DNA of 64,000 nucleotides, taken from Candidatus Aenigmatarchaeota archaeon. GTDB lineage: Archaea; Aenigmatarchaeota; Aenigmatarchaeia; Aenigmatarchaeales; JACQIB01. Positions 1 through 64,000 of the stretch are shown here, one piece after another. The DNA lies in NCBI GenBank assembly GCA_016198755.1, contig JACQIB010000004.1:91192-155191 (forward strand), read 5' to 3'. Under the pieces are notes generated by a model, which was not told the origin of the DNA, did no database searches, and saw nothing but the letters and a program-made list of their open reading frames with translations. The position numbers and the translations under genes are program-made. Position 1 is the first letter of the stretch. Each line of letters starts with the position of its first letter.

Positions 1-102
1 AAAAGCAATGGCAACTCCCCCTGTCCCTCCCAAGAGAAAGCCAAAACCAAGTAAAATTGCTGTCAGTATACCCAAAAGCAGTGTTGTTCTTAATATAGCC
101 AT
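1..102 (-). CDS. Membrane protein, 5' end only (gene runs off the window); N-terminus resembles an HtpX-type M48 protease
   Basis: The reverse-strand ATG at 102-100 overlaps the TAA of the upstream gene (TAATG). The translation MAILRTTLLLGILTAILLGFGFLLGGTGGVAIAF stays open to the window edge. The RT..L..LT..L..G..GG pattern is typical of archaeal HtpX N-termini, but only 34 codons are visible. Confidence 0.35.
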   Translation of the reverse strand, partial: MAILRTTLLLGILTAILLGFGFLLGGTGGVAIAF

Positions 103-626
103 TAAACCAACCAATCTATCTGTTTTCTCTTTACCTTCTGCCCTTTAAAAACCTTTTCTGTTCCACTAAAGGCAGAGTTCACAGAACTTGTACAGTCAAA
201 TTCGTACACAGCAGAATGTTTTTGTTTTGCTTCGCAGGAAATTACTCCCACAAGCTCAGCTTCCATATTTTCCTTTATCTTTATTTTTGAGTACTTCCTT
301 TTTTTCAGTCTTTTCTCTAAAACAATAGGAGAGCAGCGCAGAACAATAACAGCACTCACAAGCTTTGTTGGTAGTAAGTGGGAAAGGTGGGAAACAACTG
401 CAATCCTTTCATTTTTCTGCTTTCCTATCCATAATTTTACATATTTGTTTATTTTTCTCTGGTCTGCAATGTAGCTTTTTAGTTTCTTATCATAGCCAGA
501 ATAAAGTTTCTTCCTGACAACAGCCCTGTTAAGCTCTAGCACAGCCCAGCCTTTGCTCTTCAGTATTTTGGCAAGTGTGCTCTTTCCAACTCCCGGAGTA
601 CCAGTTATTGCAATTATCTTCCTCAA
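102..626 (-). CDS. AK6/Fap7-type adenylate kinase-like NTPase
   Basis: The N-terminus has the P-loop ITGTPGVGKST. Later segments VVSHLSHLLP, VIVLRCSP..LEKRLKKR.Y and KI.EN..AE match the AK6/Fap7 pattern. The gene overlaps its upstream neighbour by 4 nt and its downstream neighbour by 1 nt. Confidence 0.7.
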   Translation of the reverse strand: MRKIIAITGTPGVGKSTLAKILKSKGWAVLELNRAVVRKKLYSGYDKKLKSYIADQRKINKYVKLWIGKQKNERIAVVSHLSHLLPTKLVSAVIVLRCSPIVLEKRLKKRKYSKIKIKENMEAELVGVISCEAKQKHSAVYEFDCTSSVNSAFSGTEKVFKGQKVKRKQIDWLV

Positions 627-1213
627 ATTTTCACACCCATTTCCTTCAGGTCATCCACAAGCTTTTCATATCCTTCAAATTTTAAAACCTTAAATCCAAG
701 CAGGCGTGCAGGAAGAAGATTTCTTTCATGGTTATCAATAAACAAACACTCACCGGCAGGAACAGCCAAATCTTTCAAAACCTTCTGGTATATTGAAAGC
801 CCGGGCTTTATCATATCAAAATCAGAGCTGATAAAAGTTTTATAAAAAAGCCCGCTTATTTCAGCCTCAACCCAGTCGCGTGCATAGTTGCTGAGCGCAA
901 CAACCTTGTAACCCTTTTTATCCAGCCTTTTAATGAGCCTGCGCACGCGCGAGTTTGGTTTAAGCTTGCTTTTCAGTATCTGCTCAAGCTTTTCCGGAGG
1001 CATTTCCAGCCCAAGGCTCTGAACAATGCCGCGGAAATACTCTTCAGGAGTTATCTCCCCCTTTGATACTTTATTCCAGTAGATTGCTGCCACAGTCCTG
1101 ACTTTCCACCAGTTTTTCCCATGTTTCTTGGAAATATAGTCAGCTGTTTCAGGTGTAAAAAAATCAGGTATCAAAACCCCGCCCAAATCAAATATTACAA
1201 CTTTTATTGTCAT
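623..1213 (-). CDS. HAD-superfamily hydrolase
   Basis: Motif I is VVIFDLGGVLI at the N-terminus and the motif IV region is CLFIDNHERN. The size of about 196 aa is typical of subfamily IA. Confidence 0.65.
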   Translation of the reverse strand: MTIKVVIFDLGGVLIPDFFTPETADYISKKHGKNWWKVRTVAAIYWNKVSKGEITPEEYFRGIVQSLGLEMPPEKLEQILKSKLKPNSRVRRLIKRLDKKGYKVVALSNYARDWVEAEISGLFYKTFISSDFDMIKPGLSIYQKVLKDLAVPAGECLFIDNHERNLLPARLLGFKVLKFEGYEKLVDDLKEMGVKI

Positions 1214-3018
1214 TTAATCCACCCAAGGGAACGGAAGAATTCTGTTATAGCTTTTATAAGTTCCTCCCAGAAACTCTGTAACTGTGGAACAGGCCTTTCA
1301 ATTACAGTTACAATTATAGAGCTGGAAGTTGAAAAGCTTTCAGTTGAGGCAAAAACCTGTATTACACCATCTGTCTTGTCAGAAGGAACAAACCTTATTT
1401 TAACTGTTTTTGTTCCATCAGGCTCAAGAAAAACAGTAGATGTTTCATTTTTCAGCTTTAGTCCTATTGTCTGGGCAACAGACAGTTTACTTGTCAGCAA
1501 AACAGAAACATTGTAGGGATCTGCTGCAAACATTGTTTCATTTGCTGAAACCGTTATATCAAACGGTTTTTTTGAGATGACTGTTATGTTCTGCTGGGAA
1601 AGGGCGCCTGCAGCATATGCATAGACAGTGAAATTATCTTTTCCAGCTACAATAGTACCATCATACAGGAGTTCATCCCCCTTGCTCGTGAAAATTCTTG
1701 AAAACGGAGCAGAAACCTGCATTTGTTCCCCGAGAACAACAGATGTTTTGCTTATGCTCAGCTGCGGTGGCGGTGCAATGCCTCCGCCAGTAAATGCAAA
1801 ACTAACACTCTTGTCTTCCCCTGAGCTTGTATAGACAGAGAGCGGACAGGTATACTTTGTGCCTTTCTGTATGTCTGGCAGCTTAAAGAACGAATAATAA
1901 GTTTTATTTCCGCAGATTGTTACAGGAACATCCTTTTCCCCACCCTTCATAAACTGGCTTCCCTGATAAACGCAGCTCTGTGCAGTAAACTTTGTCTGGA
2001 CGCAGGAATCAGAGCTGAGTTTTGTCCTGAGAACAGCCCAGCCAGCCCCAAACCCAGAGTCCATTAGACTACTGTCTAATTTAACAACAGGCGCTTCCTT
2101 GAACTCCAAAATCCTGAATTTTGCATCCACTTCGTTTATGTTTATGCCGAGGTTTCCCCTTCCCCTGACCTGTGCTGTTGCCTGCGGCACAGAAATATCC
2201 GGAATAGAAGCAAACTTTATATGGGTTGCATCAGTAAATCCTATCTCAGACCATGTTGGATCTGATGGATAACCTCCAACTTCTGTCCATGCATGAGGCA
2301 CAAAATCCTGGGCAATTTTAAATCCCCTCCCATATGCATACCCATAATTATAGGTTGCCTGCAGTCCAATGCTTCTGGAAAGTGCCATTAAAAGCGTGGA
2401 AAACTCATCACAAACCCCTTTTCTAATATTTAAAACAGTTTTTGCGCTTAAGTTTACATCAGAGTAATTCAAATCATATTCTATATTGTTATTAACCCAC
2501 TGTGTAAGGGAAAATACTCTGTCCATTTCCGAACCAGTGGCAAGTGTTTCAGCCAGAGCTTTTATTTCAGGATCAGCAGATTGTATTGCATCCGTGGGTT
2601 TCATCCATTCCTCTCCAGTTCTTATCTGGGCAGAAGTCTGCTTGTGGTTTTCCACAGTAGTTTTTACTGTAAACATAGGGCTTTCTTTTGGGTTCTGCCA
2701 CTTTATCTGTATAAGAGAATTACCCCAGTTGTCATTTACAATTGAATAGGCACATATATTCTCAAAGTTTTCAGAAAGCTTGCATAATCCTGTTTGATCT
2801 TTTACTTCAGTTATTTCTGTTTTCTGAGACTCTGTATTTTGAGGTATATAGATTTTGGCCTGCAGTGTGGAAACTTCCCCAGTTATTGTTAGTGTTCCTG
2901 ACTGTTCCACAGCTGTTTTAATATAGTTGACTTTAGTTGCATCCTTTATCTCCTGCGCTCCAGCAGGCAGCGAAACTAAAATAAGTGCAATAAAAACTGC
3001 AAAAACCACTTTCCACAT
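1210..3018 (-). CDS. Secreted transglutaminase-like domain protein
   Basis: The N-terminal signal peptide is MWKVVFAVFIALILVSLPAGA. The Cys-His-Asp transglutaminase-like core is readable as GVCDEFSTLLMALSRS ... PHAWTEV ... SDPTW. Confidence 0.65.
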   Translation of the reverse strand: MWKVVFAVFIALILVSLPAGAQEIKDATKVNYIKTAVEQSGTLTITGEVSTLQAKIYIPQNTESQKTEITEVKDQTGLCKLSENFENICAYSIVNDNWGNSLIQIKWQNPKESPMFTVKTTVENHKQTSAQIRTGEEWMKPTDAIQSADPEIKALAETLATGSEMDRVFSLTQWVNNNIEYDLNYSDVNLSAKTVLNIRKGVCDEFSTLLMALSRSIGLQATYNYGYAYGRGFKIAQDFVPHAWTEVGGYPSDPTWSEIGFTDATHIKFASIPDISVPQATAQVRGRGNLGININEVDAKFRILEFKEAPVVKLDSSLMDSGFGAGWAVLRTKLSSDSCVQTKFTAQSCVYQGSQFMKGGEKDVPVTICGNKTYYSFFKLPDIQKGTKYTCPLSVYTSSGEDKSVSFAFTGGGIAPPPQLSISKTSVVLGEQMQVSAPFSRIFTSKGDELLYDGTIVAGKDNFTVYAYAAGALSQQNITVISKKPFDITVSANETMFAADPYNVSVLLTSKLSVAQTIGLKLKNETSTVFLEPDGTKTVKIRFVPSDKTDGVIQVFASTESFSTSSSIIVTVIERPVPQLQSFWEELIKAITEFFRSLGWIK

Positions 3019-3073
3019 AGGAAAACTTATGGTTAACCCTTAATTTAAATCTCTTTAACCCCAAAAGAAACCC

Positions 3074-4015
3074 ATGACAGACCTCTGGATAGAGAAGTAT
3101 AGACCACACTCCCTTTCTGAAGTATATGGGCAGGAAGCTGTGGTAGAAAGGCTGAAAGGGTTTTTGAAGAAGGGAATTCCGCACATGATTTTTGCTGGAC
3201 CTGCAGGCTGCGGGAAAACCTCAGCAGCATTAGCTTTGGCGCATGATATGTTCGGTGAGAGCTGGCGGGGCAATCTTTTGGAACAAAATGCAAGCGATGA
3301 AAGGGGGATTGATGTTATAAGGAACAAAGTAAAGGATTTTGCGCGCACCAAACCTCTGGGTGTTCCATACAGGCTTATTCTGTTAGATGAGGCAGATGCA
3401 TTAACAGCTGATGCGCAGCATGCTCTCCGCAGAACAATGGAAAAATACTCTGAGACTGCAAGGTTTATTTTAATTGCAAACTATTCAAACAAGCTTATAG
3501 ATCCAATCCAATCCCGCTGTGCAATTTTCAGGTTCAGGCCCTTGGACAGGGAGAAAGCAAAACAGTATTTGGTTTCTGTACTGGAAAAGGAGGGAATAAA
3601 AGCCAGCGCCGGAGCCATAGAAGCTGTTCTGGATATAGCAGAAGGGGATATGCGCCGCGCGTTAAATATTATGCAGTCCTGCTCATCTACATCTGATTCT
3701 ATAGAAGAGAAAACTGTTTATGAAACTGTTGCAGCAGCTGAACCCGGTAGAGTGAAAGCAATGATTGCACTTGCACTGAAGGGGGAGTTTATTGGCTCCC
3801 GCACAGTGCTTTTGGAACTTCTGGGCGAGGGAATAGCCGGAGAAGACATAATGCGGGAAGCAGCAAAGCAACTTTACTCTGTAGAAATGGAAGAACCCAA
3901 AAGGGCTGCAGTAATAGAAAAGGCTGGAGAGTTTGAGTGGCGTTTAGCTAGCGGAGGAAATCCACAGATACAAATAGAGGCATTTTTAGCATTCTTAGCA
4001 GCGCAGCCGAAGTGA
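3074..4015 (+). CDS. rfcS: Replication factor C small subunit
   Basis: EKYRP..L.EV.GQ, Walker A GPAGCGKTS, LLDEADALT, the SRC motif IDPIQSRC and FILIANYSNKLI are all colinear with archaeal RfcS. A TATA box at 3041-3050 lies about 28 nt upstream of the ATG. Confidence 0.95.
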   Translation: MTDLWIEKYRPHSLSEVYGQEAVVERLKGFLKKGIPHMIFAGPAGCGKTSAALALAHDMFGESWRGNLLEQNASDERGIDVIRNKVKDFARTKPLGVPYRLILLDEADALTADAQHALRRTMEKYSETARFILIANYSNKLIDPIQSRCAIFRFRPLDREKAKQYLVSVLEKEGIKASAGAIEAVLDIAEGDMRRALNIMQSCSSTSDSIEEKTVYETVAAAEPGRVKAMIALALKGEFIGSRTVLLELLGEGIAGEDIMREAAKQLYSVEMEEPKRAAVIEKAGEFEWRLASGGNPQIQIEAFLAFLAAQPK

Positions 4016-4055
4016 AAACATAAGCTTTATATAGCTTTCTTTCCTATTGCTTCGC

Positions 4056-4376
4056 ATGGAAGGACTACCACTAAAGTATATAGCAATCGTGCTTGTGGCT
4101 GCGATTGTGATTGTAGCTGTTTACTCAGTAGCCAGCACATTCACAGGTCAGGCTTCACAGGGCGGTTCACAGCTAAGCAATGTAGTCGGCGGCGGAGTTA
4201 ATGCAACTGGCCAGGATGCCTGCGCAAAGTTGGGTGGAGAATGGTTTATGGCCAAAGCACCAAGTCCAAATGTAGGGAAATATGCCTGCGTATACAGCCA
4301 GACAGACTGTGAGCAGAACGGTGGAACCTGGCCTACGGGAACCACTACTACAGGAACCAACCCTAAGTGCACATAA
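4056..4376 (+). CDS. Small N-terminally anchored, Cys-containing secreted protein (hypothetical)
   Basis: I prefer the ATG at 4056 over the TTG at 4047 because the TATA box TTTATATA at 4026-4033 is centred about 27 nt upstream. The product starts MEGLPLKYIAIVLVAAIVIVAVYS, followed by a Gly/Thr-rich region with 4 Cys. Confidence 0.45.
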   Translation: MEGLPLKYIAIVLVAAIVIVAVYSVASTFTGQASQGGSQLSNVVGGGVNATGQDACAKLGGEWFMAKAPSPNVGKYACVYSQTDCEQNGGTWPTGTTTTGTNPKCT

Positions 4377-4440
4377 AACCGCTGACAAGGCTTCATTATT
4401 TCTTTTGGAGCCGTTTTCCTAGCTTTGCAAGGGGTTTGGA

Positions 4441-4689
4441 ATGAGAATAGAAGTTAAAGCTAAACCAGGTTCCAAAGAGGAAAAGGCAGAGTTTAGGGAT
4501 GGGAAATTGATTGTTTTCTTAAAAGAGCCTGCTGAAAAGGGAAAGGCTAATATTGCTTTGATAAAGCTTTTATCAGGAATTTTCGGGAGTGCAAGGATTG
4601 TTTCTGGTGTAAAATCAAAGAAAAAGGTTGTTGAGCTGCCACAGGGTTCTATAGAAGAGATAAAAGCTCAGGCAACCTCTACATCATGA
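4441..4689 (+). CDS. DUF167/YggU-like small protein
   Basis: The 82-aa product has the pattern V.AKPGSK......DGKL.V.L.EPA.KGKAN..LIKLLS, typical of the UPF0235/DUF167 family. Confidence 0.55.
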   Translation: MRIEVKAKPGSKEEKAEFRDGKLIVFLKEPAEKGKANIALIKLLSGIFGSARIVSGVKSKKKVVELPQGSIEEIKAQATSTS

Positions 4690-6095
4690 GCACCGCTTTC
4701 CTTCTTCCCTGCTTCTGAAATTTTAACAAACTCAGAGTTCTTTTGCAGTTCAGCTATATTCTTTGCACCAGAATAGCTCATTCCAGAGCGCAGACCCCCA
4801 AGCAATTGGTTTATTATTTCAACAACACTTCCCTTGAAAGGCACAAACCCCTCCACCCCTTCAGGTGTATAGTCTAAAGCGTCTATCTCCTCTCCAATAG
4901 TTTCCCTGTCTACAGCAGAATCAATTGAGGCAGAGCCCCTGTAAATTTTATACTTCCTCCCATTCCTTATAACAGTCATTCCCGGAGACTCATCTGTCCC
5001 AGCCAAAAGGTTTCCAAGCATAACAGTAGAGGCTCCTGCAGCCAGAGCTTTTGTTATACTCCCTGATTTTTCTATTCCCCCATCAGCTATCAGCGGAACC
5101 CCATAATCCTTTGCAATCTTTGCACATTCTAAAATTGCTGTTAATTGGGGAACGCCAGCTCCAGTTACAATGCGTGTAGTGCATGAACTGCCAGGTCCGA
5201 CTCCAATTTTAACAGCATCAGCACCCGCAACAATCAAATCCCTGCACCCCTCCCCCGTTGCAACATTCCCAGCAATAATCTCCACATCCCCAAAAGCCTT
5301 TTTCAGCTCCCTTACAGTGTTTATCCCCAAGTCAGAGTGGCCATGTGCTAAATCCACGCAAATAACATCCGCTCCAGCTTCCAATAGCTTTCCAGCTCTT
5401 TCAATAAACCCTTTTTTCACCCCAACTGCAGCTCCAACCAAAAGCCTTCCTTTTCTGCTCTTCACAGCTTTCGGGTGGCTATATTGTCTTAGAATATCCT
5501 TGCTTGCTATCATTCCAGCTAAAGTTCCATCTGCAGTCACAAGCGGCAGCTTCTCAATTTTGTATTCCTGCAGTATTTCCTTTGCCCGTTCAATAGTGGT
5601 TCCTGCAGGTGCTGTTATAGCCTTCCCTACAGGGGTCATTATTTCTGAAGCTTCTTTTTTTAGATCTGTTTCGAATCTTATATCCCTTGAAGTTATAATT
5701 CCCTTCAGCTTTCTTTCAGGGCTTACAACAAGAATGCTGTGCACCCCCTGCTCTGACATTATGTTCTGTATATCATGCAATGTTTGGTTTGGAAGGACTG
5801 TAAATGGGTTGTCTATAACTATTGTTTCAGCTCTTTTAACCCTCAAAACCTTTTCCACCTGCTTTTCTATTGGAAGGAAACGGTGTATAATTCCTATTCC
5901 CCCCTCCCTTGCTAAAGCAATAGCCATTTTAGCTTCGCAGACAGTATCCATGTTAGCTGCAACTATGGGAATATTCAATTTTATTCTGCGTGAAAGCATT
6001 ACTTCAGTATTTATATCTTTCCTCGAGTTAACAGAAGATCTTTTTGGAATAAGCAAAACATCATCATAAGAAAGCCCTTCCTTGATTTCAACCAT
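4668..6095 (-). CDS. guaB: IMP dehydrogenase
   Basis: [11 protein letters not shown] lies near the N-terminus. A CBS pair is inserted in the middle, the catalytic loop is [11 protein letters not shown], and GGI..SG...KALAAGA follows. I place the start at the internal Met ([12 protein letters not shown]) because the promoter of the divergent gene at 6186 (TATA 6155-6162) lies inside the longer ORF that runs to 6176. Confidence 0.9.
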
Positions 6096-6185
6096 TTTAT
6101 CCCCTACAGCTACTGTTCTGTAGAAATAAATCCTTTTGTTTGCTGCTGCAGCAGCTTTAAAATCCTTTGCAGACAATACTGGGCT

Positions 6186-6662
6186 ATGAAAGGGATAGAG
6201 TCAATGCCAATAAGGATATTAGCTTCAGTTTTCATTTTGTTTGCTGTTGTTTCAGTTGGATTATGGCAGCTTGGCTGGTTTACAAACTTTAAAACAGAGG
6301 CAGAATTCAAGCAGAATACTGTTGAGTTCTCGCAGAAGATACAGACTCTAAAGGCTGTTGGAACAGGTTCTTTTGATTCTGAAACAGTTCATGTTCCTGA
6401 TGGCTGGACATTTACAGTGGATTTGGCAGAGAATACTGTTTATGCAAGGCCAAAGGGAGGAGCAAACTTTACTGTTAATGTTACAGCAAACCTTGTAAAG
6501 TTCAAGGCTTTGGATCCCTCAACCGGAAACATGAAAATCTACACTGATGCAACGAAAGATAGTTCTGTTGAGTTTTCAAAGGGCACTTACAACATAAGGC
6601 TGTACTATGGACAGTTGGATGATGATAAGGTTAAAGACTGGACACTTGTTTTTGGTGGTTAA
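6186..6662 (+). CDS. Small N-terminally anchored extracellular protein (pilin-like operon, gene 1)
   Basis: The product starts MKGIESMPIRILASVFILFAVVSVGLW and the rest is soluble and beta-rich. It is the first of four back-to-back or overlapping genes. Confidence 0.45.
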   Translation: MKGIESMPIRILASVFILFAVVSVGLWQLGWFTNFKTEAEFKQNTVEFSQKIQTLKAVGTGSFDSETVHVPDGWTFTVDLAENTVYARPKGGANFTVNVTANLVKFKALDPSTGNMKIYTDATKDSSVEFSKGTYNIRLYYGQLDDDKVKDWTLVFGG

Positions 6663-7004
6663 ATGATAGATTGGTTTGCTGCGCGCATGGGAATACTTAT
6701 ATTTGCAATAGCTGCAGCTGGAGTTCTTTTAGTGTTTGTTTCTTTCCAGAGCCAGTTTTTTGTTGCACAGCAGAACGCTTTAACAGCTTCCACTCTTGCA
6801 AGGGCAGCTGATCTCCTCCCTGAAATGGCTTACTTGAATTATACTCTGCCTCCGAACTCAAAGCTGGAAATGAAGGATGGAATTATAAGCATTGAGAAAT
6901 TGGAGCGCTCATTCCTGTCAAAAGCTGATACAGCAGGCCCGTTATCTGGAACTGTTAGTTTGTACAGGGAAAATGGGAAAATAAAGGTGGTAAATATTGC
7001 CTGA
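6663..7004 (+). CDS. Small N-terminally anchored protein (pilin-like operon, gene 2)
   Basis: The junction with gene 1 is TAAATG. The N-terminus is MIDWFAARMGILIFAIAAAGVLLVFVSF. Confidence 0.45.
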   Translation: MIDWFAARMGILIFAIAAAGVLLVFVSFQSQFFVAQQNALTASTLARAADLLPEMAYLNYTLPPNSKLEMKDGIISIEKLERSFLSKADTAGPLSGTVSLYRENGKIKVVNIA

Positions 7005-7332
7005 GGAATTATTATCTGCTGTAATAGCTTCTATACTGCTTTTGCTGTTCTTACTCAGTATTATCTTTATTTATGGGAAGGCAGCTGAAAGGCTTGACTA
7101 TACAGAACTGAGAAGGGGAGCATGGGCTGGCGCAGAGTTTTTTGTTTATAATGGTTCAGCACATGCAAAGCTTTCCTTTGCTAATGCAACAAACTTATCC
7201 AATGTATCCCAGCCCTTCCCCAGCTATCCACAATATAATTTTGAACATACTGTAGCAGTTTCAAGAATTCCCTATATTAACGGGACAGCACCCAACTACC
7301 CTTTTATGGTGGAGTTTTATGTTGGCAGGTAA
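6997..7332 (+). CDS. Small N-terminally anchored protein (pilin-like operon, gene 3)
   Basis: A TTG start overlaps gene 2 by 8 nt. The hydrophobic N-terminus is LLSAVIASILLLLFLLSIIFIYG, and several N-X-S/T sequons follow. Confidence 0.4.
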   Translation: MPEELLSAVIASILLLLFLLSIIFIYGKAAERLDYTELRRGAWAGAEFFVYNGSAHAKLSFANATNLSNVSQPFPSYPQYNFEHTVAVSRIPYINGTAPNYPFMVEFYVGR

Positions 7333-7921
7333 AGGTCAGGCTTCAATGATAGACATACTTATACTCACACTAATAGTTTCTGCTCTTTTTGTTTTTGTTT
7401 ATGTACTGCCAAATGCTGCTGACACAGCTCTGGAAAGCAGAGGGGAGGCTGCATACAACCGTGCTGTACTTTCCAGCCTACTGAACTGGACAAACGCAAC
7501 CTACGGTCCTTACTATAATGCTTTTAACAACAAGGCAGGCGTGAGCTTTGGGCAGGCTGCAGACCTTTATTTCTGCTGTAATAAAGGGGACGCTTGCTTT
7601 GGGAAGCTTGGACCAAAAGAGAAGGATGTGGAGGAGCGGCTGGAGGTTTCAGCTGCGGATTTTTTAAATAAAACAGCAAGGAACGAGTTTTACTATATTT
7701 TGTTTACTGATTTCACAAATCCCGCTGGAAAGCAGAGGCAGCTGATAGCTTACAACAACCAGTCAGATGTTTGTTCATCAAGCCTTATAGTAACTTCTTT
7801 CAACCTGAATCTTACTTGTTCTACCTCAGACAAACCTTTGGCTTTCCAGTATGCGCAGTGGAGGATTGGAAAGGATGTTAAAAGGGCAGCAGACTGCGAG
7901 AGAGTAACCACAACTACTTGA
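7319..7921 (+). CDS. Putative class III (prepilin-type) signal peptide protein (pilin-like operon, gene 4)
   Basis: The N-terminus MLAGKGQASMIDILILTLIVSALFVFVYVL fits the archaeal prepilin pattern [KR]-G followed by Q/A/S and a hydrophobic helix. The gene overlaps gene 3 by 14 nt. Confidence 0.45.
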   Translation: MLAGKGQASMIDILILTLIVSALFVFVYVLPNAADTALESRGEAAYNRAVLSSLLNWTNATYGPYYNAFNNKAGVSFGQAADLYFCCNKGDACFGKLGPKEKDVEERLEVSAADFLNKTARNEFYYILFTDFTNPAGKQRQLIAYNNQSDVCSSSLIVTSFNLNLTCSTSDKPLAFQYAQWRIGKDVKRAADCERVTTTT

Positions 7922-8555
7922 GTTCTGGGTGGAAAACTCTTGCTGAGGGGCACAAATTCTTTAAAATACAGGCAGGGCAGCGCGGTGAGCGCGCAGTGCA
8001 AACAGCTCTTCCATGGGCAATCAAAAGCAGGTTAACATTGTCCCAGTCTGCGCGCGGGAACAGCTTTATCAAATCCTGCTCTGTTTTGTCTGGTGTTTTT
8101 CCCTCGCTCAGTCCAAGTCTGTGAGAAAGCCTGAACACATGAGTGTCTACTGCAATCCCCTCCATTTTTCCATGAATATTTGCAAGAACAATATTGGCTG
8201 TTTTCCTCGCTACTCCCGGCAATTCTGTAAGCTGTTCCATAGAGTCTGGAATTTTCCCTTTATGTTTTTCCAGCAAAATCCGGGCAGAGCCGCGGATGTA
8301 TTTGGCTTTTTGTTTGTAAAACCCAGTTGGATGGATTATTTTCTCCAGTTCTTTCAAATCAGCTGAAGCATAATCTTTCAGGGTTTTATACCTTGAAAAC
8401 AAAACGGGTGTTACTTTGTTAACTCTCTCATCAGTACATTGAGCAGAAAGTATTGTAGCAAACAAAAGCTCGTGCGGCTTTCCATGGTGAAGATAACATT
8501 TTACATCTGGATACTCTTTCTTGAGCAGCCCGAGAATTTTCTTAGCATTTTCCAT
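7914..8555 (-). CDS. nth: Endonuclease III (HhH-GPD DNA glycosylase/AP lyase)
   Basis: The helix-hairpin-helix is LPGVARKTANIVL, and the C-terminal 4Fe-4S loop is C.ARSPRCPACILKNLC. I place the start at the internal Met (MENAKKILGLL); the longer ORF to 8630 would overlap the upstream gene by 89 nt. Confidence 0.85.
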   Translation of the reverse strand: MENAKKILGLLKKEYPDVKCYLHHGKPHELLFATILSAQCTDERVNKVTPVLFSRYKTLKDYASADLKELEKIIHPTGFYKQKAKYIRGSARILLEKHKGKIPDSMEQLTELPGVARKTANIVLANIHGKMEGIAVDTHVFRLSHRLGLSEGKTPDKTEQDLIKLFPRADWDNVNLLLIAHGRAVCTARSPRCPACILKNLCPSARVFHPELK

Positions 8556-8922
8556 ACTTATCAGTGTTCTGCAAAGCTCTGAGAGGGAGTAAAGCACACT
8601 TAAGGCGCGCAGGACTAACAGAAATCCCAAGCAAATCTATCACTTCTTTCTCCCCTGTATTTTTCAGCTCTTCAATTTTCTTCCCTATCAAATTTTCTAA
8701 AAGCATGCTTGTAGCAGCCTGCGAGATTGCGCACCCCTTCCCTTCAAACTTCGCTTCAGTAACCTTTCCCTTCTTATCAGCCTTAATATAGAGTGTAATC
8801 TCATCTCCGCAGAGAGTGTTAACTTCCCTGACTTTTATCTCTGCTTTTGCGATCTTCCCTTTATTCGGCGGATGTGTATAGTAGTCTATAATCTGCTCGG
8901 CATACATATCCATTCTGCTCAC
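8542..8922 (-). CDS. NifU/IscU/SufU-family Fe-S cluster scaffold
   Basis: Three conserved Cys are present in the contexts NTLCGDEI, GKGCAISQA and PARLKCALL. The length of 126 aa fits the family. Confidence 0.8.
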   Translation of the reverse strand: MSRMDMYAEQIIDYYTHPPNKGKIAKAEIKVREVNTLCGDEITLYIKADKKGKVTEAKFEGKGCAISQAATSMLLENLIGKKIEELKNTGEKEVIDLLGISVSPARLKCALLPLRALQNTDKYGKC

Positions 8923-8975
8923 TCAAAAGAACTGGTTGAAAGAAGTTTATTAAGCTTTCCAATAGTATTCGTTAC

Positions 8976-9749
8976 ATGGAAAATAGGTGGTTCTGGGATC
9001 TGCATAATACGCTGGAAACAGGTACACCGCATGCAGATGCCTGTGCTTTCAATAAGTATTTGGCAGCAAAAAATATAGAGAGAAGGTATACGGCAGAGCA
9101 GATACGTGCAGCAGGCCCAACATGGTCTATAAGGCTGAAGACTCTTGTTCCAGATCTGCTTGTAAATGATCAGGCAATTACAGATTTAAGAGAAAAGCAG
9201 ATTGCTGCAATACCTAAATTCTGCAAAGCAACCCCTGGTGCAGTGGAAACCCTGCGTTATATACGTAGTAGGGGAGATGTTAATGCAATAGTTTCATGGT
9301 CAAGGCCAACTGTATTAAAAGCCTATATGAATGCTTTGGGGTTTGCCGGCTATGTGAACGGGGGAGTTTTCAGCGTTTATGATGCAATGGACGAAGCAAA
9401 AAGAGCAGGCACAAGCATTTCAAACGACACAGACAGCGTGCCCTTCTATAAAGCCCGCATAATGGGCAGATTTTTGGACGATGATGTACCAATCTTTACA
9501 GTAGGTGATATGGAAGGGGATGTGGAAGCCGGACTAATGCTGGAGAAGGAGAGGGTTGCTAAAGGCAAAACACATCCGGTGACAACAATGCTGTTTTCTC
9601 CAGATGATACAAGCCAGAAAAGCAAGGCTAATCATGTTATAAAAATACTGCCTGAGGTTGTATCTATTGTTTATGGGGATATTCTGAATTGCGTGCCTAG
9701 GTGGTGCTATGCAAGCTGGTATTACAAGCGAGTATCAGGACAGCAATAA
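8976..9749 (+). CDS. HAD-like hydrolase with atypical motif I (tentative)
   Basis: WFWDLHNTL occupies the DxDxT position, with His replacing the second Asp. IVSWS is a candidate motif II and VGDMEGDVEAG a candidate motif IV. A TATA box at 8946-8953 lies about 26 nt upstream of the ATG. Confidence 0.4.
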   Translation: MENRWFWDLHNTLETGTPHADACAFNKYLAAKNIERRYTAEQIRAAGPTWSIRLKTLVPDLLVNDQAITDLREKQIAAIPKFCKATPGAVETLRYIRSRGDVNAIVSWSRPTVLKAYMNALGFAGYVNGGVFSVYDAMDEAKRAGTSISNDTDSVPFYKARIMGRFLDDDVPIFTVGDMEGDVEAGLMLEKERVAKGKTHPVTTMLFSPDDTSQKSKANHVIKILPEVVSIVYGDILNCVPRWCYASWYYKRVSGQQ

Positions 9750-9814
9750 ACAGTCACGTTTTCTTCTGTTCCAAAAAAGGACTTGTTGACATAAGTGTTT
9801 ACATATATTCAAAA

Positions 9815-9832
9815 ATGGATTATATAATCCAT
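9815..9832. promoter_or_regulatory. Perfect 18-bp palindrome ATGGATTATATAATCCAT upstream of the wHTH-MNT/HEPN module 1 promoter
   Basis: The reverse complement equals the sequence itself. It lies 11 nt upstream of the TATA box TTTAAATATA (9844-9853), which is centred about 26 nt upstream of the ATG at 9875. Confidence 0.55.
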
Positions 9833-9874
9833 AAATGAATAGATTTAAATATAGCCCGATACAGTATTATATGT

Positions 9875-10456
9875 ATGCTGGAATACATACTCGATTCCAA
9901 GGAAAAAGTGCGTATACTGCGATTACTTGTCAATAGCCCCAGCCATATATTTCACGAAACAGAAATTGTCAGAATGCTGAAATTGCCTCAGGCAACAATT
10001 AACAGAAAGCTAAGGTCTTTAGCAGAGCAGAATATAATTTCCAGATACAAAAAGGGCAGAACGACCGTATACAGGCTAAACGACGAAAATTATATTGTTA
10101 GAGATATGTTAAAACCATTAATAAAGGCTGAAAAAAACACACCATTGGAGAGGTCTAATTATTTATGTGGAAAATTGATCGGACATATAATAGGCATTGT
10201 GTTTGGCTCTGCAGCACGGAATGAAATGAAACCTACAAGCGACGTAGATTTGGCAATTATTACAGATAAAACCAGAGAGACAGAGAGAATAGCATTTAAA
10301 ATAAACCAGGAAATTTTTGATAGGGACGGGATGATAATTTCACTTCACATATTCAATTATAAAGATTTTAGAAAAAGATATAGATCGGGAGACCTATTAA
10401 TTCGCGAAATTGCCAATGGTAAAGTGGTGTACGGAGATATAGAAGAGGTGTTATAA
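9875..10456 (+). CDS. wHTH-fused minimal nucleotidyltransferase (MNT antitoxin-like), module 1
   Basis: The N-terminal ~85 aa form a winged-helix-like region (KVRILRLL......ETEIVRMLKLPQATINRKLRSLAEQNII). The NTase motif is FGSAARNEMKPTSDVDLAII. The stop overlaps the start of the HEPN gene (TAATG). Confidence 0.8.
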   Translation: MLEYILDSKEKVRILRLLVNSPSHIFHETEIVRMLKLPQATINRKLRSLAEQNIISRYKKGRTTVYRLNDENYIVRDMLKPLIKAEKNTPLERSNYLCGKLIGHIIGIVFGSAARNEMKPTSDVDLAIITDKTRETERIAFKINQEIFDRDGMIISLHIFNYKDFRKRYRSGDLLIREIANGKVVYGDIEEVL

Positions 10457-10848
10457 TGGCAAGAGAGTATAATAGGATATATGCAAAAGAGTTCTTTGAA
10501 AAGTCAAAGCGATTCCTCGAGCTTGCAAAAAATGCAGTAAATCAGTATCCAGATGAAGCGGCTTTCATTGCTATTCAAGCTACAATAAATGCTAATGATG
10601 CATTTACCATAGCTATAATAGGAAAAAGAGCCAGCGCAGAACATAACGAAGCCATATCATTACATAAAAAGGCAGCTGCAATAATTGGGGAGTCAAAATC
10701 AGATGTACTAAATTTTGAGCTGGATAAAAGAAGTTCTACAGGATATGATATTAAAACGCATCTCGGGAGGGTAGAAGCAGAAATTTTTATAAAAAGAACA
10801 GAAAGGTTTCTCAGCTGGGTAGAGGAAAAAATAAAGGATGTGGATTAG
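10456..10848 (+). CDS. HEPN-domain protein (toxin-like), module 1
   Basis: The all-helical 130-aa product carries the Rx4-6H motif as GKRASAEH. It lies directly downstream of an MNT gene. Confidence 0.75.
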   Translation: MAREYNRIYAKEFFEKSKRFLELAKNAVNQYPDEAAFIAIQATINANDAFTIAIIGKRASAEHNEAISLHKKAAAIIGESKSDVLNFELDKRSSTGYDIKTHLGRVEAEIFIKRTERFLSWVEEKIKDVD

Positions 10849-10849
10849 C

Positions 10850-11512
10850 ATGAAACCCCTGATAATTTTTGATATGGATTGGACTTTGATTAAGCTTGTA
10901 ATGACCTGGGAGGATGTGATAGAGGAGCTTTCAGAGCTTTTTAGAAGATATGGCGTTCAGCTAGATACACGTGGGAATATTATAGCCGAGGTTTTTTCAA
11001 AATCAAGCAACATGAAAGAAGGGAAAAAGCTGCTGAAGCAGGCATATGGCATAATAGATAAATATGAGGCTGTCGGGTCAAAGAATGCAGTTGTTCTTGG
11101 AAACAGCCCTTCCATACTGAAGGAACTGGAACAAAACTATAATTTGGCAATAGTCAGCAACAACGGGGACAAAGCTATAAAGACTGCTTTAAAGACAGTT
11201 GGAGTATCTTTGAAAACATTCAAGTCCATAATAAGCAGGGACAGCCATGAAAAGCCAAAACCCTCTCCTGTGCCAATAATAGAAATGCTGAAAAAATTTC
11301 CGGGAACAAAAGTTGTTTATGTTGTAGGTGATGAGCCTGTGGATATTTTGTGCGGAAAAGCTGCTGCTAAACTGGTTAACGGAATAAGCATTTACACTGT
11401 TGGGATAATGGGTGGCTGGATAGGGAAGGAGAAAGTACTCAGATCAAAACCTGATTTTGTTATAAAAAATATAGAGGAACTCCCAGCCCTGCTTTCGAAG
11501 CAGCCTTTATAA
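10850..11512 (+). CDS. HAD-superfamily phosphatase
   Basis: Motif I is LIIFDMDWTLI, motif II region IVSNNG and motif IV VVGDEPVDILCG. The ATG lies 2 nt after the HEPN stop codon. Confidence 0.7.
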   Translation: MKPLIIFDMDWTLIKLVMTWEDVIEELSELFRRYGVQLDTRGNIIAEVFSKSSNMKEGKKLLKQAYGIIDKYEAVGSKNAVVLGNSPSILKELEQNYNLAIVSNNGDKAIKTALKTVGVSLKTFKSIISRDSHEKPKPSPVPIIEMLKKFPGTKVVYVVGDEPVDILCGKAAAKLVNGISIYTVGIMGGWIGKEKVLRSKPDFVIKNIEELPALLSKQPL

Positions 11513-11535
11513 GTCCGCATAGTCAAAAACTAAAA

Positions 11536-12420
11536 ATGGAGCGGGGATACTGGTATGTTATTCTGTCAGGTATCTTGGCTGGAACAGTTGTTTCCGGCGG
11601 CAGGTTCTTTGGGGAATTAGGTATGTCATTTTATCAGCTTTCAATTTTTTGGTTTGGATTAAGTGCATTGATTTTGTTCCCGTTCCTGTTGGTAAAAAAA
11701 GAGCTGCGTTTGGATAGGAAATCTTTTATATTCTATATAGCCTGCGGCCTTATAGGAACTGTTATAATGTTTGGACAGTTTTTACCCCTGTTTATGGGTG
11801 TGTCTGTTGCTGTTGTTGTTCTTCTTCTTTATACACAGCCATTATGGACAGCTATCTTTGGAAGGGTTTTGTTTAAGGAAAGGTTCACAAAATATAAGAT
11901 TGCAGCAATTATTTTGGTGCTGATAGGTATAGCTTTGCTCGCAAATCCTTTTCAGTCAGCTGGCATAGGCAACTTGTCTGGAATAGCTATTGCGTTGGCA
12001 GGAGGATTGGGATTATCAGGTTGGGTTATAACAGGGAAGGTTTCAGAAAACCGCAAGTACAATTCAATTAAAACAGTTTTTTACTTTAATCTTTTTACAA
12101 CAGTGTTTCTTGCTGCAACATACCTTTTAGCTGTACAATTCCCAGCTGCCGGCAGTGCAACAGGATTAATGTTCAATTTTCCTCCAGCAGTGTGGCTTCT
12201 TTTTGTACTCTATTCAATTGCAAATGTAGGCACTTTCCTATTCCTGTATAAAGGTATTGCGACTATTACTGCATCGACTGCAGGCATAATACTGCTTTTG
12301 GAGCCTGTTGTTGCTACATTGATTGCAGCAGCCTTCCTGAACCAGCCTTTGACAATAAATATTCTTGCTGGGGGAGGAATAATTTTGCTAGCTAACTATA
12401 TTTCAATAAAAAGCAAATAA
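11536..12420 (+). CDS. EamA/DMT-family transporter
   Basis: The 294-aa product has about 10 hydrophobic segments arranged as two similar halves, which is the typical EamA layout. Confidence 0.6.
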   Translation: MERGYWYVILSGILAGTVVSGGRFFGELGMSFYQLSIFWFGLSALILFPFLLVKKELRLDRKSFIFYIACGLIGTVIMFGQFLPLFMGVSVAVVVLLLYTQPLWTAIFGRVLFKERFTKYKIAAIILVLIGIALLANPFQSAGIGNLSGIAIALAGGLGLSGWVITGKVSENRKYNSIKTVFYFNLFTTVFLAATYLLAVQFPAAGSATGLMFNFPPAVWLLFVLYSIANVGTFLFLYKGIATITASTAGIILLLEPVVATLIAAAFLNQPLTINILAGGGIILLANYISIKSK

Positions 12421-12423
12421 TAT

Positions 12424-13650
12424 CTAAGCCAGCTTGAAAACTTTCCTTGCTTTTTCCAGACCCAGAACAAGTTTGTCTATATCTGAGCGTGTGTTGTATA
12501 GATAGAAGCTGGCTCTTGCTACTGCGGTTACACCGAGCCTGTCCATTAATGGCTGTGCGCAGGCATGGCCGGAACGGATTGCTATACCCTCGGAATTCAG
12601 AATACTTGCTATATCATGTGGATGCACACCGCGCAGTTCAAAGGATACAACGCCGCTGCGCATTTTATAGTTTTTCGGTCCGAAAATTTTCATCCCCCTG
12701 ATATCAGAGAGCTTTTCCAGAGTATAGTCTGTCAATTCTTTGTCATGGTCCCTGATTTTTTTCATTCCAACTTTCTGCAAATAGTCAACTGCAGCTCCCA
12801 GCCCAATTGCTCCTGCAATGTTTGGTGTCCCAGCTTCGAATTTCCATGGAAGGGAGTTGTAAACAGTTTTTTGCAGTCCAACTTCCTTTATCATATCCCC
12901 TCCTCCCAGAAAGGGCTGTAACTTTGCCAAAAGTCCCTCTTTTCCATACAAAACCCCTATTCCAGTCGGTCCAAGCATTTTGTGGCCTGAGAAAGCCAGA
13001 AAATCTATATCCAGTTTCTTCACATCCACAGGCATATGCGGCACAGACTGAGCTCCATCCACAATAAGCAAAGAGTCATTGTCATGAGCTAGTTTAGATA
13101 TAGCGGAGACAGGGTTTATTGTCCCTAAAACATTTGAAACATGTGTTACTGTAACGAGCTTTGTTTTTTTTGTTAAAAGTTTTTCATACTGCTCCATTTT
13201 CAAAGTTCCATCAGGGTTCACATCCACAAACTTCAGCTTAATTCCCTTTGCTTTCAAAAACTGCCATGGAACAATATTGCTGTGATGTTCCATAACAGTG
13301 CTCAGCACTTCGTCTCCGCGTTTAAGTTTCCCAAAACCTAAGCTGTAAACTAAAAGATTGAGAGCTTCAGTTGTGTTGCGAGTGAAAATAACCTCTGCAG
13401 GTTTGGTTCCAATAAAGCTGGCAACTTTCTCTCTCCCGCTTTCATATTCTTCAGTAGCCTCCTCAGCAAGTTTATGTACCCCGCGTGCAACATTTGCTGT
13501 ATAAGACATATAGTACCCGTTCATTGCATCCAAAACACTTACGGGCTTGAGAGAGGTTGCAGCGCTATCTAAATATACCAAGGTCTTACCATTTACCTTT
13601 CTCTTTAGTACAGGAAAATCTTTCCTGAATTTTTTAAAATCAACTGGCAT
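12424..13650 (-). CDS. sufS: Cysteine desulfurase SufS (class II aminotransferase V)
   Basis: The PLP lysine context is FSGHKMLGPTGIGVLYG and the catalytic Cys loop is RSGHACAQPL. It is the last gene of the suf operon and overlaps sufD by 11 nt. Confidence 0.9.
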   Translation of the reverse strand: MPVDFKKFRKDFPVLKRKVNGKTLVYLDSAATSLKPVSVLDAMNGYYMSYTANVARGVHKLAEEATEEYESGREKVASFIGTKPAEVIFTRNTTEALNLLVYSLGFGKLKRGDEVLSTVMEHHSNIVPWQFLKAKGIKLKFVDVNPDGTLKMEQYEKLLTKKTKLVTVTHVSNVLGTINPVSAISKLAHDNDSLLIVDGAQSVPHMPVDVKKLDIDFLAFSGHKMLGPTGIGVLYGKEGLLAKLQPFLGGGDMIKEVGLQKTVYNSLPWKFEAGTPNIAGAIGLGAAVDYLQKVGMKKIRDHDKELTDYTLEKLSDIRGMKIFGPKNYKMRSGVVSFELRGVHPHDIASILNSEGIAIRSGHACAQPLMDRLGVTAVARASFYLYNTRSDIDKLVLGLEKARKVFKLA

Positions 13651-14833
13651 TTGAAACCTTCTCCTCCAGTATAGTCTTTATTTTCCCCCTTAAAACTTCA
13701 TCTGGTATCCTTTGTAATACAGGCTCAAAATATCCCTGCACAATAAGCCTCTCAGCCTCCCTCCTTTCAAGTCCGCGGCTCATCAGATAAAATAGCTGCT
13801 CTTCATCCACTTTTCCAACAGAAGCCTCATGTCCTGCCTGCACATCGTTTGTATCTATTTCAAGGCTTGGTATAACATCAGATTTTGATTTATCCCCAAA
13901 CAAAAGAGTATGGCCGCGCAGCCAGCTGTTTGCTCCCAGAGCAGATTTGTATATTTTGTTTACTCCCCTGTGCACAGCAGTTGAATTTCCAAAGAGAGCG
14001 CCGCGCGCAAGTATATCATAGGTTGTGTGCGGAACCAAATGCTGGACAGAAGTTTGTAGCTCTATATTTTGTTTTCCTGTGCCAATATAGGATCCGTAAA
14101 CTTTTGCTTCAGATCCTTTGCCCTGCAAAGCACAGTCAAGTCTGAGCCTTGAAAAATCCCCACCGAAAATACAGAAAACCTGCTCCAGTCTAGAGTCTTT
14201 GTCCAGCAAAACCCGTTTAATTGAAAATTCAACGCCTGAAGACAGGTTTTGCAGGCTTATTATTTTGGCCTGAGTCCCCTCCTTCAGGAAAATCTCAAAA
14301 AAGTTGCTGAAATAGGAAGCTGGTCCCCCCAAATCTTCTATTAAAGTAAAAGAGCTTCCAGGCTCTGCTACTATTATAGAGTGCATAAAGTTCGAGCCTG
14401 TAACAATTTCTGAGAGTAAAAGCGGTTTAGTCAGGTTTGTTTTTGCAGGTATATACAAAAGAGAGCCTTTGGAAAAGCATGCAGAGTGCAGGGCCGTGAA
14501 AATATTTTCCTCTGGTTTTATTGCTGAAAATATATATTTTTTCAGTATATCTGAATGATCTTTTATTGCCGTTTCAATATCACAGAAAATAATCCCTGAT
14601 TTTTCCAGCTCTCCGGATAAAGTTTGTTTTATATTTCCTTTATCTGCAGACGATTTGATATTAAGGAGAGAAAAATCAGTGTACTTCCATTCTTCTATTT
14701 TTCTTATTGGCTCAGGCATGGATTTAAACAAATCCAGTCCATGTTTTCTCTTTTCAGACAGCCATGCAGGTTCTGTTTTAGAAGTTATAATAGGTATATC
14801 AAAATCTATTTTTGGGTTCAAGAACTCACCCAA
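13640..14833 (-). CDS. sufD: Fe-S cluster assembly protein SufD
   Basis: The C-terminal beta-helix region and [26 protein letters not shown] parallel the SufB C-terminus. Its position is between sufB and sufS. Confidence 0.8.
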   Translation of the reverse strand: MGEFLNPKIDFDIPIITSKTEPAWLSEKRKHGLDLFKSMPEPIRKIEEWKYTDFSLLNIKSSADKGNIKQTLSGELEKSGIIFCDIETAIKDHSDILKKYIFSAIKPEENIFTALHSACFSKGSLLYIPAKTNLTKPLLLSEIVTGSNFMHSIIVAEPGSSFTLIEDLGGPASYFSNFFEIFLKEGTQAKIISLQNLSSGVEFSIKRVLLDKDSRLEQVFCIFGGDFSRLRLDCALQGKGSEAKVYGSYIGTGKQNIELQTSVQHLVPHTTYDILARGALFGNSTAVHRGVNKIYKSALGANSWLRGHTLLFGDKSKSDVIPSLEIDTNDVQAGHEASVGKVDEEQLFYLMSRGLERREAERLIVQGYFEPVLQRIPDEVLRGKIKTILEEKVSNAS

Positions 14834-17402
14834 CAGCCCCTGTCATTTCCAGTTCTATCAGCCTGTTAAATTCAACCGCATATTCCAGAGGGAGTTGTTT
14901 TGTAAAAGGCTGTAAAAATCCGGAAACAATCATAGTAAGAGCCTGTTGTTCTGATAAACCTCTTGACATAAGATAGAACAGCTGCTCCTCGCTCACTTTT
15001 CCTACAACAGCCTCGTGCCCTATAGTTGTGTCTTTCTCCTCTATCTCCATATAGGGTATTGTATCTGATTTGGCTTCCTTATTCAGAATCAAAGCATCGC
15101 ACTTTACATGAGACTTGCAGTTCTTAGCCCCAGGAATAACCTTTACCAAACCGCGGTAGGTTGTTATTCCATTTCCTTTGCTTACTGATTTGGAAACAAT
15201 TGTAGAAGAGGTATTCGAAGCCAGATGAACAGCTTTTGCACCAGTATCCTGATGCTGGCCTGAGTTTGCAAATGCTATTGACAAAATATCAGTCTTAGCC
15301 CCAGGCCCCATCAAATAAACAGAAGGATACTTCATTGTTATTCTGGACCCTATATTCGCATCCAGCCACTCAACATAAGAGTTTTCATAAGCATAGGCTC
15401 TTTTTGTAACTAGGTTGAAAACATTGTTTGCCCAGTTCTGCAGTGTTGTGTAGCGCACTCGCGAATTCTTGTGGGCTATAACTTCAACAACAGCTGAATG
15501 AAGAGAGTTTGTAGAATAGGTTGGCGCGGAACAGTTGTGCACAGCAACCCCGTTTGCAATGTAGCTTTCATCTTCCTCAACGCCGAAATTGTAGACAGGA
15601 ACATTTTCAACCTCACGCGAAGAAATACTTTTTATCGGAACGAAAGCGTAATTTTCTGTAATATGCGCAAAAGATTTTGCATTTATTTGCTGGAGCATCT
15701 GAAAAGCAATCTGCTTTCCAACAGCAATTTCTGTTGACGGATATGTTCCGACAGCATTAGCAAAAGCTTTCAGGAAACTTCCGCCAACATGGACGCAGTA
15801 AATATCTTTTCTTTTTCCAGTCCTTTTGTGTTTGTTGAGGCTAGCGAAAATATTCATACGCAAAAGCATTTTATGAAGACTTTCAGCGATATTCTTGGAA
15901 ATTGTATTCATCCTAAACATTCTTTTTACTCCATAAGCATATTGATGCATCATGAAACTTCCATCTCCGCGCCAAAACCCTTTCACTAATTCTTTTTGTT
16001 TCTCCGGAGATTCTTTCATTACCCAATCTGGAATTCTTTTTCCTGCCGCGCCCTTTGAGAATTGTGTCTCAAAAAATCTTGCAGCAGCTGTTGATGAAAG
16101 CACAAGAGAAATTCCATGCTTATATGGCTTTTGCTCCCATGGCTGCTCGCCGAAATATTTTTTCAACAGCTCTTTCACATCATCAATATAAAGCCTTTCA
16201 TTTTCATTGAAAGTGAAATGAACATAATGGCCGCCGACAATGCTGCCTTCTGAAAGATAATATCCTGCGAGCCTGAAAAAATCAGAATCAGTCTTTATTT
16301 TAAATTCTATTGTTTTGAAGCCGTGCCTGCCAGTCCCCTTTTCTATAGGAAAAATTCTTTCTTCTTGTGTTTCAACTTTTCTATCAATAGGAATCGCAAG
16401 ATAATCTTCTTTGCCGAGATCTTCCACTTTCACCCAATCTGGCTTCCACTCTGTATTTTTATATTCATGTTTCTGCCTCTTCACAGCAAGGAATGGATGT
16501 TCTCCAGTAACTTCTATATTTTTTGTCGAATCTCCAAAATATTGTATTGTGAAAAGCCCTCCTGTGTGTGGGCGGACTTGAATATGATAAACTTTTTTCA
16601 GCCTGTTATTGTGTGTTATAACAAAGTCACCAACTTTAACATCTTCAATTTTTTTGATTCCATTTGAAGTTACAACAGGTGCACCCGCAGTAAAGCAGCC
16701 TTCTATATAGTGTACCGAAGCTCCCTCTTCCACAATTATTAAAGTTCTTTCAAACTGTCCAACATTTTTTGCGTTTATTCTGAAGTAGGCTTGCAGAGGA
16801 AGTTCAACTTTCACTCCTTTTGGAATATAAACAAAGCTCCCCCCACTCCAGACTGCAGTATTCAGAGCAGCAAATTTATTGTCAGCAAATGGAACAACAG
16901 TGCCGAAATATTTTTTAACAAGCTCCGGATGTTCTTTAATTGCTGTATCTGTATCGCAGAAAATAACTCCAAGCTTTGCCAAATCCTCCCTTACCTTATG
17001 GTATACTGTTTCTGAATCAAACTGTGTTCCGGCACCTGAAAGGAACTTCTTTTCAGCTTCAGGTATTCCAAGCTTATCAAATGTTTTTTTAATATTCTTA
17101 GGCACATCCTTCCAGTCTGTGGAAGTTTTTGCATTCGGGCTCACATAGTAAGCTATATCATCAAAACTGACAACTGAAAGGTCTGCTCCCCATGCAGGCA
17201 TTGTCCTTTTCAGGAAATGTGCCAAAGCTTTCAATCTGATGTTTAGCATCCACTCCGGCTCTTTTTTTATCTCTGAAATTTTCCTTACAACAGCTTCTGA
17301 AAGGCCGTTAGGTAGTCTGAATTCCTTTACGTCATTCTTTTCCCTGTATTTTTCTGTGTTTATGTCCAAAAAACCTGTTTTCTGCCCAGCCATTATTCTC
17401 AC
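14826..17402 (-). CDS. sufB: Fe-S cluster assembly protein SufB, interrupted by an intein
   Basis: The extein halves ...ASVHYIEG | [18 protein letters not shown]... rejoin to the conserved SufB core. The C-terminal [17 protein letters not shown] is present. The gene overlaps sufC by 4 nt and sufD by 8 nt. Confidence 0.9.
15534..16697 (-). mobile_element. SufB intein (388 aa) with a LAGLIDADG homing-endonuclease domain
   Basis: The intein starts with Cys ([13 protein letters not shown]). Block B is VTGEHPF. The two DOD motifs are [13 protein letters not shown] and [12 protein letters not shown]. It ends [10 protein letters not shown] and is followed by a +1 Cys (CSAP). Coordinates were counted from the ORF translation (aa 236-623). 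Confidence 0.85.
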
Positions 17403-18142
17403 CCAAAAGCCTCATATCCTTCCTTTTCAACTTCCCCAGCTAATTCCGCTTTCCCGCTTTTCACAACCCTCCCATCCTTGAAAACATGCACAAAGTCAGG
17501 TTTAACATACTTCAAAATCCTGTTATAGTGTGTAATAAGCAAAACCCCGGTTTTATTCTCTTTCGCAGATTGTTCAATTCCCTTTCCCACAACTTTCAAA
17601 GCGTCCACATCTGTACCTGAATCAGGTTCATCCAAAATTGCAATTTTTGGCTTTAGCATATTCATTTGTAAAATCTCAGCGCGTTTCTTTTCCCCTCCCG
17701 AAAACCCTTCATTTAACCCGCGCCTGATAAATTCATCTCCCATTCCAAGCCTTCCCATCTGCTCTTTCAGAATCTTATGGAATTCCATTACCGGAGGAGC
17801 TTTCCCATTGGAAGAAATCAATGCAGTGCGCAGAAAATTTCCCAGACCAACTCCTGGAACTTCCATTGGATACTGAAAACCCAAAAAAAGCCCCATATGC
17901 GCGCGTTCATTGGCTGGGAACTTAAGTATGGATTTTCCATCAAGCAGAATATCCCCTTTTAGAATCTTGTATTTTGGGTGCCCCATTATAACTGAGCTAA
18001 GTGTGGATTTTCCGGAACCATTGGGTCCCATAATAGCATGTACTTTCCCCTTTTCTATAGTTAGATTAACGCCTTTCAAAACTTCCTTCCCTTCTATAGA
18101 AGCCCACAAATTTTTTATTTCCAGTTTCACTGGCTCACCCAA
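17399..18142 (-). CDS. sufC: Fe-S cluster assembly ATPase SufC
   Basis: Walker A is GPNGSGKST, the ABC signature FSGGEKKR and Walker [14 protein letters not shown]. Confidence 0.95.
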
Positions 18143-18503
18143 AACTCTTGCCGCACCCGCAGGTAGAGCGTGCGTTAGGGTTTATTACTTGTACTCCCCC
18201 TCCTTGCAGTCCTTCAGAGTAGTCTATTGTTGCCCCCTTTAGCATTGCAAGAGAAGTCTTGTCTATAAACACTCTCAGGCCTGAAAATTCCAAAATCTGA
18301 TCACCTGCTTCAGGGTCCTTCAAAAATGTGAAATCATATGAGAAACCAGCACATCCCCCAGGCAAAACCTGTATTTTTAACCCATACCCATCTAAGCTCT
18401 GCCTCTTCATTATGTCCCTTATTTTTTCTGCAGTATTATTTTCCATACTCAGACTGTCTGAATTCTTCCCGACCTGTACTGTTTCCGCGTGTGCATGAAC
18501 CAT
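18135..18503 (-). CDS. A-type Fe-S cluster carrier (HesB/IscA/SufA family)
   Basis: [10 protein letters not shown] and the C-terminal CGCGKSF form the three-Cys signature. It is the first gene of the suf operon. Confidence 0.85.
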
Positions 18504-18863
18504 ATTCTCACCTCAATTGTTTTCGCTTTCCTACCGTATAAATATAACGGTGTTATAAACTTTTACATCTTTTAAAATGTTGTTAATAGTTCCTTTTCCA
18601 CCCATATAAAGTGATAGGGTTGAAGGTGTCTGGAACATATACAGTAATTGGCAGAACCCCCATATAAATGCCACTATTTGGTAGTAATAAATATTCAAAT
18701 ATAACAACGTCCTAAGTTTTATGGGGCATTTAATTGTATAACGAATATAAGTTCTATAAAAGACAGGTAGATATTTTAGAAACAGAGAATTTTTACTCTC
18801 TCTATAGTGCAATGGAACCAACTTCTTTTTAAGTCTCAGTAGCAGAATTTAGAGCGAGATAAA

Positions 18864-19589
18864 ATGCCACTGAAAATAGATACATACGAGTTTACGGAGA
18901 TTATACAGGCAACTCCAGATGTGAAAATTTTCAAGTTTAAGCCTGTGATCCCTGAAACAAAGATATTCAATTATAAACCAGGGCAGTTTTTAATGATGTA
19001 CATGTTGGACAGTGAGGGAAAACCAACCAATTTAGCTCGCGCCTATTCAATTTCCTCCAACCCTATACAAAAAGACCATTTGGAGCTTACAATAAAGATA
19101 ACAGGCAAGTTTACAAATATGCTGGACAAAATGAAAGTCGGAGATAGGGTTGGTGTAACAGGCTCCTTTGGAGTTTTCACTTACAACACTGAAAAACATA
19201 AGGACACTGTAATGATGGCCGGCGGAGTTGGAATAGCCCCTTTTATTAGCATGGTACGCTTTTCAACAGCACAAAAACTCCAGAATAAAATCTTTCTCTT
19301 TTACAGCAACAGAACAAATAAGGATATTTCCCATCTGGAAGAACTAAAAAGGCTGGAGGAGGAAAATCCAAACTTCCGTGCAATTTACACTGTAACAAGA
19401 GATGAACCAGCTTCTGGAATACATGAACAGGGCAGGTTTAACGAAACCCATATACAAAAATATCTGCCAGCCCTCGAAGGAAAGAACTTTATGCTATGCG
19501 GCTCAACAGCAATGGTAAATGATTTCACAGCAATTCTTCAGGCACTGGGAGTTGAAAAGTTCAGAATAACAGCAGAAAAGTTTGGCTAA
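18864..19589 (+). CDS. FAD/NAD(P)-binding oxidoreductase of the ferredoxin-NADP reductase family
   Basis: The RxYS FAD motif is RAYSISS, the NAD(P) motif is GGVGIAPF, and LCGSTAMV is present. It is transcribed divergently from the suf operon. Confidence 0.6.
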   Translation: MPLKIDTYEFTEIIQATPDVKIFKFKPVIPETKIFNYKPGQFLMMYMLDSEGKPTNLARAYSISSNPIQKDHLELTIKITGKFTNMLDKMKVGDRVGVTGSFGVFTYNTEKHKDTVMMAGGVGIAPFISMVRFSTAQKLQNKIFLFYSNRTNKDISHLEELKRLEEENPNFRAIYTVTRDEPASGIHEQGRFNETHIQKYLPALEGKNFMLCGSTAMVNDFTAILQALGVEKFRITAEKFG

Positions 19590-20773
19590 GCCAGACCTTC
19601 CTCCTTGGCTATAATTTCAGCGACATAATCTATACCATCTATTCCAAACATCTTTAAATCAGTTTCATATGCCTGCATTAGTGAAATACCTCCTTCAGGG
19701 TCTGTTGATGCAGGTTCCCTCTCCAAGCTCCATTCATTGAATGTTATCTCAAAATCCCCATCTGTACATTTTGCAGGGAAAAATCGTTTGCCTGGAGTAT
19801 TCACATAGGCTTCCCATATTGTTCCCCAGCCAGCTCTGCCAGCAGTTCCAAGGCAGGCAGGGTTGCTCATAACAGACTCGGGCAGAATCCTGCCTCCAAT
19901 CTTTCTTGCTGTTTCAGCAAAAGTATCAGGAAAAGCTATATCTATTCCAGTTCTCTTAAAGTCTTCAAGCCTTTTCAGCAGCTCCTGTTCCCCATAACCA
20001 GCCCCGCTCATGTTAGCATATATAAAATTTGGCAACGGTGACAAATCCCTAGGCATCTTACTTTTCAGCGGAGGAGTTTTGACCTCATTCACATGCGGTT
20101 CCCTCCCATTTACAAATGAAAGTGTGTGTATTCTTGGAAGGAAAACCTTCCTGTAAGAATTTGCTCCTCTTGTTTTATCGAAAATAGCTGCTGCTTCCCT
20201 TAATTTTTCTGATGTTACACCAACAGGCAGCTGTATTATGCGCCCTTCATAGCCATTATCAGCAACATCTGCAACCCTTCTTGCAAATTCTGGGAATACA
20301 AAAGAACAAGTGCTGTATGCAGGCAGGCCTGTCGCAAATTGCATCCAAGTCATAAGTTCAAATTTCATGCTTTCGGGCTGTACCACAACCTCTTCTCCAG
20401 TTCCCAAAGAAACTGCTTTAACAGGTTTTTTCAGCTTCTCTTGGAAAGCTTTTTGCGTCTTCTCTCCATCTCTAGTAAGCCTTTCTAAATAATCAGGATA
20501 TCCCTGTTTGTTTTGCATTACAGGTAGAAGATGTTCCCCCAGTTCCCTGCTCATATAAATATTGTCCAATCCAGAAGGCTCAAGCCTCCTTTCCATTATA
20601 CCTTCCTGCGTTCCGGGATAAAATAGCGGAATAAGAACCCCGTACTGCAAGGCTGGATTTTCTTTTCTTGCAATCTCTCCAATTCTCCTACCAATTTCAG
20701 CTCCCACAAGGTATGGAGCATGACCATGACTTGGGCTTAAAACAGCTACAACACTGTCTTTTCCAAATTCCAT
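19586..20773 (-). CDS. Conserved hypothetical protein, possibly a GT-B-fold glycosyltransferase-like protein
   Basis: The C-terminal GTAGRAGWGTIWEAYVNTPGKRFFP resembles the G.GT..EA...G.P..P nucleotide-sugar motif of MurG/GT1 enzymes. The N-terminal LSPSHGHAPYLVG resembles the Gly-rich loop. This is weak, by-eye evidence only. Confidence 0.3.
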   Translation of the reverse strand: MEFGKDSVVAVLSPSHGHAPYLVGAEIGRRIGEIARKENPALQYGVLIPLFYPGTQEGIMERRLEPSGLDNIYMSRELGEHLLPVMQNKQGYPDYLERLTRDGEKTQKAFQEKLKKPVKAVSLGTGEEVVVQPESMKFELMTWMQFATGLPAYSTCSFVFPEFARRVADVADNGYEGRIIQLPVGVTSEKLREAAAIFDKTRGANSYRKVFLPRIHTLSFVNGREPHVNEVKTPPLKSKMPRDLSPLPNFIYANMSGAGYGEQELLKRLEDFKRTGIDIAFPDTFAETARKIGGRILPESVMSNPACLGTAGRAGWGTIWEAYVNTPGKRFFPAKCTDGDFEITFNEWSLEREPASTDPEGGISLMQAYETDLKMFGIDGIDYVAEIIAKEEGLA

Positions 20774-20793
20774 AACAGCATTTTGAAAGAAAT

Positions 20794-21213
20794 CTATTTA
20801 AATGACTTATTATTCGTATTCTCACCAAGCTTTGTTCGCCCTTTAACCCATTCTATAAATTTCATAGCTTCTTTAACCAAATTTTCAGCTACCGCCTTTG
20901 AAACTGACGTTCCCAAATAACCGGCAGTATTTCTCATTTCAAGAGCATCTCTTATGATTTTCCTTCCTGCGCTATCATTTATAATTCTTACCACGTCTGT
21001 GTGGAATTGTATGGCTTCCCTATGGTCTTTTGAAGCCCGCTTTCCCAAAAAGAATATTGTTAACGCATCGTTTGCATTTATAATGGACTGTGTAGCATCA
21101 AACCCAGCTGCATTAAGCCTGTTTTTATTTAAATTATCTGCCGCAGATTCCAAAAATTCTCCGGCTTGTTTCAGGTAATCTGCCGCCTCTTCTTTTTTCA
21201 CTTCTTTAACCAT
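20794..21213 (-). CDS. HEPN-domain protein (toxin-like), module 2
   Basis: The Rx4-6H motif is GKRASKDH. The product is colinear with the module 1 HEPN (INANDA.TI...GKRAS..H.EAI..H). It overlaps the upstream MNT gene by 16 nt. Confidence 0.75.
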   Translation of the reverse strand: MVKEVKKEEAADYLKQAGEFLESAADNLNKNRLNAAGFDATQSIINANDALTIFFLGKRASKDHREAIQFHTDVVRIINDSAGRKIIRDALEMRNTAGYLGTSVSKAVAENLVKEAMKFIEWVKGRTKLGENTNNKSFK

Positions 21214-21788
21214 TCTAAATCACCATATAAAACTTTTCCTTCTTCTGCCAGTTTTACTATAAAGTCATCCATTCTCTTCAACTTTTCTTTATACTCTCCC
21301 TGTTTCATATATGTAACTGAAATAAAAATATCATAACTTTCAATGATCCTTTGGACTTCTTCATAGAGTTTTTTGTCTATAGTTTCTTTGCTCCCTTTGT
21401 AAATTACTAAGATATCAATATCGCTTTTTTCTTTAAATTCCCCCCTAGCTAAAGACCCGAATAAAATCAAGTTTATAATACCTCTTTTATAGACGCTTTT
21501 TGCAAAGCTTTCCGCTATTTTAATTGGTTTTTCCCTTTCTGCCTCAAACAAGCTTTTTAGTTCAGGATAGAAAAAAATACTCTTATTCAGGCAGTATAAC
21601 CTTGATTTGTCATTTAATTTGGTCTTCAAAATCCTGAACTCCACAAGATCTTTAAGTGCAGGATGGACAGTTCCATAAGAGAGGTTAGAATATTTGGCTA
21701 TATCCTCAAAGCGCATATATTTATCTATTTCCATCATTGTGCGCAAAACTCGTATTTTTGTTTTGGATGCTATAGCTTCTTCCAGCAT
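21198..21788 (-). CDS. wHTH-fused minimal nucleotidyltransferase (MNT antitoxin-like), module 2
   Basis: The N-terminal wHTH is SKTKIRVLRTMM ... FEDIAKYSNLSYGTVHPALKDLVEFRIL. The NTase motif is FGSLARGEFKEKSDIDILVI. Confidence 0.8.
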   Translation of the reverse strand: MLEEAIASKTKIRVLRTMMEIDKYMRFEDIAKYSNLSYGTVHPALKDLVEFRILKTKLNDKSRLYCLNKSIFFYPELKSLFEAEREKPIKIAESFAKSVYKRGIINLILFGSLARGEFKEKSDIDILVIYKGSKETIDKKLYEEVQRIIESYDIFISVTYMKQGEYKEKLKRMDDFIVKLAEEGKVLYGDLEWLKK

Positions 21789-21820
21789 ACTAATTATTAC
21801 ACAAAAGTTCTATTTAAATC

Positions 21821-21856
21821 TATCTATTTTTAGATATTTTTATCTAAATTTAGATA
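21821..21856. promoter_or_regulatory. Two 16-bp inverted repeats (TATCTA-N4-TAGATA) 20 bp apart, upstream of the module 2 promoter
   Basis: The sequence reads tatctatttt tagatatttt tatctaaatt tagata. IR1 is 21821-21836. IR2 is 21841-21856 and is a perfect 16-bp palindrome. The TATA box at 21812-21819 is centred about 27 nt upstream of the start at 21788. Confidence 0.55.
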
Positions 21857-22180
21857 TTATTCGTATTCCCGCCAGACATGGTTGCATTTTACGCAGCGGT
21901 AGAATCTTGTTGGGGGCTCGTCAGCACTTCTTGTTTGCTGCATCCACCAGAAAGCTTCTTCTGACTCACACTTCGGGCATTGTATTTTTGTTTTAGGCAT
22001 CAATTCAATTTGCGCTTTCTTTTCAACAACAACAACCTGCTCCTGCTTCTTTATTCCTCTGGATCCTATCTTAAACTCCCCGCGGGAAACTTTTGCATAG
22101 CTTTTCTTTCCACAATTCCTGCAAACTAATGCAGAGCCCTGTGGCAACATTGATCCCCCACATTTATCACAGAATTCCAT
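21857..22180 (-). CDS. tfs: Transcription factor S (TFIIS-like cleavage factor / RpoM paralog)
   Basis: The N-terminal Zn ribbon is CDKCGG...CRNCG. The C-terminal TFIIS-type ribbon is CPKC......WWMQQTRSADEPPTRFYRCVKCNHVWREY and contains the acidic DE hairpin. Confidence 0.9.
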   Translation of the reverse strand: MEFCDKCGGSMLPQGSALVCRNCGKKSYAKVSRGEFKIGSRGIKKQEQVVVVEKKAQIELMPKTKIQCPKCESEEAFWWMQQTRSADEPPTRFYRCVKCNHVWREYE

Positions 22181-22224
22181 TTTAACCCTCTTTTGTGCGA
22201 AAACAGAGTTATTTCCCTTTCTAT

Positions 22225-23385
22225 TTAAAGCTTTAGAATATGCGGCAATTTGTTAAGCCTGCGGAGTTTTCCCTTCCAAATTGCCACAAGGTCTTCAATC
22301 CTGATTCCAAACTTCCCTGGAAAATACAATCCAGGTTCGATGCTGAAAACCTGCCCGTTTTTCAGAATATCAGTGCTCAGATGGGAAATTGCAGGGCTTT
22401 CATGCACATAAAGTCCAATCCCATGCCCTGTGCTGTGTAAAAATCCATCCTTTGCTTTTTCATTTTTCCTCATAGTTTGATACCCATTATTTTCCAGAAC
22501 TTCGCAAACAGCAATATCCACTGCTTTCGCTTCCCCACCAATTTCCACAGCGTTGTATCCGGCTTCCATTGCTCTTTGAACAGCAGAAAACGCTTCTTTT
22601 ATCTCTTGAGAACAACTGCCTAAAAGCAAAGTCCGCGTGCAGTCTCCCCAGTATCCTCTCCGGCTGCGCGGGTAAATATCCAGCACCAAAGGGGAATTCT
22701 GCTGGATTTTTTCTTTTGGTTCTCCCTGATAGTGTGGGTCAGCTGCTTTTGTTCCTGTAGAAACAATAAATCCTTCAGGAAAATCCATGCCAAGTTTTTC
22801 AGCTTCCACACGCATCACACCCTTTATTTTGCCAATATTTTTCCCGGGCTTTGCAACCTTTGCACCAGCAAGAATAATGCTTTCTGTGGAGTGCTGTGAA
22901 AATTCAATTGCAGCAATTTCATTTCCACTTTTGGTTTCTCTTGCATCAGAGAGAGCTTCAGTTGATTCAGATATTTTAAACTGCAGGCGGGAAGCAAGAC
23001 CCCAAGGGAATGATTTTGGCAGTCCCACATTTTTTGCTCCAGCCCTTTTAACCAAAGCAGTTGCTGTTTCTGCCAAAGCAAGACTGGAAGCTTCAGAACG
23101 TTTCAAGCCTTTTTTCAGGAAATTTTTATAGAAAGAAAAATAACCCAGCTGCTCAAAAGTCAGTATTTTACAGTTTCTATAACACTCTTTTTTTGCTCTG
23201 CCAGCCTCAAACCCACCCACAACTAACCATGGATTTTTGGAGAATAAAGCCAGAACAGGATCTGGAGTTGAGAATCCTGTTAAGAATCTTATGTTTTCAT
23301 CCTTCCCGTATAGCAGGATAGAATCAATTTTTTCCGCAGACAAAAGTTTTGGAAGATCTGAAAGCATGCAAGAAATTGTACGCAC
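22225..23385 (-). CDS. M24-family Xaa-Pro peptidase
   Basis: The metal-ligand contexts are DIYPR...GYWGDCTRT, HSTGHGIGLYVHESP, SIEPGLY and IRIEDLV. Confidence 0.8.
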   Translation of the reverse strand: MRTISCMLSDLPKLLSAEKIDSILLYGKDENIRFLTGFSTPDPVLALFSKNPWLVVGGFEAGRAKKECYRNCKILTFEQLGYFSFYKNFLKKGLKRSEASSLALAETATALVKRAGAKNVGLPKSFPWGLASRLQFKISESTEALSDARETKSGNEIAAIEFSQHSTESIILAGAKVAKPGKNIGKIKGVMRVEAEKLGMDFPEGFIVSTGTKAADPHYQGEPKEKIQQNSPLVLDIYPRSRRGYWGDCTRTLLLGSCSQEIKEAFSAVQRAMEAGYNAVEIGGEAKAVDIAVCEVLENNGYQTMRKNEKAKDGFLHSTGHGIGLYVHESPAISHLSTDILKNGQVFSIEPGLYFPGKFGIRIEDLVAIWKGKLRRLNKLPHILKL

Positions 23386-23411
23386 CAGAATAAAAGCTTG
23401 TCTCAGGCTTT

Positions 23412-23876
23412 CTATTCTTTTGCAAGCCCAAGCGCTTCAAAAACCCCCACTTTTACCCAACCTAAGTAAGGAATTTCAAAAATAGCCTTTCCATGTATTT
23501 GCGATGCTCTTATATTGTGTTCAAAATTCCCCTGCACAGAATTTGCATCCCCTTTTGTTTCATATGTTCCATCAGGATTAATTGCTATTACCCTGTGTAT
23601 TATTGGATATCTGTAACCTCCGGTGGAAGCATCAAAAACAACAATATCCCCAATAGAAAGTCCGCTTGGGCTGGACACTATAACCATATCCCCTTTGGAA
23701 AACTCAGGAACCATGCTGTTTGAGAAAACAGCAACAACTGGAGTATCTGTATGCAGGGCAAACCCAAGTCCCCAGTTAACTCCAATTGCAATTGCAAACC
23801 CTAAAACAATGTAGAAACCAGTTCCAAAAAGGCTGTTTCTCTCGTTTACTTTAGCCCAAAACTCCCGCAGATTCAT
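23412..23876 (-). CDS. Signal peptidase I, archaeal/ER (Sec11/SipW) type
   Basis: An N-terminal TM is followed by the Ser box FSNSMVPEFSKGDMVIV, then the His box IIHRVI, then TKGDAN. I chose the start at the internal Met (MNLREFWAK) because the divergent promoter TTTATATATA (23931-23940) lies inside the longer ORF. Confidence 0.75.
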   Translation of the reverse strand: MNLREFWAKVNERNSLFGTGFYIVLGFAIAIGVNWGLGFALHTDTPVVAVFSNSMVPEFSKGDMVIVSSPSGLSIGDIVVFDASTGGYRYPIIHRVIAINPDGTYETKGDANSVQGNFEHNIRASQIHGKAIFEIPYLGWVKVGVFEALGLAKE

Positions 23877-23960
23877 AATTAAACACTCTTCCGCAGCCTT
23901 TTTAAGTATATTGGTTTCTCCTACTCTAACTTTATATATAGGCCTGACAATAAAATATTC

Positions 23961-26060
23961 ATGCAACTTAAACTACCTCTGCTCTCTGCTATATTCTTCC
24001 TTATTTTCCTGTTGCCAATAGCATTTGCACACAACAGTGTTGACCAGAAAACATTGGACGATTTTGTGAGCCAGTATAATTCTTTCTATGAGAAAAACCC
24101 AAGTATTCTAAAAAGCCTTCTGGGTACTGAAACAATAAAGGTTTCTTTAACTCTTGCAGACGGAGATGTTGCAATTTTCGGTGTAAAAACAGTAGACGGA
24201 AAAATAACAGAATCCAGTCCAACAGCCTATTCCGGTTCCACTCTTGCAATATCCTTCTCAGAAAACACTTTAACAAGAATAGGAAACAGCGAGAATCCTG
24301 TTTCAGAATTCCAGAAAGCTTGGGGCACTGAAATAAAAATCCAGGGTCTCTCTATTGGAAACATAATCAAGTTCTTTTTCATAAACCTACTCCTTTCTAT
24401 TCTAAAATTCTTTTCCGCAGCACCTGCAACAACTCAGATAGGAGTTCAGGGAAGTGCCTTTAACTATGTTATAACACCTCCAGCAGCAGTTTCAAAACCC
24501 CGATTTCCCTATATTATGATGGGCGATTATCCTGCAAGCGAGGATATAGGTTCCTGCGGTTTCACTGTAAACGGAACCTATTATGGATATACAGTAATCC
24601 CTGAAATGAGCTTTACTCTAAAAAAGGATGATGGAAGCTGGTGCAAAACATCCCCTGTAAATATGTGCCTGCATAACATACGTGGCACAAGCCGTCCAAT
24701 TTTCAAGATAGAAAATGCACCCAAAAGTGGCATTTATTATTTGTCTATTAATCTTCCACAAGGCTGGGGAATGGCTCCTGACAACAGGATAATTGCCGCA
24801 GGCGGGGAAGTCAGCACAACAAACAACAAGTCCACACTCAAAGTTATTTTATCCCCCTCCAAAGAACCCCCATACACTTTCTTTGCAATTAAACAGGGCC
24901 AGCCCACTCCAGCCCCAGTTTTGTGCGATGGTGTTACAACCTCCACTGTACCCACAACAATACCTACCACAACCACTACTGTACCTACAACAACTACAAC
25001 AATAGACTTTTCAACAACTACTATTGTTGGCTCTCCTGATATGACTTTAAACAACAACGACGTTACAAACAGCACATATATAATAAATAATACGCCCACA
25101 CGACGCTGGCCTCAAACTATTTTCCACATATTCAATGTTACAGTAAGAAACATTGGCACAGTCGCCACTGGGCAATTCGATGTTCTTATGCAACCGTACA
25201 ATATAACCAACCCAGCCGTTTACACATTCCACAACCCAGCAGAACCAGACTACAATAATTATAGAGTAAACAACATTCCAGCAGGCGATAAATTCACAAT
25301 AACAGTTAATGCTACTTTAACCGCGAGAAATGGCACTTTCGATCCTTTAACAAACTACCATCCAGCAGTATATTGCATCCCGCTTAATATAACAGTAGAC
25401 AAGCCAAACGTGGTTATAGAATCTAATGAAAATAACAACTTCCTGTCTACAATAGTTTATAATAATTCTGTTGCATTCCCGCATTTCACACCTTGTACCA
25501 CTTCCACCCCACCCCCAACAACCACTTCCACTACAACATCCACGACCACAACGACCACAACAACCACCACAACTACAACCCTAGGGATGGCTGATCTGAA
25601 CGTTACAAACGCAACTCTCGTATACCTGTACTACTATAGTGGTGCATCAACACCGTACCCCAACACAAATCCGTATAACGGCTTCTATAAAATAAGAGCC
25701 AATATCAAAAACCTAGGAAATGGGGATGCAGGCCCATTTTGGGTCAATGCTACATTATACGATGGTACTTCGGGCTTTCCAGATACATATGACAATCTTT
25801 ACAACATGACACAGATATATGTTAGCGGCTTGGCAGCAGGGCAGACCACGACTATAGAATTCTTATATTTCAATACAACGAAATTCAATGGACCTCTAGA
25901 TCCCGTTGGCAATAGGTATACTCAGGTGAGTGTCATGATAAATCCAGACTACCTAAATAACGTACCGGAGAGCAACGAAAACAACAAGAAATATATAGTT
26001 TCAGTCGGTAATAGGTTCTATGAGGGAATAAACACAATAGTTTACAGGTTTCCAAGCTAA
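23961..26060 (+). CDS. Secreted surface protein with Thr-rich linkers and two CARDB-like domains
   Basis: The signal peptide is MQLKLPLLSAIFFLIFLLPIAFA. Two poly-Thr linkers are present (TTIPTTTTTVPTTTTT and TTTSTTTSTTTTTTTTTTTTT). Each precedes a beta-sandwich-like segment ending in the CARDB-type motif ESNENNN / ESNENNKK. Confidence 0.6.
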   Translation: MQLKLPLLSAIFFLIFLLPIAFAHNSVDQKTLDDFVSQYNSFYEKNPSILKSLLGTETIKVSLTLADGDVAIFGVKTVDGKITESSPTAYSGSTLAISFSENTLTRIGNSENPVSEFQKAWGTEIKIQGLSIGNIIKFFFINLLLSILKFFSAAPATTQIGVQGSAFNYVITPPAAVSKPRFPYIMMGDYPASEDIGSCGFTVNGTYYGYTVIPEMSFTLKKDDGSWCKTSPVNMCLHNIRGTSRPIFKIENAPKSGIYYLSINLPQGWGMAPDNRIIAAGGEVSTTNNKSTLKVILSPSKEPPYTFFAIKQGQPTPAPVLCDGVTTSTVPTTIPTTTTTVPTTTTTIDFSTTTIVGSPDMTLNNNDVTNSTYIINNTPTRRWPQTIFHIFNVTVRNIGTVATGQFDVLMQPYNITNPAVYTFHNPAEPDYNNYRVNNIPAGDKFTITVNATLTARNGTFDPLTNYHPAVYCIPLNITVDKPNVVIESNENNNFLSTIVYNNSVAFPHFTPCTTSTPPPTTTSTTTSTTTTTTTTTTTTTLGMADLNVTNATLVYLYYYSGASTPYPNTNPYNGFYKIRANIKNLGNGDAGPFWVNATLYDGTSGFPDTYDNLYNMTQIYVSGLAAGQTTTIEFLYFNTTKFNGPLDPVGNRYTQVSVMINPDYLNNVPESNENNKKYIVSVGNRFYEGINTIVYRFPS

Positions 26061-26313
26061 ATTTCAATAATTTTCCTACTTTTTCTTAAAACCTGCCCCA
26101 GCTGTAGGTCTATATAATGTTCATGTTAAAGCCGGATTTGTACAAGGCAGTTGCAGCAATTTAGGCTTTTCTGGGCGAGGCATACATGTAGAAACATCTG
26201 TAAAACCACGCTCAAAATCTAATCCTGCAACTAAAAAAGACCTGCATAGATTTATGATGACTGCAGCTGTGCCTGGAATGAAAACTCCCATATAGATAGT
26301 GGAAGAAAATGGC

Positions 26314-26580
26314 TTAGCGTTGCAGAGCTTTCTTGAAGGCAGCTTCCAGCTCATCGCACTTTTCTTCTATTGCAACAGCAGACTTCTCCAAAAGCTTTCT
26401 TGGGTTGGATCCTTTCACAAGCAATCTAGTCTCAGCCATGAATGGATGTTCTTTCAAAGCAGCAGCTTCCCCCCCTTCTATCCAAACCTGCTTAGATACC
26501 AAAGAAGCCAAAGTCATGCCCTCATCTTTCATTTCAATCTTCAGTTTATCTTTCTGGTCCTCAAGAACTTCTATGTTCAT
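26314..26580 (-). CDS. rpoL: DNA-directed RNA polymerase subunit L (Rpb11 homolog)
   Basis: The 88-aa product has the pattern KLKIEMKDEGMTLASLV ... KEHPFMAETRLLVKGSNPRKLLEKS, parallel to archaeal RpoL (EGEDHTLGNL ... HPL......I.T.G..P...L). Confidence 0.6.
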   Translation of the reverse strand: MNIEVLEDQKDKLKIEMKDEGMTLASLVSKQVWIEGGEAAALKEHPFMAETRLLVKGSNPRKLLEKSAVAIEEKCDELEAAFKKALQR

Positions 26581-26660
26581 GCACTCAGTTATATGGAAAG
26601 ACTATTTAAAGCTTTTAGGGGGTGTGCAATGCTTAAATTATAGTAAATATCAAATCCACC

Positions 26661-27167
26661 ATGCTTTGGGAAATTTTTCAAGCGTTTTTAGTGCTCGTAA
26701 TTGTTCTAGTTGCTGGTCATTTAATAGACTACAGGGTTTTAAAACCTCTTCACAGAAAAGAAAGAAAATGGGGGCTAAATATATCCTGCTGTGACACTGA
26801 TGGGGGAGGAATAAACGCGGATGTTGTAGAAAGGGATATTCCAAATTTTGTTCTCATAAAGGATATTTACAAACTGCCTTTCAAAAACAAGCAGTTTGAT
26901 ACTGTTTTATGTTCCCATACAATAGAGCATGTAAAAGAGCCTGAGAGGTTTTATAAAGAGCTTCAAAGGGTTGGAAAGAGTGTTACCATACTTATCCCGC
27001 CGATATGGGACATGTTAGGCAGTTTTCTTGATTTTATAGAACACCGCTGGCTGTTTTTGACATTTAAAACCAGACATGATAATGAGCTGCCCAAAAGTAT
27101 AAAACTCCCATATTGGAGCTTTATATCTTGGTTGCAGGAAAAAACATATGGAAAGGTATTGCCGTAA
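26661..27167 (+). CDS. Membrane-anchored methyltransferase-like protein (degenerate SAM motif I)
   Basis: The N-terminal TM is WEIFQAFLVLVIVLVAG. The Methyltransf_11-like core is LPFKNKQFDTVLCSHTIEHVKEPERFYKELQRVGKSV. Motif I is degenerate (LNISCCDTDGG). Confidence 0.4.
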   Translation: MLWEIFQAFLVLVIVLVAGHLIDYRVLKPLHRKERKWGLNISCCDTDGGGINADVVERDIPNFVLIKDIYKLPFKNKQFDTVLCSHTIEHVKEPERFYKELQRVGKSVTILIPPIWDMLGSFLDFIEHRWLFLTFKTRHDNELPKSIKLPYWSFISWLQEKTYGKVLP

Positions 27168-27186
27168 AAATATTTCGGGTGTATTC

Positions 27187-27816
27187 ATGGTAGAAAAGTT
27201 TGGCAGGGACTATTATTACGGAAGGAAAAAATCCAATTATTCTAACTATGAGACAATTGATTTTCCTAGGCAATTCAAAGCTATACTGGAATTTATGCGC
27301 AAAACAGGAGCTAAAAGGTTTCTGGATGTAGGTTGTGCATTTGGCTATCTTGTAAACCTTGCGTTACCGTATGTGAAAGAGGCACATGGATGCGATGCTT
27401 CACACTTTGCAGTCAAAAAAGCAAAGTCCATGTTTCCTAGGGGCAAATTCAAAGTTTCAAACTTGGAAAAAGATTTATCCTATCCGAATGAATATTTTGA
27501 TGTTATAACTGCTTTGGATATTCTGGAACACACAAAATCCATAAAGGAATCCATGAAAAATATAATAAAAAAATTAAGGCCTGGCGGATATCTTATAATA
27601 TCCCTTCCATTCAACGGAAAGTTGAGGCTTATAATGAAGCACATAGACAAAGACGTTACACATATATCTGTTATACCGGAGAAAGAGCTTTTGGAAATCA
27701 TATCATCCTGCGGATTGGACGTTGTTAAGAAGCTGTATTTTTTGCCTGTTCCATATTTTACAAAGATATACGGCATACCTGCTGAAATAGAGTTGTATCT
27801 GAGAAAACCTTATTGA
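27187..27816 (+). CDS. Class I SAM-dependent methyltransferase
   Basis: Motif I is FLDVGCAFGYL, the post-I/II region FDVITALDILEHT, and LRPGGYLIISLP follows. I chose the start at the internal Met so the gene does not overlap the upstream gene. Confidence 0.7.
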   Translation: MVEKFGRDYYYGRKKSNYSNYETIDFPRQFKAILEFMRKTGAKRFLDVGCAFGYLVNLALPYVKEAHGCDASHFAVKKAKSMFPRGKFKVSNLEKDLSYPNEYFDVITALDILEHTKSIKESMKNIIKKLRPGGYLIISLPFNGKLRLIMKHIDKDVTHISVIPEKELLEIISSCGLDVVKKLYFLPVPYFTKIYGIPAEIELYLRKPY

Positions 27817-27835
27817 AGAGCTTCCATAGGTTTTC

Positions 27836-28237
27836 TCATGTCCTGCTGATAGTCTCTTCTGCAAAACTTAACAGCCTCTCAGCATGCTTTACAGCTGCTT
27901 CTGCATCTTTTTGCACAGCTAATCTTTCTCCATATTCTGCAGAAGTCTTCACGCTTAGCAAAGAAGATAAATGGCGGGCCGCTTTTTTAATATCTTCATT
28001 TTGCGGTTCTATGCTTATTAGCAGCGCTATAGAGTCAGTATGAGTTTCACCAGCATTTCTTATGCCTTTTTTGAACACACAAATAGCATCTGCCGCAGAA
28101 ATTGAAGCATGAATAGAATTTATAACAGCAGCATCCCAATCGCCCGTTTCCAATGCTCTTATAGCGGCATTTTTACATTGTCGAGCCTTTATCAAATAGT
28201 TGCCTGCAAAAGACCTGTCCACGTTTCTTGTTTTCAT
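27836..28237 (-). CDS. HEPN-domain protein (toxin-like), module 3
   Basis: The Rx4-6H motif is IRNAGETH. The product is all-helical and 133 aa long. It overlaps the upstream MNT gene by 4 nt (ATGA). Confidence 0.7.
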   Translation of the reverse strand: MKTRNVDRSFAGNYLIKARQCKNAAIRALETGDWDAAVINSIHASISAADAICVFKKGIRNAGETHTDSIALLISIEPQNEDIKKAARHLSSLLSVKTSAEYGERLAVQKDAEAAVKHAERLLSFAEETISRT

Positions 28238-28821
28238 TTTTCTAACACCACTATGCCAGTTTTTATATTTTCTAAAAGTTTCTTGTTTTTTTCACTCTCA
28301 AACTTTTTAGGCGTGTATATAATGAAGGATAGTTTATTTCCATATCTGCGCAGGCATCTATTATCCAGATCAGCTAACATATTAAGGAGCTTATCATTTT
28401 CCCTATCCACCAATACAAATAGGTCTATATCACTCTCTGGCATATCATTTTCTTCTGAAACAGAGCCGAAAATAATAGCTTTTCTTACTTCATTTATGGT
28501 TTGCAGTTTCAATAATTCCCTTCTTAAATCTTTAAGCGGAGTGTCTCCATCCTTCCATTTCTCAAAAATATGGTTTATAAAATCATATGCATAGCTCTCC
28601 TTATTTACGCTCCACATAAAGGCGGTTCCAATGCGCGTGGATTTTATAAAGTTGGCATCTTGAAAAGACTTAAGACTTTTACTAACTGCCGCATTAGATA
28701 CTCCAAGTATTCTTGCAGTTTCCCGCTCACTGCCTATCACATCACTTCTTATTAATTCCTGCAGTAATAAAATCTTTATCTTCGACCCCATAAGGTTGCA
28801 TGCGAAATCTCTGAATTGCAT
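28234..28821 (-). CDS. wHTH-fused minimal nucleotidyltransferase (MNT antitoxin-like), module 3
   Basis: The N-terminal wHTH is SKIKILLLQELI ... ETARILGVSNAAVSKSLKSFQDANFI. The NTase motif is FGSVSEENDMPESDIDLFVLV. Confidence 0.75.
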   Translation of the reverse strand: MQFRDFACNLMGSKIKILLLQELIRSDVIGSERETARILGVSNAAVSKSLKSFQDANFIKSTRIGTAFMWSVNKESYAYDFINHIFEKWKDGDTPLKDLRRELLKLQTINEVRKAIIFGSVSEENDMPESDIDLFVLVDRENDKLLNMLADLDNRCLRRYGNKLSFIIYTPKKFESEKNKKLLENIKTGIVVLEK

Positions 28822-28828
28822 ACTTTTA

Positions 28829-28865
28829 TTAACTATTGTTAATATTTAAAGTTAACTATTGTTAA
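28829..28865. promoter_or_regulatory. Direct repeat TTAACTATTGTTAA x2 flanking the module 3 TATA box
   Basis: Identical 14-mers lie at 28829-28842 and 28852-28865, 23 bp apart. They flank the TATA box (28842-50, ATATTTAAA on plus), which is centred about 26 nt upstream of the start at 28821. Each repeat contains or abuts a GTTAAC palindrome. Confidence 0.5.
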
Positions 28866-28877
28866 CTTTTATTAACA

Positions 28878-29795
28878 CTACAAGGCAAGTGCTTCCATAA
28901 GCTCATCTGGGTTTATTATAGGCTTTGAAAACTGTATTCTGTCTTCTATAGCTATTCTCGGACAGGCTGTATTTACAATGCAGTCCACTGGAAAATCTTC
29001 TATTTTTTCTGGTTTGAGCTCATCGCATGCAAAAATATAGGCTGTCTTCCCTTTCTTTTCTATTATACTCTTTAAGTCCCGCGCAGAAAAGAACTTCTGC
29101 CCTGGTTTTGTGCTGATAACAATCCCAAAAGTTTTAGAATCTTTAGCTCTGCTAACAGCAACTGCTTTCTGTTTAAAAAACAGTTCTTTTGCAGCCTCAG
29201 CTGACCTGATTTCCCCCCGTTCGATATCCAGCAGGAACAGTGGTTTTTTGGTTTCCAAAGCAACAGCAAGCGCATGGAATTTTCCTGATCCCAAAGAAAC
29301 AAAACAGTCAACTTTACCGGCAACAGAAAGCCCAGCATTCCCATCGCACCCTAAAAGCTGCCCAGAATGTAGTTCAGGCTTGTCCCCATAGGGTTTTTCA
29401 GATTTTCCTATTTCCACTTTCTTTCCTTTTGTTTCTAACAGTTCTTTCAAAACAGGCAGCCAGTCTAAAAATTGCAGGCTTGAAACCAATCCAAAGCTTT
29501 TGAATTGTTCTATTTGTTTCCAGTCCCTTTCAAGTATAGTTTTTAATCGTATGCTGTCGCAGGGAAGCCTGTATTCTATAAACTCTACAGGGATTTTGCT
29601 GTTTACAAACTTAACATGTCCATAATGGACAATCTTGTCACACCCTAAAGAGAGAGCCTCGGAGTCGCGCAAATCACAGGCTCCAAAGCAGTTCTCTGCT
29701 GAAATTATAACTTCATTTCCCTGTTTTTCAAGCTCAGAAGCATAGGCTAAAGCCTGTTTTCTTAGTCCAGCAGGTACCTGTATAAGTATTCTCAT
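28878..29795 (-). CDS. dph2: Diphthamide biosynthesis radical-SAM enzyme Dph2
   Basis: The product is colinear with archaeal Dph2: ILIQVPAGLR, FGACD......LGCD.IVHYGH, GQLLGC, LGSGKFHALAVAL and ACPRIAIED. Confidence 0.85.
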   Translation of the reverse strand: MRILIQVPAGLRKQALAYASELEKQGNEVIISAENCFGACDLRDSEALSLGCDKIVHYGHVKFVNSKIPVEFIEYRLPCDSIRLKTILERDWKQIEQFKSFGLVSSLQFLDWLPVLKELLETKGKKVEIGKSEKPYGDKPELHSGQLLGCDGNAGLSVAGKVDCFVSLGSGKFHALAVALETKKPLFLLDIERGEIRSAEAAKELFFKQKAVAVSRAKDSKTFGIVISTKPGQKFFSARDLKSIIEKKGKTAYIFACDELKPEKIEDFPVDCIVNTACPRIAIEDRIQFSKPIINPDELMEALAL

Positions 29796-29828
29796 GAGAA
29801 AAGCTGCAGCTGGAAAGCTCTTAAAGCT

Positions 29829-30602
29829 TTATCCAGTGAGAAAACGCGAATAATCTATAATATTCAAATACTGCAAAACAAACGGGAGAACTATAAGCAA
29901 AGCAATTATAATTGCAGCCGCCTGCAGCCCTTTGCGCATGCCAGCTTCCCTGAACCCAAAAGCCGCCCCAGCTATAATTCCTCCTATATGCGCCCCATAA
30001 GCAATATTACTCGCAATTCCTCCAAGAGTGGCAAAGAAAGCTATAAAGTTAAAAGCAGTATAAAAGACAGCAGCAAGTATCAGCGGGACAGGTATAATAT
30101 AGGGGTAAAAAACAAGGTTAAAGGGCCTCATAATCATTGCCCCGCCCATAAGCCCGAAAATTGCTGCTGAAGCCCCAATAGTTGGTATTGTTGCAGAGCC
30201 AAAACCCAGCAAAGCTGTAAATGAAATAACAAGGTCTCCAACCAGTCCGGAAACAAAGAAAATGGCCAGATATTTCTTCCAGTTTACAGATTCCTCAACA
30301 GCTCTCCCAAAGAAATACAAAGCAAGGAGATTAACAACAATATGCTCAACCCCACCGTGCAGGAAAATTGAGGTCAGCAGCGTCCACCACTTACCCTGCA
30401 AAAGTCCCTGTAAAGAAAATCCAAACCCATCTATAAGGGCTTTTTCAGCTACAGCTCCCTGCAAAAAATAAACAAGCCCCTCATAGAAATAGACAGCAAC
30501 AATAACACCCATTAAAATATAGGTCAGTCTTGGTTCCTTTTCTTTGTGCAGTTCAAAAGGCATAAACAGCTTTGTTAGGCTGGGAATAAAAACATACCTC
30601 AA
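29829..30602 (-). CDS. Rhomboid-family intramembrane serine protease
   Basis: WWTLLTSIFLHGGVEHIVVNLLALYFFG, the Ser motif GASAAIFGLMG and the His motif AHIGGIIAG are present. The true start may be the Met 13 codons downstream. Confidence 0.85.
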   Translation of the reverse strand: MRYVFIPSLTKLFMPFELHKEKEPRLTYILMGVIVAVYFYEGLVYFLQGAVAEKALIDGFGFSLQGLLQGKWWTLLTSIFLHGGVEHIVVNLLALYFFGRAVEESVNWKKYLAIFFVSGLVGDLVISFTALLGFGSATIPTIGASAAIFGLMGGAMIMRPFNLVFYPYIIPVPLILAAVFYTAFNFIAFFATLGGIASNIAYGAHIGGIIAGAAFGFREAGMRKGLQAAAIIIALLIVLPFVLQYLNIIDYSRFLTG

Positions 30603-30647
30603 TAAAAAGCCTATTTAAGCATTCAAATAGCATTAGAAAATGATTTT

Positions 30648-31205
30648 ATGCCTTATGTACCTGTCACAGGGAAAACTCTTGTAGTAAATAGCGTAATCTA
30701 TTCTGAAGTTTTTCCTTTTGCACACCCATCATACTACAGAGTATCTCTCTACCAGCTAAAAGCACATGAAAATATTGTAGATAAACATGTAAGAGAGGTT
30801 GCACAGCAAATTAGGGATGCTGGCAGATTAAACAGGCCAATACCAGTTTCCCGATGGTTTTGCAGTGATGGAGCTGGTATAAAATACTCAGATGTTGTTC
30901 TGGATGGTCACCACAGGCTTGCTGCACTTAATCTTTTGCTTGGTGATGGGTATAATATAGATCGTGTTCCGGTGCATGTTGTAGAATATACTTCTGACAG
31001 GGTTCAGTTAGGGCTCTGGCCAACCGCGAAAATAGCAAGAGTAGAAAAAATGGATGTGGTAGCAGCAGGACTCAGTGGCAGGTTAATGGAACCAAAAACC
31101 ACAAAACACCTTTTTAATCCACCCCTGCCTGAAGAACCAACTCCTTTAGAAGAGCTGCGCGATCCAGATAGAAGAGTTGTTCCAACAAATGCTGGTTCTT
31201 GTTAG
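30648..31205 (+). CDS. ParB/sulfiredoxin-fold domain protein
   Basis: VVLDGHHRLAALN is the DGHHR signature of the ParB N-terminal / Srx fold. No HTH was recognised. Confidence 0.5.
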   Translation: MPYVPVTGKTLVVNSVIYSEVFPFAHPSYYRVSLYQLKAHENIVDKHVREVAQQIRDAGRLNRPIPVSRWFCSDGAGIKYSDVVLDGHHRLAALNLLLGDGYNIDRVPVHVVEYTSDRVQLGLWPTAKIARVEKMDVVAAGLSGRLMEPKTTKHLFNPPLPEEPTPLEELRDPDRRVVPTNAGSC

Positions 31206-31735
31206 GCTGTATTTTCCTTAGTTATAGAGCACAAACCTGAAAGCTTATGTGTAGCTCTTCTCAGAGCTTCTTTTACAATATCATCTTTTCCTGCAGGAAC
31301 GCGTGCAGTCATTATTCTTTGTTCCGGATAAACACGCGCAGCCTGACCAATAGGCTTTCCCCAGCTCATTCTCATTCCCTGAGAAAACCTGTCAGCACCA
31401 GCTCCTGTAGCCATTGGATTATTTCTTAAAACATGATGTGGAAAAGGTCTGATTTTCAAAAAGAATCCAGTCTCACCAAGAGATGCTGTAAGGTATTTTG
31501 TGGCAGACTGCCGTGCAGCTTCAAGGCAGTTTGAGCGGAGCTGGCGTTCCTCATTTATAACAATGCTGTAAACCAATGGAAAGCGAGAATGGTTTTTAAT
31601 ATCTCCCATCTCAAACTGATGTATCTTGCTTACAGGAACTCCTTTCACATAGCTTCTCCTCGGTTTTGAAATAGAAATACGTGTAAACGGTTTCTTTGAT
31701 ATGTGGTGAAAACATCTTCCTGGTATCAATCCCAT
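31202..31735 (-). CDS. rpl10e: 50S ribosomal protein L10e (uL16)
   Basis: PGRCFHHISKKPFTRISISKPRRSYVKGVPVSKIHQFEMGD at the N-terminus and GAGADRFSQGMR.SWGKP in the middle are typical of archaeal L10e. Confidence 0.9.
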   Translation of the reverse strand: MGLIPGRCFHHISKKPFTRISISKPRRSYVKGVPVSKIHQFEMGDIKNHSRFPLVYSIVINEERQLRSNCLEAARQSATKYLTASLGETGFFLKIRPFPHHVLRNNPMATGAGADRFSQGMRMSWGKPIGQAARVYPEQRIMTARVPAGKDDIVKEALRRATHKLSGLCSITKENTA

Positions 31736-31787
31736 CTAAATCCCCTGCCCTTATACTGCGCGGGTCTTTATAAAACTTCCCCATACC

Positions 31788-31988
31788 CTAATGCATGCTT
31801 GCAGGCTTGTATCCATTTGGACGGAGTGAAGAAGCAGTCGGTTCAAACTTATCTTTCTGTATTTTATATAAAAAATCATCCAGTTTCAAAGGTATAGTCC
31901 CCTTATCAAGCGCGTCCTCATAATGTTTTCTATAACTTTCAAGCACTTCTGCAGGTACAACAAGCACATCACTTGGGGCAGCTGTCAT
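31788..31988 (-). CDS. Small hypothetical protein (66 aa)
   Basis: This ORF fills the gap upstream of rpl10e. It has no recognisable motif. Confidence 0.25.
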   Translation of the reverse strand: MTAAPSDVLVVPAEVLESYRKHYEDALDKGTIPLKLDDFLYKIQKDKFEPTASSLRPNGYKPASMH

Positions 31989-32050
31989 AATAATCTGGAT
32001 AATTAGAGTTAAGAAGCAAATAAAAAGCTTATGTATCCTTAGATGTAGAT

Positions 32051-33220
32051 TTAAAACCAGCCACTTTTCTTTTCTTCATCGGATTTTTCAGTCTTCCAGT
32101 GCATAGCAAGCTTGTTCATCCCTATTTCCACAGAAGCAGAATCATTCCCAACACCACACGTGTTTCCAACTCCAATTATAAGTATTTTTTCCTTTGTTCC
32201 GGCGCGTTGCACAGCAGCTTCCACCATTTTCAAAGCCTGCGGTGCAGCCTCAACCAGCTCCCTTTTCATCACTGATAAAGCATCCTCATCTGAAACTTTT
32301 ACAGCAACCGCATCCAAAGGAATTCTTTTAGCAAGAGCAACCTCTTCTATCTCATATCTATCTACTCCACTTCCGCCCATAGCAACTCCAACACCCTCTG
32401 CTAAAGATCCCGTTTTCTCCCCTTCCATTTTCAGAGCAGCATCCACTGTAATAATCCTGTCAATTTTCTGCTTTTTCAAAAGCTTTAGCAAAAACTTCCC
32501 TGGATAACCAGTTGAAGCCCCCGGACCAAGAGCTTTTGAAACAAAAACATTCCTCCCTGCAATTTTTGCTTCTCCCAGCACAAATTCCTCTTCAGTAAAT
32601 CTTGTTACTTTTTTCATCATTCTAGCAGCAATCAACGGCCCAATTCCATCCCCAACAGGCATCCCATCAGCAAAAGCTTTTGTAGCTCGCACAGCAGCCT
32701 TTGCTACCCTTACAATAAGCGGTATCTGCATCTGCAAAATCATTGCCAGCTGGAAAATCTTGTACTTCTTTATTGTTTCCAAGAAGTGGCGCACAATTTT
32801 AGCTATCTGGTAGGATTGCATTGCTCCCAGCAAAGCATCCTTTATGTTAGCTTTTTGGATATCAGAAGCCTGCGGAGCAATCTGGTTCACAAAATACGTA
32901 AACCTATAGTCCATCTGCCGCACAACCATGTCTACCTTTTTTACAATACCATACGGATCCATATCCACAGGTGAAACAGCAAAGAATTCCATAAAGTTTT
33001 TAACAGCTATTTTTTGTTCTTTTGTAGGCTTTCTGGACACAGCATGCAAAGCAATGCTCCTGCTCTTTTCAGCCATACCCTCCAGTTCAGCCACATCTTT
33101 TTCCAGCTTCCAGATTGTTTGTGTAGTCATTAACCGCGGATAAAGAAAAATCATAACCATGAAAAGTATAAAGTAAATTATATTAAGCAGGCCATCCCCG
33201 CCCCCTATCTGCGAAAGCAT
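32051..33220 (-). CDS. Conserved archaeal membrane-anchored protein (possibly DUF1512-like)
   Basis: The N-terminal TM is LLNIIYFILFMVMIFLYP, followed by a helical region and a Gly-rich alpha/beta domain (GPGASTGYPG ... GVAMGGSGVD ... IIGVGNTCGVGN). The family assignment comes from memory of the N-terminal layout only. Confidence 0.3.
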   Translation of the reverse strand: MLSQIGGGDGLLNIIYFILFMVMIFLYPRLMTTQTIWKLEKDVAELEGMAEKSRSIALHAVSRKPTKEQKIAVKNFMEFFAVSPVDMDPYGIVKKVDMVVRQMDYRFTYFVNQIAPQASDIQKANIKDALLGAMQSYQIAKIVRHFLETIKKYKIFQLAMILQMQIPLIVRVAKAAVRATKAFADGMPVGDGIGPLIAARMMKKVTRFTEEEFVLGEAKIAGRNVFVSKALGPGASTGYPGKFLLKLLKKQKIDRIITVDAALKMEGEKTGSLAEGVGVAMGGSGVDRYEIEEVALAKRIPLDAVAVKVSDEDALSVMKRELVEAAPQALKMVEAAVQRAGTKEKILIIGVGNTCGVGNDSASVEIGMNKLAMHWKTEKSDEEKKSGWF

Positions 33221-33290
33221 GGGCTTACTTTGTTTGTAGCTGTATATAAACCTTTTCTGCCCTCGCGCAGAGTGCTTTCCTTTGGAAAGC

Positions 33291-34892
33291 TTAACGCTTA
33301 TTCTTCCTGCGTTTTATTACTATTATAAAAAACTCCCTGTAAACTACAACAGATACAAACGCAACAGCAACCCCTATAACAATTATTACAGGAAGTGCTG
33401 GAAGTTCCTCTATTGGCTGCGAAACTATATCCACTCTCTTTTCAATAGTCTCTGTCCCACTCTCATTCTGGATAGTTATCTGCAGTGAGGTTGGGAGTAT
33501 TCCATTTTCACTTGAAGCAATTTCTATTTCCACTTCCCTCTCTTCCCCAGCAGCCAGAGTGAGAGTTATTGGCTTTGTTAAAACAGTTATTCCTTGTTGT
33601 GGTTTAAGCAAAACTGTAATATTTACTGTACTATTCTGGGTGTTCTTTACAAGTATACGAACCTTACCACCTATTATTCCAGTTATCAAAACAGGCGTTT
33701 CAATTCTATTGATATCCAGCCCTCTATAAACCGCGGGTGTAATAGTAAATATTCCCAATGTTCTCACTTCTGTACCGCCGGCAGAAGCCTTGTAAGCAAA
33801 TGGATAGTTCTTTACTCCAGCTTCTTTCGGAGGCTTAAAAAGAACAGAAAAAGCCTGTTCCTGCCCGGGCTTCAGTATCATAGACACGGGCTTTACTTCA
33901 AACCAGCTTTTATTCAATCCTTCTATATCCAGATAAAGCAGAAGTGGAGAGGAAGAGTTGTAAAAGCTTGAGATAGAAACTGTAGTGAAAATAAAGTCCC
34001 CAGCCGAAACCCTTACCTCATCCTGATATTTTGTTATGTTCAGCTTTGGCTGGGTTGGTTGTAATGTTGTTGTGGTTTCTGTAACAGCAGCTCCGCCTCC
34101 TGCCCCTCCAACACCTTTTGATCCCCCAGACTCAGGTGAAGCCACTACAGTAAATGTATCAAATGCTGTTACATAATAGTCAGCTGAGTGTGCAGTGGCA
34201 GAAAGCCTGTAAGAACCTGGAGTTGGGGGAGCTGTAAACTTTACTATCCTTGTGTATGTCTGCCCGTTGCTAAGTGCAACAACATACTGCCCCAGCTCAG
34301 TTGTAAGAGAATAGTTTACTGTAGTGTCAACAGTGCCCGAGGAAAAGCTGCTTACAGTTATATTGGCTGACACTGAACCGAAAGATACTGGAGACTTGTC
34401 TATTACCTCCACAAAAACATCATATACAGGGGAGTTTGCTGTAAAGTTTGTTATATTGCTATCCCAGAGAACGCTGCGCGTTCCATTGTAAATCTGTGTT
34501 GTTATCTGATAGAGGCCAGTGGTATTCGGGATGAAGTTTACAGAACAGTTTTTTAGACTATTGGATGCAACTGTTAAAGAGCAGCTTGTATTCTGGAAAA
34601 CTCCCAGAGTGTTATTCATTGTAAGGTTTATAAAAAGCAAATCTCCAAGGTTTCCTGTATTCTGCACTGTTGCTGTAACATTAATTGAGCTGTTTGCACG
34701 AGGAGAAGGTGTTATGTTCAGGTCTGTAAACCTGCCCACTGCAAGGCTCTGTATGCTTGCATTTGATGTAACAGGCTCTGTTTGCTGGGTAACATATGCT
34801 ACAGTCGATAATAGTGGGAAGAAAACGTATATTAAAAGGAAAAGAACTGCAACAAAAGCAATCTCCCAGTCTCCAGTAGTTTTAGCATGCAT
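33291..34892 (-). CDS. Doubly anchored surface protein with CARDB/NEW3-like beta-sandwich repeats
   Basis: There is an N-terminal TM (IAFVAVLFLLIYVFFPLL) and a C-terminal TM plus basic tail (LPVIIVIGVAVAFVSVVVY...KRRKNKR). Segments such as INVTATVQNTGNLGD and KSWFEVKPVSMILKPGQEQAFSVLF are typical of CARDB/NEW3-type domains. The protein has many sequons. Confidence 0.55.
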   Translation of the reverse strand: MHAKTTGDWEIAFVAVLFLLIYVFFPLLSTVAYVTQQTEPVTSNASIQSLAVGRFTDLNITPSPRANSSINVTATVQNTGNLGDLLFINLTMNNTLGVFQNTSCSLTVASNSLKNCSVNFIPNTTGLYQITTQIYNGTRSVLWDSNITNFTANSPVYDVFVEVIDKSPVSFGSVSANITVSSFSSGTVDTTVNYSLTTELGQYVVALSNGQTYTRIVKFTAPPTPGSYRLSATAHSADYYVTAFDTFTVVASPESGGSKGVGGAGGGAAVTETTTTLQPTQPKLNITKYQDEVRVSAGDFIFTTVSISSFYNSSSPLLLYLDIEGLNKSWFEVKPVSMILKPGQEQAFSVLFKPPKEAGVKNYPFAYKASAGGTEVRTLGIFTITPAVYRGLDINRIETPVLITGIIGGKVRILVKNTQNSTVNITVLLKPQQGITVLTKPITLTLAAGEEREVEIEIASSENGILPTSLQITIQNESGTETIEKRVDIVSQPIEELPALPVIIVIGVAVAFVSVVVYREFFIIVIKRRKNKR

Positions 34893-34930
34893 AAAAGAAT
34901 TGCGCTGCGCCCGCTTAAAAGGCTTATCCC

Positions 34931-35593
34931 CTACTTTTTCTTTCCAAGCTTTTTCTTCAATTCCTGTTCCTGTTTCTTTAATTCAGCTAACTTTTCAGTA
35001 GCGGATATTTTGCCAGCTTTTTCCCTTCCCAGTTTAACAGTCCTGTATCCGGAAACAAGCTTTCTGCGTTCCAAGAAAACACCTATTGCTGTTGCAACAG
35101 CTCCTATGGCTGTTATAAAACCTGAAAACATCCCCCATTCCCCAACGAAAACGCTTAATGGAGCCTGTACAGAAGCGCCTACAGCAGAGCCTGTTGCAGC
35201 CAAATTAGTTCCTGGAGCATATGAAGCCAAGACCTTTCCTTTATACTGGGCAGGCATAAAAGGCGGGAATCTGGCTGTTGGTGCGGAAAAACAGACTTTC
35301 ACGGCCCTTCCATCGCGTGGCATTGTTTTTGCAGGTACAGCTACTGCTGCTGGCTCTGTTCTTGTAACCATTCCGGAAATATCCCCCTCCACTTTTATAG
35401 AGGCAACAACATCTGTATCAAACGGATTGTAAATATAGTATTGTGTGCAGGTTTCTTTCAGGTCTGGCACTCCAATAGCTTCCTGATCCCATCTCAGCCC
35501 AACACCAATATACTGCGCAGAAGCTAAAGTAGGCAGCAGTGATATGGGTATGGCAAAAGCAAGTAAAAGTAATAATGCCCGTTTATTTCCCAT
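34931..35593 (-). CDS. Secreted beta-rich protein with C-terminal TM anchor and Lys-rich cytoplasmic tail
   Basis: The Sec signal peptide is MGNKRALLLLLAFAIPISLLPTLASA (start at an internal Met; the longer ORF to 35653 would overlap the upstream gene). The C-terminal TM is FSGFITAIGAVATAIGVFL. The tail is KLAELKKQEQELKKKLGKKK. Confidence 0.55.
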   Translation of the reverse strand: MGNKRALLLLLAFAIPISLLPTLASAQYIGVGLRWDQEAIGVPDLKETCTQYYIYNPFDTDVVASIKVEGDISGMVTRTEPAAVAVPAKTMPRDGRAVKVCFSAPTARFPPFMPAQYKGKVLASYAPGTNLAATGSAVGASVQAPLSVFVGEWGMFSGFITAIGAVATAIGVFLERRKLVSGYRTVKLGREKAGKISATEKLAELKKQEQELKKKLGKKK

Positions 35594-35624
35594 ATTTTGA
35601 ACTTTGTTTTCCATATTTATAACC

Positions 35625-36263
35625 TCAACAGGCTGTTTCATTTTCAGTTCCAAGGAAGTTTACTGTATTGTTGTAAATACCAGCGCGCTGGCCTGAAGGT
35701 ATTGTTAACCAAAATCTAAAACTGATAACAGTACCTGCCACGCTGTCATTTCCAATACCATCTATATATTTTTTAGCAGTGTCTATTGCAATGCCTGTGC
35801 CCAAGAACGGGTCGCGCGGGGCAGTAACGCTTGGTGCATTTACTGTATAGTTTGAGGCATTAAAGAGGAAGTTTATGTTTGGTATTGTTGCTGTATCTCC
35901 TCCGGATATATTGGTCAGGTTCGCATTATCATAAATACAGATATCCACTCCCACGTTTGTAGTGGAGGAAATAGATATATTGTACATAGATAGATTTCCG
36001 CCCGCATAGTTTGTTTGATTGTAGTTTCCAGAAGCATTATTGTTGCTTGTTCCAGGGTTTACAGCGCCAAATGCAATTCCGGCAGATAAATTTGTTGTAA
36101 TTCCCAGTGCAACGAACTTGTTTATGCTTACATTAGCTGTTGTGCTCTGTGTATCTGTGGTAGCAAAGCCTGTTAGCTTGCCTCCGAATGAAAACAAAGA
36201 GAGGGAAATTGCCATTAGCAAAAACACTGTTACCGTCAATATTTTAGCCCTGTTGTCTCCCAT
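35625..36263 (-). CDS. Small secreted protein homologous to the C-terminal domain of the giant protein (candidate filament subunit)
   Basis: The signal peptide or anchor is KILTVTVFLLMAISLSLFSF, followed by GGKLTGFATTDTQ. The mature part aligns by eye with the last ~170 aa of the 2708-aa protein: LGITTNLSAGIAFGAVNPGTS vs LGLSTNLSAPIGYDVINPGTT, and FRFWLTIPSGQRAGIYNNTVNF vs FKFRLAIPTGQTPGLYNNSIIF. Confidence 0.6.
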   Translation of the reverse strand: MGDNRAKILTVTVFLLMAISLSLFSFGGKLTGFATTDTQSTTANVSINKFVALGITTNLSAGIAFGAVNPGTSNNNASGNYNQTNYAGGNLSMYNISISSTTNVGVDICIYDNANLTNISGGDTATIPNINFLFNASNYTVNAPSVTAPRDPFLGTGIAIDTAKKYIDGIGNDSVAGTVISFRFWLTIPSGQRAGIYNNTVNFLGTENETAC

Positions 36264-36336
36264 ACTATCACATTATTTTTTAACTATTTAAGCCTTGATT
36301 TTGTCTTATTTTTACTATATGTTTTTATATTCCCTC

Positions 36337-39300
36337 CTAACTGCTTTTGTTAGCAGTGAATATTATTGAGTTGTTATACAGACCTGGAGTCTGCCCCGTT
36401 GGGATTGCAAGGCGGAACTTAAAGTATACAGTTGTTGTGCCAGCTGCAATCTGGCTTTTAACAAGCTGGTCTGTCAAACTCATTGTCTGGAACGGGGAAA
36501 TTGTTTCCAGCGTGTTGTCTGTGCTGGAGTTTAAAAAAGTCATATTGCTAATTCCTATAATGGATGTACCTCCTGTCTTGTTTGTTAAATGATCGTTTGC
36601 CCTCAGCCAGATATCTGCACTGCAGCCTGCATTTGTTAACTGGACAGAAAAAGTTGTAACTCCTGTTCCATTATTGCCTGTTGCGTTTATAGTAGTCCCA
36701 GGATTTATTACATCGTATCCTATTGGAGCGCTCAGATTTGTTGAGAGTCCGAGGGAAATTGAGCAGGCAGCACCTGAAACATTTGCATAAACAGTTCTTG
36801 CACCTGCAGAATAGTTCTCATCTCCTGTAAAATAGCCCGTTACATTATAGTTGCCAGCTGTAGAAAATGGTCCTGTAAGGTTTATTAGAGGAGGGGCTCC
36901 TGAAGTTGCATTTATCCAGCCAGTAAAGTTCGAGTCTATTTTAACTGTCTGCACTGAAAAGTTCAAAGCCTGTGTTGTTGAATTAAGCAAAACAGTTATG
37001 TTCAGTGTATCTGTATCATTATAGTCCCTGTTCCCGTCTGTTCCGTTCAAAAGAACTGTTAGGTTTGTTGCTCCCTTGTTTACAAGGTAATTCAAGCTTG
37101 AGCTCCCAACAGTAAAGTTTGTTGTGGCAGTTGAGTTGCAGATATACTGCCATGTGCTAACATTCAGCCTGAATGTTGTGCTGTTTTCAGGAGTTGTAAC
37201 ATCAAATGAAAGGCTTGAAATGTTTCTATAAAGTTTTACTGTAACACCTGCATCAGTGTTTGAACTGGAGCAGTTAGACTGGCTTGTTGTAGGATAAGTT
37301 ATGGGACTAGAGGGGGATATTGTAAGTGTTATTGTAGGAGTTAAAGTGTTTACTGTAAGAGTGTATGATGCTCCAGTATCATTTGCTGAATAGTTTGCAT
37401 TTGAGCTCATATTAACTTTATAGGAATATGTCCCTGCCCCCAGCTTTATTGTTTCAGTGCTGCTCTTGGAAACTCCATCTCTGAATAAATTGGCTGTGCC
37501 TGCAGTTGAGAAGTTTTTACTTGCCGTGGCTATAATGTTTGCCCCATAGAACATAGCTTTGTTTGAGTTGAAACTAACAGTTCCATTATCCAAAGTCAGG
37601 TCCACAAAATTGCTTGTATTTACAGCCACAGAATATGGTATAACTCTGGTTGTGTTTACCTTAGATGTTGTGTCTGTACCAATCCAGCGATACTGGTAAG
37701 AGCCCCCAGCCAGATCAGAGAAGTTTATAACATACAGGCCATTTATCTGATCACCAGTGCTGCGTGCAACAGTATAGTTTGTTAGGCTGGAATTCAGGTT
37801 CGCTTCAAATAAAACAGTGTCTATACCCCCGTCATCGCTCCAGTTTGCCTGGAATCCATAATTCTTGCCCGGAGCATAGACTGTTGCAGATGGGACAGAA
37901 GTAAAGTTGTTTGTGTAGTTTGGATTATTGTTCGGGGCAACTGCTGTATATGTATAGGTAAACCATGCTGTAGGTGCAATATCAAACATCTGCTGAGTTA
38001 TGACCATTATACTAAAGTTGTATTGTGTTGTTGCATTTGCAAGACCATAAAAATCAATTCCTGATCCAGCAGGAGCTGAATTTCCAGATAAGTTGGAAGC
38101 ATTAAACAAATGCTGTTCAGGGCTGAGCAAATCAGAGTCCTGCACAACAATCTGCCCCTGCTGGACTTGAGAATGGTTAATCCATGGCCTTATCTGTCCC
38201 ACTCCAGCTGTTGAGCCTTTTACAGGAATATCTATCCAGCTGTTCCTTACTGCTGGGTTGTCTGGAGTGTAAATATATAGAGCTTGTGTAGAGGCGTTCT
38301 GGGCAGCGTTTGTGGTATTACTGAAATTTGTAAAATATCCTATGGTTTTCAGTTGCGTGGAAGAATCATTTGGATATGTATAAATCAAGTCGGCAGTAAA
38401 CCAAGTGTTTGACTGAGCTTGCGTGCGTGCCCAGAGAGTTACATTATGTCTATTATCACCGGTTGTTGTAGAGTAAAACTCTCCAGATCCATCTGAACCG
38501 TTCACAATAATCCACTTCGGAGAGATAAAATCTGTATCAGCAACGCCTATATTATTTCCGTACTGGAGATTTGAACCATTCACAGTTATATTCATTATCC
38601 CACCAGCTGTTCCATTCCCCTGCGTATAAATTGTAAGATAAGCGCTCCTCACTGCAACACTACTTTCAGGAATATACATGTCAAACAGGGAAGACCAGTT
38701 TGTGTTTGCAGCTATAGAGAAAGTCCTGTTACCAAAGAAGCGTACATGTTTCAGTTGTGTTGTGGAACTGGAATCATAACTGTAAGTTACTGTAGCTTTA
38801 ATCCAAGCATCGTCCAGTCTGTTTGTATAAGTTCTAAAAGTAACATTATAATAGTTGTTACCTGTGCCCGCATTATAAAACCCATTTACATAATTTTGTG
38901 TGTTGTTTGAGGCATTAAATGCCCAGTGTATTGGAGCACGGGTAGAGGTTTGCACAGATCTGTTCAGCGAATAATAAAGAGCAGTTTGGTTTATGTAGAC
39001 ATCAGCCTTCCCTTGTGCTGTCCCACCAACATTTGTTTCTCCATAAACTTCTACAAAGGCGTTCCTTACTGTTATCTGGTTTTCTGGAATGTAAAGATTG
39101 AAATCCATTGTAGTGAAGTTAGAGTTTGCAGTTATGTTTGCAGTGCGGTTTACAAAATAAGTTATTGTTTTCAAATGTGTTTCTGATATTATATCATATT
39201 CATAAGTTATGTAGGCTTTTGCCCAAGTGTTGAAAAATTGCTTTGCATCAGATTTTATTTCCAGTCCGAATTTGTTATCTCCTTGAGTTATACCATAAAG

Positions 39301-42300
39301 ACCGCTATAAGGGGTTGTTGTGTTAGAGGCATTGAACCTGTAGATTGAAGGGAAAACCTGATCTGCATCCATTATACCTACTTTGCTTGCATAATCCAAC
39401 GGAGTTCCGTTTAATAGCACTCGTAGGTTGGCGCCTCCTCCCGCATCCCCTTCTGTATAAACTTCTATCCACGCACTTTTAACAGAAACTCCTCTCTCTG
39501 GTATATATACAGAAAAGTTGCTTGTGAACACACCACTGGCATCAGTCATGTTGCTGCTGTTAATAAACCATTCTATTGTTTTTATTGAGTGATTGCCTAC
39601 GAGAGGATTTATTATATATGGTATTACTCCAGTATCATTTATCTGCTGCATTGTGTCGTTTGCAATCCATCTATATTGATAAGTTCCGTTTGTCAAGCCA
39701 GTAAAGTTTATTGTATATATTGCCTGTGTTAAATTCCCGCCTGCAAGCTTTGTGAGTGTAAAGTTCTTCAGGCTTGAATTCAGGTTTGTCTCAAATGTTA
39801 CATTAACAATTTCAGCAACCTCAGTTGAGATATTGGTTGAAAAGCCATAGTTTCCAGTGCTGTGTATTGTATCTAAATCTGGAATGCTGGTTGCATTGTT
39901 TATGAAAACTGGAGTTCTGTTTCCTACAGAATATGGTATAACACCTGTAGTATTCACATAATTATCCGTATCATTGGCAATCCATCTGTACTGGTAAGAA
40001 CCTGTAGATATATTTGTAAAGTTTATAAGATACAGGCCATTGAAGCTGTCGCCTGCAGTCCTGCCAACAGTAAAGTTTTTCAGGCTGCTGTTGAAATTAG
40101 ACTCGAAAAATACAATCTGCACCCCAAAGTTGTCTGTCCAGTTTGTCTGGAAGCCCCAGTTTTTGTTCAGCTGATATACTGTACCGCTTGGCTGAGATGT
40201 AACATTGTTCTGGAATTGTGGAGGAGGGGCTGGAGAGTATGTATATGTAAACCAACCAACAGGAGCTATATTGAACATTTGCTGAGTTATGACCATTATA
40301 CTAAAGTTGTATTGTGTTGTAGCGTTTCCGAGTGCATAAAAGTCATTTCCTGTTGTTGCAGAAGCATTGAAAAGCCCCTGAAACGGGCTTAGTACAGTGT
40401 CTGTATCAGGTATAACAGTCTGTCCCTGATTTATCTGGGAGTGGTTAATCCAAATCCTTACCTGACCTGCCCCTGCTGTGCTCCCATGAACATAAGTATC
40501 TACCCAGCTGTTTCTTACTGTTGGATTATCTGGAGTGTAAATGTATAGAGCTTGTGTAGAGGCGTTCTGGGCAGCGTTTGTTGTGTTGCTCTGGTTTATG
40601 AAGTAACCTATTGTTTTCAGCTGGCTGGTAGAGTCATTTGCATAGGTATAAACAAGTCCTGCCCTGAACCAGCTATCTTTCTGCGCCTGCGTCCTCACCC
40701 ACACGCTTACATTATGTCTGTTGCTACCTGTTGTTGTACTGTAAAGCTCTCCAAATCCATCTGAAGCGTTCACAGAAACCCATATCGGGGCAATAATATC
40801 TGTATCAGTAACAGCAATATTGCTTGAATACTGCAGGTTAGACTGGTTTATGCTTATGTTCATTGTACCTCCAGCAGTGCCGTTTCCATGAGTATAAAAG
40901 TCAAGATAGGCATTCCTGATCGTAACAGAGGTTTCCGGAATAAAAATATCAAAGAGAGAGGACCAGTTTGTGTTTGCAGCAATAGCAAAAGTGCTCCTGT
41001 TACCAAAGAACTTTACACTATTTAACTGTGTGGTTGAATTTGCAGCATAAGAATATGTTGCAGTAACCTTTATCCAAACATTGTCCATGCGGTTTGTATA
41101 GGATCTGACTGTTATGTTATATAGGTTATTACCTGTGCCTGCAGTATAAAGTCCGTTTGCATAGCTTAAAGTTGAATTAGAGGCGTTAAACATAAGGAAT
41201 GTTGGGGCGCGCGGCGTTGTCTGCAGGCTCCTATTCAATCCATAATCCACTCCTGTACCGTTTATGTACACATCAGTCTTTCCTTTTGTTGTTCCTGAAA
41301 CAGCTGGCTCTGTATAAACCTCTATAAAAGAATTTCTGACCTTTACCTGATCCTCGGGGATATAGAGATTAAAATTATAGTTTGTGAAATTAGAGTTTGC
41401 GCTAACATTGGCAGTCCTGTTTACAAAATAAGTTACTGTTTTCAGTTGCGTTTCAGAGTTTGTATCATACTCATAAGTTACATAAGCTTTTATCCAGCCG
41501 TTGAAGGAGTTCTTTGCAAACCCATCCACTTCAATCCCAAAATTATTTTCCCCCTGAGCTATACTGTAGAGGCCGTTAAAGTTTGCGCTTGCATTCGAGG
41601 CATTGAATCTCCATATATTTGGAAAAAACAAATCAGCATCACCAATCACAGCTTTGCTTGCATACTGCAGAGGAGTTCCGTTAAGAAAAATCACAAAATA
41701 GTCTCCTGCAGACTCTGAACCCTCTCTATAAACCTCTATCCACGCACTTTTAACAGAAACTCCTCTCTCTGGTATATAGATGCTGAAATTCGAAATAGCA
41801 TCACCTGTAATGGTTGTCATGTTTGAGCTATTTACAAACCACTCTATTGTCTTTATTGAGGCAGCTCCAGGTATGGGATTCATTGAATAAGGTATAACTC
41901 CTGTTGTGTTTACACCGCTTGCACTGTCGTTTACTATCCATCTGTATTGGTAGGTTCCGTTTGTCAGGCCAGTAAGACTAGTGAAGTTTATTGTATAGGT
42001 TGCAAAGGTTGTGTTTCCGCCTGCAACAGCAGATATAGTAAAGTTTTTCAGGGTTGCATTCAGGTTTGTTTCGAAAGTTACGTTGATAATTTCTGTTCCA
42101 AATGTAGTTATGTTTGTTGAAAATCCATAGTTTGCTGTAGCATTTATTGGGAAGTTAGAAGGCATGGAGCTTGCGTTGTTAACAAAAATTAGTTGAGAGT
42201 TTGCTATAGAAAATGGTATAATGCCGGTTGTGTTTATATTGTTTGCAGAATCATTTGCTATCCAGCGATATTGGTAGTTTCCGGCAGAGAGCGTTGAACC

Positions 42301-44463
42301 AGTGAAGTTTATGAAATAAAATTTCTGAGTTGCATTTCCACCAGCAACAGCAGGTATAGTAAAGTTTTTCAGGGTCGCATTCAGGTTTGTTTCGAAAGTT
42401 ACATTGTTTATGGAAACGGATTCTGTGGATACGTTTGTTGAGAATGTGTAGTTTGTAAGTGTGTTTATGCCCACTCCGCTTGCTTGTGAACTCGTGTTGC
42501 TTACAAAGCGGGGCTTTGGAACATCAGAATAAGCTCCTGTGGCTACAAGCTTTACTGATTTGAGCGGACATGCAACATTAGACTGGCATTTTATGTTTAC
42601 TGAAAATGTTTTTGGAGTGTCTGTTGACAGGTTGTATACTCCATTGGTGTTTGTTGTTGCATTGTGCCTTATCATGTAGTTGAAAATCTCAACGCCTGCA
42701 ACAAAAGTATAGTTTGTGTAGCTTGTGTTTTCATCGTATGGTGTACTGTTCATTGAAACAGTTATTGCTGTTGTAAGAGCTGACACATCCAAAAGTCCCT
42801 CTACCTGCAGGAAAGCTGATTTCACAACAAAATCATCGTCTATAGGCTTTATTGTAAATGTAGAGTTCCACCAGCTCCCAGCAGAAACAGTTGCTGTGGA
42901 AGAGTTCACATAATATTCTTCAGTATCCATATAGTTAGCGGCATCTGAAGTATATGTTATAATAACAGAGGCTGACATTGCTTCGCATGTATCGCCTGCT
43001 CCGCATTTCACACCGAAAGCAAATCCATATGTGCTATTGTCTGTTATTCCATACAGTCCCTGCACGCTTCCTGTTACGCTGGATGCGTTTGCAAGTACAA
43101 CAAATCCATAGCTTGGGGTTGTACCTGCTATAACTGGGGATAAAATGTTCGTTCCATTAAGCCTGAGGTCAAGTGTGTTGTCAGTGGTTGCAGCGCTCCC
43201 AGGATAAACACCTGTAAGTTTTATGTACGATGATTTTACAGCAATGTTTGTGCCTGAAAGGGCAACAGTAAAGGTCGAATTCCACCATGTGCTTGTTCCA
43301 ACACTTACATTTGTGGAGTTGATAAAAACCTCAACTGTTTTTGTTTTCGCAGGTGCTGTATACTGATATGTTACTTTCATTACAGTTCCAAGTGCTCCTG
43401 TAGGCGCTCCGGCTTTGAGTCCATAGAGAAAGGTAGATGGGGTAGAGTTGAGCATATATGTCAGGTTGTTGCTTGCATTCCTTACAATCCTTATTGTGGA
43501 AGCTTCCCCATTTCCAGCACTTACAGGCGCAGGCCCAAGATTTGTAGAATTCTGTGATACGTTAAGTACCCTATCTACTGTTCCAGTTTCGTCATTTGAT
43601 CCCCAGGTTTCAAACCATGCATTTTTCACAACAGCAGCATTATCAGAGAGTGCAGCTGAAAATGTGGAATTCCACCATACACCGGCTCCTGTCTGCGGTC
43701 CGCTTGCATTCACGAAAAAATCAACTGTACGTACTTCTGTTGCTGCAAATGCTGGTATAGATGTTAATGGGATAAACAACATTATAAAAATAATTGCCAG
43801 AAATGTTGGCTTCTTTTTTCGCAATACAATTCCAAGTGGAATAAAAGCAAGAAGAGGGAGTAAACTGAAAAGCCAGTTTAGGATTGATTTTGGTTCAGTA
43901 TGAGTTTGGGATAGCGGGAACTGGGGCGCAGCATTTTCAGATACAACTTTTGTATTATCTTCCTCAGGACCGGTTCCTGGAGGATCGTATGTATAGGTTA
44001 TTATAGCGCGTGCAGAGACCGAATTGCAAAGGTCGCCGTTGCACTGCACCCCGAATTTCAGCCTTCTTGAACTGCTGTTTGTTATATTGTAAAGGTTATC
44101 GTAGTTACCCGATGAATTATCCAGAATAGTAAAATATTCAGTTTCTCCGGAATTTGTGAAAGAGTATGTATCAGCAGCTCCTCCGTTCTGCGCTATTTTT
44201 ATATTGCTTGCCGCTGTCCCAGCCTTCCCAAAAGAGCCCGAAACTTCTATAAAGGCTGAAATAACCTGAGGAGTTGGATCAGGGAGCTGCACATCATATG
44301 TGCTGTTAAACCAGTTTCCATTTGGCATTTGCGAATCAGACTGGTTTATGAAAAATACAACTGTTTTTGTGTTGAAAAGATAGCCTGCTTCTGCTACTGG
44401 AACAGAGAGTAAGAAAATCAGGGCAAATAAGAGCGGCAGAGCCAGCAAAGAGAGAGCTTTCAT
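36337..44463 (-). CDS. Giant (2708 aa) secreted modular surface protein, extremely rich in N-X-S/T sequons
   Basis: It is a single uninterrupted ORF with the Sec signal peptide MKALSLLALPLLFALIFLLSVPVAEA. It contains 12 copies of a ~130-190 aa module (starts KT[VI]x[FWY]F[VI]N, ends [VI]TYxY). It also contains 5 copies of a ~105 aa module (NVTFETNLNxxLKNFT ... GxYQYRWIAND), about 3 Ig-like modules with GDxNY, and a C-terminal ~170-aa domain shared with the downstream gene. Confidence 0.85.
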   Translation of the reverse strand: MKALSLLALPLLFALIFLLSVPVAEAGYLFNTKTVVFFINQSDSQMPNGNWFNSTYDVQLPDPTPQVISAFIEVSGSFGKAGTAASNIKIAQNGGAADTYSFTNSGETEYFTILDNSSGNYDNLYNITNSSSRRLKFGVQCNGDLCNSVSARAIITYTYDPPGTGPEEDNTKVVSENAAPQFPLSQTHTEPKSILNWLFSLLPLLAFIPLGIVLRKKKPTFLAIIFIMLFIPLTSIPAFAATEVRTVDFFVNASGPQTGAGVWWNSTFSAALSDNAAVVKNAWFETWGSNDETGTVDRVLNVSQNSTNLGPAPVSAGNGEASTIRIVRNASNNLTYMLNSTPSTFLYGLKAGAPTGALGTVMKVTYQYTAPAKTKTVEVFINSTNVSVGTSTWWNSTFTVALSGTNIAVKSSYIKLTGVYPGSAATTDNTLDLRLNGTNILSPVIAGTTPSYGFVVLANASSVTGSVQGLYGITDNSTYGFAFGVKCGAGDTCEAMSASVIITYTSDAANYMDTEEYYVNSSTATVSAGSWWNSTFTIKPIDDDFVVKSAFLQVEGLLDVSALTTAITVSMNSTPYDENTSYTNYTFVAGVEIFNYMIRHNATTNTNGVYNLSTDTPKTFSVNIKCQSNVACPLKSVKLVATGAYSDVPKPRFVSNTSSQASGVGINTLTNYTFSTNVSTESVSINNVTFETNLNATLKNFTIPAVAGGNATQKFYFINFTGSTLSAGNYQYRWIANDSANNINTTGIIPFSIANSQLIFVNNASSMPSNFPINATANYGFSTNITTFGTEIINVTFETNLNATLKNFTISAVAGGNTTFATYTINFTSLTGLTNGTYQYRWIVNDSASGVNTTGVIPYSMNPIPGAASIKTIEWFVNSSNMTTITGDAISNFSIYIPERGVSVKSAWIEVYREGSESAGDYFVIFLNGTPLQYASKAVIGDADLFFPNIWRFNASNASANFNGLYSIAQGENNFGIEVDGFAKNSFNGWIKAYVTYEYDTNSETQLKTVTYFVNRTANVSANSNFTNYNFNLYIPEDQVKVRNSFIEVYTEPAVSGTTKGKTDVYINGTGVDYGLNRSLQTTPRAPTFLMFNASNSTLSYANGLYTAGTGNNLYNITVRSYTNRMDNVWIKVTATYSYAANSTTQLNSVKFFGNRSTFAIAANTNWSSLFDIFIPETSVTIRNAYLDFYTHGNGTAGGTMNISINQSNLQYSSNIAVTDTDIIAPIWVSVNASDGFGELYSTTTGSNRHNVSVWVRTQAQKDSWFRAGLVYTYANDSTSQLKTIGYFINQSNTTNAAQNASTQALYIYTPDNPTVRNSWVDTYVHGSTAGAGQVRIWINHSQINQGQTVIPDTDTVLSPFQGLFNASATTGNDFYALGNATTQYNFSIMVITQQMFNIAPVGWFTYTYSPAPPPQFQNNVTSQPSGTVYQLNKNWGFQTNWTDNFGVQIVFFESNFNSSLKNFTVGRTAGDSFNGLYLINFTNISTGSYQYRWIANDTDNYVNTTGVIPYSVGNRTPVFINNATSIPDLDTIHSTGNYGFSTNISTEVAEIVNVTFETNLNSSLKNFTLTKLAGGNLTQAIYTINFTGLTNGTYQYRWIANDTMQQINDTGVIPYIINPLVGNHSIKTIEWFINSSNMTDASGVFTSNFSVYIPERGVSVKSAWIEVYTEGDAGGGANLRVLLNGTPLDYASKVGIMDADQVFPSIYRFNASNTTTPYSGLYGITQGDNKFGLEIKSDAKQFFNTWAKAYITYEYDIISETHLKTITYFVNRTANITANSNFTTMDFNLYIPENQITVRNAFVEVYGETNVGGTAQGKADVYINQTALYYSLNRSVQTSTRAPIHWAFNASNNTQNYVNGFYNAGTGNNYYNVTFRTYTNRLDDAWIKATVTYSYDSSSTTQLKHVRFFGNRTFSIAANTNWSSLFDMYIPESSVAVRSAYLTIYTQGNGTAGGIMNITVNGSNLQYGNNIGVADTDFISPKWIIVNGSDGSGEFYSTTTGDNRHNVTLWARTQAQSNTWFTADLIYTYPNDSSTQLKTIGYFTNFSNTTNAAQNASTQALYIYTPDNPAVRNSWIDIPVKGSTAGVGQIRPWINHSQVQQGQIVVQDSDLLSPEQHLFNASNLSGNSAPAGSGIDFYGLANATTQYNFSIMVITQQMFDIAPTAWFTYTYTAVAPNNNPNYTNNFTSVPSATVYAPGKNYGFQANWSDDGGIDTVLFEANLNSSLTNYTVARSTGDQINGLYVINFSDLAGGSYQYRWIGTDTTSKVNTTRVIPYSVAVNTSNFVDLTLDNGTVSFNSNKAMFYGANIIATASKNFSTAGTANLFRDGVSKSSTETIKLGAGTYSYKVNMSSNANYSANDTGASYTLTVNTLTPTITLTISPSSPITYPTTSQSNCSSSNTDAGVTVKLYRNISSLSFDVTTPENSTTFRLNVSTWQYICNSTATTNFTVGSSSLNYLVNKGATNLTVLLNGTDGNRDYNDTDTLNITVLLNSTTQALNFSVQTVKIDSNFTGWINATSGAPPLINLTGPFSTAGNYNVTGYFTGDENYSAGARTVYANVSGAACSISLGLSTNLSAPIGYDVINPGTTINATGNNGTGVTTFSVQLTNAGCSADIWLRANDHLTNKTGGTSIIGISNMTFLNSSTDNTLETISPFQTMSLTDQLVKSQIAAGTTTVYFKFRLAIPTGQTPGLYNNSIIFTANKSS
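37918..42516 (-). repeat. Tandem in-frame duplication of a ~2.28-kb (about 763-770 aa) six-module super-repeat inside the giant gene
   Basis: Copy 1 is about 40228-42516 (aa ~650-1412) and copy 2 about 37918-40227 (aa ~1413-2182). Long identical DNA runs occur at offsets of 2268-2289 nt. For example, tgctgagttatgaccattatactaaagttgtattgtgttgt occurs at 37991 and 40280, and cacgcacttttaacagaaactcctctctctggtatata at 39470 and 41741. Confidence 0.85.
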
Positions 44464-44519
44464 GGGTTTAATTTAGTGCGTAAGCATATATTTAATGGTT
44501 ATTTGTGCCTTTTGGAGGT

Positions 44520-45698
44520 TTAGCTCTGGAAAATCACATTATCTATCAGGAAGCTTGAACCCGGGAACTGGTTGCAGCTGTCTGTGGCTGTATAAAACCG
44601 CATTAACTTACCCTTGTCTATAATAGTATTGGAATTTGCTGTTATATTATACCATCCACCTCCGACATCAATTGTGGATGTTTTATACTCCCCCGGAGTT
44701 GAAATAATATTCCCAGCCGAATCTATCTCAAACGGAAGGCTTGTATCAGAATCCCCATTTGCAAATAAAACCTCCACACCGAAAGCCCAGTTGCAGGTTG
44801 CCCCATTTGTAAAGTTAGGTAGGTAATTAAAGCTTACATTGAATAATCCTGTTCCTGTGGCTTCCAGCTTATCAGAAAAAACCCTTTGGGGTGCCCCAAG
44901 GTATTTTATACGCAGTGCTGTTGCAGACTGGTAACCAGATTCCAGAGGATTATATTCCCAGTTTATCTCATCTGCAGCACCGTTTATATCCTGCATGAGC
45001 GTCCAGTTCTCGGGCAGGCTTGAATTGCCTGCACGCACGGTTTCCAAATCATAGTTAGATATTCTTGACGCATCTTTCTGTGCACTAACATCACCCCCAT
45101 CAGCTGAGAGGCTTGGTATAGTCCAGCGTACTCCGTCTTTTTTTCCAACATTGTTCTTATCTAACAGAGCTTTCCTAATATTCTTCTTATTGCTGTCCAA
45201 TACAACAGAATAATGATATTCCGGTGGTAGCCCAGGAAGATCTGTATTGATTGGTATGTTTTTATAATGATAATCAGATTTTACAGTTACATGTTTTTTA
45301 TAGTTGGTTTGCTCGCTGTTCAATATACTTTCAGTAACGTATATTGGCGATGTTTGGAAGCGAAAAACCCATGAAGAATCCCCTGGCGGGGCATCAAAAG
45401 AAACAGTTTCCTTCCCATGTATTTTTGCATTAGCAGGTGCTGATATTACTTCAGCTCCCTTTCCAAAGTTTAATTTAGTTGTTTTTGCAAATAGTCCTGG
45501 ATTTTTTGCAATAACTGTCCTATCCCATACTATTGGTTTTTCATAGACAAACCCAGAAACCAGCGAATATGTGCTTGTTGTAGAAACCTCACCTGTTTTT
45601 GCTGGCGCAAGACCGGTGTTAACAGAAACATTATAAAGCCCAAGGGCTAGAAAAAGTACTGTTATGACTGCAAAAGCCAAAAGAGGTATCTTTCCCAT
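44520..45698 (-). CDS. Secreted protein with C-terminal jelly-roll/CBM-like domain (paralog A)
   Basis: The N-terminal signal anchor is IPLLAFAVITVLFLALGL. The protein is colinear with the adjacent 394-aa paralog. The shared C-terminus is CNWAFGVEV.FA.G.SDTSLPFEIDSAGNI.STPGEY ... SCNQFPGSS.L.DNV.F. Confidence 0.6.
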   Translation of the reverse strand: MGKIPLLAFAVITVLFLALGLYNVSVNTGLAPAKTGEVSTTSTYSLVSGFVYEKPIVWDRTVIAKNPGLFAKTTKLNFGKGAEVISAPANAKIHGKETVSFDAPPGDSSWVFRFQTSPIYVTESILNSEQTNYKKHVTVKSDYHYKNIPINTDLPGLPPEYHYSVVLDSNKKNIRKALLDKNNVGKKDGVRWTIPSLSADGGDVSAQKDASRISNYDLETVRAGNSSLPENWTLMQDINGAADEINWEYNPLESGYQSATALRIKYLGAPQRVFSDKLEATGTGLFNVSFNYLPNFTNGATCNWAFGVEVLFANGDSDTSLPFEIDSAGNIISTPGEYKTSTIDVGGGWYNITANSNTIIDKGKLMRFYTATDSCNQFPGSSFLIDNVIFQS

Positions 45699-45744
45699 AA
45701 TTAAAATATATGATGGTTGTTAATATAGCTTTCTGTTTTAAAAT

Positions 45745-46929
45745 TTAGGCTTCAAACACAACGTTATCCATTAAGACGCTTGATCCAGGGAACTGATTGC
45801 AGCTCTCAGTGTCTATATAAAATTGCATAGACTTATCAGGATCTATCAGTACATTTGACTTTGCATCCACATGGTACCAGCCATCAGTCAGCGGGGTTAC
45901 AACTGTATTATACTCCCCTGGGGTTGAAACAATATTCCCGGCTGAATCTATCTCAAACGGAAGGCTTGTATCAGATTCTCCTGTTGCAAAGAAAACTTCC
46001 ACACCGAAAGCCCAGTTGCAGATTGCTCCGCTCTCAAACTGGGGATTAAAATCAAAGCTTATATTGAAAGTTCCGGTGCCCAGTGTAGATAGATTATCAG
46101 AATATATCCTGTATGTGCCCAAGTGCTTTACTCTTAGTGAGCTGGAAGACTGCCAGCCAGCTTCCAAGGGATCATATCCCCAGTCAATTGCATCAGTTCT
46201 GGCAGTCGGATCCTGTGTCAAAGTCCATCCATCAGGTTTCTTATCATTGTTAGCTCTGCCTGTCTCAAACTTGTAATTCGAAATCCTTGAAGGCACTTTC
46301 TGTGCTGCAACACCAAAGCTTTCAGTTGATAAATGGGCAACTGTCCAGCGAGTAGAATCTTTGTTCCCATCCCCATCATTATCATACAAAACCTTCCTTG
46401 TCTCCTGCCCTGTGCTCTGCGGAGTAATAGAATAAACATGGGTTGCAGGGAGATTTGGTAAAGAAGTTAAAGCAGGTATATTTGTATAATGGTAATTTGA
46501 GGAAACAGTAACAATTTTATTGTAGTTTGCTGGATCAGAGTTTAGAACCTGTTCAGTAACAGTTATGGGAGCTGTTTCAAACCTTATAATCCATACAGAA
46601 TCTCCCGAAGGAGCCTTTATTACAAACTTTTTCTTTCCTTCCATTTTTACCCCATCAGGAACACTAACAACCTCAGCTCCCTTGCCAAGCTTTATTTTAA
46701 CCTTCTTATTCTTTTCTGTTGGATTGTGTACATATACTGTCCTGTCCCATGTAATTGGCTGGTTCAAAACAAAACCTGAAACAAGGCTGTCTGTTTGCGT
46801 GAAAGTAACCTTATTATCCTCAACCTCTGCTGCTTCTATATCATCATCAGCCAGAACAGCTGTAGAATAAGAAGCAAAAAATAGTGCAAATACAGAAACT
46901 AAAAGAAGTACACCAATAGCATGCTTCAT
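45745..46929 (-). CDS. Secreted protein with C-terminal jelly-roll/CBM-like domain (paralog B)
   Basis: The signal peptide is MKHAIGVLLLVSVFALFFASYSTAVLA. The C-terminal part is about 85-90 percent identical at DNA level to paralog A over about 100 nt (45921-46025 vs 44701-44800). Confidence 0.6.
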   Translation of the reverse strand: MKHAIGVLLLVSVFALFFASYSTAVLADDDIEAAEVEDNKVTFTQTDSLVSGFVLNQPITWDRTVYVHNPTEKNKKVKIKLGKGAEVVSVPDGVKMEGKKKFVIKAPSGDSVWIIRFETAPITVTEQVLNSDPANYNKIVTVSSNYHYTNIPALTSLPNLPATHVYSITPQSTGQETRKVLYDNDGDGNKDSTRWTVAHLSTESFGVAAQKVPSRISNYKFETGRANNDKKPDGWTLTQDPTARTDAIDWGYDPLEAGWQSSSSLRVKHLGTYRIYSDNLSTLGTGTFNISFDFNPQFESGAICNWAFGVEVFFATGESDTSLPFEIDSAGNIVSTPGEYNTVVTPLTDGWYHVDAKSNVLIDPDKSMQFYIDTESCNQFPGSSVLMDNVVFEA

Positions 46930-46994
46930 AGGATACTATTCTATAGAAATATAATAAATACACACACCCCATGACAAATAATAAAAATTTTTGA

Positions 46995-48542
46995 CTATTT
47001 TGTTATGAAACCGCTTACAACAAAATTTTCAAATCCTGAGAGGCATCCTTGGCTGTTTGAGGAAATAAACGGCACATAAAGCCTTCCATCAGGGATCGAT
47101 TCTCTGGTTTTAATTTGTATGTGCTGCCAGCCAAAGTCTGTATTTTCTATGGTTCCTGAGAAATCAGGCAAACCTGCCGGAAGCAAATCCAATGTTGTAT
47201 TTGCATTTATACCTGCAGTATAGGTTGTATCAGACTCTCCGTTTGGATAGAAAACTTCTATTCCCGCTCTTCCAATCTGGCATTGAGATTCATAGTCTGT
47301 TTTGAAATAGAAATCCAATCCAACCTGCTTATTTCCCCCCGCTTGCACCTTTCTGTACATAGTAAGCGGATTACCTGTTTTAAGAATAATCCCGCGCGAA
47401 TCCACAAAACCTTCTGTTATAGCAGTATAATTCAAATCTTCACTTTCTTCTATTCTGTCGGCATTCGCTCTTGCAAACCAGCCTTCATTTTCTAATATTT
47501 CCTTTTCTGTTTTTTTCTTTTGTTTTTGTTTTACATCCAAACTTACTGAAGCTTTTACCTTTCCCTGCACAAGGCTTGTTATAGTATAGTATTCCAGAAC
47601 CTGTTGGAATCCTTCGCTTGGCCTGAAAATAAGCCTTAATTTTCCTGTATTATTTTGTATATTGTAAATTCCCTCTCCATCAGTTCCCTCAAAAACTAGC
47701 TCTTCTTTTCCATTGAAATCCACCCAAATTGAACCTAGGCTGCCTACAATAACCTGACCTGTTGCTCCCTGCAATGTTGTATTTTCTTCTGTTGTAGTTG
47801 TTGGAACCGTGGTTGTGGTAGAAATTGTTGTACTTGTGATTGTAGTAGATGTTGTGGAAGTTGTAGTCTGGTTTTCTTGTTGTATGGTTGTTTCTGTCTG
47901 ATTGGTAAGTACCAGTGTGGTTGTTGTATTTTCTGATGTGGTGTTTTCTAAGGAAGGTATTATAGTGATGCTTGTTGTACTGGTTGTTTGGTTTGCCTGT
48001 TCCAACGTGGTTGTGGTTTCCACAATGTTTATTATCTTCTTTCCCAATGAACTGATTTTGAAAGAAAGCAACACAGGATTTTTAATCCCCTCCAAATCAA
48101 TTATAAAATCCCCCTCAGAAAATGACTTTCCAACAGGGAATTTATCTTCTTTTTCCAGCATACCATCTCCCATAGCATCCACAGAAATAACTCCCACAGC
48201 GTCTGATGTGAAGTTTAGCTCTCTTTTCTCCCCGCCTCCTATATTATTAACAAACCAGGAAATTTTCTTCCCTTCAACATACCCATCAACGGGATTTATT
48301 ATATTTGAATTTTCCGGCAGGGAAACTAAAACCGTAATATTTTCAATATTTTCCCTCCCTATATTAGAGAGTGTTACCAAGAACCCATTTTCCCCAATCT
48401 CATTTATCCCTACTGAAAGGGTCCCTTTTCCAAACAGAGAAAATCCCCCTATGCCCTCAGGTGAAAATAGCATCAAAAACCCGAATATACCAAAAATAAG
48501 GGCTAGAGACAATGTAATTTTGAACGCAAATGATTTTTCCAT
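46995..48542 (-). CDS. Secreted protein: DUF11/CARDB-like N-domain, Thr-rich linker, C-terminal jelly-roll/CBM-like domain (paralog C)
   Basis: The signal anchor is ITLSLALIFGIFGFLMLF. LVTLSNIGRENIENITVLVSLP ... ISWFVNNIGGGEKRELNFT resembles DUF11/CARDB. The linker is TTTSTTSTTITSTTISTTTTVPTTTT. The C-terminus CQIGRAGIEVFYPNGESDTTY ... GWQHIQ ... parallels paralogs A and B. Confidence 0.55.
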   Translation of the reverse strand: MEKSFAFKITLSLALIFGIFGFLMLFSPEGIGGFSLFGKGTLSVGINEIGENGFLVTLSNIGRENIENITVLVSLPENSNIINPVDGYVEGKKISWFVNNIGGGEKRELNFTSDAVGVISVDAMGDGMLEKEDKFPVGKSFSEGDFIIDLEGIKNPVLLSFKISSLGKKIINIVETTTTLEQANQTTSTTSITIIPSLENTTSENTTTTLVLTNQTETTIQQENQTTTSTTSTTITSTTISTTTTVPTTTTEENTTLQGATGQVIVGSLGSIWVDFNGKEELVFEGTDGEGIYNIQNNTGKLRLIFRPSEGFQQVLEYYTITSLVQGKVKASVSLDVKQKQKKKTEKEILENEGWFARANADRIEESEDLNYTAITEGFVDSRGIILKTGNPLTMYRKVQAGGNKQVGLDFYFKTDYESQCQIGRAGIEVFYPNGESDTTYTAGINANTTLDLLPAGLPDFSGTIENTDFGWQHIQIKTRESIPDGRLYVPFISSNSQGCLSGFENFVVSGFITK

Positions 48543-48596
48543 ACCCCAACCTCAACTATTTATACCTGTCCGCGTATTTATTTAAACAGTGGTTTT

Positions 48597-49223
48597 ATGG
48601 ACTGGAAGATATGGGCTGTTGTTTTGGTGGCTCTTGGGATAGTTGCTTCTGCTTTTATAGTTTCTTCAGGCAGTCCAAGTGGCTATATTGCATTCCCATC
48701 TTTGCCTGAGGAAAAGAAAGCAGCCTTTTCAGCAGATCTTACAGTGCGTTCATTCTCTTTGGATGCTCCGGCAGAGTTATTGACCATTGATTTCAAAGAT
48801 TCCAACTCAAGCCTTTTTGTTGGTGCAGATAAAATAGATATTCTTTCAGATACTTCTACAGGAACCCTTGTTCTGGAAAAGTTCAAAGGAAAAATAGCTT
48901 ATAATGGCCTGCTGACTTTAGTGGGAACAGCAGAAGCTGTTTCTGTTAACGGAGTAAGGTTTAAAGCCCGTTCAGTACGTTTGGAAAGCAATTCAATAGA
49001 GTTCAGAAAAGTTTCAATAGATGGGGTTTCTATCCCCTCCCTATCTGTAACAGGCTCAGGAACAGTGAATGTGAATTCAGGCAAATACTCTGCAAAAATG
49101 GAAGGGGAAACACTAGAATCCGGTCCTTTCTCCGGTAGAATCGATCTCTCGCAGAGTGACAGTTTTTATCTCTCCGGTTCTGCAGCACGTTTACATATTG
49201 GAGAGCGCGTACGCTTTGCCTAA
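48597..49223 (+). CDS. N-terminally anchored hypothetical protein
   Basis: The TM is IWAVVLVALGIVASAFIV, followed by a beta-rich region. It is transcribed divergently from the surface-protein locus across a 54-bp gap holding two TATA-like elements. Confidence 0.45.
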   Translation: MDWKIWAVVLVALGIVASAFIVSSGSPSGYIAFPSLPEEKKAAFSADLTVRSFSLDAPAELLTIDFKDSNSSLFVGADKIDILSDTSTGTLVLEKFKGKIAYNGLLTLVGTAEAVSVNGVRFKARSVRLESNSIEFRKVSIDGVSIPSLSVTGSGTVNVNSGKYSAKMEGETLESGPFSGRIDLSQSDSFYLSGSAARLHIGERVRFA

Positions 49224-49281
49224 CTAATCCGGCTTGGGTAGAAAAGGCAGCTTTATATACCACTATATAGTAATAAAATAT

Positions 49282-49536
49282 ATGGGAAATCTCTTTGTCC
49301 GCGATGGTGTTGTAGGACATCTCTCACCGCTCTTATTTCTCCAGAGCGATAAGCCTATATATTTTGATAGGAATACAGGTATGTATCATTTAATGCCAGA
49401 GTCGGAGGGTTCGCAGGTGTCTACAGGTCTAAGTGTTCTTTGTGCTCGGGGTGGAGCATACAACCTTCCCGCATTCTTAATACTTCTGGGAGGAAAAAAT
49501 CCAAGACAGTCTGGTCATAACTCTGAAGAGAAGTAA
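49282..49536 (+). CDS. Small hypothetical protein (84 aa)
   Basis: I prefer the ATG at 49282 because the TATA box TTTATATA at 49252-49259 is centred about 27 nt upstream, which matches the leaderless pattern used elsewhere in the window. No motif was recognised. Confidence 0.35.
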   Translation: MGNLFVRDGVVGHLSPLLFLQSDKPIYFDRNTGMYHLMPESEGSQVSTGLSVLCARGGAYNLPAFLILLGGKNPRQSGHNSEEK

Positions 49537-49537
49537 C

Positions 49538-49936
49538 TTACCTGTTTTCTTTTCTTTTGCTTTCTTCTTCTAACAGCTCTTTTTTCATTTGTGCCAGCTC
49601 ATCTTTCCTGCTGGTTTTCAGCAGGGCACGGAAAGGCCATGTTACAATCTTTAAAACAAAAATAGCCACGTGAGCAAACTCATACAGAAGGAACAGGCCC
49701 AGAGCATAGCCTGCAAACTGAATGCTATTTTCTATTGTTGGTGGCGGGAGCGGGAAAACTATACCCAGCTTTGCAAAGATTAACGGCGCTATATACAAAA
49801 ACCCAAACCCTGCGGCAGCAGCTATTCCAGCTCTCAGAGCCAGCTTGAAAAGCCTGTATAGTAGGAAAAGGGCAATAAAAAAGAGCAAAGCCGCTGGCAG
49901 TGTTTCTATTGGTATCCCAAAAATCTCTGCAGCCAT
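49538..49936 (-). CDS. Small integral membrane protein with charged C-terminal tail
   Basis: It has three to four hydrophobic segments followed by ELAQMKKELLEEESKRKENR. Confidence 0.45.
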   Translation of the reverse strand: MAAEIFGIPIETLPAALLFFIALFLLYRLFKLALRAGIAAAAGFGFLYIAPLIFAKLGIVFPLPPPTIENSIQFAGYALGLFLLYEFAHVAIFVLKIVTWPFRALLKTSRKDELAQMKKELLEEESKRKENR

Positions 49937-49979
49937 AACCCTCCTTTGGAAAGCTAGAATAAAAAGCTGCTTATTTGCA

Positions 49980-50372
49980 CTACATTATAATTTTGTTCAT
50001 TTCTTCTATTTTTTCGAAATCCCTGTCTGATGTAACTAGCATCATGCCATTTTCTATGGCTTGTGCTGCAATAAAAAGATCAGAAAAATGTTGGCCACCA
50101 TATTTTTGTTTTAATATAGATAATATATGAGCTGTATTTTTTGTAGTTTGTACAACTTCAAAATTTTCTATAAAAGCTAAAGATTTTTCTTTGTTGTGGA
50201 TGTGTTTTTCCCTTAAGCCGTAAATAAATTCAAAATACGAAATAAAAGAAATTTTTGGTGGTTCAGGATAGTCCACCTTCAGATTTGATACCTTTTCTAT
50301 GATACTCTTCTGTCTTCTATCCAGATCTATTACTATGGAAGTATCGAAAATAAGCATCATACCTAAAACCAT
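49980..50372 (-). CDS. vapC: PIN-domain ribonuclease toxin VapC
   Basis: The N-terminal acidic motif is MLIFDTSIVIDL and the C-terminal motif is LFIAAQAIENGMMLVTSDRDFEKI. It overlaps the upstream small gene by 10 nt. Confidence 0.8.
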   Translation of the reverse strand: MVLGMMLIFDTSIVIDLDRRQKSIIEKVSNLKVDYPEPPKISFISYFEFIYGLREKHIHNKEKSLAFIENFEVVQTTKNTAHILSILKQKYGGQHFSDLFIAAQAIENGMMLVTSDRDFEKIEEMNKIIM

Positions 50373-50599
50373 TTTTCCTTTCTAATACTTTCTATAAATT
50401 TTTTCAGATCTTCTGCTTCCTTATCTGACAAATGTTTTTCCCCATGTAATATCTTATTCCAGACTTCTTCCCTGTGTTTTGAATAGTGAGAAATCATATT
50501 TTCCAAAAGTGTTCCCATATTTATCCTGTCTTTTGCTGCCAAACTTTTAAATTCTGCCCATTTATTTTCTCTAACATTCTTTATAGTTTTTAATGTCAT
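50363..50599 (-). CDS. vapB: VapB-type antitoxin (ribbon-helix-helix-like)
   Basis: The 78-aa product begins with a beta strand plus helices (TIKNVRENKWAEFKSLAAKDRINMGTLLENMI). It lies upstream of, and overlaps, the PIN gene. Confidence 0.6.
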   Translation of the reverse strand: MTLKTIKNVRENKWAEFKSLAAKDRINMGTLLENMISHYSKHREEVWNKILHGEKHLSDKEAEDLKKFIESIRKEKWF

Positions 50600-50603
50600 A
50601 TAA

Positions 50604-50627
50604 AGTATTATAGTATTACTAGTATTT
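50604..50627. promoter_or_regulatory. Triple direct repeat AGTATT(A/T) in the vapBC promoter
   Basis: The copies are agtatta at 50604-50610, agtatta at 50612-50618 and agtattt at 50621-50627. The last merges into the TATA-like TATTTAAATA, which lies about 26 nt upstream of the vapB start at 50599. Confidence 0.45.
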
Positions 50628-50739
50628 AAATATTACCTTAATGCATGAGTTTTGCGCTCTGGAATAACAAACCAGAATACGAAATTTGCGCGGCGGTGTT
50701 AAGAAAAAGCTTTATAAACATTGTTTTCTTAGCTTTCCC

Positions 50740-51360
50740 ATGCAAAAGGCAGGTAAAGTAACAATTTTGGGCACTTCCCATATATCAAAGGAGAGTGTGG
50801 GAAATGCTGTACACCTTATTTTGGAACAGAAGCCAGACTGCGTAGCAGTTGAGCTCTGTCCTGAACGTTTTTTCTCATTAACACACAAAACAAAGGGCTC
50901 TTTTCCATCTCCATTTTATTTTTTCCTCCATCTCTTCCAGCAGTATCTTTCCAGCAAAACAGGTGTGATGGCAGGCTCTGAAATGCTTTATGCTGTTGAA
51001 GCAGCGCAGGCTGTTTCTGCTCATATAGAGTTTATAGATAAGAATATTTCAGAGACAGCAATGAAAATAAAGGCTGTTTCCGGATCAGAGAAGCTCAGGC
51101 TTTTTACAGCCCTTATTTTCTCTCCTTTAGCTTCCAAAAGCTTTAACCTGCAGAAAACACCCTCAAAAAAAGATGTTTCTTCGGCTGTTTCATACCTGAA
51201 AGAAAACTTTCCGCAGCTGCACAGTGTTTTAATAGAGGAGAGAGACAAACATATGTTTTCAAGAATATCGGAACTTAGAAAACACTATAAAAAAATTATT
51301 GTTATTGTAGGTGCAGGACACGAGGCTGGATTAAAGAAGCTTTTAAGGAGACATGCATAA
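50740..51360 (+). CDS. TraB/PrgY-family protein
   Basis: VTILGTSHISKESV lies near the N-terminus and IVIVGAGHEAGL near the C-terminus. I chose the start at the internal ATG because the TATA box TTTATAAA at 50711-50718 is centred about 26 nt upstream. Confidence 0.6.
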   Translation: MQKAGKVTILGTSHISKESVGNAVHLILEQKPDCVAVELCPERFFSLTHKTKGSFPSPFYFFLHLFQQYLSSKTGVMAGSEMLYAVEAAQAVSAHIEFIDKNISETAMKIKAVSGSEKLRLFTALIFSPLASKSFNLQKTPSKKDVSSAVSYLKENFPQLHSVLIEERDKHMFSRISELRKHYKKIIVIVGAGHEAGLKKLLRRHA

Positions 51361-51958
51361 ATCTTTAAGGGATGTTTTAATGGACTTTTCAAAAACAGAA
51401 GTCAGGGATATAATAATAGCCACATTAGTGCTGGCTTTTGCCTTCTCCGGCCTCCGTAATCTTTCATCTTTTCTTCCAAACCTGCTTGTAGTAGGGCTGG
51501 GATTTATTTTGCACGAGCTGGCTCACAAGTTTGTTGCCCAGAAGTATGGGTTTTTTGCTGAGTTTAGGATGTGGACAATAGGTCTTGCGGTAGCTGCTGT
51601 TGGAAGTTTGATTGGTTTTGTTTTCGCTGCACCCGGTGCAGTGTATATAGCTCCTGCAGTGCGCGGAAAGTTTGCATTCACGGTTCACAACATTACCCGG
51701 AAGGAAAACGGAATAATCTCTGTTGCAGGAGCTTTGGTAAATATTGTTATTGCAGGTGCATTCTTTGCTATCGGGACTTTTGTTCCTGGGCTAAAGCAGC
51801 TTGCCCTACAAGGTGCAAGTATAAACTTCTTTCTTGCAGCCTTTAATTTACTGCCAATCCCCCCATTAGACGGCTCAAAAGTTTTTGGATGGAACAAGCT
51901 TGTTTGGCTGGGAACAATAGGAATTGCAGCAGCAGGTTGGCTTTTACTGCATTTCTAA
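51353..51958 (+). CDS. M50-family (site-2 protease-like) membrane metalloprotease
   Basis: The HExxH motif is LHELAHKFVA within a TM segment, and the downstream motif is FNLLPIPPLDGSKV. It overlaps the TraB-family gene by 8 nt. Confidence 0.7.
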   Translation: MHKSLRDVLMDFSKTEVRDIIIATLVLAFAFSGLRNLSSFLPNLLVVGLGFILHELAHKFVAQKYGFFAEFRMWTIGLAVAAVGSLIGFVFAAPGAVYIAPAVRGKFAFTVHNITRKENGIISVAGALVNIVIAGAFFAIGTFVPGLKQLALQGASINFFLAAFNLLPIPPLDGSKVFGWNKLVWLGTIGIAAAGWLLLHF

Positions 51959-52345
51959 TTACTTCCAGCCGGTTCTCAGAATCAGGCCCAAAGAAACAAT
52001 AAATCCTCCAACCCCGAAAGCAACTGCAACATTAGCCAGGAAAAGGGAAAAGAATTCAGGCATTTTTACAAATGTTGTCAATAACAGCACAACTATACTC
52101 AACCCTATAACACCCAGCAGGAAAGCTGTCTCCTCATTTTTCCTAATATTATAGACTGCAAGATAGGCTCCTGTAAGGCCTAACAGGAGTGTTGCAGTAG
52201 GCGCAACGAAAACTGCTTTTATAGCTGCCTCAGCACTGCTAGCTCCCCAGCTCTGTATTGCAGAAACAATGAAAATCGCTATAAAAGCTATATCCCCCAG
52301 CCTGCGTTCCCAGTCTCCAACAAGTTTCTCCCCGCGCAACGCCAT
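51959..52345 (-). CDS. Small integral membrane protein
   Basis: The 128-aa product has four hydrophobic segments and no recognisable motif. Confidence 0.45.
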   Translation of the reverse strand: MALRGEKLVGDWERRLGDIAFIAIFIVSAIQSWGASSAEAAIKAVFVAPTATLLLGLTGAYLAVYNIRKNEETAFLLGVIGLSIVVLLLTTFVKMPEFFSLFLANVAVAFGVGGFIVSLGLILRTGWK

Positions 52346-52407
52346 AGCTATAATGTTAAGAAAGCCAGAATATAAGCTTTAAAAGGATTACCTTTAAGTG
52401 ATAAATT

Positions 52408-54069
52408 ATGGGAACTATCGGTATTAATGTAAAAAAGGTTGCGAGCTCCTCCTCCATGGGGCAGTTGGCTAGGTATTTCCAGTTCCAGCCCGGAAAACTT
52501 GTAAGGGAAGATGGAGTTTTTATTGTTTATGTTCCCCCTTCTATGATTCCCAAAAAAGAGAAAGAACAGGAACTTGTTGACTCAATGGGAATTTTTATTG
52601 AGGATGTGGAAACCAACAGAAAGGAAAATAGAAGGGGGGTTTATGAAGATATTCTTTCTTCCAGAAAGCATGAAGGCAGGGGAACATATCAGTGGGTAAC
52701 TGGAAAAAACCCTGCAGATGTTTCGGGAGGTTTTTCTCCTGATATGAAGCAGATGATAGCTCGTTATCTTTCGCAAAACCCACGTCCAACAGATAATTAT
52801 GATCTTGCCCAGGAGTTGGGAGACGGAACTGCAAAGGTGCCTCACAATCTTGTACAAAAAGCACTGAATGAACTAAAAGAAGAAGGGTTTATAATGAAGG
52901 GTTCTGAAAAATCTGCTGTTATAGATTATGGGAAAAATATTTTTGGGAGTGATGGTGCAGAGCTTTTTGAAGCCTATATGGAACCGGATTGGAAGGGAAG
53001 GAAAATAGACAGTGAAGCTCAGGCAAGGGCAAAGGCTGTTCTTAATTGCAGGGTTCAGGAACTTTCAGCAACAAATGCGATAAGGGAATTGGCGTTGGAT
53101 GAAACACTGAATCTTATAGAAGGTGGATTTAATAGAGAAGATATTTTTGCAGAGGATTTGTCAAGTCTCATAAGAAAAGGGCAGTTGGGACTGGCTTATA
53201 CAAAGATTGTAACTGAAATAGGAAGATTAGAAAGGCTTTACGATCCAAAGCATATAGAACATTTGGAAGAGCTGAGGGACAGGGAACTTCCAAGGCTTCA
53301 GGCAGCTGTTGGTGCACTGGAAGATTATGCGAACAGGGAAGCTGCAGCTAGGAAAGAAGGACGCAGACTAAGGGGAAATTTGAGCATGATTAAAGGGTCT
53401 TTAAGGTCTGCAGAAAGAGCCGTTGATTCTATAAAATCTGACAAGTCAACGCCTCCGCAGTATTTGGAAGATATTGGATATGCTTTAACACATTTATCAG
53501 AAACCGTTGAGAAGGCAGTCAGAGCGCAGGAAGTTAGAACAGCAGGAGTTTTGCCTGCTGTGCTTAGGTTAAAGCCATTGATAGGAAGACTGGCAGAACT
53601 TGTTGACGGCAAAGAGCCTCCGGGAAAGTTAAAGATTCTTAATGATGTAAGAAAAGCTGTGGCTGCTCTGGATTCTGTATATGGAATAAGAAAAGGGTTT
53701 TATACAGATGCACAGGGACTTTTTGACAGGAGTTTTATTTTGAGACATTTTAATCTGCCTGAAGTGCAGGGTGTTATATCCGGAATGCGGGAGTTGGGAG
53801 AGGGTATGGACTCTGTGGAAGTTTATGTGCTGCGCGGGATTGGAAAAGTCGAGAAACATAGAGGTGTTATGGAGCTGCATTCTGTTTCTGAAGCTGAAGC
53901 TGCAGTATTGGGAGATTTTGGAGGAAGAGCACATATAAACTCTTCTGAAATGCCTCCGGAAAGCCTGCATACAGTGGAGTCACTTCTGTTGGCCTTGGAT
54001 GAGCCGGGTTTCCCGTATGTTATTAAAGCAAAAGAACAAATTAGAACAGAAGAAGAGAAGAAAAAGTAG
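52408..54069 (+). CDS. Cytoplasmic helical/coiled-coil hypothetical protein with a possible wHTH segment
   Basis: It has no signal peptide and no TM. DLAQELGDGTAKVPHNLVQKALNELKEEGFIMKG resembles a winged helix. A long Arg/Glu/Leu-rich helical region follows. The TATA-like CTTTAAAA at 52377-52384 is centred about 27 nt upstream. Confidence 0.45.
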   Translation: MGTIGINVKKVASSSSMGQLARYFQFQPGKLVREDGVFIVYVPPSMIPKKEKEQELVDSMGIFIEDVETNRKENRRGVYEDILSSRKHEGRGTYQWVTGKNPADVSGGFSPDMKQMIARYLSQNPRPTDNYDLAQELGDGTAKVPHNLVQKALNELKEEGFIMKGSEKSAVIDYGKNIFGSDGAELFEAYMEPDWKGRKIDSEAQARAKAVLNCRVQELSATNAIRELALDETLNLIEGGFNREDIFAEDLSSLIRKGQLGLAYTKIVTEIGRLERLYDPKHIEHLEELRDRELPRLQAAVGALEDYANREAAARKEGRRLRGNLSMIKGSLRSAERAVDSIKSDKSTPPQYLEDIGYALTHLSETVEKAVRAQEVRTAGVLPAVLRLKPLIGRLAELVDGKEPPGKLKILNDVRKAVAALDSVYGIRKGFYTDAQGLFDRSFILRHFNLPEVQGVISGMRELGEGMDSVEVYVLRGIGKVEKHRGVMELHSVSEAEAAVLGDFGGRAHINSSEMPPESLHTVESLLLALDEPGFPYVIKAKEQIRTEEEKKK

Positions 54070-54163
54070 TATTTTTACTACTGTATAGTAAAAAGATGAC
54101 CTATTAAATAGTTTACGGATTCAAGTTTTATTACTACTATTAAAAGATAATAGTGATTTGTAT

Positions 54164-56032
54164 ATGGCAACACCATCAGCTGGTCTTGGGATGAAAGGCA
54201 GTTCAAATATTGTGGGAGCTGTAGGTGCAGCTGTAGGAATGGCGCTGACTGCTCTGGGAGGTGCTGTTGTAGAGCACCACAAAGATACAGGAAGTTATAA
54301 TATCTTTGAACCGGTAGCAAAGGAACCAAAACCAACTCCAAGCAAGGAAAACAAAAGTCTTGATCATTCAGGAGAATTATTGTTCGGGTTTTCACCAGAC
54401 GGGGCACTGCATGTGCCAGATGAAGATGGATTTGCACATGCAGCGCTCAACGGAACTCCAAACGAAAAGCTGTTGGAGGGTGGTGATGTAGGTCAGATTA
54501 TTTTGGATCCTGCAAAGGGAAGGGTTAACATAACAATAGAAAAGGATTCTGATACGTACACAGTAAGGGTTCCTTATGATGTGGCTTTGAAGGCACTTCA
54601 GAATATAGAGGATACTGCTGCAAAACATGCTGGTGGAAAAGCCAGGAGTGTAAAGCTTGTTCCAGATAATTTTCTTAAAACTCCAACTGGCTCTGCAGCA
54701 GAGGCTGCTTATTTGATGCATGCTGATGGGAAGAAGCTTGCTGGGGGTAGTGACGCAAGGTACACCATTAATGTAAGTTATGAATTTATGGATTCTGCAG
54801 GAAAACCACTTCTTAAACCAAGGGCACGTGCAACAATAACAATAGATGGTTCAACCCCACGCACTCCTATAACACAGGAAGTCAGTCCAGGTTCTTCTGG
54901 CTGGGCAGGTGGGGATGTTATAAATCTGTTGGATGGAGCTGACAATGGAGTTTTAGATAAGGAAGCACATGGTTGGATAGACACACTTCTAGATTCTCTT
55001 TTCAATAATAGTATGCTGGAAACTCTCGGAGTTCAGCATGATAATGGATTCAGGGAAGGTAATGAAACTGCAAGGAATGCTATAGTGGGTTTGCTTGGAA
55101 TAGAGCCGCAGTACATGAATGGTTCTGCTCATTTGAATGTAACAGACACTTTAAAGGAACTTGCTTTCTTAAGGAACCTGAACAACACACTGAACAATGC
55201 AAGTGCAACCCGCGAAAGCTTTACAGATGGGGTACCACCAGTTGTTGATGCACTCTTCCGCTATCTTGGATTTGGAAACGATACTATACAAAAGCTTCTT
55301 TCAGCAAACGGACTGCCTTCCGGAGCAAATCAAACTCCGGCCGGTTTAGATAATCTTGTTACAAAAATGAACTACAGGATAGGCGAACTTCAGGGAAACC
55401 TGAGCAAACTGGAAAGGACAGATACACTCAATTATAGACAATTAATGCAGGCATATGGGCAAAACGGTTCTCTTTTATCAACACTTCTCAAAGGTTCCAT
55501 GGAAGCCAGATATTTCAGTGATGGGAAGAATGGATCAGCTAAAGTACGGGGAGCTGATGTTTACTTTAGGCCAAATGGTTCAAGCGAACTTGTTGTTCAT
55601 GCAACAGATGGAGACAAGATAATAAATGTAAGCGCTGAACAGGCTTTGGACATTTCACTTGAGTCTGCAATGTTAAAGGGTTCAACGCGCGAACTTGCCT
55701 TTGAACGCGGTAATGAAGAGCTTGGATATTCAACAGATCTTATAGATGCATCTTTAGGTAATTTGAATGCTTCCCTGCCTGAGCTGCAGGATTATTTCTT
55801 GGGGACATTCTCCCCGAACAACAGCCTTCTTTCACACTTGCCGAGCATTGGTGTGGATAACTTGGCAAACGTAACAAATGTTACAGTTTATGATACTCCT
55901 AACAGCGTGAAAAAGAGCGGTATGGGAGGATTTGCTGTTGTCAGGTATGATAATAACAATGTCGGTGTATTTGGAATAGCAAAAACTGATATGACTGCAT
56001 TTTTAGGGGCTCTTGGGGAAGCTTTGGGGTAA
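54164..56032 (+). CDS. N-terminally anchored, sequon-rich extracellular hypothetical protein
   Basis: The ATG at 54164 lies 2 codons inside the TTG-started ORF. The Gly/Ala-rich TM is IVGAVGAAVGMALTALGGAVV. Many N-X-S/T sites follow. The next gene starts 7 nt after its stop. Confidence 0.5.
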   Translation: MATPSAGLGMKGSSNIVGAVGAAVGMALTALGGAVVEHHKDTGSYNIFEPVAKEPKPTPSKENKSLDHSGELLFGFSPDGALHVPDEDGFAHAALNGTPNEKLLEGGDVGQIILDPAKGRVNITIEKDSDTYTVRVPYDVALKALQNIEDTAAKHAGGKARSVKLVPDNFLKTPTGSAAEAAYLMHADGKKLAGGSDARYTINVSYEFMDSAGKPLLKPRARATITIDGSTPRTPITQEVSPGSSGWAGGDVINLLDGADNGVLDKEAHGWIDTLLDSLFNNSMLETLGVQHDNGFREGNETARNAIVGLLGIEPQYMNGSAHLNVTDTLKELAFLRNLNNTLNNASATRESFTDGVPPVVDALFRYLGFGNDTIQKLLSANGLPSGANQTPAGLDNLVTKMNYRIGELQGNLSKLERTDTLNYRQLMQAYGQNGSLLSTLLKGSMEARYFSDGKNGSAKVRGADVYFRPNGSSELVVHATDGDKIINVSAEQALDISLESAMLKGSTRELAFERGNEELGYSTDLIDASLGNLNASLPELQDYFLGTFSPNNSLLSHLPSIGVDNLANVTNVTVYDTPNSVKKSGMGGFAVVRYDNNNVGVFGIAKTDMTAFLGALGEALG

Positions 56033-56038
56033 TCGCAT

Positions 56039-58954
56039 ATGGATGCAAAAAAGATAGTGCTGGTTGCGGTACTGAGTTTTCTAGTCTTAATTATACCTGT
56101 CTTTGCAGCAAACTATAATCTTACTGTATATACTTATGATAAGAACACGGGAGTAAGTCTTGGTACAGACTACATAAAGGTTCTTGATTCTTCCGGAAAT
56201 GTTGCCTGCCGAACAGCAGGTGCAGGGTTTAGTTCTCTTATATGTAACCTTCCAAAGGCACAATACACAATACAGGCATACAATCCAAAATACAATCCTA
56301 TGGTAGACACATTTACACTGCGCTCAGATCAGACGCGTCATTTATTCCTTGTCCCTGATATAACTTTGCCCATTTCAGCACTTTCTGCATCAGGTACAAA
56401 GGGAAATCCTATTAATGGTGTGGACTGGTATACAACTGCAGTTGTAGTGGATATATCATGTTCTGATGCTTCTGGCAGTGGTTGCAACAAAATTTATGCC
56501 ACGCTTGGTAAAGACTCTTACGTAAGCCAGTCAGGTCAGCCACTTTCCATACAAGTTAACTCCGATGGGAGTTATACTCTAAAATATTATTCTGTTGATA
56601 TGGCAGGTAACAGGGAAAATGAAAAGGAATATGTATTTGGGGTAGACACAACACCTCCTGTTATTGCTGGTGCAGGCTCAGATTGGACAAATGTTGCACA
56701 GCAATTCAATCCATCCTGTTCTGATCCTGAATCGGGCTGCGGAACATTTTTTGGATACGTTTCCTCTACAGTTATAGCACAGTGTCCTGCAACTCCCGCA
56801 TCTTATAATGTTCCATTGCCTGCTGCAGTTTCTACTCATGTATTTTGGTGTGCTGGGGCAGCAAATAATGTTGGACTTTTCAGTTTTACTCCATTGCCTT
56901 TTGAGTTCAAAGTTGATTTAGTTCCGCCAGTTGTAACATCCAGAGATATTCCCAATGGAACAGTTTATTCCCCTTCTCAGGTTTACTGGTTCAATGCAAC
57001 CATTTCAGATAATGAAGTTCTCCAAACAGTTGAATTTGATTTGGATGGGCAGCGCTTTTTGCCTACAAATGACAACGGAGAATATGGAATTAATTTTGTT
57101 GGACTCGGTGCTGGAACACATTCCTATCGCTGGAGAGCAGTGGACATGGCAAGGAATGACCATGTTTTTGTAAACAATCTCGTAATAACAAAGGCTCCAA
57201 CAAGCATGTCACTAACAGTAGATGGATCTTCCCTAAGGCAGATGATTGATGTTGATACACAGTTCACTCTAAGAGCAGAGCTGAATGCATCAGGCTTACT
57301 TTCAATTACATCTGATTTCCCATGGTTTTCCCAGATTTCAAGCCAAAGTCCAACACAGTCAGCAATAACTTTTAACAATACAGGCACATTTACAATAACA
57401 GCAGATTTTGCAGGTGATAACAACTATCTGCCTTCCTCAGCTTCAATCATTATTGATTCTGTTGAAAGGCCTGATACAGAAGCTCCTGTCTTGGTTTTTG
57501 TTTCCCCTTTAAATGAAAGCACTGTGCAAACTTCAACTGTTCCAATAGAATTCACTGTATCCGATGCAAATCCCTATACAATAAACCTGAGCATTGATGG
57601 TGCAACACCTACAGTTATAACAGGCAGCACAACTCTTAACCTCTCCCAAAACTCTGTACACACTTTAACATTTTCTCTGCAGGATATTCTAGGAAATACA
57701 GCAAACTATGTTCTGCAGTTTACAATACCTATTTTGAGCACTGTGTCAGACAGCATTATAGATGGCGTTAATTTTACAGGTGACGTTTTGAATGCTCTCG
57801 AAGGAAGAAGCACTTTTGTGCGCTCTGAGATTGTAAACTCCACAGTTTCTATCTCAAATCTAACTGATTCCAGACTTGTGCGCAGCACAATAGAGAACAC
57901 AAACTTAACAAATTCCAAGGTTACTGATGCAACTCTTAAGAATTCTGTTTTGCTTCGCAGCACTTTCATTGGAAAGGAAGCTGAGGATGTTTTTGCAGAA
58001 GACAGTTTCTTGGATCCAGGCAACTTCACAGGTTCAAAATTCAAAAACTGCAATATTGTAAACTCTAATGTTACCTATAGCAATGTTGCAGACTGTTCAA
58101 TAACAGACAGCAATGTTAATGGTTCAGTAATTGTTGGAAGCACGTTTAATCTAAAAAGTTATGTTTTCAACAATTCAGATGTTCATGGAATTGATGGAAC
58201 AGGAGTTAACATAACAAATGACAAGCTTGTTTCCGGTACAGTAACATACAAAGGCAACAGCTTTACAGCACCAATGACTTTGTCAGATATTTACAATTAT
58301 GTTGCTTCAGAACAACAAAAAGATCCGGGCCCATGGGCTACTGGCGGTGGCGGAGGCGGTGGAGGATTTACTCCAGTCTATTCTGTTTCAGCTTCAGCTG
58401 ATGGAAGTTCTTTTGATATGAAACAGGGAGATGTAAATAGGCTGACAGTAGAATTGGAGAATAAAGGAAATATGATGCTTACAGGTTTGACATTTACACT
58501 TACAGAAATACCTGCTAATTGGTACAGCTTTGAAGGCCTTCCTGCTTCTCTTGAGGCAGGGCAGAAAACAAATATAACAGTGGTTTTCGCTCCCACAGGA
58601 GTAAGTGCTGATAAAACAGGAAAGCTTTTGGTAAACAGCACAGAAGGAGCTGTTTCCGAGGTTCCAGTTTCAATAAAGTTCACAGGCTCAGCTCCTCAGA
58701 CAACCACAACAATACCTGAAGTAAAGGTAAATGCAACTCTCCCAGGAACAACAACCACAACAACAGTAGGACCAAATCCATTGACAGGTTTCTTTACGGT
58801 TATTGGAGGCAATCCAGCAGCAGTTGCAGTTGTAGGAATAGTGCTGGTTGTTATAGGTTCAATTGGCTGGAGCATGAGAAGTGATTCTGCAAAGAAAAAG
58901 CGCGCAGCTGTAGCTGAGGCAGAAGAAACCGAACAGGAAGGCAATAACAATTAA
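56039..58954 (+). CDS. Large surface protein: Ig-like modules, pentapeptide-repeat beta-helix, poly-Gly, NEW3/CARDB-like domain, Thr linker, C-terminal TM anchor
   Basis: The signal peptide is IVLVAVLSFLVLIIPVFA. Ig-like module boundaries are VDTTPPVI, VDLVPPVV and PDTEAPVLV, and a GDNNY motif is present. About 33 pentapeptide repeats span aa ~571-735. GGGGGGGG follows, then LTVELENKGNMMLTGLTFTLTEIPANWYSF, then TTTTTT and the TM VAVVGIVLVVIGSIGW with a charged tail. Confidence 0.7.
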   Translation: MDAKKIVLVAVLSFLVLIIPVFAANYNLTVYTYDKNTGVSLGTDYIKVLDSSGNVACRTAGAGFSSLICNLPKAQYTIQAYNPKYNPMVDTFTLRSDQTRHLFLVPDITLPISALSASGTKGNPINGVDWYTTAVVVDISCSDASGSGCNKIYATLGKDSYVSQSGQPLSIQVNSDGSYTLKYYSVDMAGNRENEKEYVFGVDTTPPVIAGAGSDWTNVAQQFNPSCSDPESGCGTFFGYVSSTVIAQCPATPASYNVPLPAAVSTHVFWCAGAANNVGLFSFTPLPFEFKVDLVPPVVTSRDIPNGTVYSPSQVYWFNATISDNEVLQTVEFDLDGQRFLPTNDNGEYGINFVGLGAGTHSYRWRAVDMARNDHVFVNNLVITKAPTSMSLTVDGSSLRQMIDVDTQFTLRAELNASGLLSITSDFPWFSQISSQSPTQSAITFNNTGTFTITADFAGDNNYLPSSASIIIDSVERPDTEAPVLVFVSPLNESTVQTSTVPIEFTVSDANPYTINLSIDGATPTVITGSTTLNLSQNSVHTLTFSLQDILGNTANYVLQFTIPILSTVSDSIIDGVNFTGDVLNALEGRSTFVRSEIVNSTVSISNLTDSRLVRSTIENTNLTNSKVTDATLKNSVLLRSTFIGKEAEDVFAEDSFLDPGNFTGSKFKNCNIVNSNVTYSNVADCSITDSNVNGSVIVGSTFNLKSYVFNNSDVHGIDGTGVNITNDKLVSGTVTYKGNSFTAPMTLSDIYNYVASEQQKDPGPWATGGGGGGGGFTPVYSVSASADGSSFDMKQGDVNRLTVELENKGNMMLTGLTFTLTEIPANWYSFEGLPASLEAGQKTNITVVFAPTGVSADKTGKLLVNSTEGAVSEVPVSIKFTGSAPQTTTTIPEVKVNATLPGTTTTTTVGPNPLTGFFTVIGGNPAAVAVVGIVLVVIGSIGWSMRSDSAKKKRAAVAEAEETEQEGNNN
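57749..58243 (+). repeat. About 33 consecutive pentapeptide repeats (coding) in the 971-aa surface protein
   Basis: Read in register the sequence is DSIID GVNFT GDVLN ALEGR STFVR SEIVN STVSI SNLTD SRLVR STIEN TNLTN SKVTD ATLKN SVLLR STFIG ... CNIVN SNVTY SNVAD CSITD SNVNG SVIVG STFNL. The central residue is almost always L/V/I/F and there is no register break. Confidence 0.7.
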
Positions 58955-59158
58955 GGTTTTTCTAACACTAAACAGGCGGCTTTATATACTATGAGAGAGT
59001 AATAAATATTATACGACAAGAGGCGATGGTATGTACGAAGAAATGTTATTGCCTGAAGACAAGAGAAAGGTAGTTGAGGAAGAAGATAAGAAAGAAGCTA
59101 CAGATCCTGAACACAGAGTCAGGGAGTTTGCAGCAGATCTATACGACTAACCATAGAT

Positions 59159-59839
59159 TTACTCTTCTTTTTCTTTCCCTATTGTAAAATCAGTAAGCCC
59201 TTTTTGTTTTTTCTTCCCTTTCAATTCCCTTACAGTCTCCCAGCTATGCCTTATCCATTCCAGATTCTTTTTTTCCTTTAAACATTTTTTAACAAATTCT
59301 ATTGTTCTTGAATCATGCGGATATCCAACACCAAAATTCACACCTACAAGTTTCTTTATTTGTTCAATTTCCCTGTCTCTCTCAACTTTGGCTAAAATAG
59401 AAGCTGCTGAAACAACAGGCCAGTTCTTATCAGCATAATTTTCAGCTATAATTTTTGTATGGTTCTTTGCCATAGCCAAAAGATAGGCTTTGAATTTCTC
59501 CGTTGAAACCTGCGGCGCATCCACTACAGCAGTATCGGGCCCGAAAACTTTTATTATCTCAGCCATTTTCTCAGCTTCAATCCTGTTCAGGTTCTTCTTT
59601 GCAGCTCTCATTTCGTCTATTTGCTGAGCTGAAATTTTAATTAACACAAAATCCTTAACAACAGCCTTTATTTTAATTTCCAGTTTCTCTCTTTGTAAAG
59701 GAGTAAGAAGTTTGCTGTCTTTCGCCCCCATTTCCTTTAGCTTTTTTTCATCCGTCTCCTCTATAACAACCCCGCCAATAACCAATGGCCCGACGACTGC
59801 ACCACGCCCAGCCTCATCAATACCCAAAAGCGTTCTCAT
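59159..59839 (-). CDS. rnhB: Ribonuclease HII
   Basis: LLGIDEAGRGAVVGPLVIGGV lies at the N-terminus (start at the internal Met MRTLLGIDEAGRG). DSKLLTP, SAASILAKV.RD and YPHD are also present. Confidence 0.85.
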   Translation of the reverse strand: MRTLLGIDEAGRGAVVGPLVIGGVVIEETDEKKLKEMGAKDSKLLTPLQREKLEIKIKAVVKDFVLIKISAQQIDEMRAAKKNLNRIEAEKMAEIIKVFGPDTAVVDAPQVSTEKFKAYLLAMAKNHTKIIAENYADKNWPVVSAASILAKVERDREIEQIKKLVGVNFGVGYPHDSRTIEFVKKCLKEKKNLEWIRHSWETVRELKGKKKQKGLTDFTIGKEKEE

Positions 59840-59888
59840 TCTCACACCTCCTATAATGTCTTTAATGCTGAGCAGAATATAAGCCTTC

Positions 59889-60884
59889 TCAAACCCCAAG
59901 GGACTTTAATCTCAGCCCATGTGTTAACAAATGCCAGTTCTTTCCTGCTGGTGCTGTTGCAGGTACAATATGCCTTCCAACAGGGTTGTGTGTATCAGCG
60001 TAGAATGTACTGTATTTATTTCCTTGTAAAAGATTATAAAGCCATGTTCCGCTTATAGTGTCCCCAGGAAGGCTTTCCATATACATAACAGCTCCGTGCA
60101 AATCAGCTGTGTGGTGAGCATCAGCTTCCACAACTTTTCTTACATCTCTATGTGCATAAACATCCTTCAAATCCTGTGAAATATCCAATGAAAGGCTGTT
60201 AGAATTAGGCATTATAGAGTTTGCTGTTGCAACTGGCAGGATTTGTCTTCCGCGTACTCCAGACCTGAGAATACTTTTAACTGTAGACGGAGCCATTCTC
60301 CATCCATATCCATGGTGGCTCTCAACTTCCTGTAATCCATCAGAAGGTGATGGGTGTGGAATAATCGGAAATCCAATGCCGCTGATATAAATAAGGTCTG
60401 AAAGCTCCTCTGCAGTAGGGTTTCTTGCTCCCCTTTCTACAAATTCATCATAATGTGTTTGCATAAATTCAAGAGTTCCGTTTTCATCGAACGGTGCAAA
60501 AATAACATGAGGCCCCCCTGTCAGTTCATTATCTTTTCCATATACTGTTGAAAATTCTGCCCCCACAATAAATTTAACTCTGTCTTTCAATTGCCTTGCT
60601 AGATCAAGTTCCCTTTCCACAACACCATATTCCGGATCATGGTCTGTTAAAAGAACGACAGAAACTATCCCAGCATTCTCGCAAGCATCAGCTACCTGTT
60701 CCATACCCTGCACAGAATCTCCCGAGCCTTCAGTAACGTGCGTGTGCAAAACAGTTCCTATATAGTTCCCGTCCAAAGAACCCTTAAACCTTCCCTGCCT
60801 TTCTACTCTTCCTCGCGAAAGCATTGGGGCTGTCAAACCCTCGTCTATAAACCTTGCAAATCCATACAGGCTCTCCCATCCCAT
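59889..60884 (-). CDS. PHP-domain metal-dependent phosphoesterase
   Basis: The PHP motifs are readable as VLHTHVTEGSGD, LLTDHD, VGAEFS, IPHPSP and EADAHH. Confidence 0.55.
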   Translation of the reverse strand: MGWESLYGFARFIDEGLTAPMLSRGRVERQGRFKGSLDGNYIGTVLHTHVTEGSGDSVQGMEQVADACENAGIVSVVLLTDHDPEYGVVERELDLARQLKDRVKFIVGAEFSTVYGKDNELTGGPHVIFAPFDENGTLEFMQTHYDEFVERGARNPTAEELSDLIYISGIGFPIIPHPSPSDGLQEVESHHGYGWRMAPSTVKSILRSGVRGRQILPVATANSIMPNSNSLSLDISQDLKDVYAHRDVRKVVEADAHHTADLHGAVMYMESLPGDTISGTWLYNLLQGNKYSTFYADTHNPVGRHIVPATAPAGKNWHLLTHGLRLKSLGV

Positions 60885-60950
60885 AATTGGAGTTGGAAGG
60901 AAATCTTTAAATATACAGTATTTTTAAGCTCGCATGCACAAAGCTGTTGT

Positions 60951-61598
60951 ATGAACACTATATACGAAATATTCGGGCCAATAAAAATACACCCGCTTGG
61001 AAGGTACAGCTATATTTTATCTGTTGTTCTAATGGCTTATCTGGGTTCTCAGAGGTATGGGGAGGTTTACTGGCAGGCTGCTCTTGGATTTGCGTTGGTT
61101 TTGTTTGCAGCGCGTGCATTAAGAAAATGGTGGAAACTTACTTTTACTGCCGGTTCGATTATTCTGTTAGCTTACTTCCAGATACAAAATAATCTTTCCA
61201 CTGCAATACAGGATATTTTACTCTCCCAGCTCTTCACAGCGCTTTTCTGGGGACTTTATTTCAGGATGTTTGTCTGGAGGCTTATGGGACCCGAACATTA
61301 CCATAAAGAAGAGCTGTTTGATCATTCAAAATTCTGGAGAAGGCCTCACTCTCTTATAATGCCAATACTTTTCAGCCTAGTTTACTCTATTGTGCCCATA
61401 TTCATATTCAAGTTTTCTTTAACAACAGTAATCTGGCCCCTCTTAGTTCTGCTTTTTATGGGTTTCATTTTTTTCGGGAAAATGGAATATAACGAGAGGA
61501 ACCCAACAAAATCCAACAGTGTATATAATTTGCTTTTTTACGGGACAACAATAGTACTTTTCTACATGTTCTATACTTTTGTGTTTTCTGTTGCTTAG
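60951..61598 (+). CDS. Integral membrane protein (hypothetical)
   Basis: The first ATG beyond the PHP gene is at 60951. The product has about six hydrophobic segments and no motif. Confidence 0.45.
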   Translation: MNTIYEIFGPIKIHPLGRYSYILSVVLMAYLGSQRYGEVYWQAALGFALVLFAARALRKWWKLTFTAGSIILLAYFQIQNNLSTAIQDILLSQLFTALFWGLYFRMFVWRLMGPEHYHKEELFDHSKFWRRPHSLIMPILFSLVYSIVPIFIFKFSLTTVIWPLLVLLFMGFIFFGKMEYNERNPTKSNSVYNLLFYGTTIVLFYMFYTFVFSVA

Positions 61599-61674
61599 AA
61601 ATTTTTCCAGTGCAGGAAAGCCTGTACTGACTATTTATATAGACTGCTGTTCAATAGGAAAAAAGGTGAGCGTG

Positions 61675-61988
61675 ATGTCCAACCAATATGTAAGAGGGGG
61701 AATCAGGAGCCAATTTGCAAAGGCTCGGTTAGCCTGAAAAAGGTTCTTCACCGCGCCCTTAACAACAATCAGATACTGCTTCTCAACGAGATTGGAAACA
61801 ATGGACATGAAACCATAACAGCTCTCACAGACACACTTTCAAGAAAATCCAATATACCGCTTTCTACATTAAAGCTGAATTCTGCAATACTGAAAGAGCT
61901 AGGACTGGTAAAAATAGAGCTATGGGAGCCTGTTTCCCTTACTCATGCAGGAAAAGAAATCCTCAGGCTTTTGGGTGAGGGAAAATGA
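61675..61988 (+). pseudogene. wHTH transcription-regulator gene split by a 1-nt frameshift at a G5 run
   Basis: The TATA box TATTTATATA (61632-61641) and the SD-like GGTGA precede the ATG at 61675. That frame stops after 20 codons, at 61735-61737. A frame open from 61599 to the TGA at 61986-61988 has no ATG/GTG/TTG that could give a product of plausible length (its only in-frame start-type codon is a TTG at 61971). It encodes ...LNNNQILLLNEIGNNGHETITALTDTLSRKSNIPLSTLKLNSAILKELGLVKIELWEPVSLTHAGKEILRLL. One extra G in GGGGG (61696-61700) would join the two frames. Confidence 0.45.
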
Positions 61989-62680
61989 GAACAGTGGGGG
62001 TTCTGGGAGGGTTCGGTCCTGAAGCTACATCAGAGTTCTATGTTTCTATTGTAAACAAGAACCGCGCACTGAACAAGATTGCACACCCGAGCATTCTGAT
62101 ATACAATGTGCCAAACCTGTTCAGGCTTGAGGAAGCAGCTGTTAAAACAGATGGAAATCTGGGGGAGTTTTTGCCTCTCCTGCTCAGTGGAATAAAGATA
62201 CTGGAAGAGAAATCAGACTTTATTGTCATGCCCTGCAATACATTGCATATATTCATAGAGGATATAAGGAAAGCCAGCAGGGTTCCTGTGCTTAGCATTT
62301 TGGATGAGACTGTTGGAAGGATAAAAAAGATGGGTATAAGGAAAATAGGAATTCTGGCAACAATGAAAACAATTAAGGAAAAGCTGTTTGAAGAAAAGCT
62401 GGAAGAAAATGGAATAGAAACAATAAAACCAGATATTTCTGAGCAAAAAAGGGTTTCAGAAATAATCCACTGTATACTGAAAGGGGAAAAAACAGAGGAG
62501 ATGAAAACAGAGCTCTTGGGCATTGTAACTGGACTGAAAGAGAAAGGTGCTGAGGCTGTTATTTTAGGCTGTACAGATTTACAGCTATTGATAAATCAGG
62601 AAAATTCTGGTGTAAAGCTTATAGACACTGTGGATGTACTTGCTGATTCTGCAGTTAGAATTTTAAATGAGGGTGGCTAA
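61985..62680 (+). CDS. Aspartate racemase (Asp/Glu/hydantoin racemase family)
   Basis: The product is colinear with archaeal aspartate racemase: VGVLGGFGPEATSEFY, the first catalytic Cys in MPCNTLH, GILAT, and the second catalytic Cys in ILGCTDL. Confidence 0.85.
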   Translation: MRTVGVLGGFGPEATSEFYVSIVNKNRALNKIAHPSILIYNVPNLFRLEEAAVKTDGNLGEFLPLLLSGIKILEEKSDFIVMPCNTLHIFIEDIRKASRVPVLSILDETVGRIKKMGIRKIGILATMKTIKEKLFEEKLEENGIETIKPDISEQKRVSEIIHCILKGEKTEEMKTELLGIVTGLKEKGAEAVILGCTDLQLLINQENSGVKLIDTVDVLADSAVRILNEGG

Positions 62681-62681
62681 A

Positions 62682-63629
62682 ATGAAAGAAGAAAATCTGC
62701 TTGGGATGGTTGGGAAGGAGTACTTAGTTTCCCATTCTATTCTGGGAAAGGATTTGGAAAGTTCAACCGGTCTCTTTTTTGGGATTGGGTTGAGCAACAA
62801 GGAAACTGTTACTAAAGATTTACCTTTTGATGTGATAGGTATGGTACTGGCAGGGGAGCTGGTAAAGAGGAATCTGGGGCTTGAAAGCGCTACTGTTCTT
62901 GTAGCTGATGAACATGCAAAAACAAACGGCTTTGATCCGCGGGAGATAGATAAGATAGCGCTGGAAAGGAGGGGGGAGCTTTCAAAAGCAGTAGAGAAGC
63001 TTGGTTTTGTGGGCTGGGATGTTGTGCTTGCCTCAGAGATGTCTAAGGAGCCTTTATACGCAGAAGTACTTTCTTCTGTCGGGACTGGGAACGGTTATGA
63101 GAAGTTTCAGACTGCAAATGTTGAACATTTCAGGAGACTGGGAAAGGGAATAAAGATTGGATGGATGCATGAGGGAATGGAACGTGATGAGAGGAGGTTT
63201 GATATGCTTTACAGCTCTGCTTTTGGAGACCGGGAAACATTTATTTACACGAAGGCTGGGAGAGCTCTGGATGGAACTCCTCTCCCTCCATACTTACACT
63301 CCCCAACAAGGGGCAGGCTGTTCCTAAAGGAGGGGGAAGATATAAAAGGAAAAGTGAAAAGTATGCCAAGAGCTGTTGTAAAGCATTACATTAAGGTACT
63401 GAAGTGCCTTTCGGTTCTTCATGGTGAGACATTTATAGAGAGAGACACGTACGCTGCATCTGATAGCTTGGCAGCTGGGCTAAAACAGGTGTATAGCTCA
63501 ATATTCGGGTATTTTGGCCCGCAAGGGTCTATAATTTTTTATATAAAATTTATATTGGTATATAGGAAGAAGCCTCAGTTTAGGCTATTCATATTTCAAT
63601 TAGTGAATGTAGTGGGAACATTTATATAG
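62682..63629 (+). CDS. Hypothetical protein; by-eye remote similarity to the class Ic (TyrRS/TrpRS-like) Rossmann domain without HIGH or KMSKS
   Basis: The ATG lies 1 nt after the racemase stop. VLVADEHAKTNGFDPREIDKI..., GIKIGWMHEGMERDERRFDML and GRALDGTP...GRLFLKEGEDIKGKVKS are colinear with LLADLHAYLNQKGELDEIRKI, GVDVAVGGMEQRKIHML and [33 protein letters not shown] of M. jannaschii TyrRS, which I recalled from memory. Confidence 0.3.
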   Translation: MKEENLLGMVGKEYLVSHSILGKDLESSTGLFFGIGLSNKETVTKDLPFDVIGMVLAGELVKRNLGLESATVLVADEHAKTNGFDPREIDKIALERRGELSKAVEKLGFVGWDVVLASEMSKEPLYAEVLSSVGTGNGYEKFQTANVEHFRRLGKGIKIGWMHEGMERDERRFDMLYSSAFGDRETFIYTKAGRALDGTPLPPYLHSPTRGRLFLKEGEDIKGKVKSMPRAVVKHYIKVLKCLSVLHGETFIERDTYAASDSLAAGLKQVYSSIFGYFGPQGSIIFYIKFILVYRKKPQFRLFIFQLVNVVGTFI

Positions 63630-63660
63630 TAGTGGGAACATATAAATACCTATGGGAACA
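63609..63660 (+). promoter_or_regulatory. Three TGGGAACA-containing repeats phased at exactly 20 bp, interleaved with TATA-like boxes
   Basis: GTAGTGGGAACAT occurs at 63609-63621 and at 63629-63641, and TATGGGAACA at 63651-63660. TTTATATA (63621-63628) and TATAAATA (63641-63648) lie between them. The third copy contains the ATG at 63652 of the downstream HTH gene. Confidence 0.55.
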
Positions 63661-64000
63661 AATCTGCTATCGCCCATAGCACTTCGTCTAATACATACTC
63701 TCCTAGTTAAAGTTAGAGCATCCCCTTTCCAAGGCTCCGAGGCATATTCTACCCTGAAAATATCAGGGCTAAAAGGCCATCCAGAAGCCCTTGAAAGGGG
63801 TCAATCGTTTGAAGCTCTTACAAAACCACCTTCGGTTAGGGACATATCAAAATTGGCAAACATACCGCTTTCCAAGTGCTCCTCTTATCTCAGTGCTCTG
63901 GAGAAGATTGGGTATATACAGAGAAGACCCAGACTTATGATAATAGATAGAAGAATGGTCTATATACTAGCATATTGCTATCCTTTAAGGAGTATACCGT
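63652..64000 (+). CDS. HTH-domain protein, 5' part only (runs off the window)
   Basis: The frame is open for 116 codons from the ATG at 63652 to the window edge. The product is MGTNLLSPIALRLIHTLLVKVRA... with the HTH-like VRDISKLANIPLSKCSSYLSALEKIGYIQ. The TATA box at 63621-63628 is centred about 27 nt upstream. Confidence 0.45.
   Translation, partial: MGTNLLSPIALRLIHTLLVKVRASPFQGSEAYSTLKISGLKGHPEALERGQSFEALTKPPSVRDISKLANIPLSKCSSYLSALEKIGYIQRRPRLMIIDRRMVYILAYCYPLRSIP

Follow-up and report, generated by a model that had tools for sequence, protein, structure and literature searches.

Chaperone-usher pili of Gram-negative bacteria (Fim, Pap, CFA/I, Caf1, Csu/CupE) are built without an ATPase from Sec-exported, immunoglobulin (Ig)-like subunits, alongside a PapD-fold protein from an adjacent gene; their adhesins carry the pilin-type domain C-terminally and receptor-binding parts N-terminally, and the last subunit is reported to remain bound at the base (PMC12122975). 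The WxL clusters of Lactobacillales and Bacillales encode two WxL proteins, one small and one large, together with WxLIP, which comprises DUF916, DUF3324 and a transmembrane (TM) helix (PMC10599100, PMC1534035), and an AlphaFold prediction has a strand of this TM-anchored Ig protein completing the WxL sandwich of both the small and the large protein (PMC10599100). Among archaea, tafi (TafC/E/A/F with TafD and TafG), DUF1102 clusters, Sulfolobus threads, Pyrobaculum Abp and Pyrodictium cannulae likewise combine Ig-like or jelly-roll subunits with the absence of an ATPase, and archaeal strand-donation filaments are regarded as chaperone-free (PMC12337348). Here we describe an archaeal gene cassette that most resembles the Firmicute WxL cluster in gene architecture, and the chaperone-usher toolkit in fold. 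Our main reading, to which we assign roughly even odds (about 0.5), is that its four genes, g4-g3-g2-g1, form a DPANN-type cassette displaying a giant adhesin, predicted to be heavily N-glycosylated, via Ig-like interactions of the pilin/chaperone kind.

The window, a 64,000-nucleotide stretch of an Aenigmatarchaeota contig, had been described in an initial annotation as containing seven clustered minus-strand genes (here g7 to g1), and all seven open reading frames (ORFs) are present on the minus strand at the coordinates given there. An N-terminal hydrophobic segment is found in the sequence of 7/7 products, and as a helix in the AF2 models of g3 and g2, in keeping with the Sec-type N-termini proposed for them. 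Pfam and NCBIfam searches of the seven genes returned no enzyme families, as anticipated, and no ATPase, platform or prepilin-peptidase families, which agrees with the earlier exclusion of a type IV pilus or archaellum. The reported intergenic gaps of ~31-73 nt hold for five junctions (65, 46, 56, 73 and 38 nt), but the 31 nt between g3 and g2 requires an MGNK start for g2; from the MENK start (35614), which is also used in the relative L001, the gap is 10 nt. The longest g2 ORF, with a TTG start, reaches 35653, running into g3, and probably overstates the length of the gene.

Behind a Sec-type signal peptide, the small subunit g3 (35625..36263, minus strand; 212 aa) has a short tail rich in Thr and a single beta-sandwich domain; its conserved Cys pair is formed by the Cys in 'VDIC' and a C-terminal Cys. 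No Pfam or NCBIfam model covers this domain; among representatives of 50%-identity clusters it has 509 relatives. Its AF2 model (pLDDT 87.4) is weakly nearest to the chaperone-usher pilins: the best PDB matches in Foldseek are CfaB, CS17, FimA, CupE, Caf1, CsuA/B and PapA, at E 7e-3 to 0.3 (none <1e-3), with probabilities up to 0.99 and target-normalised TM-scores of 0.4-0.55, and the N-terminal beta-sandwiches of GH123 score nearly equally; the weakness of this similarity tells against the main reading. Some members of the family carry a ~100-aa cytoplasmic N-terminal extension ahead of the hydrophobic segment, a sign that their N-termini may be stable anchors, and this too counts against the main reading.

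The domain recurs in g4 (36337..44463, minus strand), a giant modular surface protein of 2708 aa and presumed adhesin. As had been claimed, the terminal domain is common to both proteins: aa ~2533-2707 of g4 (36343..36867, minus strand) are homologous to the entire mature g3 (g4 2533-2707 versus g3 24-208, 31% identity, E 1e-17 in BLAST), and an HMM built without g4 still matches g4 aa 2567-2706 (E 9e-25). This copy is a 'tip-type' variant and lacks the Cys pair found in small subunits. Ahead of it, g4 comprises a signal peptide, Ig-like linkers, 12 copies of module A (~130 aa) and five of the Ig-like module B (~105 aa) in the repeat map, together with a duplicated super-repeat (aa ~650-1410 versus ~1410-2170, 60-74% identity); the Pfam search of g4 gave no significant families. 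In 11 other loci large proteins likewise carry this domain C-terminally, and so do library proteins of up to 3075 aa. The N-terminal parts of large proteins vary (Laminin_G_3 in 3/10, DUF2341 in 2/10, Big_13 in 1/10), and this combination of a constant C-terminal domain with differing N-terminal parts follows an adhesin logic. At aa ~197-240 (43744..43875, minus strand) the g4 sequence contains an internal hydrophobic hairpin, in which a TM-like segment and RKKK precede another segment with the look of a perfect signal peptide (…AFA|ATE); within this region, codon 214 is TTG (nt 43824). This may be a hairpin in the membrane, or else what is left of an in-frame fusion that joined a small module-A protein with a TM anchor to the giant protein. 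As a point against the main reading, g4 may be membrane-anchored by this hairpin of its own.

The product of g2 (34931..35614, minus strand; 227 aa) carries a signal peptide and one beta-sandwich (aa ~36-157), followed in the AF2 model (pLDDT 77.5) by a long C-terminal helix that takes in the TM segment and a Lys-rich tail of ~45 aa, predicted to be cytoplasmic. By its modelled structure it clearly belongs in the PapD/MSP fold: Foldseek returned 93 matches at E<1e-3, led by the FaeE chaperone (E 3.4e-7) and followed by YadV, PapD and Caf1M, then by MSP/VAP, HYDIN and CEP192 domains. The fold is common beyond chaperones, as in VAP, HYDIN and CEP192, which weighs against the main reading. An invariant G142-S143 lies within the sole segment of the model with pLDDT <50, a loop just before the last strand. 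Being conserved yet predicted to be disordered, as would befit a segment that orders upon binding, this loop is a candidate donor element.

Likenesses of this kind also admit a true pilus, in which g3 would form a head-to-tail donor-strand-exchange fibre tipped by g4 as a two-domain adhesin of FimH-like topology, with g2, tethered to the membrane, as the chaperone that would cap g3 pending its incorporation and hold the last subunit, and g1 as a platform replacing the usher. The pilin-like matches of g3 and the chaperone matches of g2 fit such a fibre, as does the C-terminal position of the pilin-fold domain in g4, shared with FimH and PapG. Strand-donation fibres are known in archaea (threads, Abp, cannulae and tafi), and in mature g3 a conserved beta-strand motif lies almost at the very N-terminus. 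However, the 'SNVTI' first strand of the small subunits is not particular to them, having a counterpart in 7/9 large proteins inspected, and their subunit-specific N-terminal part is just a 5-10-aa tail rich in Thr, Ser and Glu, which also weighs against the main reading; a classical donor extension of alternating hydrophobic residues is not obvious in any small subunit inspected. Moreover, the one to three distinct small paralogs per locus, in fixed order, are more adaptor-like than a single major subunit would be. The earlier proposal of donor-strand assembly stands insofar as the best PDB matches of g3 are chaperone-usher pilins, but those matches are weak evidence of fold and polymerisation is hypothetical, and we regard a true pilus as rather unlikely. 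The cassette further differs from chaperone-usher systems in having neither usher nor outer membrane, and in its heavy predicted N-glycosylation. Unlike the two-domain PapD, g2 has a single domain and a C-terminal TM anchor, and it has neither an invariant basic residue nor an invariant Arg/Lys pair; its single domain and the want of an invariant basic residue also tell against the main reading. At the sequence level, the Pfam pilin, chaperone and usher families showed no relationship to the cassette proteins.

The fourth protein, g1 (33291..34892, minus strand; 533 aa), has an N-terminal signal/anchor and several Ig-like domains, and at its C-terminus a TM segment with a basic tail. Its aa ~313-358 form a PapD-like/ASH-type domain (Cep192_D3, 34.8 bits against a Pfam gathering score of 27), with weaker matches to HYDIN, FixG_C, CARDB and MSP. 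The last two genes, g2 and g1, had been described as membrane anchors, which their C-terminal TM segments and basic or Lys-rich tails bear out, but g2, with its chaperone-type fold, is more than an anchor, and g1 contains a PapD-like/ASH-type domain.

Beyond the lineage of the window the cassette was found in 16 loci (11 GTDB genomes, L015-L025, with L013, L014, L026, L028 and L030), of which those with a label are Aenigmatarchaeota and Woesearchaeota MAGs. About half of these loci have the whole cassette, the remainder having parts cut off or rearranged. First comes a large protein with the g3 domain at its end, next small g3-like proteins (one to three), then a g2-like protein (~200 aa, with signal peptide, one beta-sandwich, C-terminal TM helix and Lys-rich tail) and finally a larger, TM-anchored protein rich in Ig domains; this synteny persists at 20-45% identity. 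A g2 homologue directly follows a g3-like gene in a same-strand cluster in 15/16 loci, and L025 shows tandem duplication of g3-g2 pairs. The gene at the fourth position is built like g1, and both g1 and its positional equivalents match the PapD-clan families Cep192_D3, HYDIN and ASH, as well as NEW3; the profile-profile comparison between them is marginal (probability 36%, E 4e-4), and speaks against the main reading.

Many archaea have surface proteins of the Ig-like and NEW3 kinds, and these genes might simply encode independent secreted or membrane proteins, S-layer-associated or nutrient-binding, that are grouped by shared regulation without joint assembly. Consistent with this, the proteins have no family annotation, and a TATA-like box lies ~25-35 nt 5' of the next start codon in every gap of at least 38 nt; as nearly all intergenic gaps thus contain one, separate transcription is possible. 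Against it, the order is kept across divergent genomes, small and large proteins have one domain in common, and g3-g2 pairs have been duplicated in tandem; we consider independent function very unlikely. The original suggestion of an undescribed archaeal surface or adhesion system is upheld. The proposed seven-gene unit is narrowed, however: g4-g3-g2-g1 is kept in distant relatives, but the secreted paralogs g5 (44520..45698), g6 (45745..46929) and g7 (46995..48542; all minus strand) occur in the same order solely in the close relative L012, apart from one L023 protein with a similar C-terminal domain. The C-terminal domain that these three were said to share (~150 aa) was recovered between g7 and g5/g6 by BLAST (E 1e-6) and also by jackhmmer, the E-values of the two not being comparable; g5 and g6 are 52% identical. 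Motifs in this domain are compatible with a putative jelly-roll/CBM fold, and Pfam and NCBIfam gave no family matches for g5-g7. By hhalign they are unrelated to module A, g3 and g2. They are lineage-specific accessories.

In architecture the cassette parallels the WxL clusters: in both, a small protein represents the shared domain alone, a large protein carries that domain C-terminally behind variable host-binding domains, and, like WxLIP, g2 combines a signal peptide, an Ig-like fold and a C-terminal TM helix. A g3-type domain might, much as WxL does with peptidoglycan, attach to the S-layer or glycans of its own cell without strand exchange, leaving g2 and g1 as independent membrane adhesins or spacers. 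The shared architecture of small, large and TM-Ig genes is in its favour, and the GH123 matches of g3 together with a profile match to 8k2h (E 0.17) are a hint that the sandwich is sugar-related. Heavy glycosylation is also predicted: g4 has 165 N-x-S/T sequons versus 64 expected from composition, g3 has 13, g1 has 20 and g2 none, corresponding to a 2.4-3.2-fold excess in g4, g3 and g1, and family means are 10.0 versus 3.95 expected for g3-like and 0.64 versus 0.81 for g2-like proteins. This bias in the predicted sites fits exposed g4, g3 and g1, and a g2 acting as a membrane-near interaction module, and so speaks for the main reading. Nevertheless, the Pfam models for WxL, DUF916 and DUF3324 gave no significant match (at best 1/16 g2 homologues, E 0.021), and recurrent weak EF0750_LPXTG matches reach no further than the signal peptide and the first part of the mature chain. 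The consistent adjacency and tandem duplication of g2 and g3-like genes point to a specific protein-protein pair, and the published WxL model itself involves strand insertion (PMC10599100). WxL-style binding seems distinctly improbable. The cassette further differs from WxL clusters in an archaeal host without peptidoglycan, in the single Ig domain of g2 against two in WxLIP, and in the additional TM-anchored Ig protein g1.

The archaeal filaments are less close. Threads (Saci_0406) and TasA/AbpA, previously put forward as precedents, appeared neither in the sequence search nor among the 50 structural matches listed for g3, in which CanA ranks 40th, and neither TasA, DUF1102 nor any solved filament subunit showed a sequence or profile link to cassette proteins. 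In tafi, the tip protein bears a LamG lectin domain, the small subunits are pilin-like with folds resembling FimA/CfaB, and the base protein is TM-anchored; LamG also occurs in large proteins of the cassette family. Yet the polarity is opposite, the pilin-fold domain being C-terminal in the g4-type adhesin and N-terminal in TafC, and both the SipW-type peptidase (TafD) and DUF5305 (TafG) are absent from every cassette. In contrast to archaeal strand-donation filaments, the cassette has a PapD-fold gene as a consistent neighbour.

Returning to the main reading, the cassette most likely specifies a membrane-tethered adhesin complex or short stalk, joined by beta-strand complementation. Speaking for it are the conserved gene order, the predicted folds, the adhesin logic, the bias in glycosylation sites and the candidate donor loop of g2, with the modelled WxLIP strand and the base-bound last subunit of chaperone-usher pili as precedents. 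The physical contacts and stoichiometry that we infer would begin with Sec-dependent export of g4, g3, g2 and g1, after which the C-terminal helix would keep g2 in the cytoplasmic membrane with its single, unglycosylated PapD/MSP-fold domain facing outside. There it would bind the pilin-fold domain of mature g3 and of the g4 C-terminus, probably completing it by beta-strand insertion. The g3 proteins (one to three paralogs per locus) might serve as an adaptor or short stalk linking membrane-tethered g2 to the C-terminal domain of g4, whose N-terminal modules would point outward: modules A and B here, and LamG lectin, DUF2341 or Big domains in other lineages. The other TM-anchored protein, g1, whose Ig domains include the PapD-like/ASH type, could be a co-anchor, spacer or assembly platform, and g5-g7 would be secreted accessories specific to this lineage. 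With a presumed role in adhesion or host attachment, the cassette is probably the means by which these tiny DPANN-type archaea keep an attachment protein, or a short fibre, on the cell surface.

The seven open reading frames on the minus strand at 33291-48542 form part of an archaeal surface system that is real, conserved and unannotated. Numbered g7 to g1 by order of transcription, they encode products of 515, 394, 392, 2708, 212, 240 (227) and 533 aa, every one of which opens with a hydrophobic N-terminal segment, as the initial annotation had recognized; Pfam and NCBIfam searches with all seven left g2 to g7 without a match to any family. The gene content of the window is archaeal, including ribosomal protein L10e, a diphthamide-synthesis protein, DUF1512 and a SufB/SufD-family Fe-S assembly protein interrupted by an intein (14826-17402, minus strand), in which Hint, Intein_splicing and LAGLIDADG_3 (LAGLIDADG homing-endonuclease domain) matches lie within the SUFBD match. 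Searches of the window for tRNAs and Rfam families returned no match.

The genes are closely spaced, with gaps of 65, 46, 56, 73 and 38 nt, but the 31-nt gap previously placed between g3 and g2 arose from starting g2 at the next ATG. The start is most likely that of MENK (35614), as in a relative with 81% identity, which would leave a gap of 10 nt; translational coupling looks apparent for this pair only. An A/T-rich, TATA-like box lies approximately 25-35 nt upstream of the next start in the intergenic gaps at 46930-46994, 45699-45744, 44464-44519, 36264-36336, 34893-34930 and 33221-33290, and a T-run opens the gap between g7 and g6, such that the putative operon may comprise several transcription units, albeit that matches of this kind are likely to occur by chance in AT-rich spacers. 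A scan for sigma-70 promoters and terminators, based on a model which is not appropriate for archaea, remained at background level.

The small subunit g3 and the giant protein g4 are linked by a common domain, as had been claimed. The last ~175 aa of g4 align with nearly the whole of mature g3 (31% identity, BLAST E 1e-17), and g4 residues 2567-2706 are matched at E 9e-25 by a small-subunit HMM built from 102 other family members with g4 left out, a match which the HMMER bias filter conceals by default. Word-indexed homology searches with g3, g6 and g2 returned only 3-5 close matches each, and the extent of the g3 family was revealed only by exhaustive profile search, which recovered 509 proteins at a cut-off of E ≤ 1e-3, 311 of which also satisfied E ≤ 1e-10, counted as representatives of 50%-identity clusters. 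Most members are 185-225 aa long, and several are large proteins (404-3075 aa) that carry the domain at the very C-terminus. A Cys pair is near-invariant in the small subunits and is lacking from the C-terminal domains of most large proteins. Many members have A-x-A-type sites after the hydrophobic segment, and in about half a conserved [IV]TG motif takes the place of such a site. A minority of ~290 aa (about 19 of the 150 matches listed, judged by length; for example P0033 and P0036) have a coiled-coil-like cytoplasmic extension of ~100 aa ahead of the hydrophobic segment; the N-terminus of these variants would therefore stay anchored in the membrane, and they look like stable type II anchors. 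In P0062 (698 aa, from the representative library), one reading frame joins an N-terminal g3-like domain, a TM-like segment, g1-type Ig-like domains and, at the C-terminus, a TM segment whose tail is Lys-rich; it is either a natural fusion of cassette parts or a gene-calling merge.

Elsewhere g4 is built of 12 copies of a module of ~130 aa (module A) and five of a second of ~105 aa (module B), and contains a duplicated super-repeat (residues ~650-1410 and ~1410-2170, 60-74% identity). The N-terminal domains of the large proteins differ, with Laminin_G_3 in three of ten, DUF2341 in two and Big_13 in one, and their C-terminal domain is constant; a variable N-terminus with a constant C-terminus is what typifies an adhesin whose attachment module is fixed. 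Near the start of g4 (43744-43875, residues 197-240), a TM-like segment and RKKK come after a module-A domain, and translation from an in-frame TTG (codon 214, nt 43824) would next yield a textbook signal peptide, M/L-RKKKPTFLAIIFIMLFIPLTSIPAFA|ATE. This stretch could be a membrane hairpin, or else the scar left where a small protein with a TM anchor was fused to the giant one.

Structure prediction likens the products of g3, weakly, and of g2, clearly, to folds of chaperone-usher pili. The AlphaFold2 model of g3 (pLDDT 87.4, pTM 0.73, from 102 sequences) returned PDB matches in Foldseek dominated by chaperone-usher pilins (CfaB, CS17, FimA, CupE, Caf1, CsuA/B, PapA, SafA and HdaB), interleaved with N-terminal sandwiches of GH123 enzymes, and these pilin matches are weak (probability up to 0.99, E 7e-3 to 0.3, target-normalized TM-score 0.4-0.55). 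Archaeal threads, TasA and AbpA, which had been put forward as precedents, are not the nearest analogues: none of their chains is among the 50 g3 matches listed (CanA stands at rank 40, E 0.2), and a g3 profile run against all PDB sequences detected none of Saci_0406, AbpA and CanA at E up to 10. Neither this search nor those of PDB sequences with the g2 and module-A profiles returned anything meaningful. Weak similarity to EF0750_LPXTG, a WxL-operon family, in four of 20 g3 homologues was rejected as homology because the match covered the signal peptide and mature start alone in the three inspected.

The model of g2 (pLDDT 77.5, from 16 sequences) contains one beta-sandwich (residues ~36-157), and the TM segment and Lys-rich tail together make up the long helix after it. 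The membrane anchor originally assigned to this protein is thus retained, but its sandwich also takes the PapD/MSP fold, unambiguously so in the predicted structure: 93 Foldseek matches fall below E 1e-3, led by the fimbrial chaperone FaeE (E 3.4e-7) with YadV, PapD and Caf1M, and followed by the MSP/VAP, HYDIN and CEP192 members of the PapD-like fold. No match to the PapD family of Pfam was obtained for g2. Invariant residues in the g2 family are G39, W42, C56, Y59, Y62, N63, P64, C108, F109, G126, G142, S143, P152 and L153, and include no Arg or Lys. Model confidence drops under pLDDT 50 in a single segment, which holds G142-S143 just ahead of the conserved last strand (APL.L.V) and is a candidate for ordering on binding. 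The Ig protein encoded by g1 scores 34.8 bits for Cep192_D3, a PapD-like/ASH-type Ig domain with a Pfam threshold of 27, and has weaker matches to HYDIN, FixG_C, CARDB and MSP.

Conservation in other genomes identifies g4-g3-g2-g1 as the core cassette. Fragments from close relatives, in an ENA assembly labeled ANAN16-1 (SAMN03842437) and other metagenomes, keep the whole gene order; two of these (L001 and L006) run from the g4 C-terminus through g3, g2 and g1 to DUF1512, and a third (L012) has a g7-like gene followed by two of the g5/g6 type. Samples with the locus, such as those behind L001-L011, come from aquifers and sediments. A scan of GTDB species genomes, using the alignment subset that shares the peptide FRFWLDVP, found 11 loci, all in archaeal MAGs (labeled Candidatus Woesearchaeota in three, Candidatus Aenigmatarchaeota in one, 'uncultured archaeon' in six and Halobacteria in one), and five more (L013, L014, L026, L028 and L030) were reached via individual proteins. 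In all 16, g3-like and g2-like genes occur in one same-strand cluster. Where the contig permits, a large protein that ends in a g3-type domain comes first, then between one and three small g3-like genes and a g2-like gene. The fourth position is taken by a protein of 330-715 aa, which has Ig-like domains, a hydrophobic N-terminal segment and, near the C-terminus, a TM helix followed by a basic tail. All four positions are present in about half of these loci, the remainder being cut by contig ends or rearranged (L015, L022, L024 and L026). The fourth-position proteins have the same weak-to-moderate Pfam matches as g1 (Cep192_D3, HYDIN, ASH and NEW3/NPCBM_assoc), which pass the gathering threshold in three (Cep192_D3 in two, NPCBM_assoc in one), and their direct profile-profile similarity to g1 is marginal. 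A gene of pilin fold therefore consistently adjoins a gene of PapD fold, with a PapD-clan protein after it.

Individual loci depart from this order in several ways. In L025 (677-3108), g3-like and g2-like genes alternate in tandem (g3, g2, g3, g2) ahead of a g1-like gene, which suggests that the two families pair one-to-one as cognates. The rearranged cassette of L026 includes a ~290-aa g3 variant (4894-5784) and has its large and g2-like genes separated by an RHH gene; a tyrosine integrase follows about 6 kb downstream. L024, from the GC-rich genome of a MAG labeled 'uncultured Halobacteria archaeon', has three small g3-like genes, g2, a g1-like gene over the NPCBM_assoc threshold and then a large protein of 1285 aa; the family may thus extend beyond low-GC lineages, or the label may be wrong.

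The conservation of gene order that had been anticipated holds for g4 to g1 across divergent loci, but does not extend to the accessory genes g5 to g7. The paralogy proposed for these three was upheld: g5 and g6 are 52% identical, and g7 shares with them only the C-terminal ~150 aa (BLAST E 1e-6, also recovered by jackhmmer), in a domain that hhalign found to be unrelated to module A, g3 or g2. Motifs at its two ends, among them N-[YF]-x-[FL]-E…W at the first and DNV-x-F at the last, would fit a putative CBM-type jelly roll. Directly upstream of g7, on the plus strand (48597-49223), lies a divergently transcribed gene for a protein of 208 aa, hydrophobic at its N-terminus and beta-rich in its body. 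The gene keeps this position in the close relative L012 and is absent from the other cassettes; it may encode an eighth, lineage-specific secreted component. Both this gene and DUF1512 fall outside the conserved unit in other loci. DUF1512, the rhomboid protease (29829-30602, minus strand) and other flanking genes, among them a PIN-domain protein (49980-50372, minus strand) and a TraB-family/M50-type protease pair (50686-51958, plus strand), were rejected as cassette parts, having no link to it in other genomes. Further surface-type proteins are encoded on the plus strand by a CARDB/mucin-like gene (699 aa, 23961-26060) and by a run of three large reading frames (553, 624 and 971 aa, 52408-58954), the last of which has pentapeptide repeats and matches Big_3_5 weakly, under the threshold; the g3, g2 and module-A domains are absent from all of these.

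The cassette resembles, in principle, three kinds of system: chaperone-usher pili, WxL clusters and tafi/DUF1102/TasA fibers. Its closest counterpart in fold is the chaperone-usher toolkit, in which subunits have their fold completed by the chaperone and the base retains the last of them (PMC12122975). Like chaperone-usher adhesins, g4 and other large proteins have two-domain architecture, with a pilin-type domain at the C-terminus, which in the other large proteins is joined to N-terminal LamG, Big or DUF2341 domains. Unlike the two-domain, soluble PapD-type chaperones, however, g2 has one domain, is TM-anchored and lacks a conserved basic pair; the cassette has neither a sequence relationship to chaperone-usher systems nor an N-terminal donor extension, and no outer-membrane usher family was found in the locus or its flanks, the host being archaeal. 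In gene architecture the closest counterpart is the WxL cluster, defined by a small domain-only protein, a large protein with the domain at its C-terminus and a TM-anchored Ig protein. In the AlphaFold2 predictions for one small and one large WxL protein, a gap in the WxL sandwich is occupied by a strand from TM-anchored WxLIP (PMC10599100). The same architecture occurs in the window and, whole or in part, in the 16 other loci, but in archaeal hosts and without significant WxL or WxLIP matches: the WxL domain (PF13731) matched none of 102 g3-family members, and searches for WxLIP (PF06030 and PF11797) gave only WxLIP_PGBD below cut-off, in one of 16 g2 homologues (E 0.021) and one g1-like protein (E 0.088). 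The third system is defined by DUF1102 or TasA (Peptidase_M73) subunits, a SipW-type signal peptidase and a DUF5305 protein (PMC11821415), none of which was detected by Pfam in g1 to g7, the 102 g3 homologues or the neighbors scanned; tip, subunit and anchor roles are analogous, but the adhesin polarity of the cassette is reversed. The exclusion of a type IV pilus or archaellum stands, as PilB/FlaI ATPase, PilC/FlaJ platform and prepilin peptidase families are lacking from the locus and its immediate flanks. Class III signal peptides, considered because of the N-terminal helix, were rejected given the wrong domain build and the want of a conserved [KR][GA] cleavage motif in family N-termini.

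Of the readings considered, the best supported is a membrane-tethered adhesin assembly built on contacts between Ig-like domains. Held by its TM helix, g2 would bind the pilin-fold domain, both in g3 and at the C-terminus of g4, and probably complete it with a strand; g3 paralogs would act as adaptors or a short stalk, g4 would project outward, and g1 would serve as co-anchor or platform. Chaperone-usher pili and WxL clusters are known examples of assembly along these lines. Predicted glycosylation follows the same division. Sequons number 165 in g4 (64 expected from composition), 13 in g3 (5.4 expected) and 20 in g1 (6.3 expected), and none in g2 (0.5 expected), with means of 10.0 in g3-like proteins (3.95 expected) and 0.64 in g2-like proteins (0.81 expected), from which the exposed parts are predicted to be heavily glycosylated and the g2 interaction domain bare. 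The interpretation proposed at the outset, a surface and adhesion role, is supported in part and sharpened, but a long-pilus form, a homopolymeric fiber of small subunits, appears unlikely in view of the subunit N-termini and paralog order. Most large proteins inspected have an equivalent of 'SNVTI', the conserved strand that comes first in the small subunits, leaving only a hydrophilic tail of 5-10 aa specific to subunits and no subunit-specific N-terminal donor extension, and loci retain distinct small paralogs in a fixed order. We hold it equally doubtful that the cassette encodes a chaperone-assisted, usher-less donor-strand pilus of DPANN archaea, in which membrane-tethered g2 would prime and anchor g3, with the giant, lineage-variable g4 as a glycosylated adhesin at the tip, the whole being the organelle for attachment of ectosymbiont to host. 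Such a pilus would be the first chaperone-dependent strand-donation fiber in Archaea, and would date the pilin-plus-PapD toolkit to long before the Gram-negative outer membrane, unless it was reinvented.

The cassette probably belongs with strand-complementation surface assemblies, a known kind, and our full-text literature searches found no description of a pilin/PapD-type cassette in DPANN archaea. The consistent presence of a PapD-fold gene beside pilin-fold genes questions the view that archaeal strand-donation fibers need no chaperone (PMC12337348). The cassette further links chaperone-usher pili, Firmicute WxL clusters and archaeal fimbriae, which have hitherto been treated apart, and the g3 and g2 families would close annotation gaps in many DPANN genomes. 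Cultivated DPANN archaea are described as requiring contact with host cells, through molecules described as largely unknown. In this widespread and unannotated cassette, labor is divided between a giant adhesin that varies, an attachment domain that stays constant and partners anchored in the membrane, and the predicted folds give a concrete and testable model of assembly.

Follow-up and report, generated by a model that had tools for sequence, protein, structure and literature searches.

A conserved four-gene cassette of DPANN archaea with a predicted chaperone-pilus-like organization and a giant candidate tip protein

A giant surface protein of a Candidatus Aenigmatarchaeota archaeon ends in the same domain as the small protein encoded next to it, and the two genes belong to a four-gene cassette, recovered from loci labelled as DPANN or as unclassified archaea, that looks like an undescribed, usher-less relative of bacterial chaperone-usher pili with a huge candidate adhesin at the tip. 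The cassette lies on the minus strand, from 44463 to 33291, of a stretch of 64,000 nucleotides (GCA_016198755.1 JACQIB010000004.1:91192-155191), referred to here as the window. The reading preferred here, which is about as likely to be right as wrong, is a fibre or stalk joined by donor strands and comprising a tip, subunits and a membrane anchor, plus a membrane-tethered chaperone; strand exchange itself is inferred. No published description of such a system was found.

Homology between the giant and small proteins

The original prediction, made from sequence alone, was that the C-terminal ~170 aa of the giant protein are homologous to the whole of the mature 212-aa protein. The observation of homology holds. 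The reading frames are where they had been placed, with the small protein (212 aa) at 35625-36263 (-) and the giant protein (2708 aa) at 36337-44463 (-). BLASTP of the small protein against the last 287 aa of the giant gives 51/156 identities (33%) and E=3e-15 with compositional adjustment, aligning residues 51-203 of the small protein with residues about 2569-2702 of the giant, so that the lack of a significant alignment score, which had been named beforehand as fatal to the idea, did not arise. A tblastn search with either copy against all six frames of the window finds only the other copy, at E of about 7e-13, the next hits having E>2. HMMs built without any window sequence confirm the match: the giant C-terminus scores 71.1 bits (E=5e-24) against the small-protein, or pilin-type, family and 108.7 bits against a ‘tip-type’ family, while 200 shuffles of the same C-terminus score 5 bits or less.

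One refinement is needed, as the homology does not cover the whole mature small protein. Its first ~16 residues (TTDTQSTTANVSINKF) and its C-terminal tail LGTENETAC lie outside both the BLAST and the HMM alignments. The by-eye match of ‘ANVS’ in one protein to ‘ANVS’ in the other is therefore not supported as homologous, because the HMM alignment of the giant starts after that motif.

The two copies are old paralogues rather than a local duplication, each being closer to its own subfamily in other genomes than to its neighbour. The pilin-type subfamily comprises small proteins with a conserved N-terminal strand, whereas the tip-type domain almost always sits at the extreme C-terminus of a large, variable, sequon-rich protein. 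The family as a whole has 491 clusters at 50% identity, with no Pfam or NCBIfam family; most members are ~190-210 aa, and a recurrent class of large proteins carries the domain at the C-terminus.

The giant protein and its C-terminal domain

The giant protein, the candidate tip adhesin, has a signal peptide, about 12 copies of a ~135-aa repeat, about five copies of a ~105-aa repeat, Ig-like domains and a C-terminal tip-type domain, and it carries 165 N-glycosylation sequons. It has no C-terminal membrane anchor of its own, and searches of Pfam, NCBIfam and PDB sequences gave no match above threshold. A TATA-box-like TTAAATATAT at 44486-44495 (-), ~27 nt upstream of its ATG, was read from the sequence, and any promoter role is an inference.

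The tip-type pilin-like domain (36340-36807, minus strand; aa ~2553-2708) lacks the subunits' N-terminal strand motif and their conserved Cys pair. Its alignment to the pilin-type HMM starts at position 47, after the SNVTI positions, and tip domains in general align to that HMM only from position ~26-48. The giant and 25 other large proteins carry the tip-type domain, all but one (P0104) at the extreme C-terminus, and the N-terminal motif is present in 1/26, although comparison of the junctions shows that some tip proteins have an N-[FV]-T-[IV]-like strand just before the domain.

The small protein

The small secreted protein, the candidate major subunit, contains 13 sequons. Its predicted Sec signal peptide (36162-36263, minus strand; aa 1-34) ends in GKLTGFA, and cleavage after TGFA is inferred. 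The motif [ILM][TS]G[YF]A recurs at this position in many subunits and in fourth-gene proteins. The next segment (36114-36161, minus strand; aa 35-50, TTDTQSTTANVSINKF) is the N-terminal extension of the mature protein, outside the region homologous to the giant, and is the candidate donor strand, a role that is inferred. It contains the family motif [ST]N[VA][ST][IVL], which is found near the N-terminus in 12/19 locus subunits, 5/11 fourth-gene proteins and 0/181 other ORFs of 150 aa or more, but in only ~43% of small family members by the strict pattern. A pilin-like beta-sandwich domain (35655-36113, minus strand; aa 51-203), ending in IPSGQRAGIYNNTVNF, is followed by a tail ending in a conserved Cys. 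C80 and C183 are invariant in the alignment examined (A4). A TATA-box-like TTAAATA at 36285-36291 (-), centred ~25 nt upstream of the ATG, may be a separate promoter for a leaderless mRNA, although this too is inferred from the sequence alone.

The AlphaFold2 model of the small protein has pLDDT 88.6 and pTM 0.82 and is all-beta. Chaperone-usher pilins, including Csu, CfaB, CupE, Caf1, FimA, PapA and SafA, make up 39 of its top 50 Foldseek matches in the PDB, with probability reaching 0.99 and a TM-score of about 0.5 against chaperone-bound forms. The matches are nevertheless weak, with E from 5e-3 to 0.2, none below 1e-3, and TM-scores of 0.3-0.5, and the very top hits are the complete N-terminal beta-sandwich of GH123 glycosidases. 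In this monomer model residues 1-23 of the mature subunit show no DSSP strand although pLDDT is ~95 for residues 11-30, which neither shows nor excludes a donor strand.

The resemblance of the C-terminal IP.GQ..G.YNN..F motif to the last strand of SCPU/Csu pilins, also part of the original prediction, remains only a resemblance. No PF05229 hit was obtained for the window proteins or for 100 family members, four of which give weak hits to DUF4402 (best 0.0031). An hhalign comparison with an alignment of CsuA/B, eight plasmid SCPU proteins and four CsuE-like C-domains aligns only the last ~22-25 residues, with E=0.03 and probability below 2%. The same motif also matches the N-terminal beta-sandwich of GH123 glycosidases and a plant beta-N-acetylhexosaminidase (8k2h) of the kind that, with GH123 enzymes, tops the Foldseek list.

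The third and fourth genes

The third gene (34931-35614, minus strand), overlooked in the original prediction and here called P240, encodes 227 aa with a signal peptide, one PapD-like Ig domain (aa ~35-158), a C-terminal transmembrane helix and a basic cytoplasmic tail. Its start codon lies 10 nt after the stop of the small gene. P240 contains no sequons and its homologues have 0-2, in contrast to the subunit and the giant. It is the candidate membrane-tethered chaperone. Its AlphaFold2 model has pLDDT 85, and 92-97 in the domain, and Foldseek matches it to the chaperones of the systems whose pilins match the subunit (FaeE 1.9e-7, PapD 3.8e-6, CsuC 8.4e-6). The predicted fold is clearly PapD-like, but such a fold is generic, as MSP/VAP and CEP192 PapD-like domains score as well as the chaperones. 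Furthermore, P240 has one domain and not two, no PapD_N or PapD_C domain is found by Pfam, hhalign against Csu-type chaperones gives E=0.58, and no basic residue is among its invariant or near-invariant columns, so that nothing equivalent to the chaperones' Arg8/Lys112 is evident.

The fourth gene (33291-34892, minus strand), separated from P240 by 38 nt, encodes 533 aa comprising a signal peptide, a subunit-like N-terminal strand (EPVTSNASIQSLAV), Ig-like domains, a Gly-rich linker, an ASH/PapD-like-clan domain, a C-terminal transmembrane helix and a KR tail. It gives only weak Pfam hits, to Cep192_D3, MSP and CARDB. It has no pilin domain, sharing with the subunits only the N-terminal strand motif, and is the candidate membrane anchor or terminator. 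The enrichment of this motif in fourth-gene proteins (5/11 against 0/181) gives Fisher p=2e-7, although related loci are not independent.

Conservation of the cassette

Fourteen genome loci were recovered, all labelled DPANN or unclassified archaeon and spanning several DPANN lineages. In all 13 related loci whose flanks could be read the order is large tip protein, then 1-3 small subunits, then a ~200-230-aa membrane-anchored protein; a membrane-anchored fourth protein follows in 10 of them and in the window. By BLAST clustering, with counts that include the window, the pilin-like domain is in 14 loci, P240 in 13 (a homologue adjacent to subunit genes in 12 related loci plus the window) and the fourth-gene family in nine, with positional equivalents of the fourth gene in one further locus (L007) and in the window. 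Of the 10 positional equivalents with a C-terminal transmembrane helix outside the window, nine form one family, and hhalign links the window's fourth protein to that family with probability 80% and E=1.3e-5 over 98 columns. Other neighbours are housekeeping genes. No usher-like Pfam hit was found in the window neighbours or in the locus neighbours that were scanned, and archaea have no outer membrane.

A proposed mode of assembly

The original prediction compared the pair of genes to a tip adhesin and the major subunit of chaperone-usher or sortase pili, and this interpretation is partly supported. The pattern of a large protein ending in the subunit's domain next to a small subunit gene recurs in every related locus with readable flanks, and chaperone-usher structures dominate the fold matches of the subunit, albeit weakly, and recur among those of P240.

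What the analysis establishes is the homology of the two domains, their division into two ancient subfamilies that differ in the N-terminal strand, the conserved gene order with a predicted PapD-fold membrane protein, and the sharing of the N-terminal strand motif by a fourth protein without a pilin domain. The remainder of the model is inference, including expression, export, glycosylation, an open groove and strand exchange. In this view all four proteins would be exported by Sec and cut by the housekeeping signal peptidase I, and the subunits would be N-glycosylated. The tip domain would offer an acceptor groove, and each subunit would insert its N-terminal strand (..T-S-N-V-T-I..) into the groove of the previously added, more distal unit, the fourth protein donating the last strand and tying the structure to the membrane through its C-terminal helix. 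The unglycosylated P240 would be held at the membrane by its own helix, because there is no periplasm to retain a soluble chaperone, and would bind newly exported subunits by beta-strand augmentation until they are handed over. The giant, repeat-rich, heavily glycosylated distal part would mediate attachment, plausibly to a host cell. No filament is known to have been seen on these organisms, but the modules are complementary in a way that matches chaperone-usher polarity: tip domains without the motif (all but one of 26), subunits with both motif and domain, and fourth-gene proteins with the motif, a membrane anchor and no pilin domain.

Alternative explanations

A docking complex in place of a polymer is possible but less likely. 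Here the shared domain would be a complete beta-sandwich serving as a cell-attachment module, and P240, the fourth protein or both would bind it and hold the giant adhesin and the small glycoprotein on the membrane. This accords with the absence of an anchor on the giant, with P240 and the fourth protein being the only membrane-anchored members, with PapD/MSP-like domains being general peptide- or strand-binding modules, with the GH123 beta-sandwiches among the best fold matches of the subunit, and with a monomer model that is confident throughout. It does not explain why small proteins made of little more than the docking domain are always present, often in 2-3 paralogues, why the fourth protein shares the subunits' N-terminal strand motif without the domain, or why the anciently separated tip-type and pilin-type subfamilies differ exactly at the N-terminal strand and the Cys pair. 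Rather more doubtful is a surface layer, in which the small glycoprotein would form a two-dimensional lattice into which the giant inserts through its C-terminal domain, with the two membrane-anchored proteins as stalks. The small protein is secreted, rich in sequons and probably separately promoted, anchored partners are encoded alongside it, and the S-layer proteins of most DPANN lineages are not known to have been identified. However, the fold matches are to fibre subunits and their chaperones and not to known S-layer proteins, subunits of 160 mature residues are small for archaeal S-layer proteins, and an anchor protein with only the N-terminal strand fits linear strand donation better than a lattice.

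The TasA/camelysin-like or sortase-like fibre of the original prediction, with a SipW-type peptidase processing the subunits or a sortase-like enzyme joining them, is not supported and is very unlikely. The small residue-aromatic-Ala arrangement of TGFA loosely resembles the TasA site, but it sits where an ordinary signal peptidase I site would be, and many family members lack it. The SipW-like peptidase gene in the window (23412-23966) is the ordinary archaeal signal peptidase I, all archaeal enzymes being of this type; it best matches the generic archaeal model TIGR02228 (1.5e-24) and only weakly matches SipW (32 bits against a cut-off of 190). It lies 12 kb away, and no peptidase homologue lies in the flanks of any of the 14 related loci. 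No Peptidase_M73, TasA/camelysin or SipW-type signal-peptide hit was found in Pfam or NCBIfam, and no TasA structure is among the top 50 fold matches. Nor was any sortase, archaeosortase or sorting motif seen in the cassette, or a sortase-like family among the neighbours, and the subunits end in TAC with no transmembrane helix. The features of type IV pilins and archaellins are not seen either: the sequence shows an ordinary tripartite signal peptide, with the hydrophobic core before the predicted TGFA|T site, and not a class III signal peptide with a short basic leader, cleavage before the hydrophobic helix and the helix retained in the mature pilin, and the mature model is all-beta. Chance resemblance or a recent duplication without functional meaning can be set aside: both proteins are rich in N, S and T, which can inflate scores, but the composition-adjusted E-value, the shuffles, the subfamily relationships and the conserved arrangement refute it.

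Implications

Fibres joined by donor-strand complementation are now known in archaea (threads, bundling pili and cannulae), and for threads the assembly pathway and fibre polarity are stated to be unknown (PMC9715654). The cassette offers, in one conserved operon, a candidate chaperone, a candidate membrane anchor, the subunits and a tip, and thereby opens polarity, priming and anchoring to direct test. It is also a concrete candidate for the attachment apparatus of DPANN archaea, whose host-contact machinery is, as far as is known, largely uncharacterized. If the fold similarities reflect common descent, the cassette bears on the origin of the chaperone-usher pathway. A bolder and unlikely, though not excluded, possibility is that DPANN archaea possess a true, evolutionarily related counterpart of that pathway working without an usher, in which a membrane-tethered, single-domain PapD-like chaperone primes glycosylated subunits at the cytoplasmic membrane for donor-strand exchange under a giant (up to >3000 aa) tip adhesin, an anchor protein donating the last strand. 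The fibre would then be the organelle with which these ultra-small episymbionts attach to their hosts, and chaperone-assisted strand exchange would be older or more widely transferred than the diderm bacterial envelope. Should the strand-exchange model fail, the cassette is still a widespread, unannotated DPANN surface-protein system.

Relation to known systems

The closest systems are the bacterial chaperone-usher pili, especially the archaic (sigma) class such as Acinetobacter Csu (CsuA/B, CsuC, CsuD, CsuE) and Pseudomonas CupE. In common are a small, putatively Sec-exported subunit with a predicted Ig-like fold whose best structural matches, though weak, include CsuA/B, CupE1, CfaB, Caf1 and FimA, a tip protein with a subunit-like domain at its C-terminus behind a (here putative) receptor-binding part, as in CsuE, FimH and PapG, a neighbouring gene with a predicted PapD-like chaperone fold, a C-terminal ..P.GQ..G.Y.[ND]T..V/F motif, and the distribution of the N-terminal strand. 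The archaeal cassette differs in occurring in cells with a single membrane, with no usher and no periplasm, in its single-domain, membrane-anchored chaperone-like protein without an invariant basic residue, in the lack of significant sequence similarity to SCPU pilins or Csu-type chaperones, in the inferred heavy N-glycosylation of its subunits, in its membrane-anchored protein carrying only the N-terminal strand, and in a tip of up to 3212 aa, against ~300 aa in bacteria.

The thread of Sulfolobus acidocaldarius (Saci_0406, with putative cap Saci_0405) is an archaeal fibre whose subunit has a signal-peptidase-I-type signal peptide, is heavily N-glycosylated and is joined to the next by donation of an N-terminal beta-strand; a related protein encoded next to it was proposed as a cap, and no usher is known (PMC9715654). 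The signal peptide type, the sequons and the N-terminal strand are general features shared with the present subunit. No PDB sequence hit was obtained, and no thread entry is among the top 50 Foldseek matches. Threads were described as conserved among some Crenarchaea, while this family was found only in the DPANN or unclassified archaeal loci described earlier. No assembly factor is known for threads, whereas the cassette has a predicted PapD-fold protein and a membrane anchor, and the putative thread cap has the strand but no acceptor site, whereas here the large tip has the domain but not the strand.

TasA, the archaeal bundling pili (AbpA, Tat-dependent haloarchaeal pili) and the Pyrodictium cannulae (CanA) are extracellular fibres assembled by donor-strand complementation without an usher, and cannulae and TasA polymerize without a chaperone. 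These systems lack a PapD-like partner and a giant tip protein, and the present family shows no sequence or fold match to TasA/camelysin in the searches made. Finally, the MSP/VAP, ASH and CEP192/HYDIN PapD-like domains match P240 as well as the pilus chaperones do, and the fourth-gene proteins give weak Pfam hits to the same clan, but those domains are cytoplasmic eukaryotic modules, whereas P240 is predicted to be extracellular and membrane-anchored and is always encoded next to pilin-like genes.

Homology between the giant protein and its small neighbour

The two open reading frames lie where they had been placed, with the small protein of 212 aa encoded at 35625-36263 (-) and the giant protein of 2708 aa at 36337-44463 (-). 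BLASTP with compositional adjustment aligns residues 51-203 of the small protein with the last ~155 residues of the giant at 33% identity (E=3e-15), and these are the only two copies of the domain in the whole 64-kb window. As both proteins are rich in N, S and T, the test was repeated with profile HMMs that contain no window sequence. The C-terminus of the giant scores 71 bits (E=5e-24) against the small-protein family and 109 bits against a family of C-terminal domains from other large proteins, whereas 200 shuffles of the same C-terminus score at most 5 bits. The homology noticed in the original prediction is therefore confirmed. It does not, however, extend over the whole mature small protein as had been proposed, because the first ~16 residues of the mature protein and its C-terminal tail fall outside the homologous region.

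The remainder of the giant has no recognizable family, giving only sub-threshold hits to carbohydrate-binding-type domains. Comparison of the protein with itself in segments shows that it consists of about 12 copies of a ~135-aa repeat and about five copies of a ~105-aa repeat arranged in a super-repeat. After a first signal peptide and one ~135-aa domain, at aa ~196-241 (window ~43740-43880, -), the reading frame contains a transmembrane segment (ILNWLFSLLPLLAFIPLGIVL), then RKKK, then a second signal-peptide-like segment (PTFLAIIFIMLFIPLTSIPAFA|ATEV), all in frame. This could represent two genes fused in one frame, an assembly error or a polyprotein cut by signal peptidase into a small membrane protein plus the secreted giant. 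Directly upstream of the giant on the same strand are genes for three secreted proteins of 392, 394 and 515 aa (44520-45698, 45745-46929 and 46995-48542, -), which share a C-terminal domain of ~130 aa (..CNWAFGVEV..SDTSLPFEIDSAGNI..GWY..) and have no Pfam match. No homologs of these were found in the flanks of the 14 related loci described later in the text.

The family and its two subfamilies

Pfam, NCBIfam and PDB sequence searches gave no family above threshold for the small protein, the giant, the product of the third gene (‘P240’) or the fourth protein, and the PDB hits obtained with a profile of the fourth-gene family are artefacts of its Gly-rich linker. An exhaustive HMMER search of 1.84 billion representatives found 491 clusters of the shared domain. 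Most are secreted proteins of 190-210 aa. A recurrent class of large proteins, 404 to 2163 aa among the listed hits, carries the domain at the C-terminus. A further class of pilin-type proteins of ~290 aa (family members P0022, P0043 and P0048, and a gene at 9632-10498 of related locus L017) has ~100 aa of cytoplasmic coiled coil and a transmembrane segment in front of the TG.A motif and the pilin part, and could be an uncleaved membrane-anchored subunit or a subunit with an unusually long presequence. A scan of one genome per species, made with a 10-sequence alignment, recovered 14 loci, and all come from Woese-, Pace-, Aenigm- or Nanoarchaeota or from unclassified archaeal MAGs. The window itself is archaeal, encoding L10e, a diphthamide synthesis protein, DUF1512 and an archaeal signal peptidase I, and it is probably DPANN, an inference that rests only on where the family occurs.

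The family divides into two old subfamilies. The pilin-type members are the small proteins, and these share a consensus N-terminal segment ..T-[ST]-N-[VA]-[ST]-[IV].. directly after the signal peptide, a core ..AI..S.NLS.GI.FG.. ... VD.CI ... RFWLD.P.GQ.AG.YNNT..F, and a co-conserved pair of cysteines, one in VDICI and one at the C-terminal residue (window 35628-35654 and ~36024-36026, -, and the family alignment). The tip-type domains start at the ..AI..LS.. strand, have W or Y in place of the first Cys and end in G..P. In 25 of the 26 large proteins examined, the tip-type domain is the last thing in the protein. Both pilin-type cysteines are absent from tip-type domains, but some of these, including that of the giant, have a different pair (..AACSIS.. 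and ..AGCSAD..); either pair may form intra- or inter-subunit disulphides. The small protein of the window scores 171 bits as pilin-type and 92 bits as tip-type. The domain of the giant scores 109 bits as tip-type and 71 bits as pilin-type, and its alignment to the pilin HMM begins at position 47, after the SNVTI positions. The pair is therefore not a recent local duplication.

A conserved gene cassette

In every related locus whose flanks are intact, the genes are found on one strand in the same order. A large protein of 405-3212 aa ending in the tip-type domain is followed by one to three pilin-type genes encoding ~200 aa each, by a P240 homolog of 193-266 aa lying next to or between the pilin genes and, in 11 of the 14 loci counting the window, by a protein of 391-642 aa with a C-terminal transmembrane helix. 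By BLAST clustering, and again counting the window, the pilin-like domain is present in 14 loci, P240 in 13 and the fourth-gene family in nine, with positional equivalents of the last in related locus L007 and in the window. The fourth protein of the window (33291-34892, -) shares a domain of ~100 residues with that family (hhalign probability 80%, E=1.3e-5), together with the overall layout of signal peptide, variable part, Gly-rich linker, Ig-like domains, transmembrane helix and KR tail. One family member of 698 aa (P0063) is a pilin-type protein fused in frame to a protein resembling the fourth gene of loci L011 and L012, including what looks like that gene's own signal peptide. It may be a read-through of adjacent genes or a real fusion, but either way it links the two families.

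The four genes of the window are tightly spaced, with 73 nt between the giant and the small gene, 10 nt between the small gene and P240, and 38 nt between P240 and the fourth gene. TATA-like boxes lie ~25-27 nt upstream of the ATGs of both the giant and the small gene, from which separate promoters are inferred. Other recurrent neighbours in the related loci are housekeeping genes, namely an Obg-like GTPase, Kae1, and a small metallopeptidase-like protein with a DUF192 protein. The last two, a ‘putative phage metallopeptidase’ (PF18894) of ~130 aa and an adjacent DUF192 gene product of ~115 aa, recur 0.5-4 kb downstream of the cassette in six related loci (L010, L011, L012, L013, L014 and L016). 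This is probably lineage synteny, although a small secreted-protein peptidase near a putative fibre cassette may be of some interest.

Predicted folds

With a 100-sequence alignment, AlphaFold2 gives a confident model of the mature small protein (pLDDT 88.6, pTM 0.82). Foldseek against the PDB finds nothing below E=1e-3 for this model, but 39 of the top 50 hits are chaperone-usher pilins (Csu, CfaB, CupE, Caf1, FimA, PapA, SafA and HdaB), with probability reaching 0.99 and TM-scores of about 0.5 against chaperone-bound forms. The matches are weak, and the remainder are mostly the N-terminal beta-sandwich of GH123 glycosidases, complete sandwiches that rank first. The model shows no DSSP strand in mature residues 1-23 despite high confidence for residues 11-30, which is uninformative either way. 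At the level of sequence, hhalign of the family against CsuA/B alone and against an SCPU alignment was not significant. The C-terminal motif to which the original prediction had drawn attention is the only part that aligns with SCPU pilins (E=0.03, probability below 2%), and it also matches a plant beta-N-acetylhexosaminidase (8k2h) of the kind that, with GH123 enzymes, tops the Foldseek list. The Cys pattern of tip-type domains (CSIS ... GCSAD) had been expected to align with the disulphide of CsuA/B, but hhalign aligned the C-terminal motif alone.

The model of P240 has a pLDDT of 85 overall and 92-97 in the domain, and is a nine-strand beta-sandwich (residues 39-157) followed by a long helix that spans the membrane and continues into the basic tail. 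Foldseek finds 74 PDB matches below 1e-3, headed by the pilus chaperones FaeE (1.9e-7), PapD (3.8e-6), CsuC (8.4e-6), DraB, Caf1M, SafB and CfaA. The PapD-like fold is widespread, however, and MSP/VAP domains and the PapD-like domains of CEP192 and HYDIN score equally well. P240 shows no significant sequence similarity to Csu-type chaperones by hhalign, it has one domain rather than two, and no basic residue is among its invariant columns. The cytoplasmic tail after the transmembrane helix (window 34931-35130, -) is conserved across lineages in the P240 homologs (consensus ..RKPK.ER..EKL.KL..) and is modelled as one long helix, which hints at a cytoplasmic partner. The two neighbouring genes thus resemble, in their predicted products, the two partner folds of one bacterial system, and this coincidence in a conserved cassette is the main reason to take a pilus reading seriously.

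Distribution of the N-terminal motif and of sequons

In chaperone-usher pili, the tip adhesin has an acceptor groove but no donor strand, the rod subunits have both, and assembly ends with a subunit that donates a strand. For CsuA/B, a self-complemented construct with the strand moved to the C-terminus has been made (PDB 6fm5). The same distribution is seen here for the N-terminal motif [ST]N[VA][ST][IVL], counted as a regular expression near the N-terminus or, for the tip proteins, within ~30 aa before the domain. The motif is present in 12/19 small proteins in the loci and the window, in 47/110 small family members overall, in 1/26 tip proteins, in 5/11 fourth-gene proteins and in 0/181 other ORFs of 150 aa or more in the same DNA. 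The fourth-gene proteins otherwise have no pilin domain. Comparison with the background gives a Fisher p=2e-7, but related loci are not independent. Fourth-gene proteins without the exact motif have similar strings, such as SPSSVTI and ETSIKV. In the motif, the Asn and the Ser/Thr two residues later would face one side of a strand and the hydrophobic residues the other, from which it is inferred that a glycan on that Asn is compatible with a strand lying in a groove.

P240 has no N-glycosylation sequon and its homologs have 0-2, whereas the 212-aa subunit has 13, the giant 165 and the fourth protein 20. This fits a protein whose surface must stay free for transient binding rather than a permanently exposed structural part.

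Signal peptidase and cleavage motifs

The interpretation placed on the homology by the original prediction is only partly supported. It had noted that the segment after the signal peptide of the small protein loosely resembles the motif of SipW-type (TasA/camelysin) signal peptides and that a SipW/Sec11-type peptidase gene lies in the window, and had drawn an analogy with chaperone-usher and sortase pili. The peptidase, at 23412-23966 (-), is the generic archaeal signal peptidase I, scoring 86.6 bits against TIGR02228 (cut-off 51.85) and 32.5 bits against the SipW model (cut-off 190). It lies 12 kb from the cassette, and no homolog appears in the flanks of the 14 loci. It is divergently adjacent to, and overlaps by a few bases, a gene (23961-26060, +) for a secreted protein of 699 aa with a CARDB domain and a Thr-rich mucin-like stretch. 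No TasA/camelysin hit and no SipW-type signal-peptide hit was obtained in the Pfam and NCBIfam searches, and nothing sortase-like was found.

The TGFA string is a lineage-specific form of the region just before the predicted cleavage site (TGFA|TT in the small protein, which would leave aa 35-212 as the mature form), recurring in many subunits and fourth-gene proteins but absent from others. The giant tip proteins of L013 (1726-9783) and L016 (2648-9754) begin with a cytoplasmic segment (MVFKRYIHRNGKKFGPYYYESYRD..) and a transmembrane helix, and about 25 residues after the helix comes FFTGFTTEGS, which repeats the TGF motif seen at the predicted cleavage sites of the subunits. The motif may therefore be more than a generic signal-peptidase site.

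Proposed mechanism

The homology, the two subfamilies, the gene order and the distribution of the motif come directly from the sequence comparisons, but every step of the mechanism that we propose is inferred, and we consider it about as likely as not. In this view, the four proteins would be exported by Sec and cut by the housekeeping signal peptidase I, and the subunits would be glycosylated. P240 would be tethered to the membrane because there is no periplasm to hold a soluble chaperone, and would hold new subunits by strand augmentation. The tip domain would be complemented by the N-terminal strand of the first subunit (residues ~41-50, TANVSINKF, in the small protein, which would lie beside the C-terminal strand of the neighbour, YNNTVNF in the small protein), further subunits would add at the base, and the fourth protein would donate the last strand and anchor the structure through its transmembrane helix. 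The key property, an incomplete fold completed in trans, is thus itself an inference, and the product may be either a long homopolymer or a short stalk of defined length. An adhesive role for the distal part of the giant, possibly toward a host cell, is plausible but unsupported by any direct evidence.

P240 was also considered as the strand-donating base, but its invariant GVG strand begins only ~4 residues after the predicted cleavage site and is part of the folded domain, so this role was rejected. Of the alternatives to a strand-joined fibre, the main ones are a docking complex in which nothing polymerizes, which we regard as unlikely, and an S-layer-type assembly, which seems less likely still.

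Comparison with known systems

In the literature searched, nothing relevant was found on chaperone-usher-like, PapD-like, donor-strand or SCPU (spore coat protein U) systems in DPANN or other archaea. The archaeal strand-complemented fibres already known are threads, bundling pili and cannulae. For threads, the assembly pathway and the polarity are explicitly stated to be unknown, whereas cannulae are described as polymerizing without a chaperone, and no report of a PapD-like partner was found for any of the three. If the proposed mechanism holds, the cassette would encode a further strand-complemented surface fibre, in a lineage where no such system has been reported, with the difference that it possesses an unusual, membrane-tethered chaperone-like component and a giant tip.
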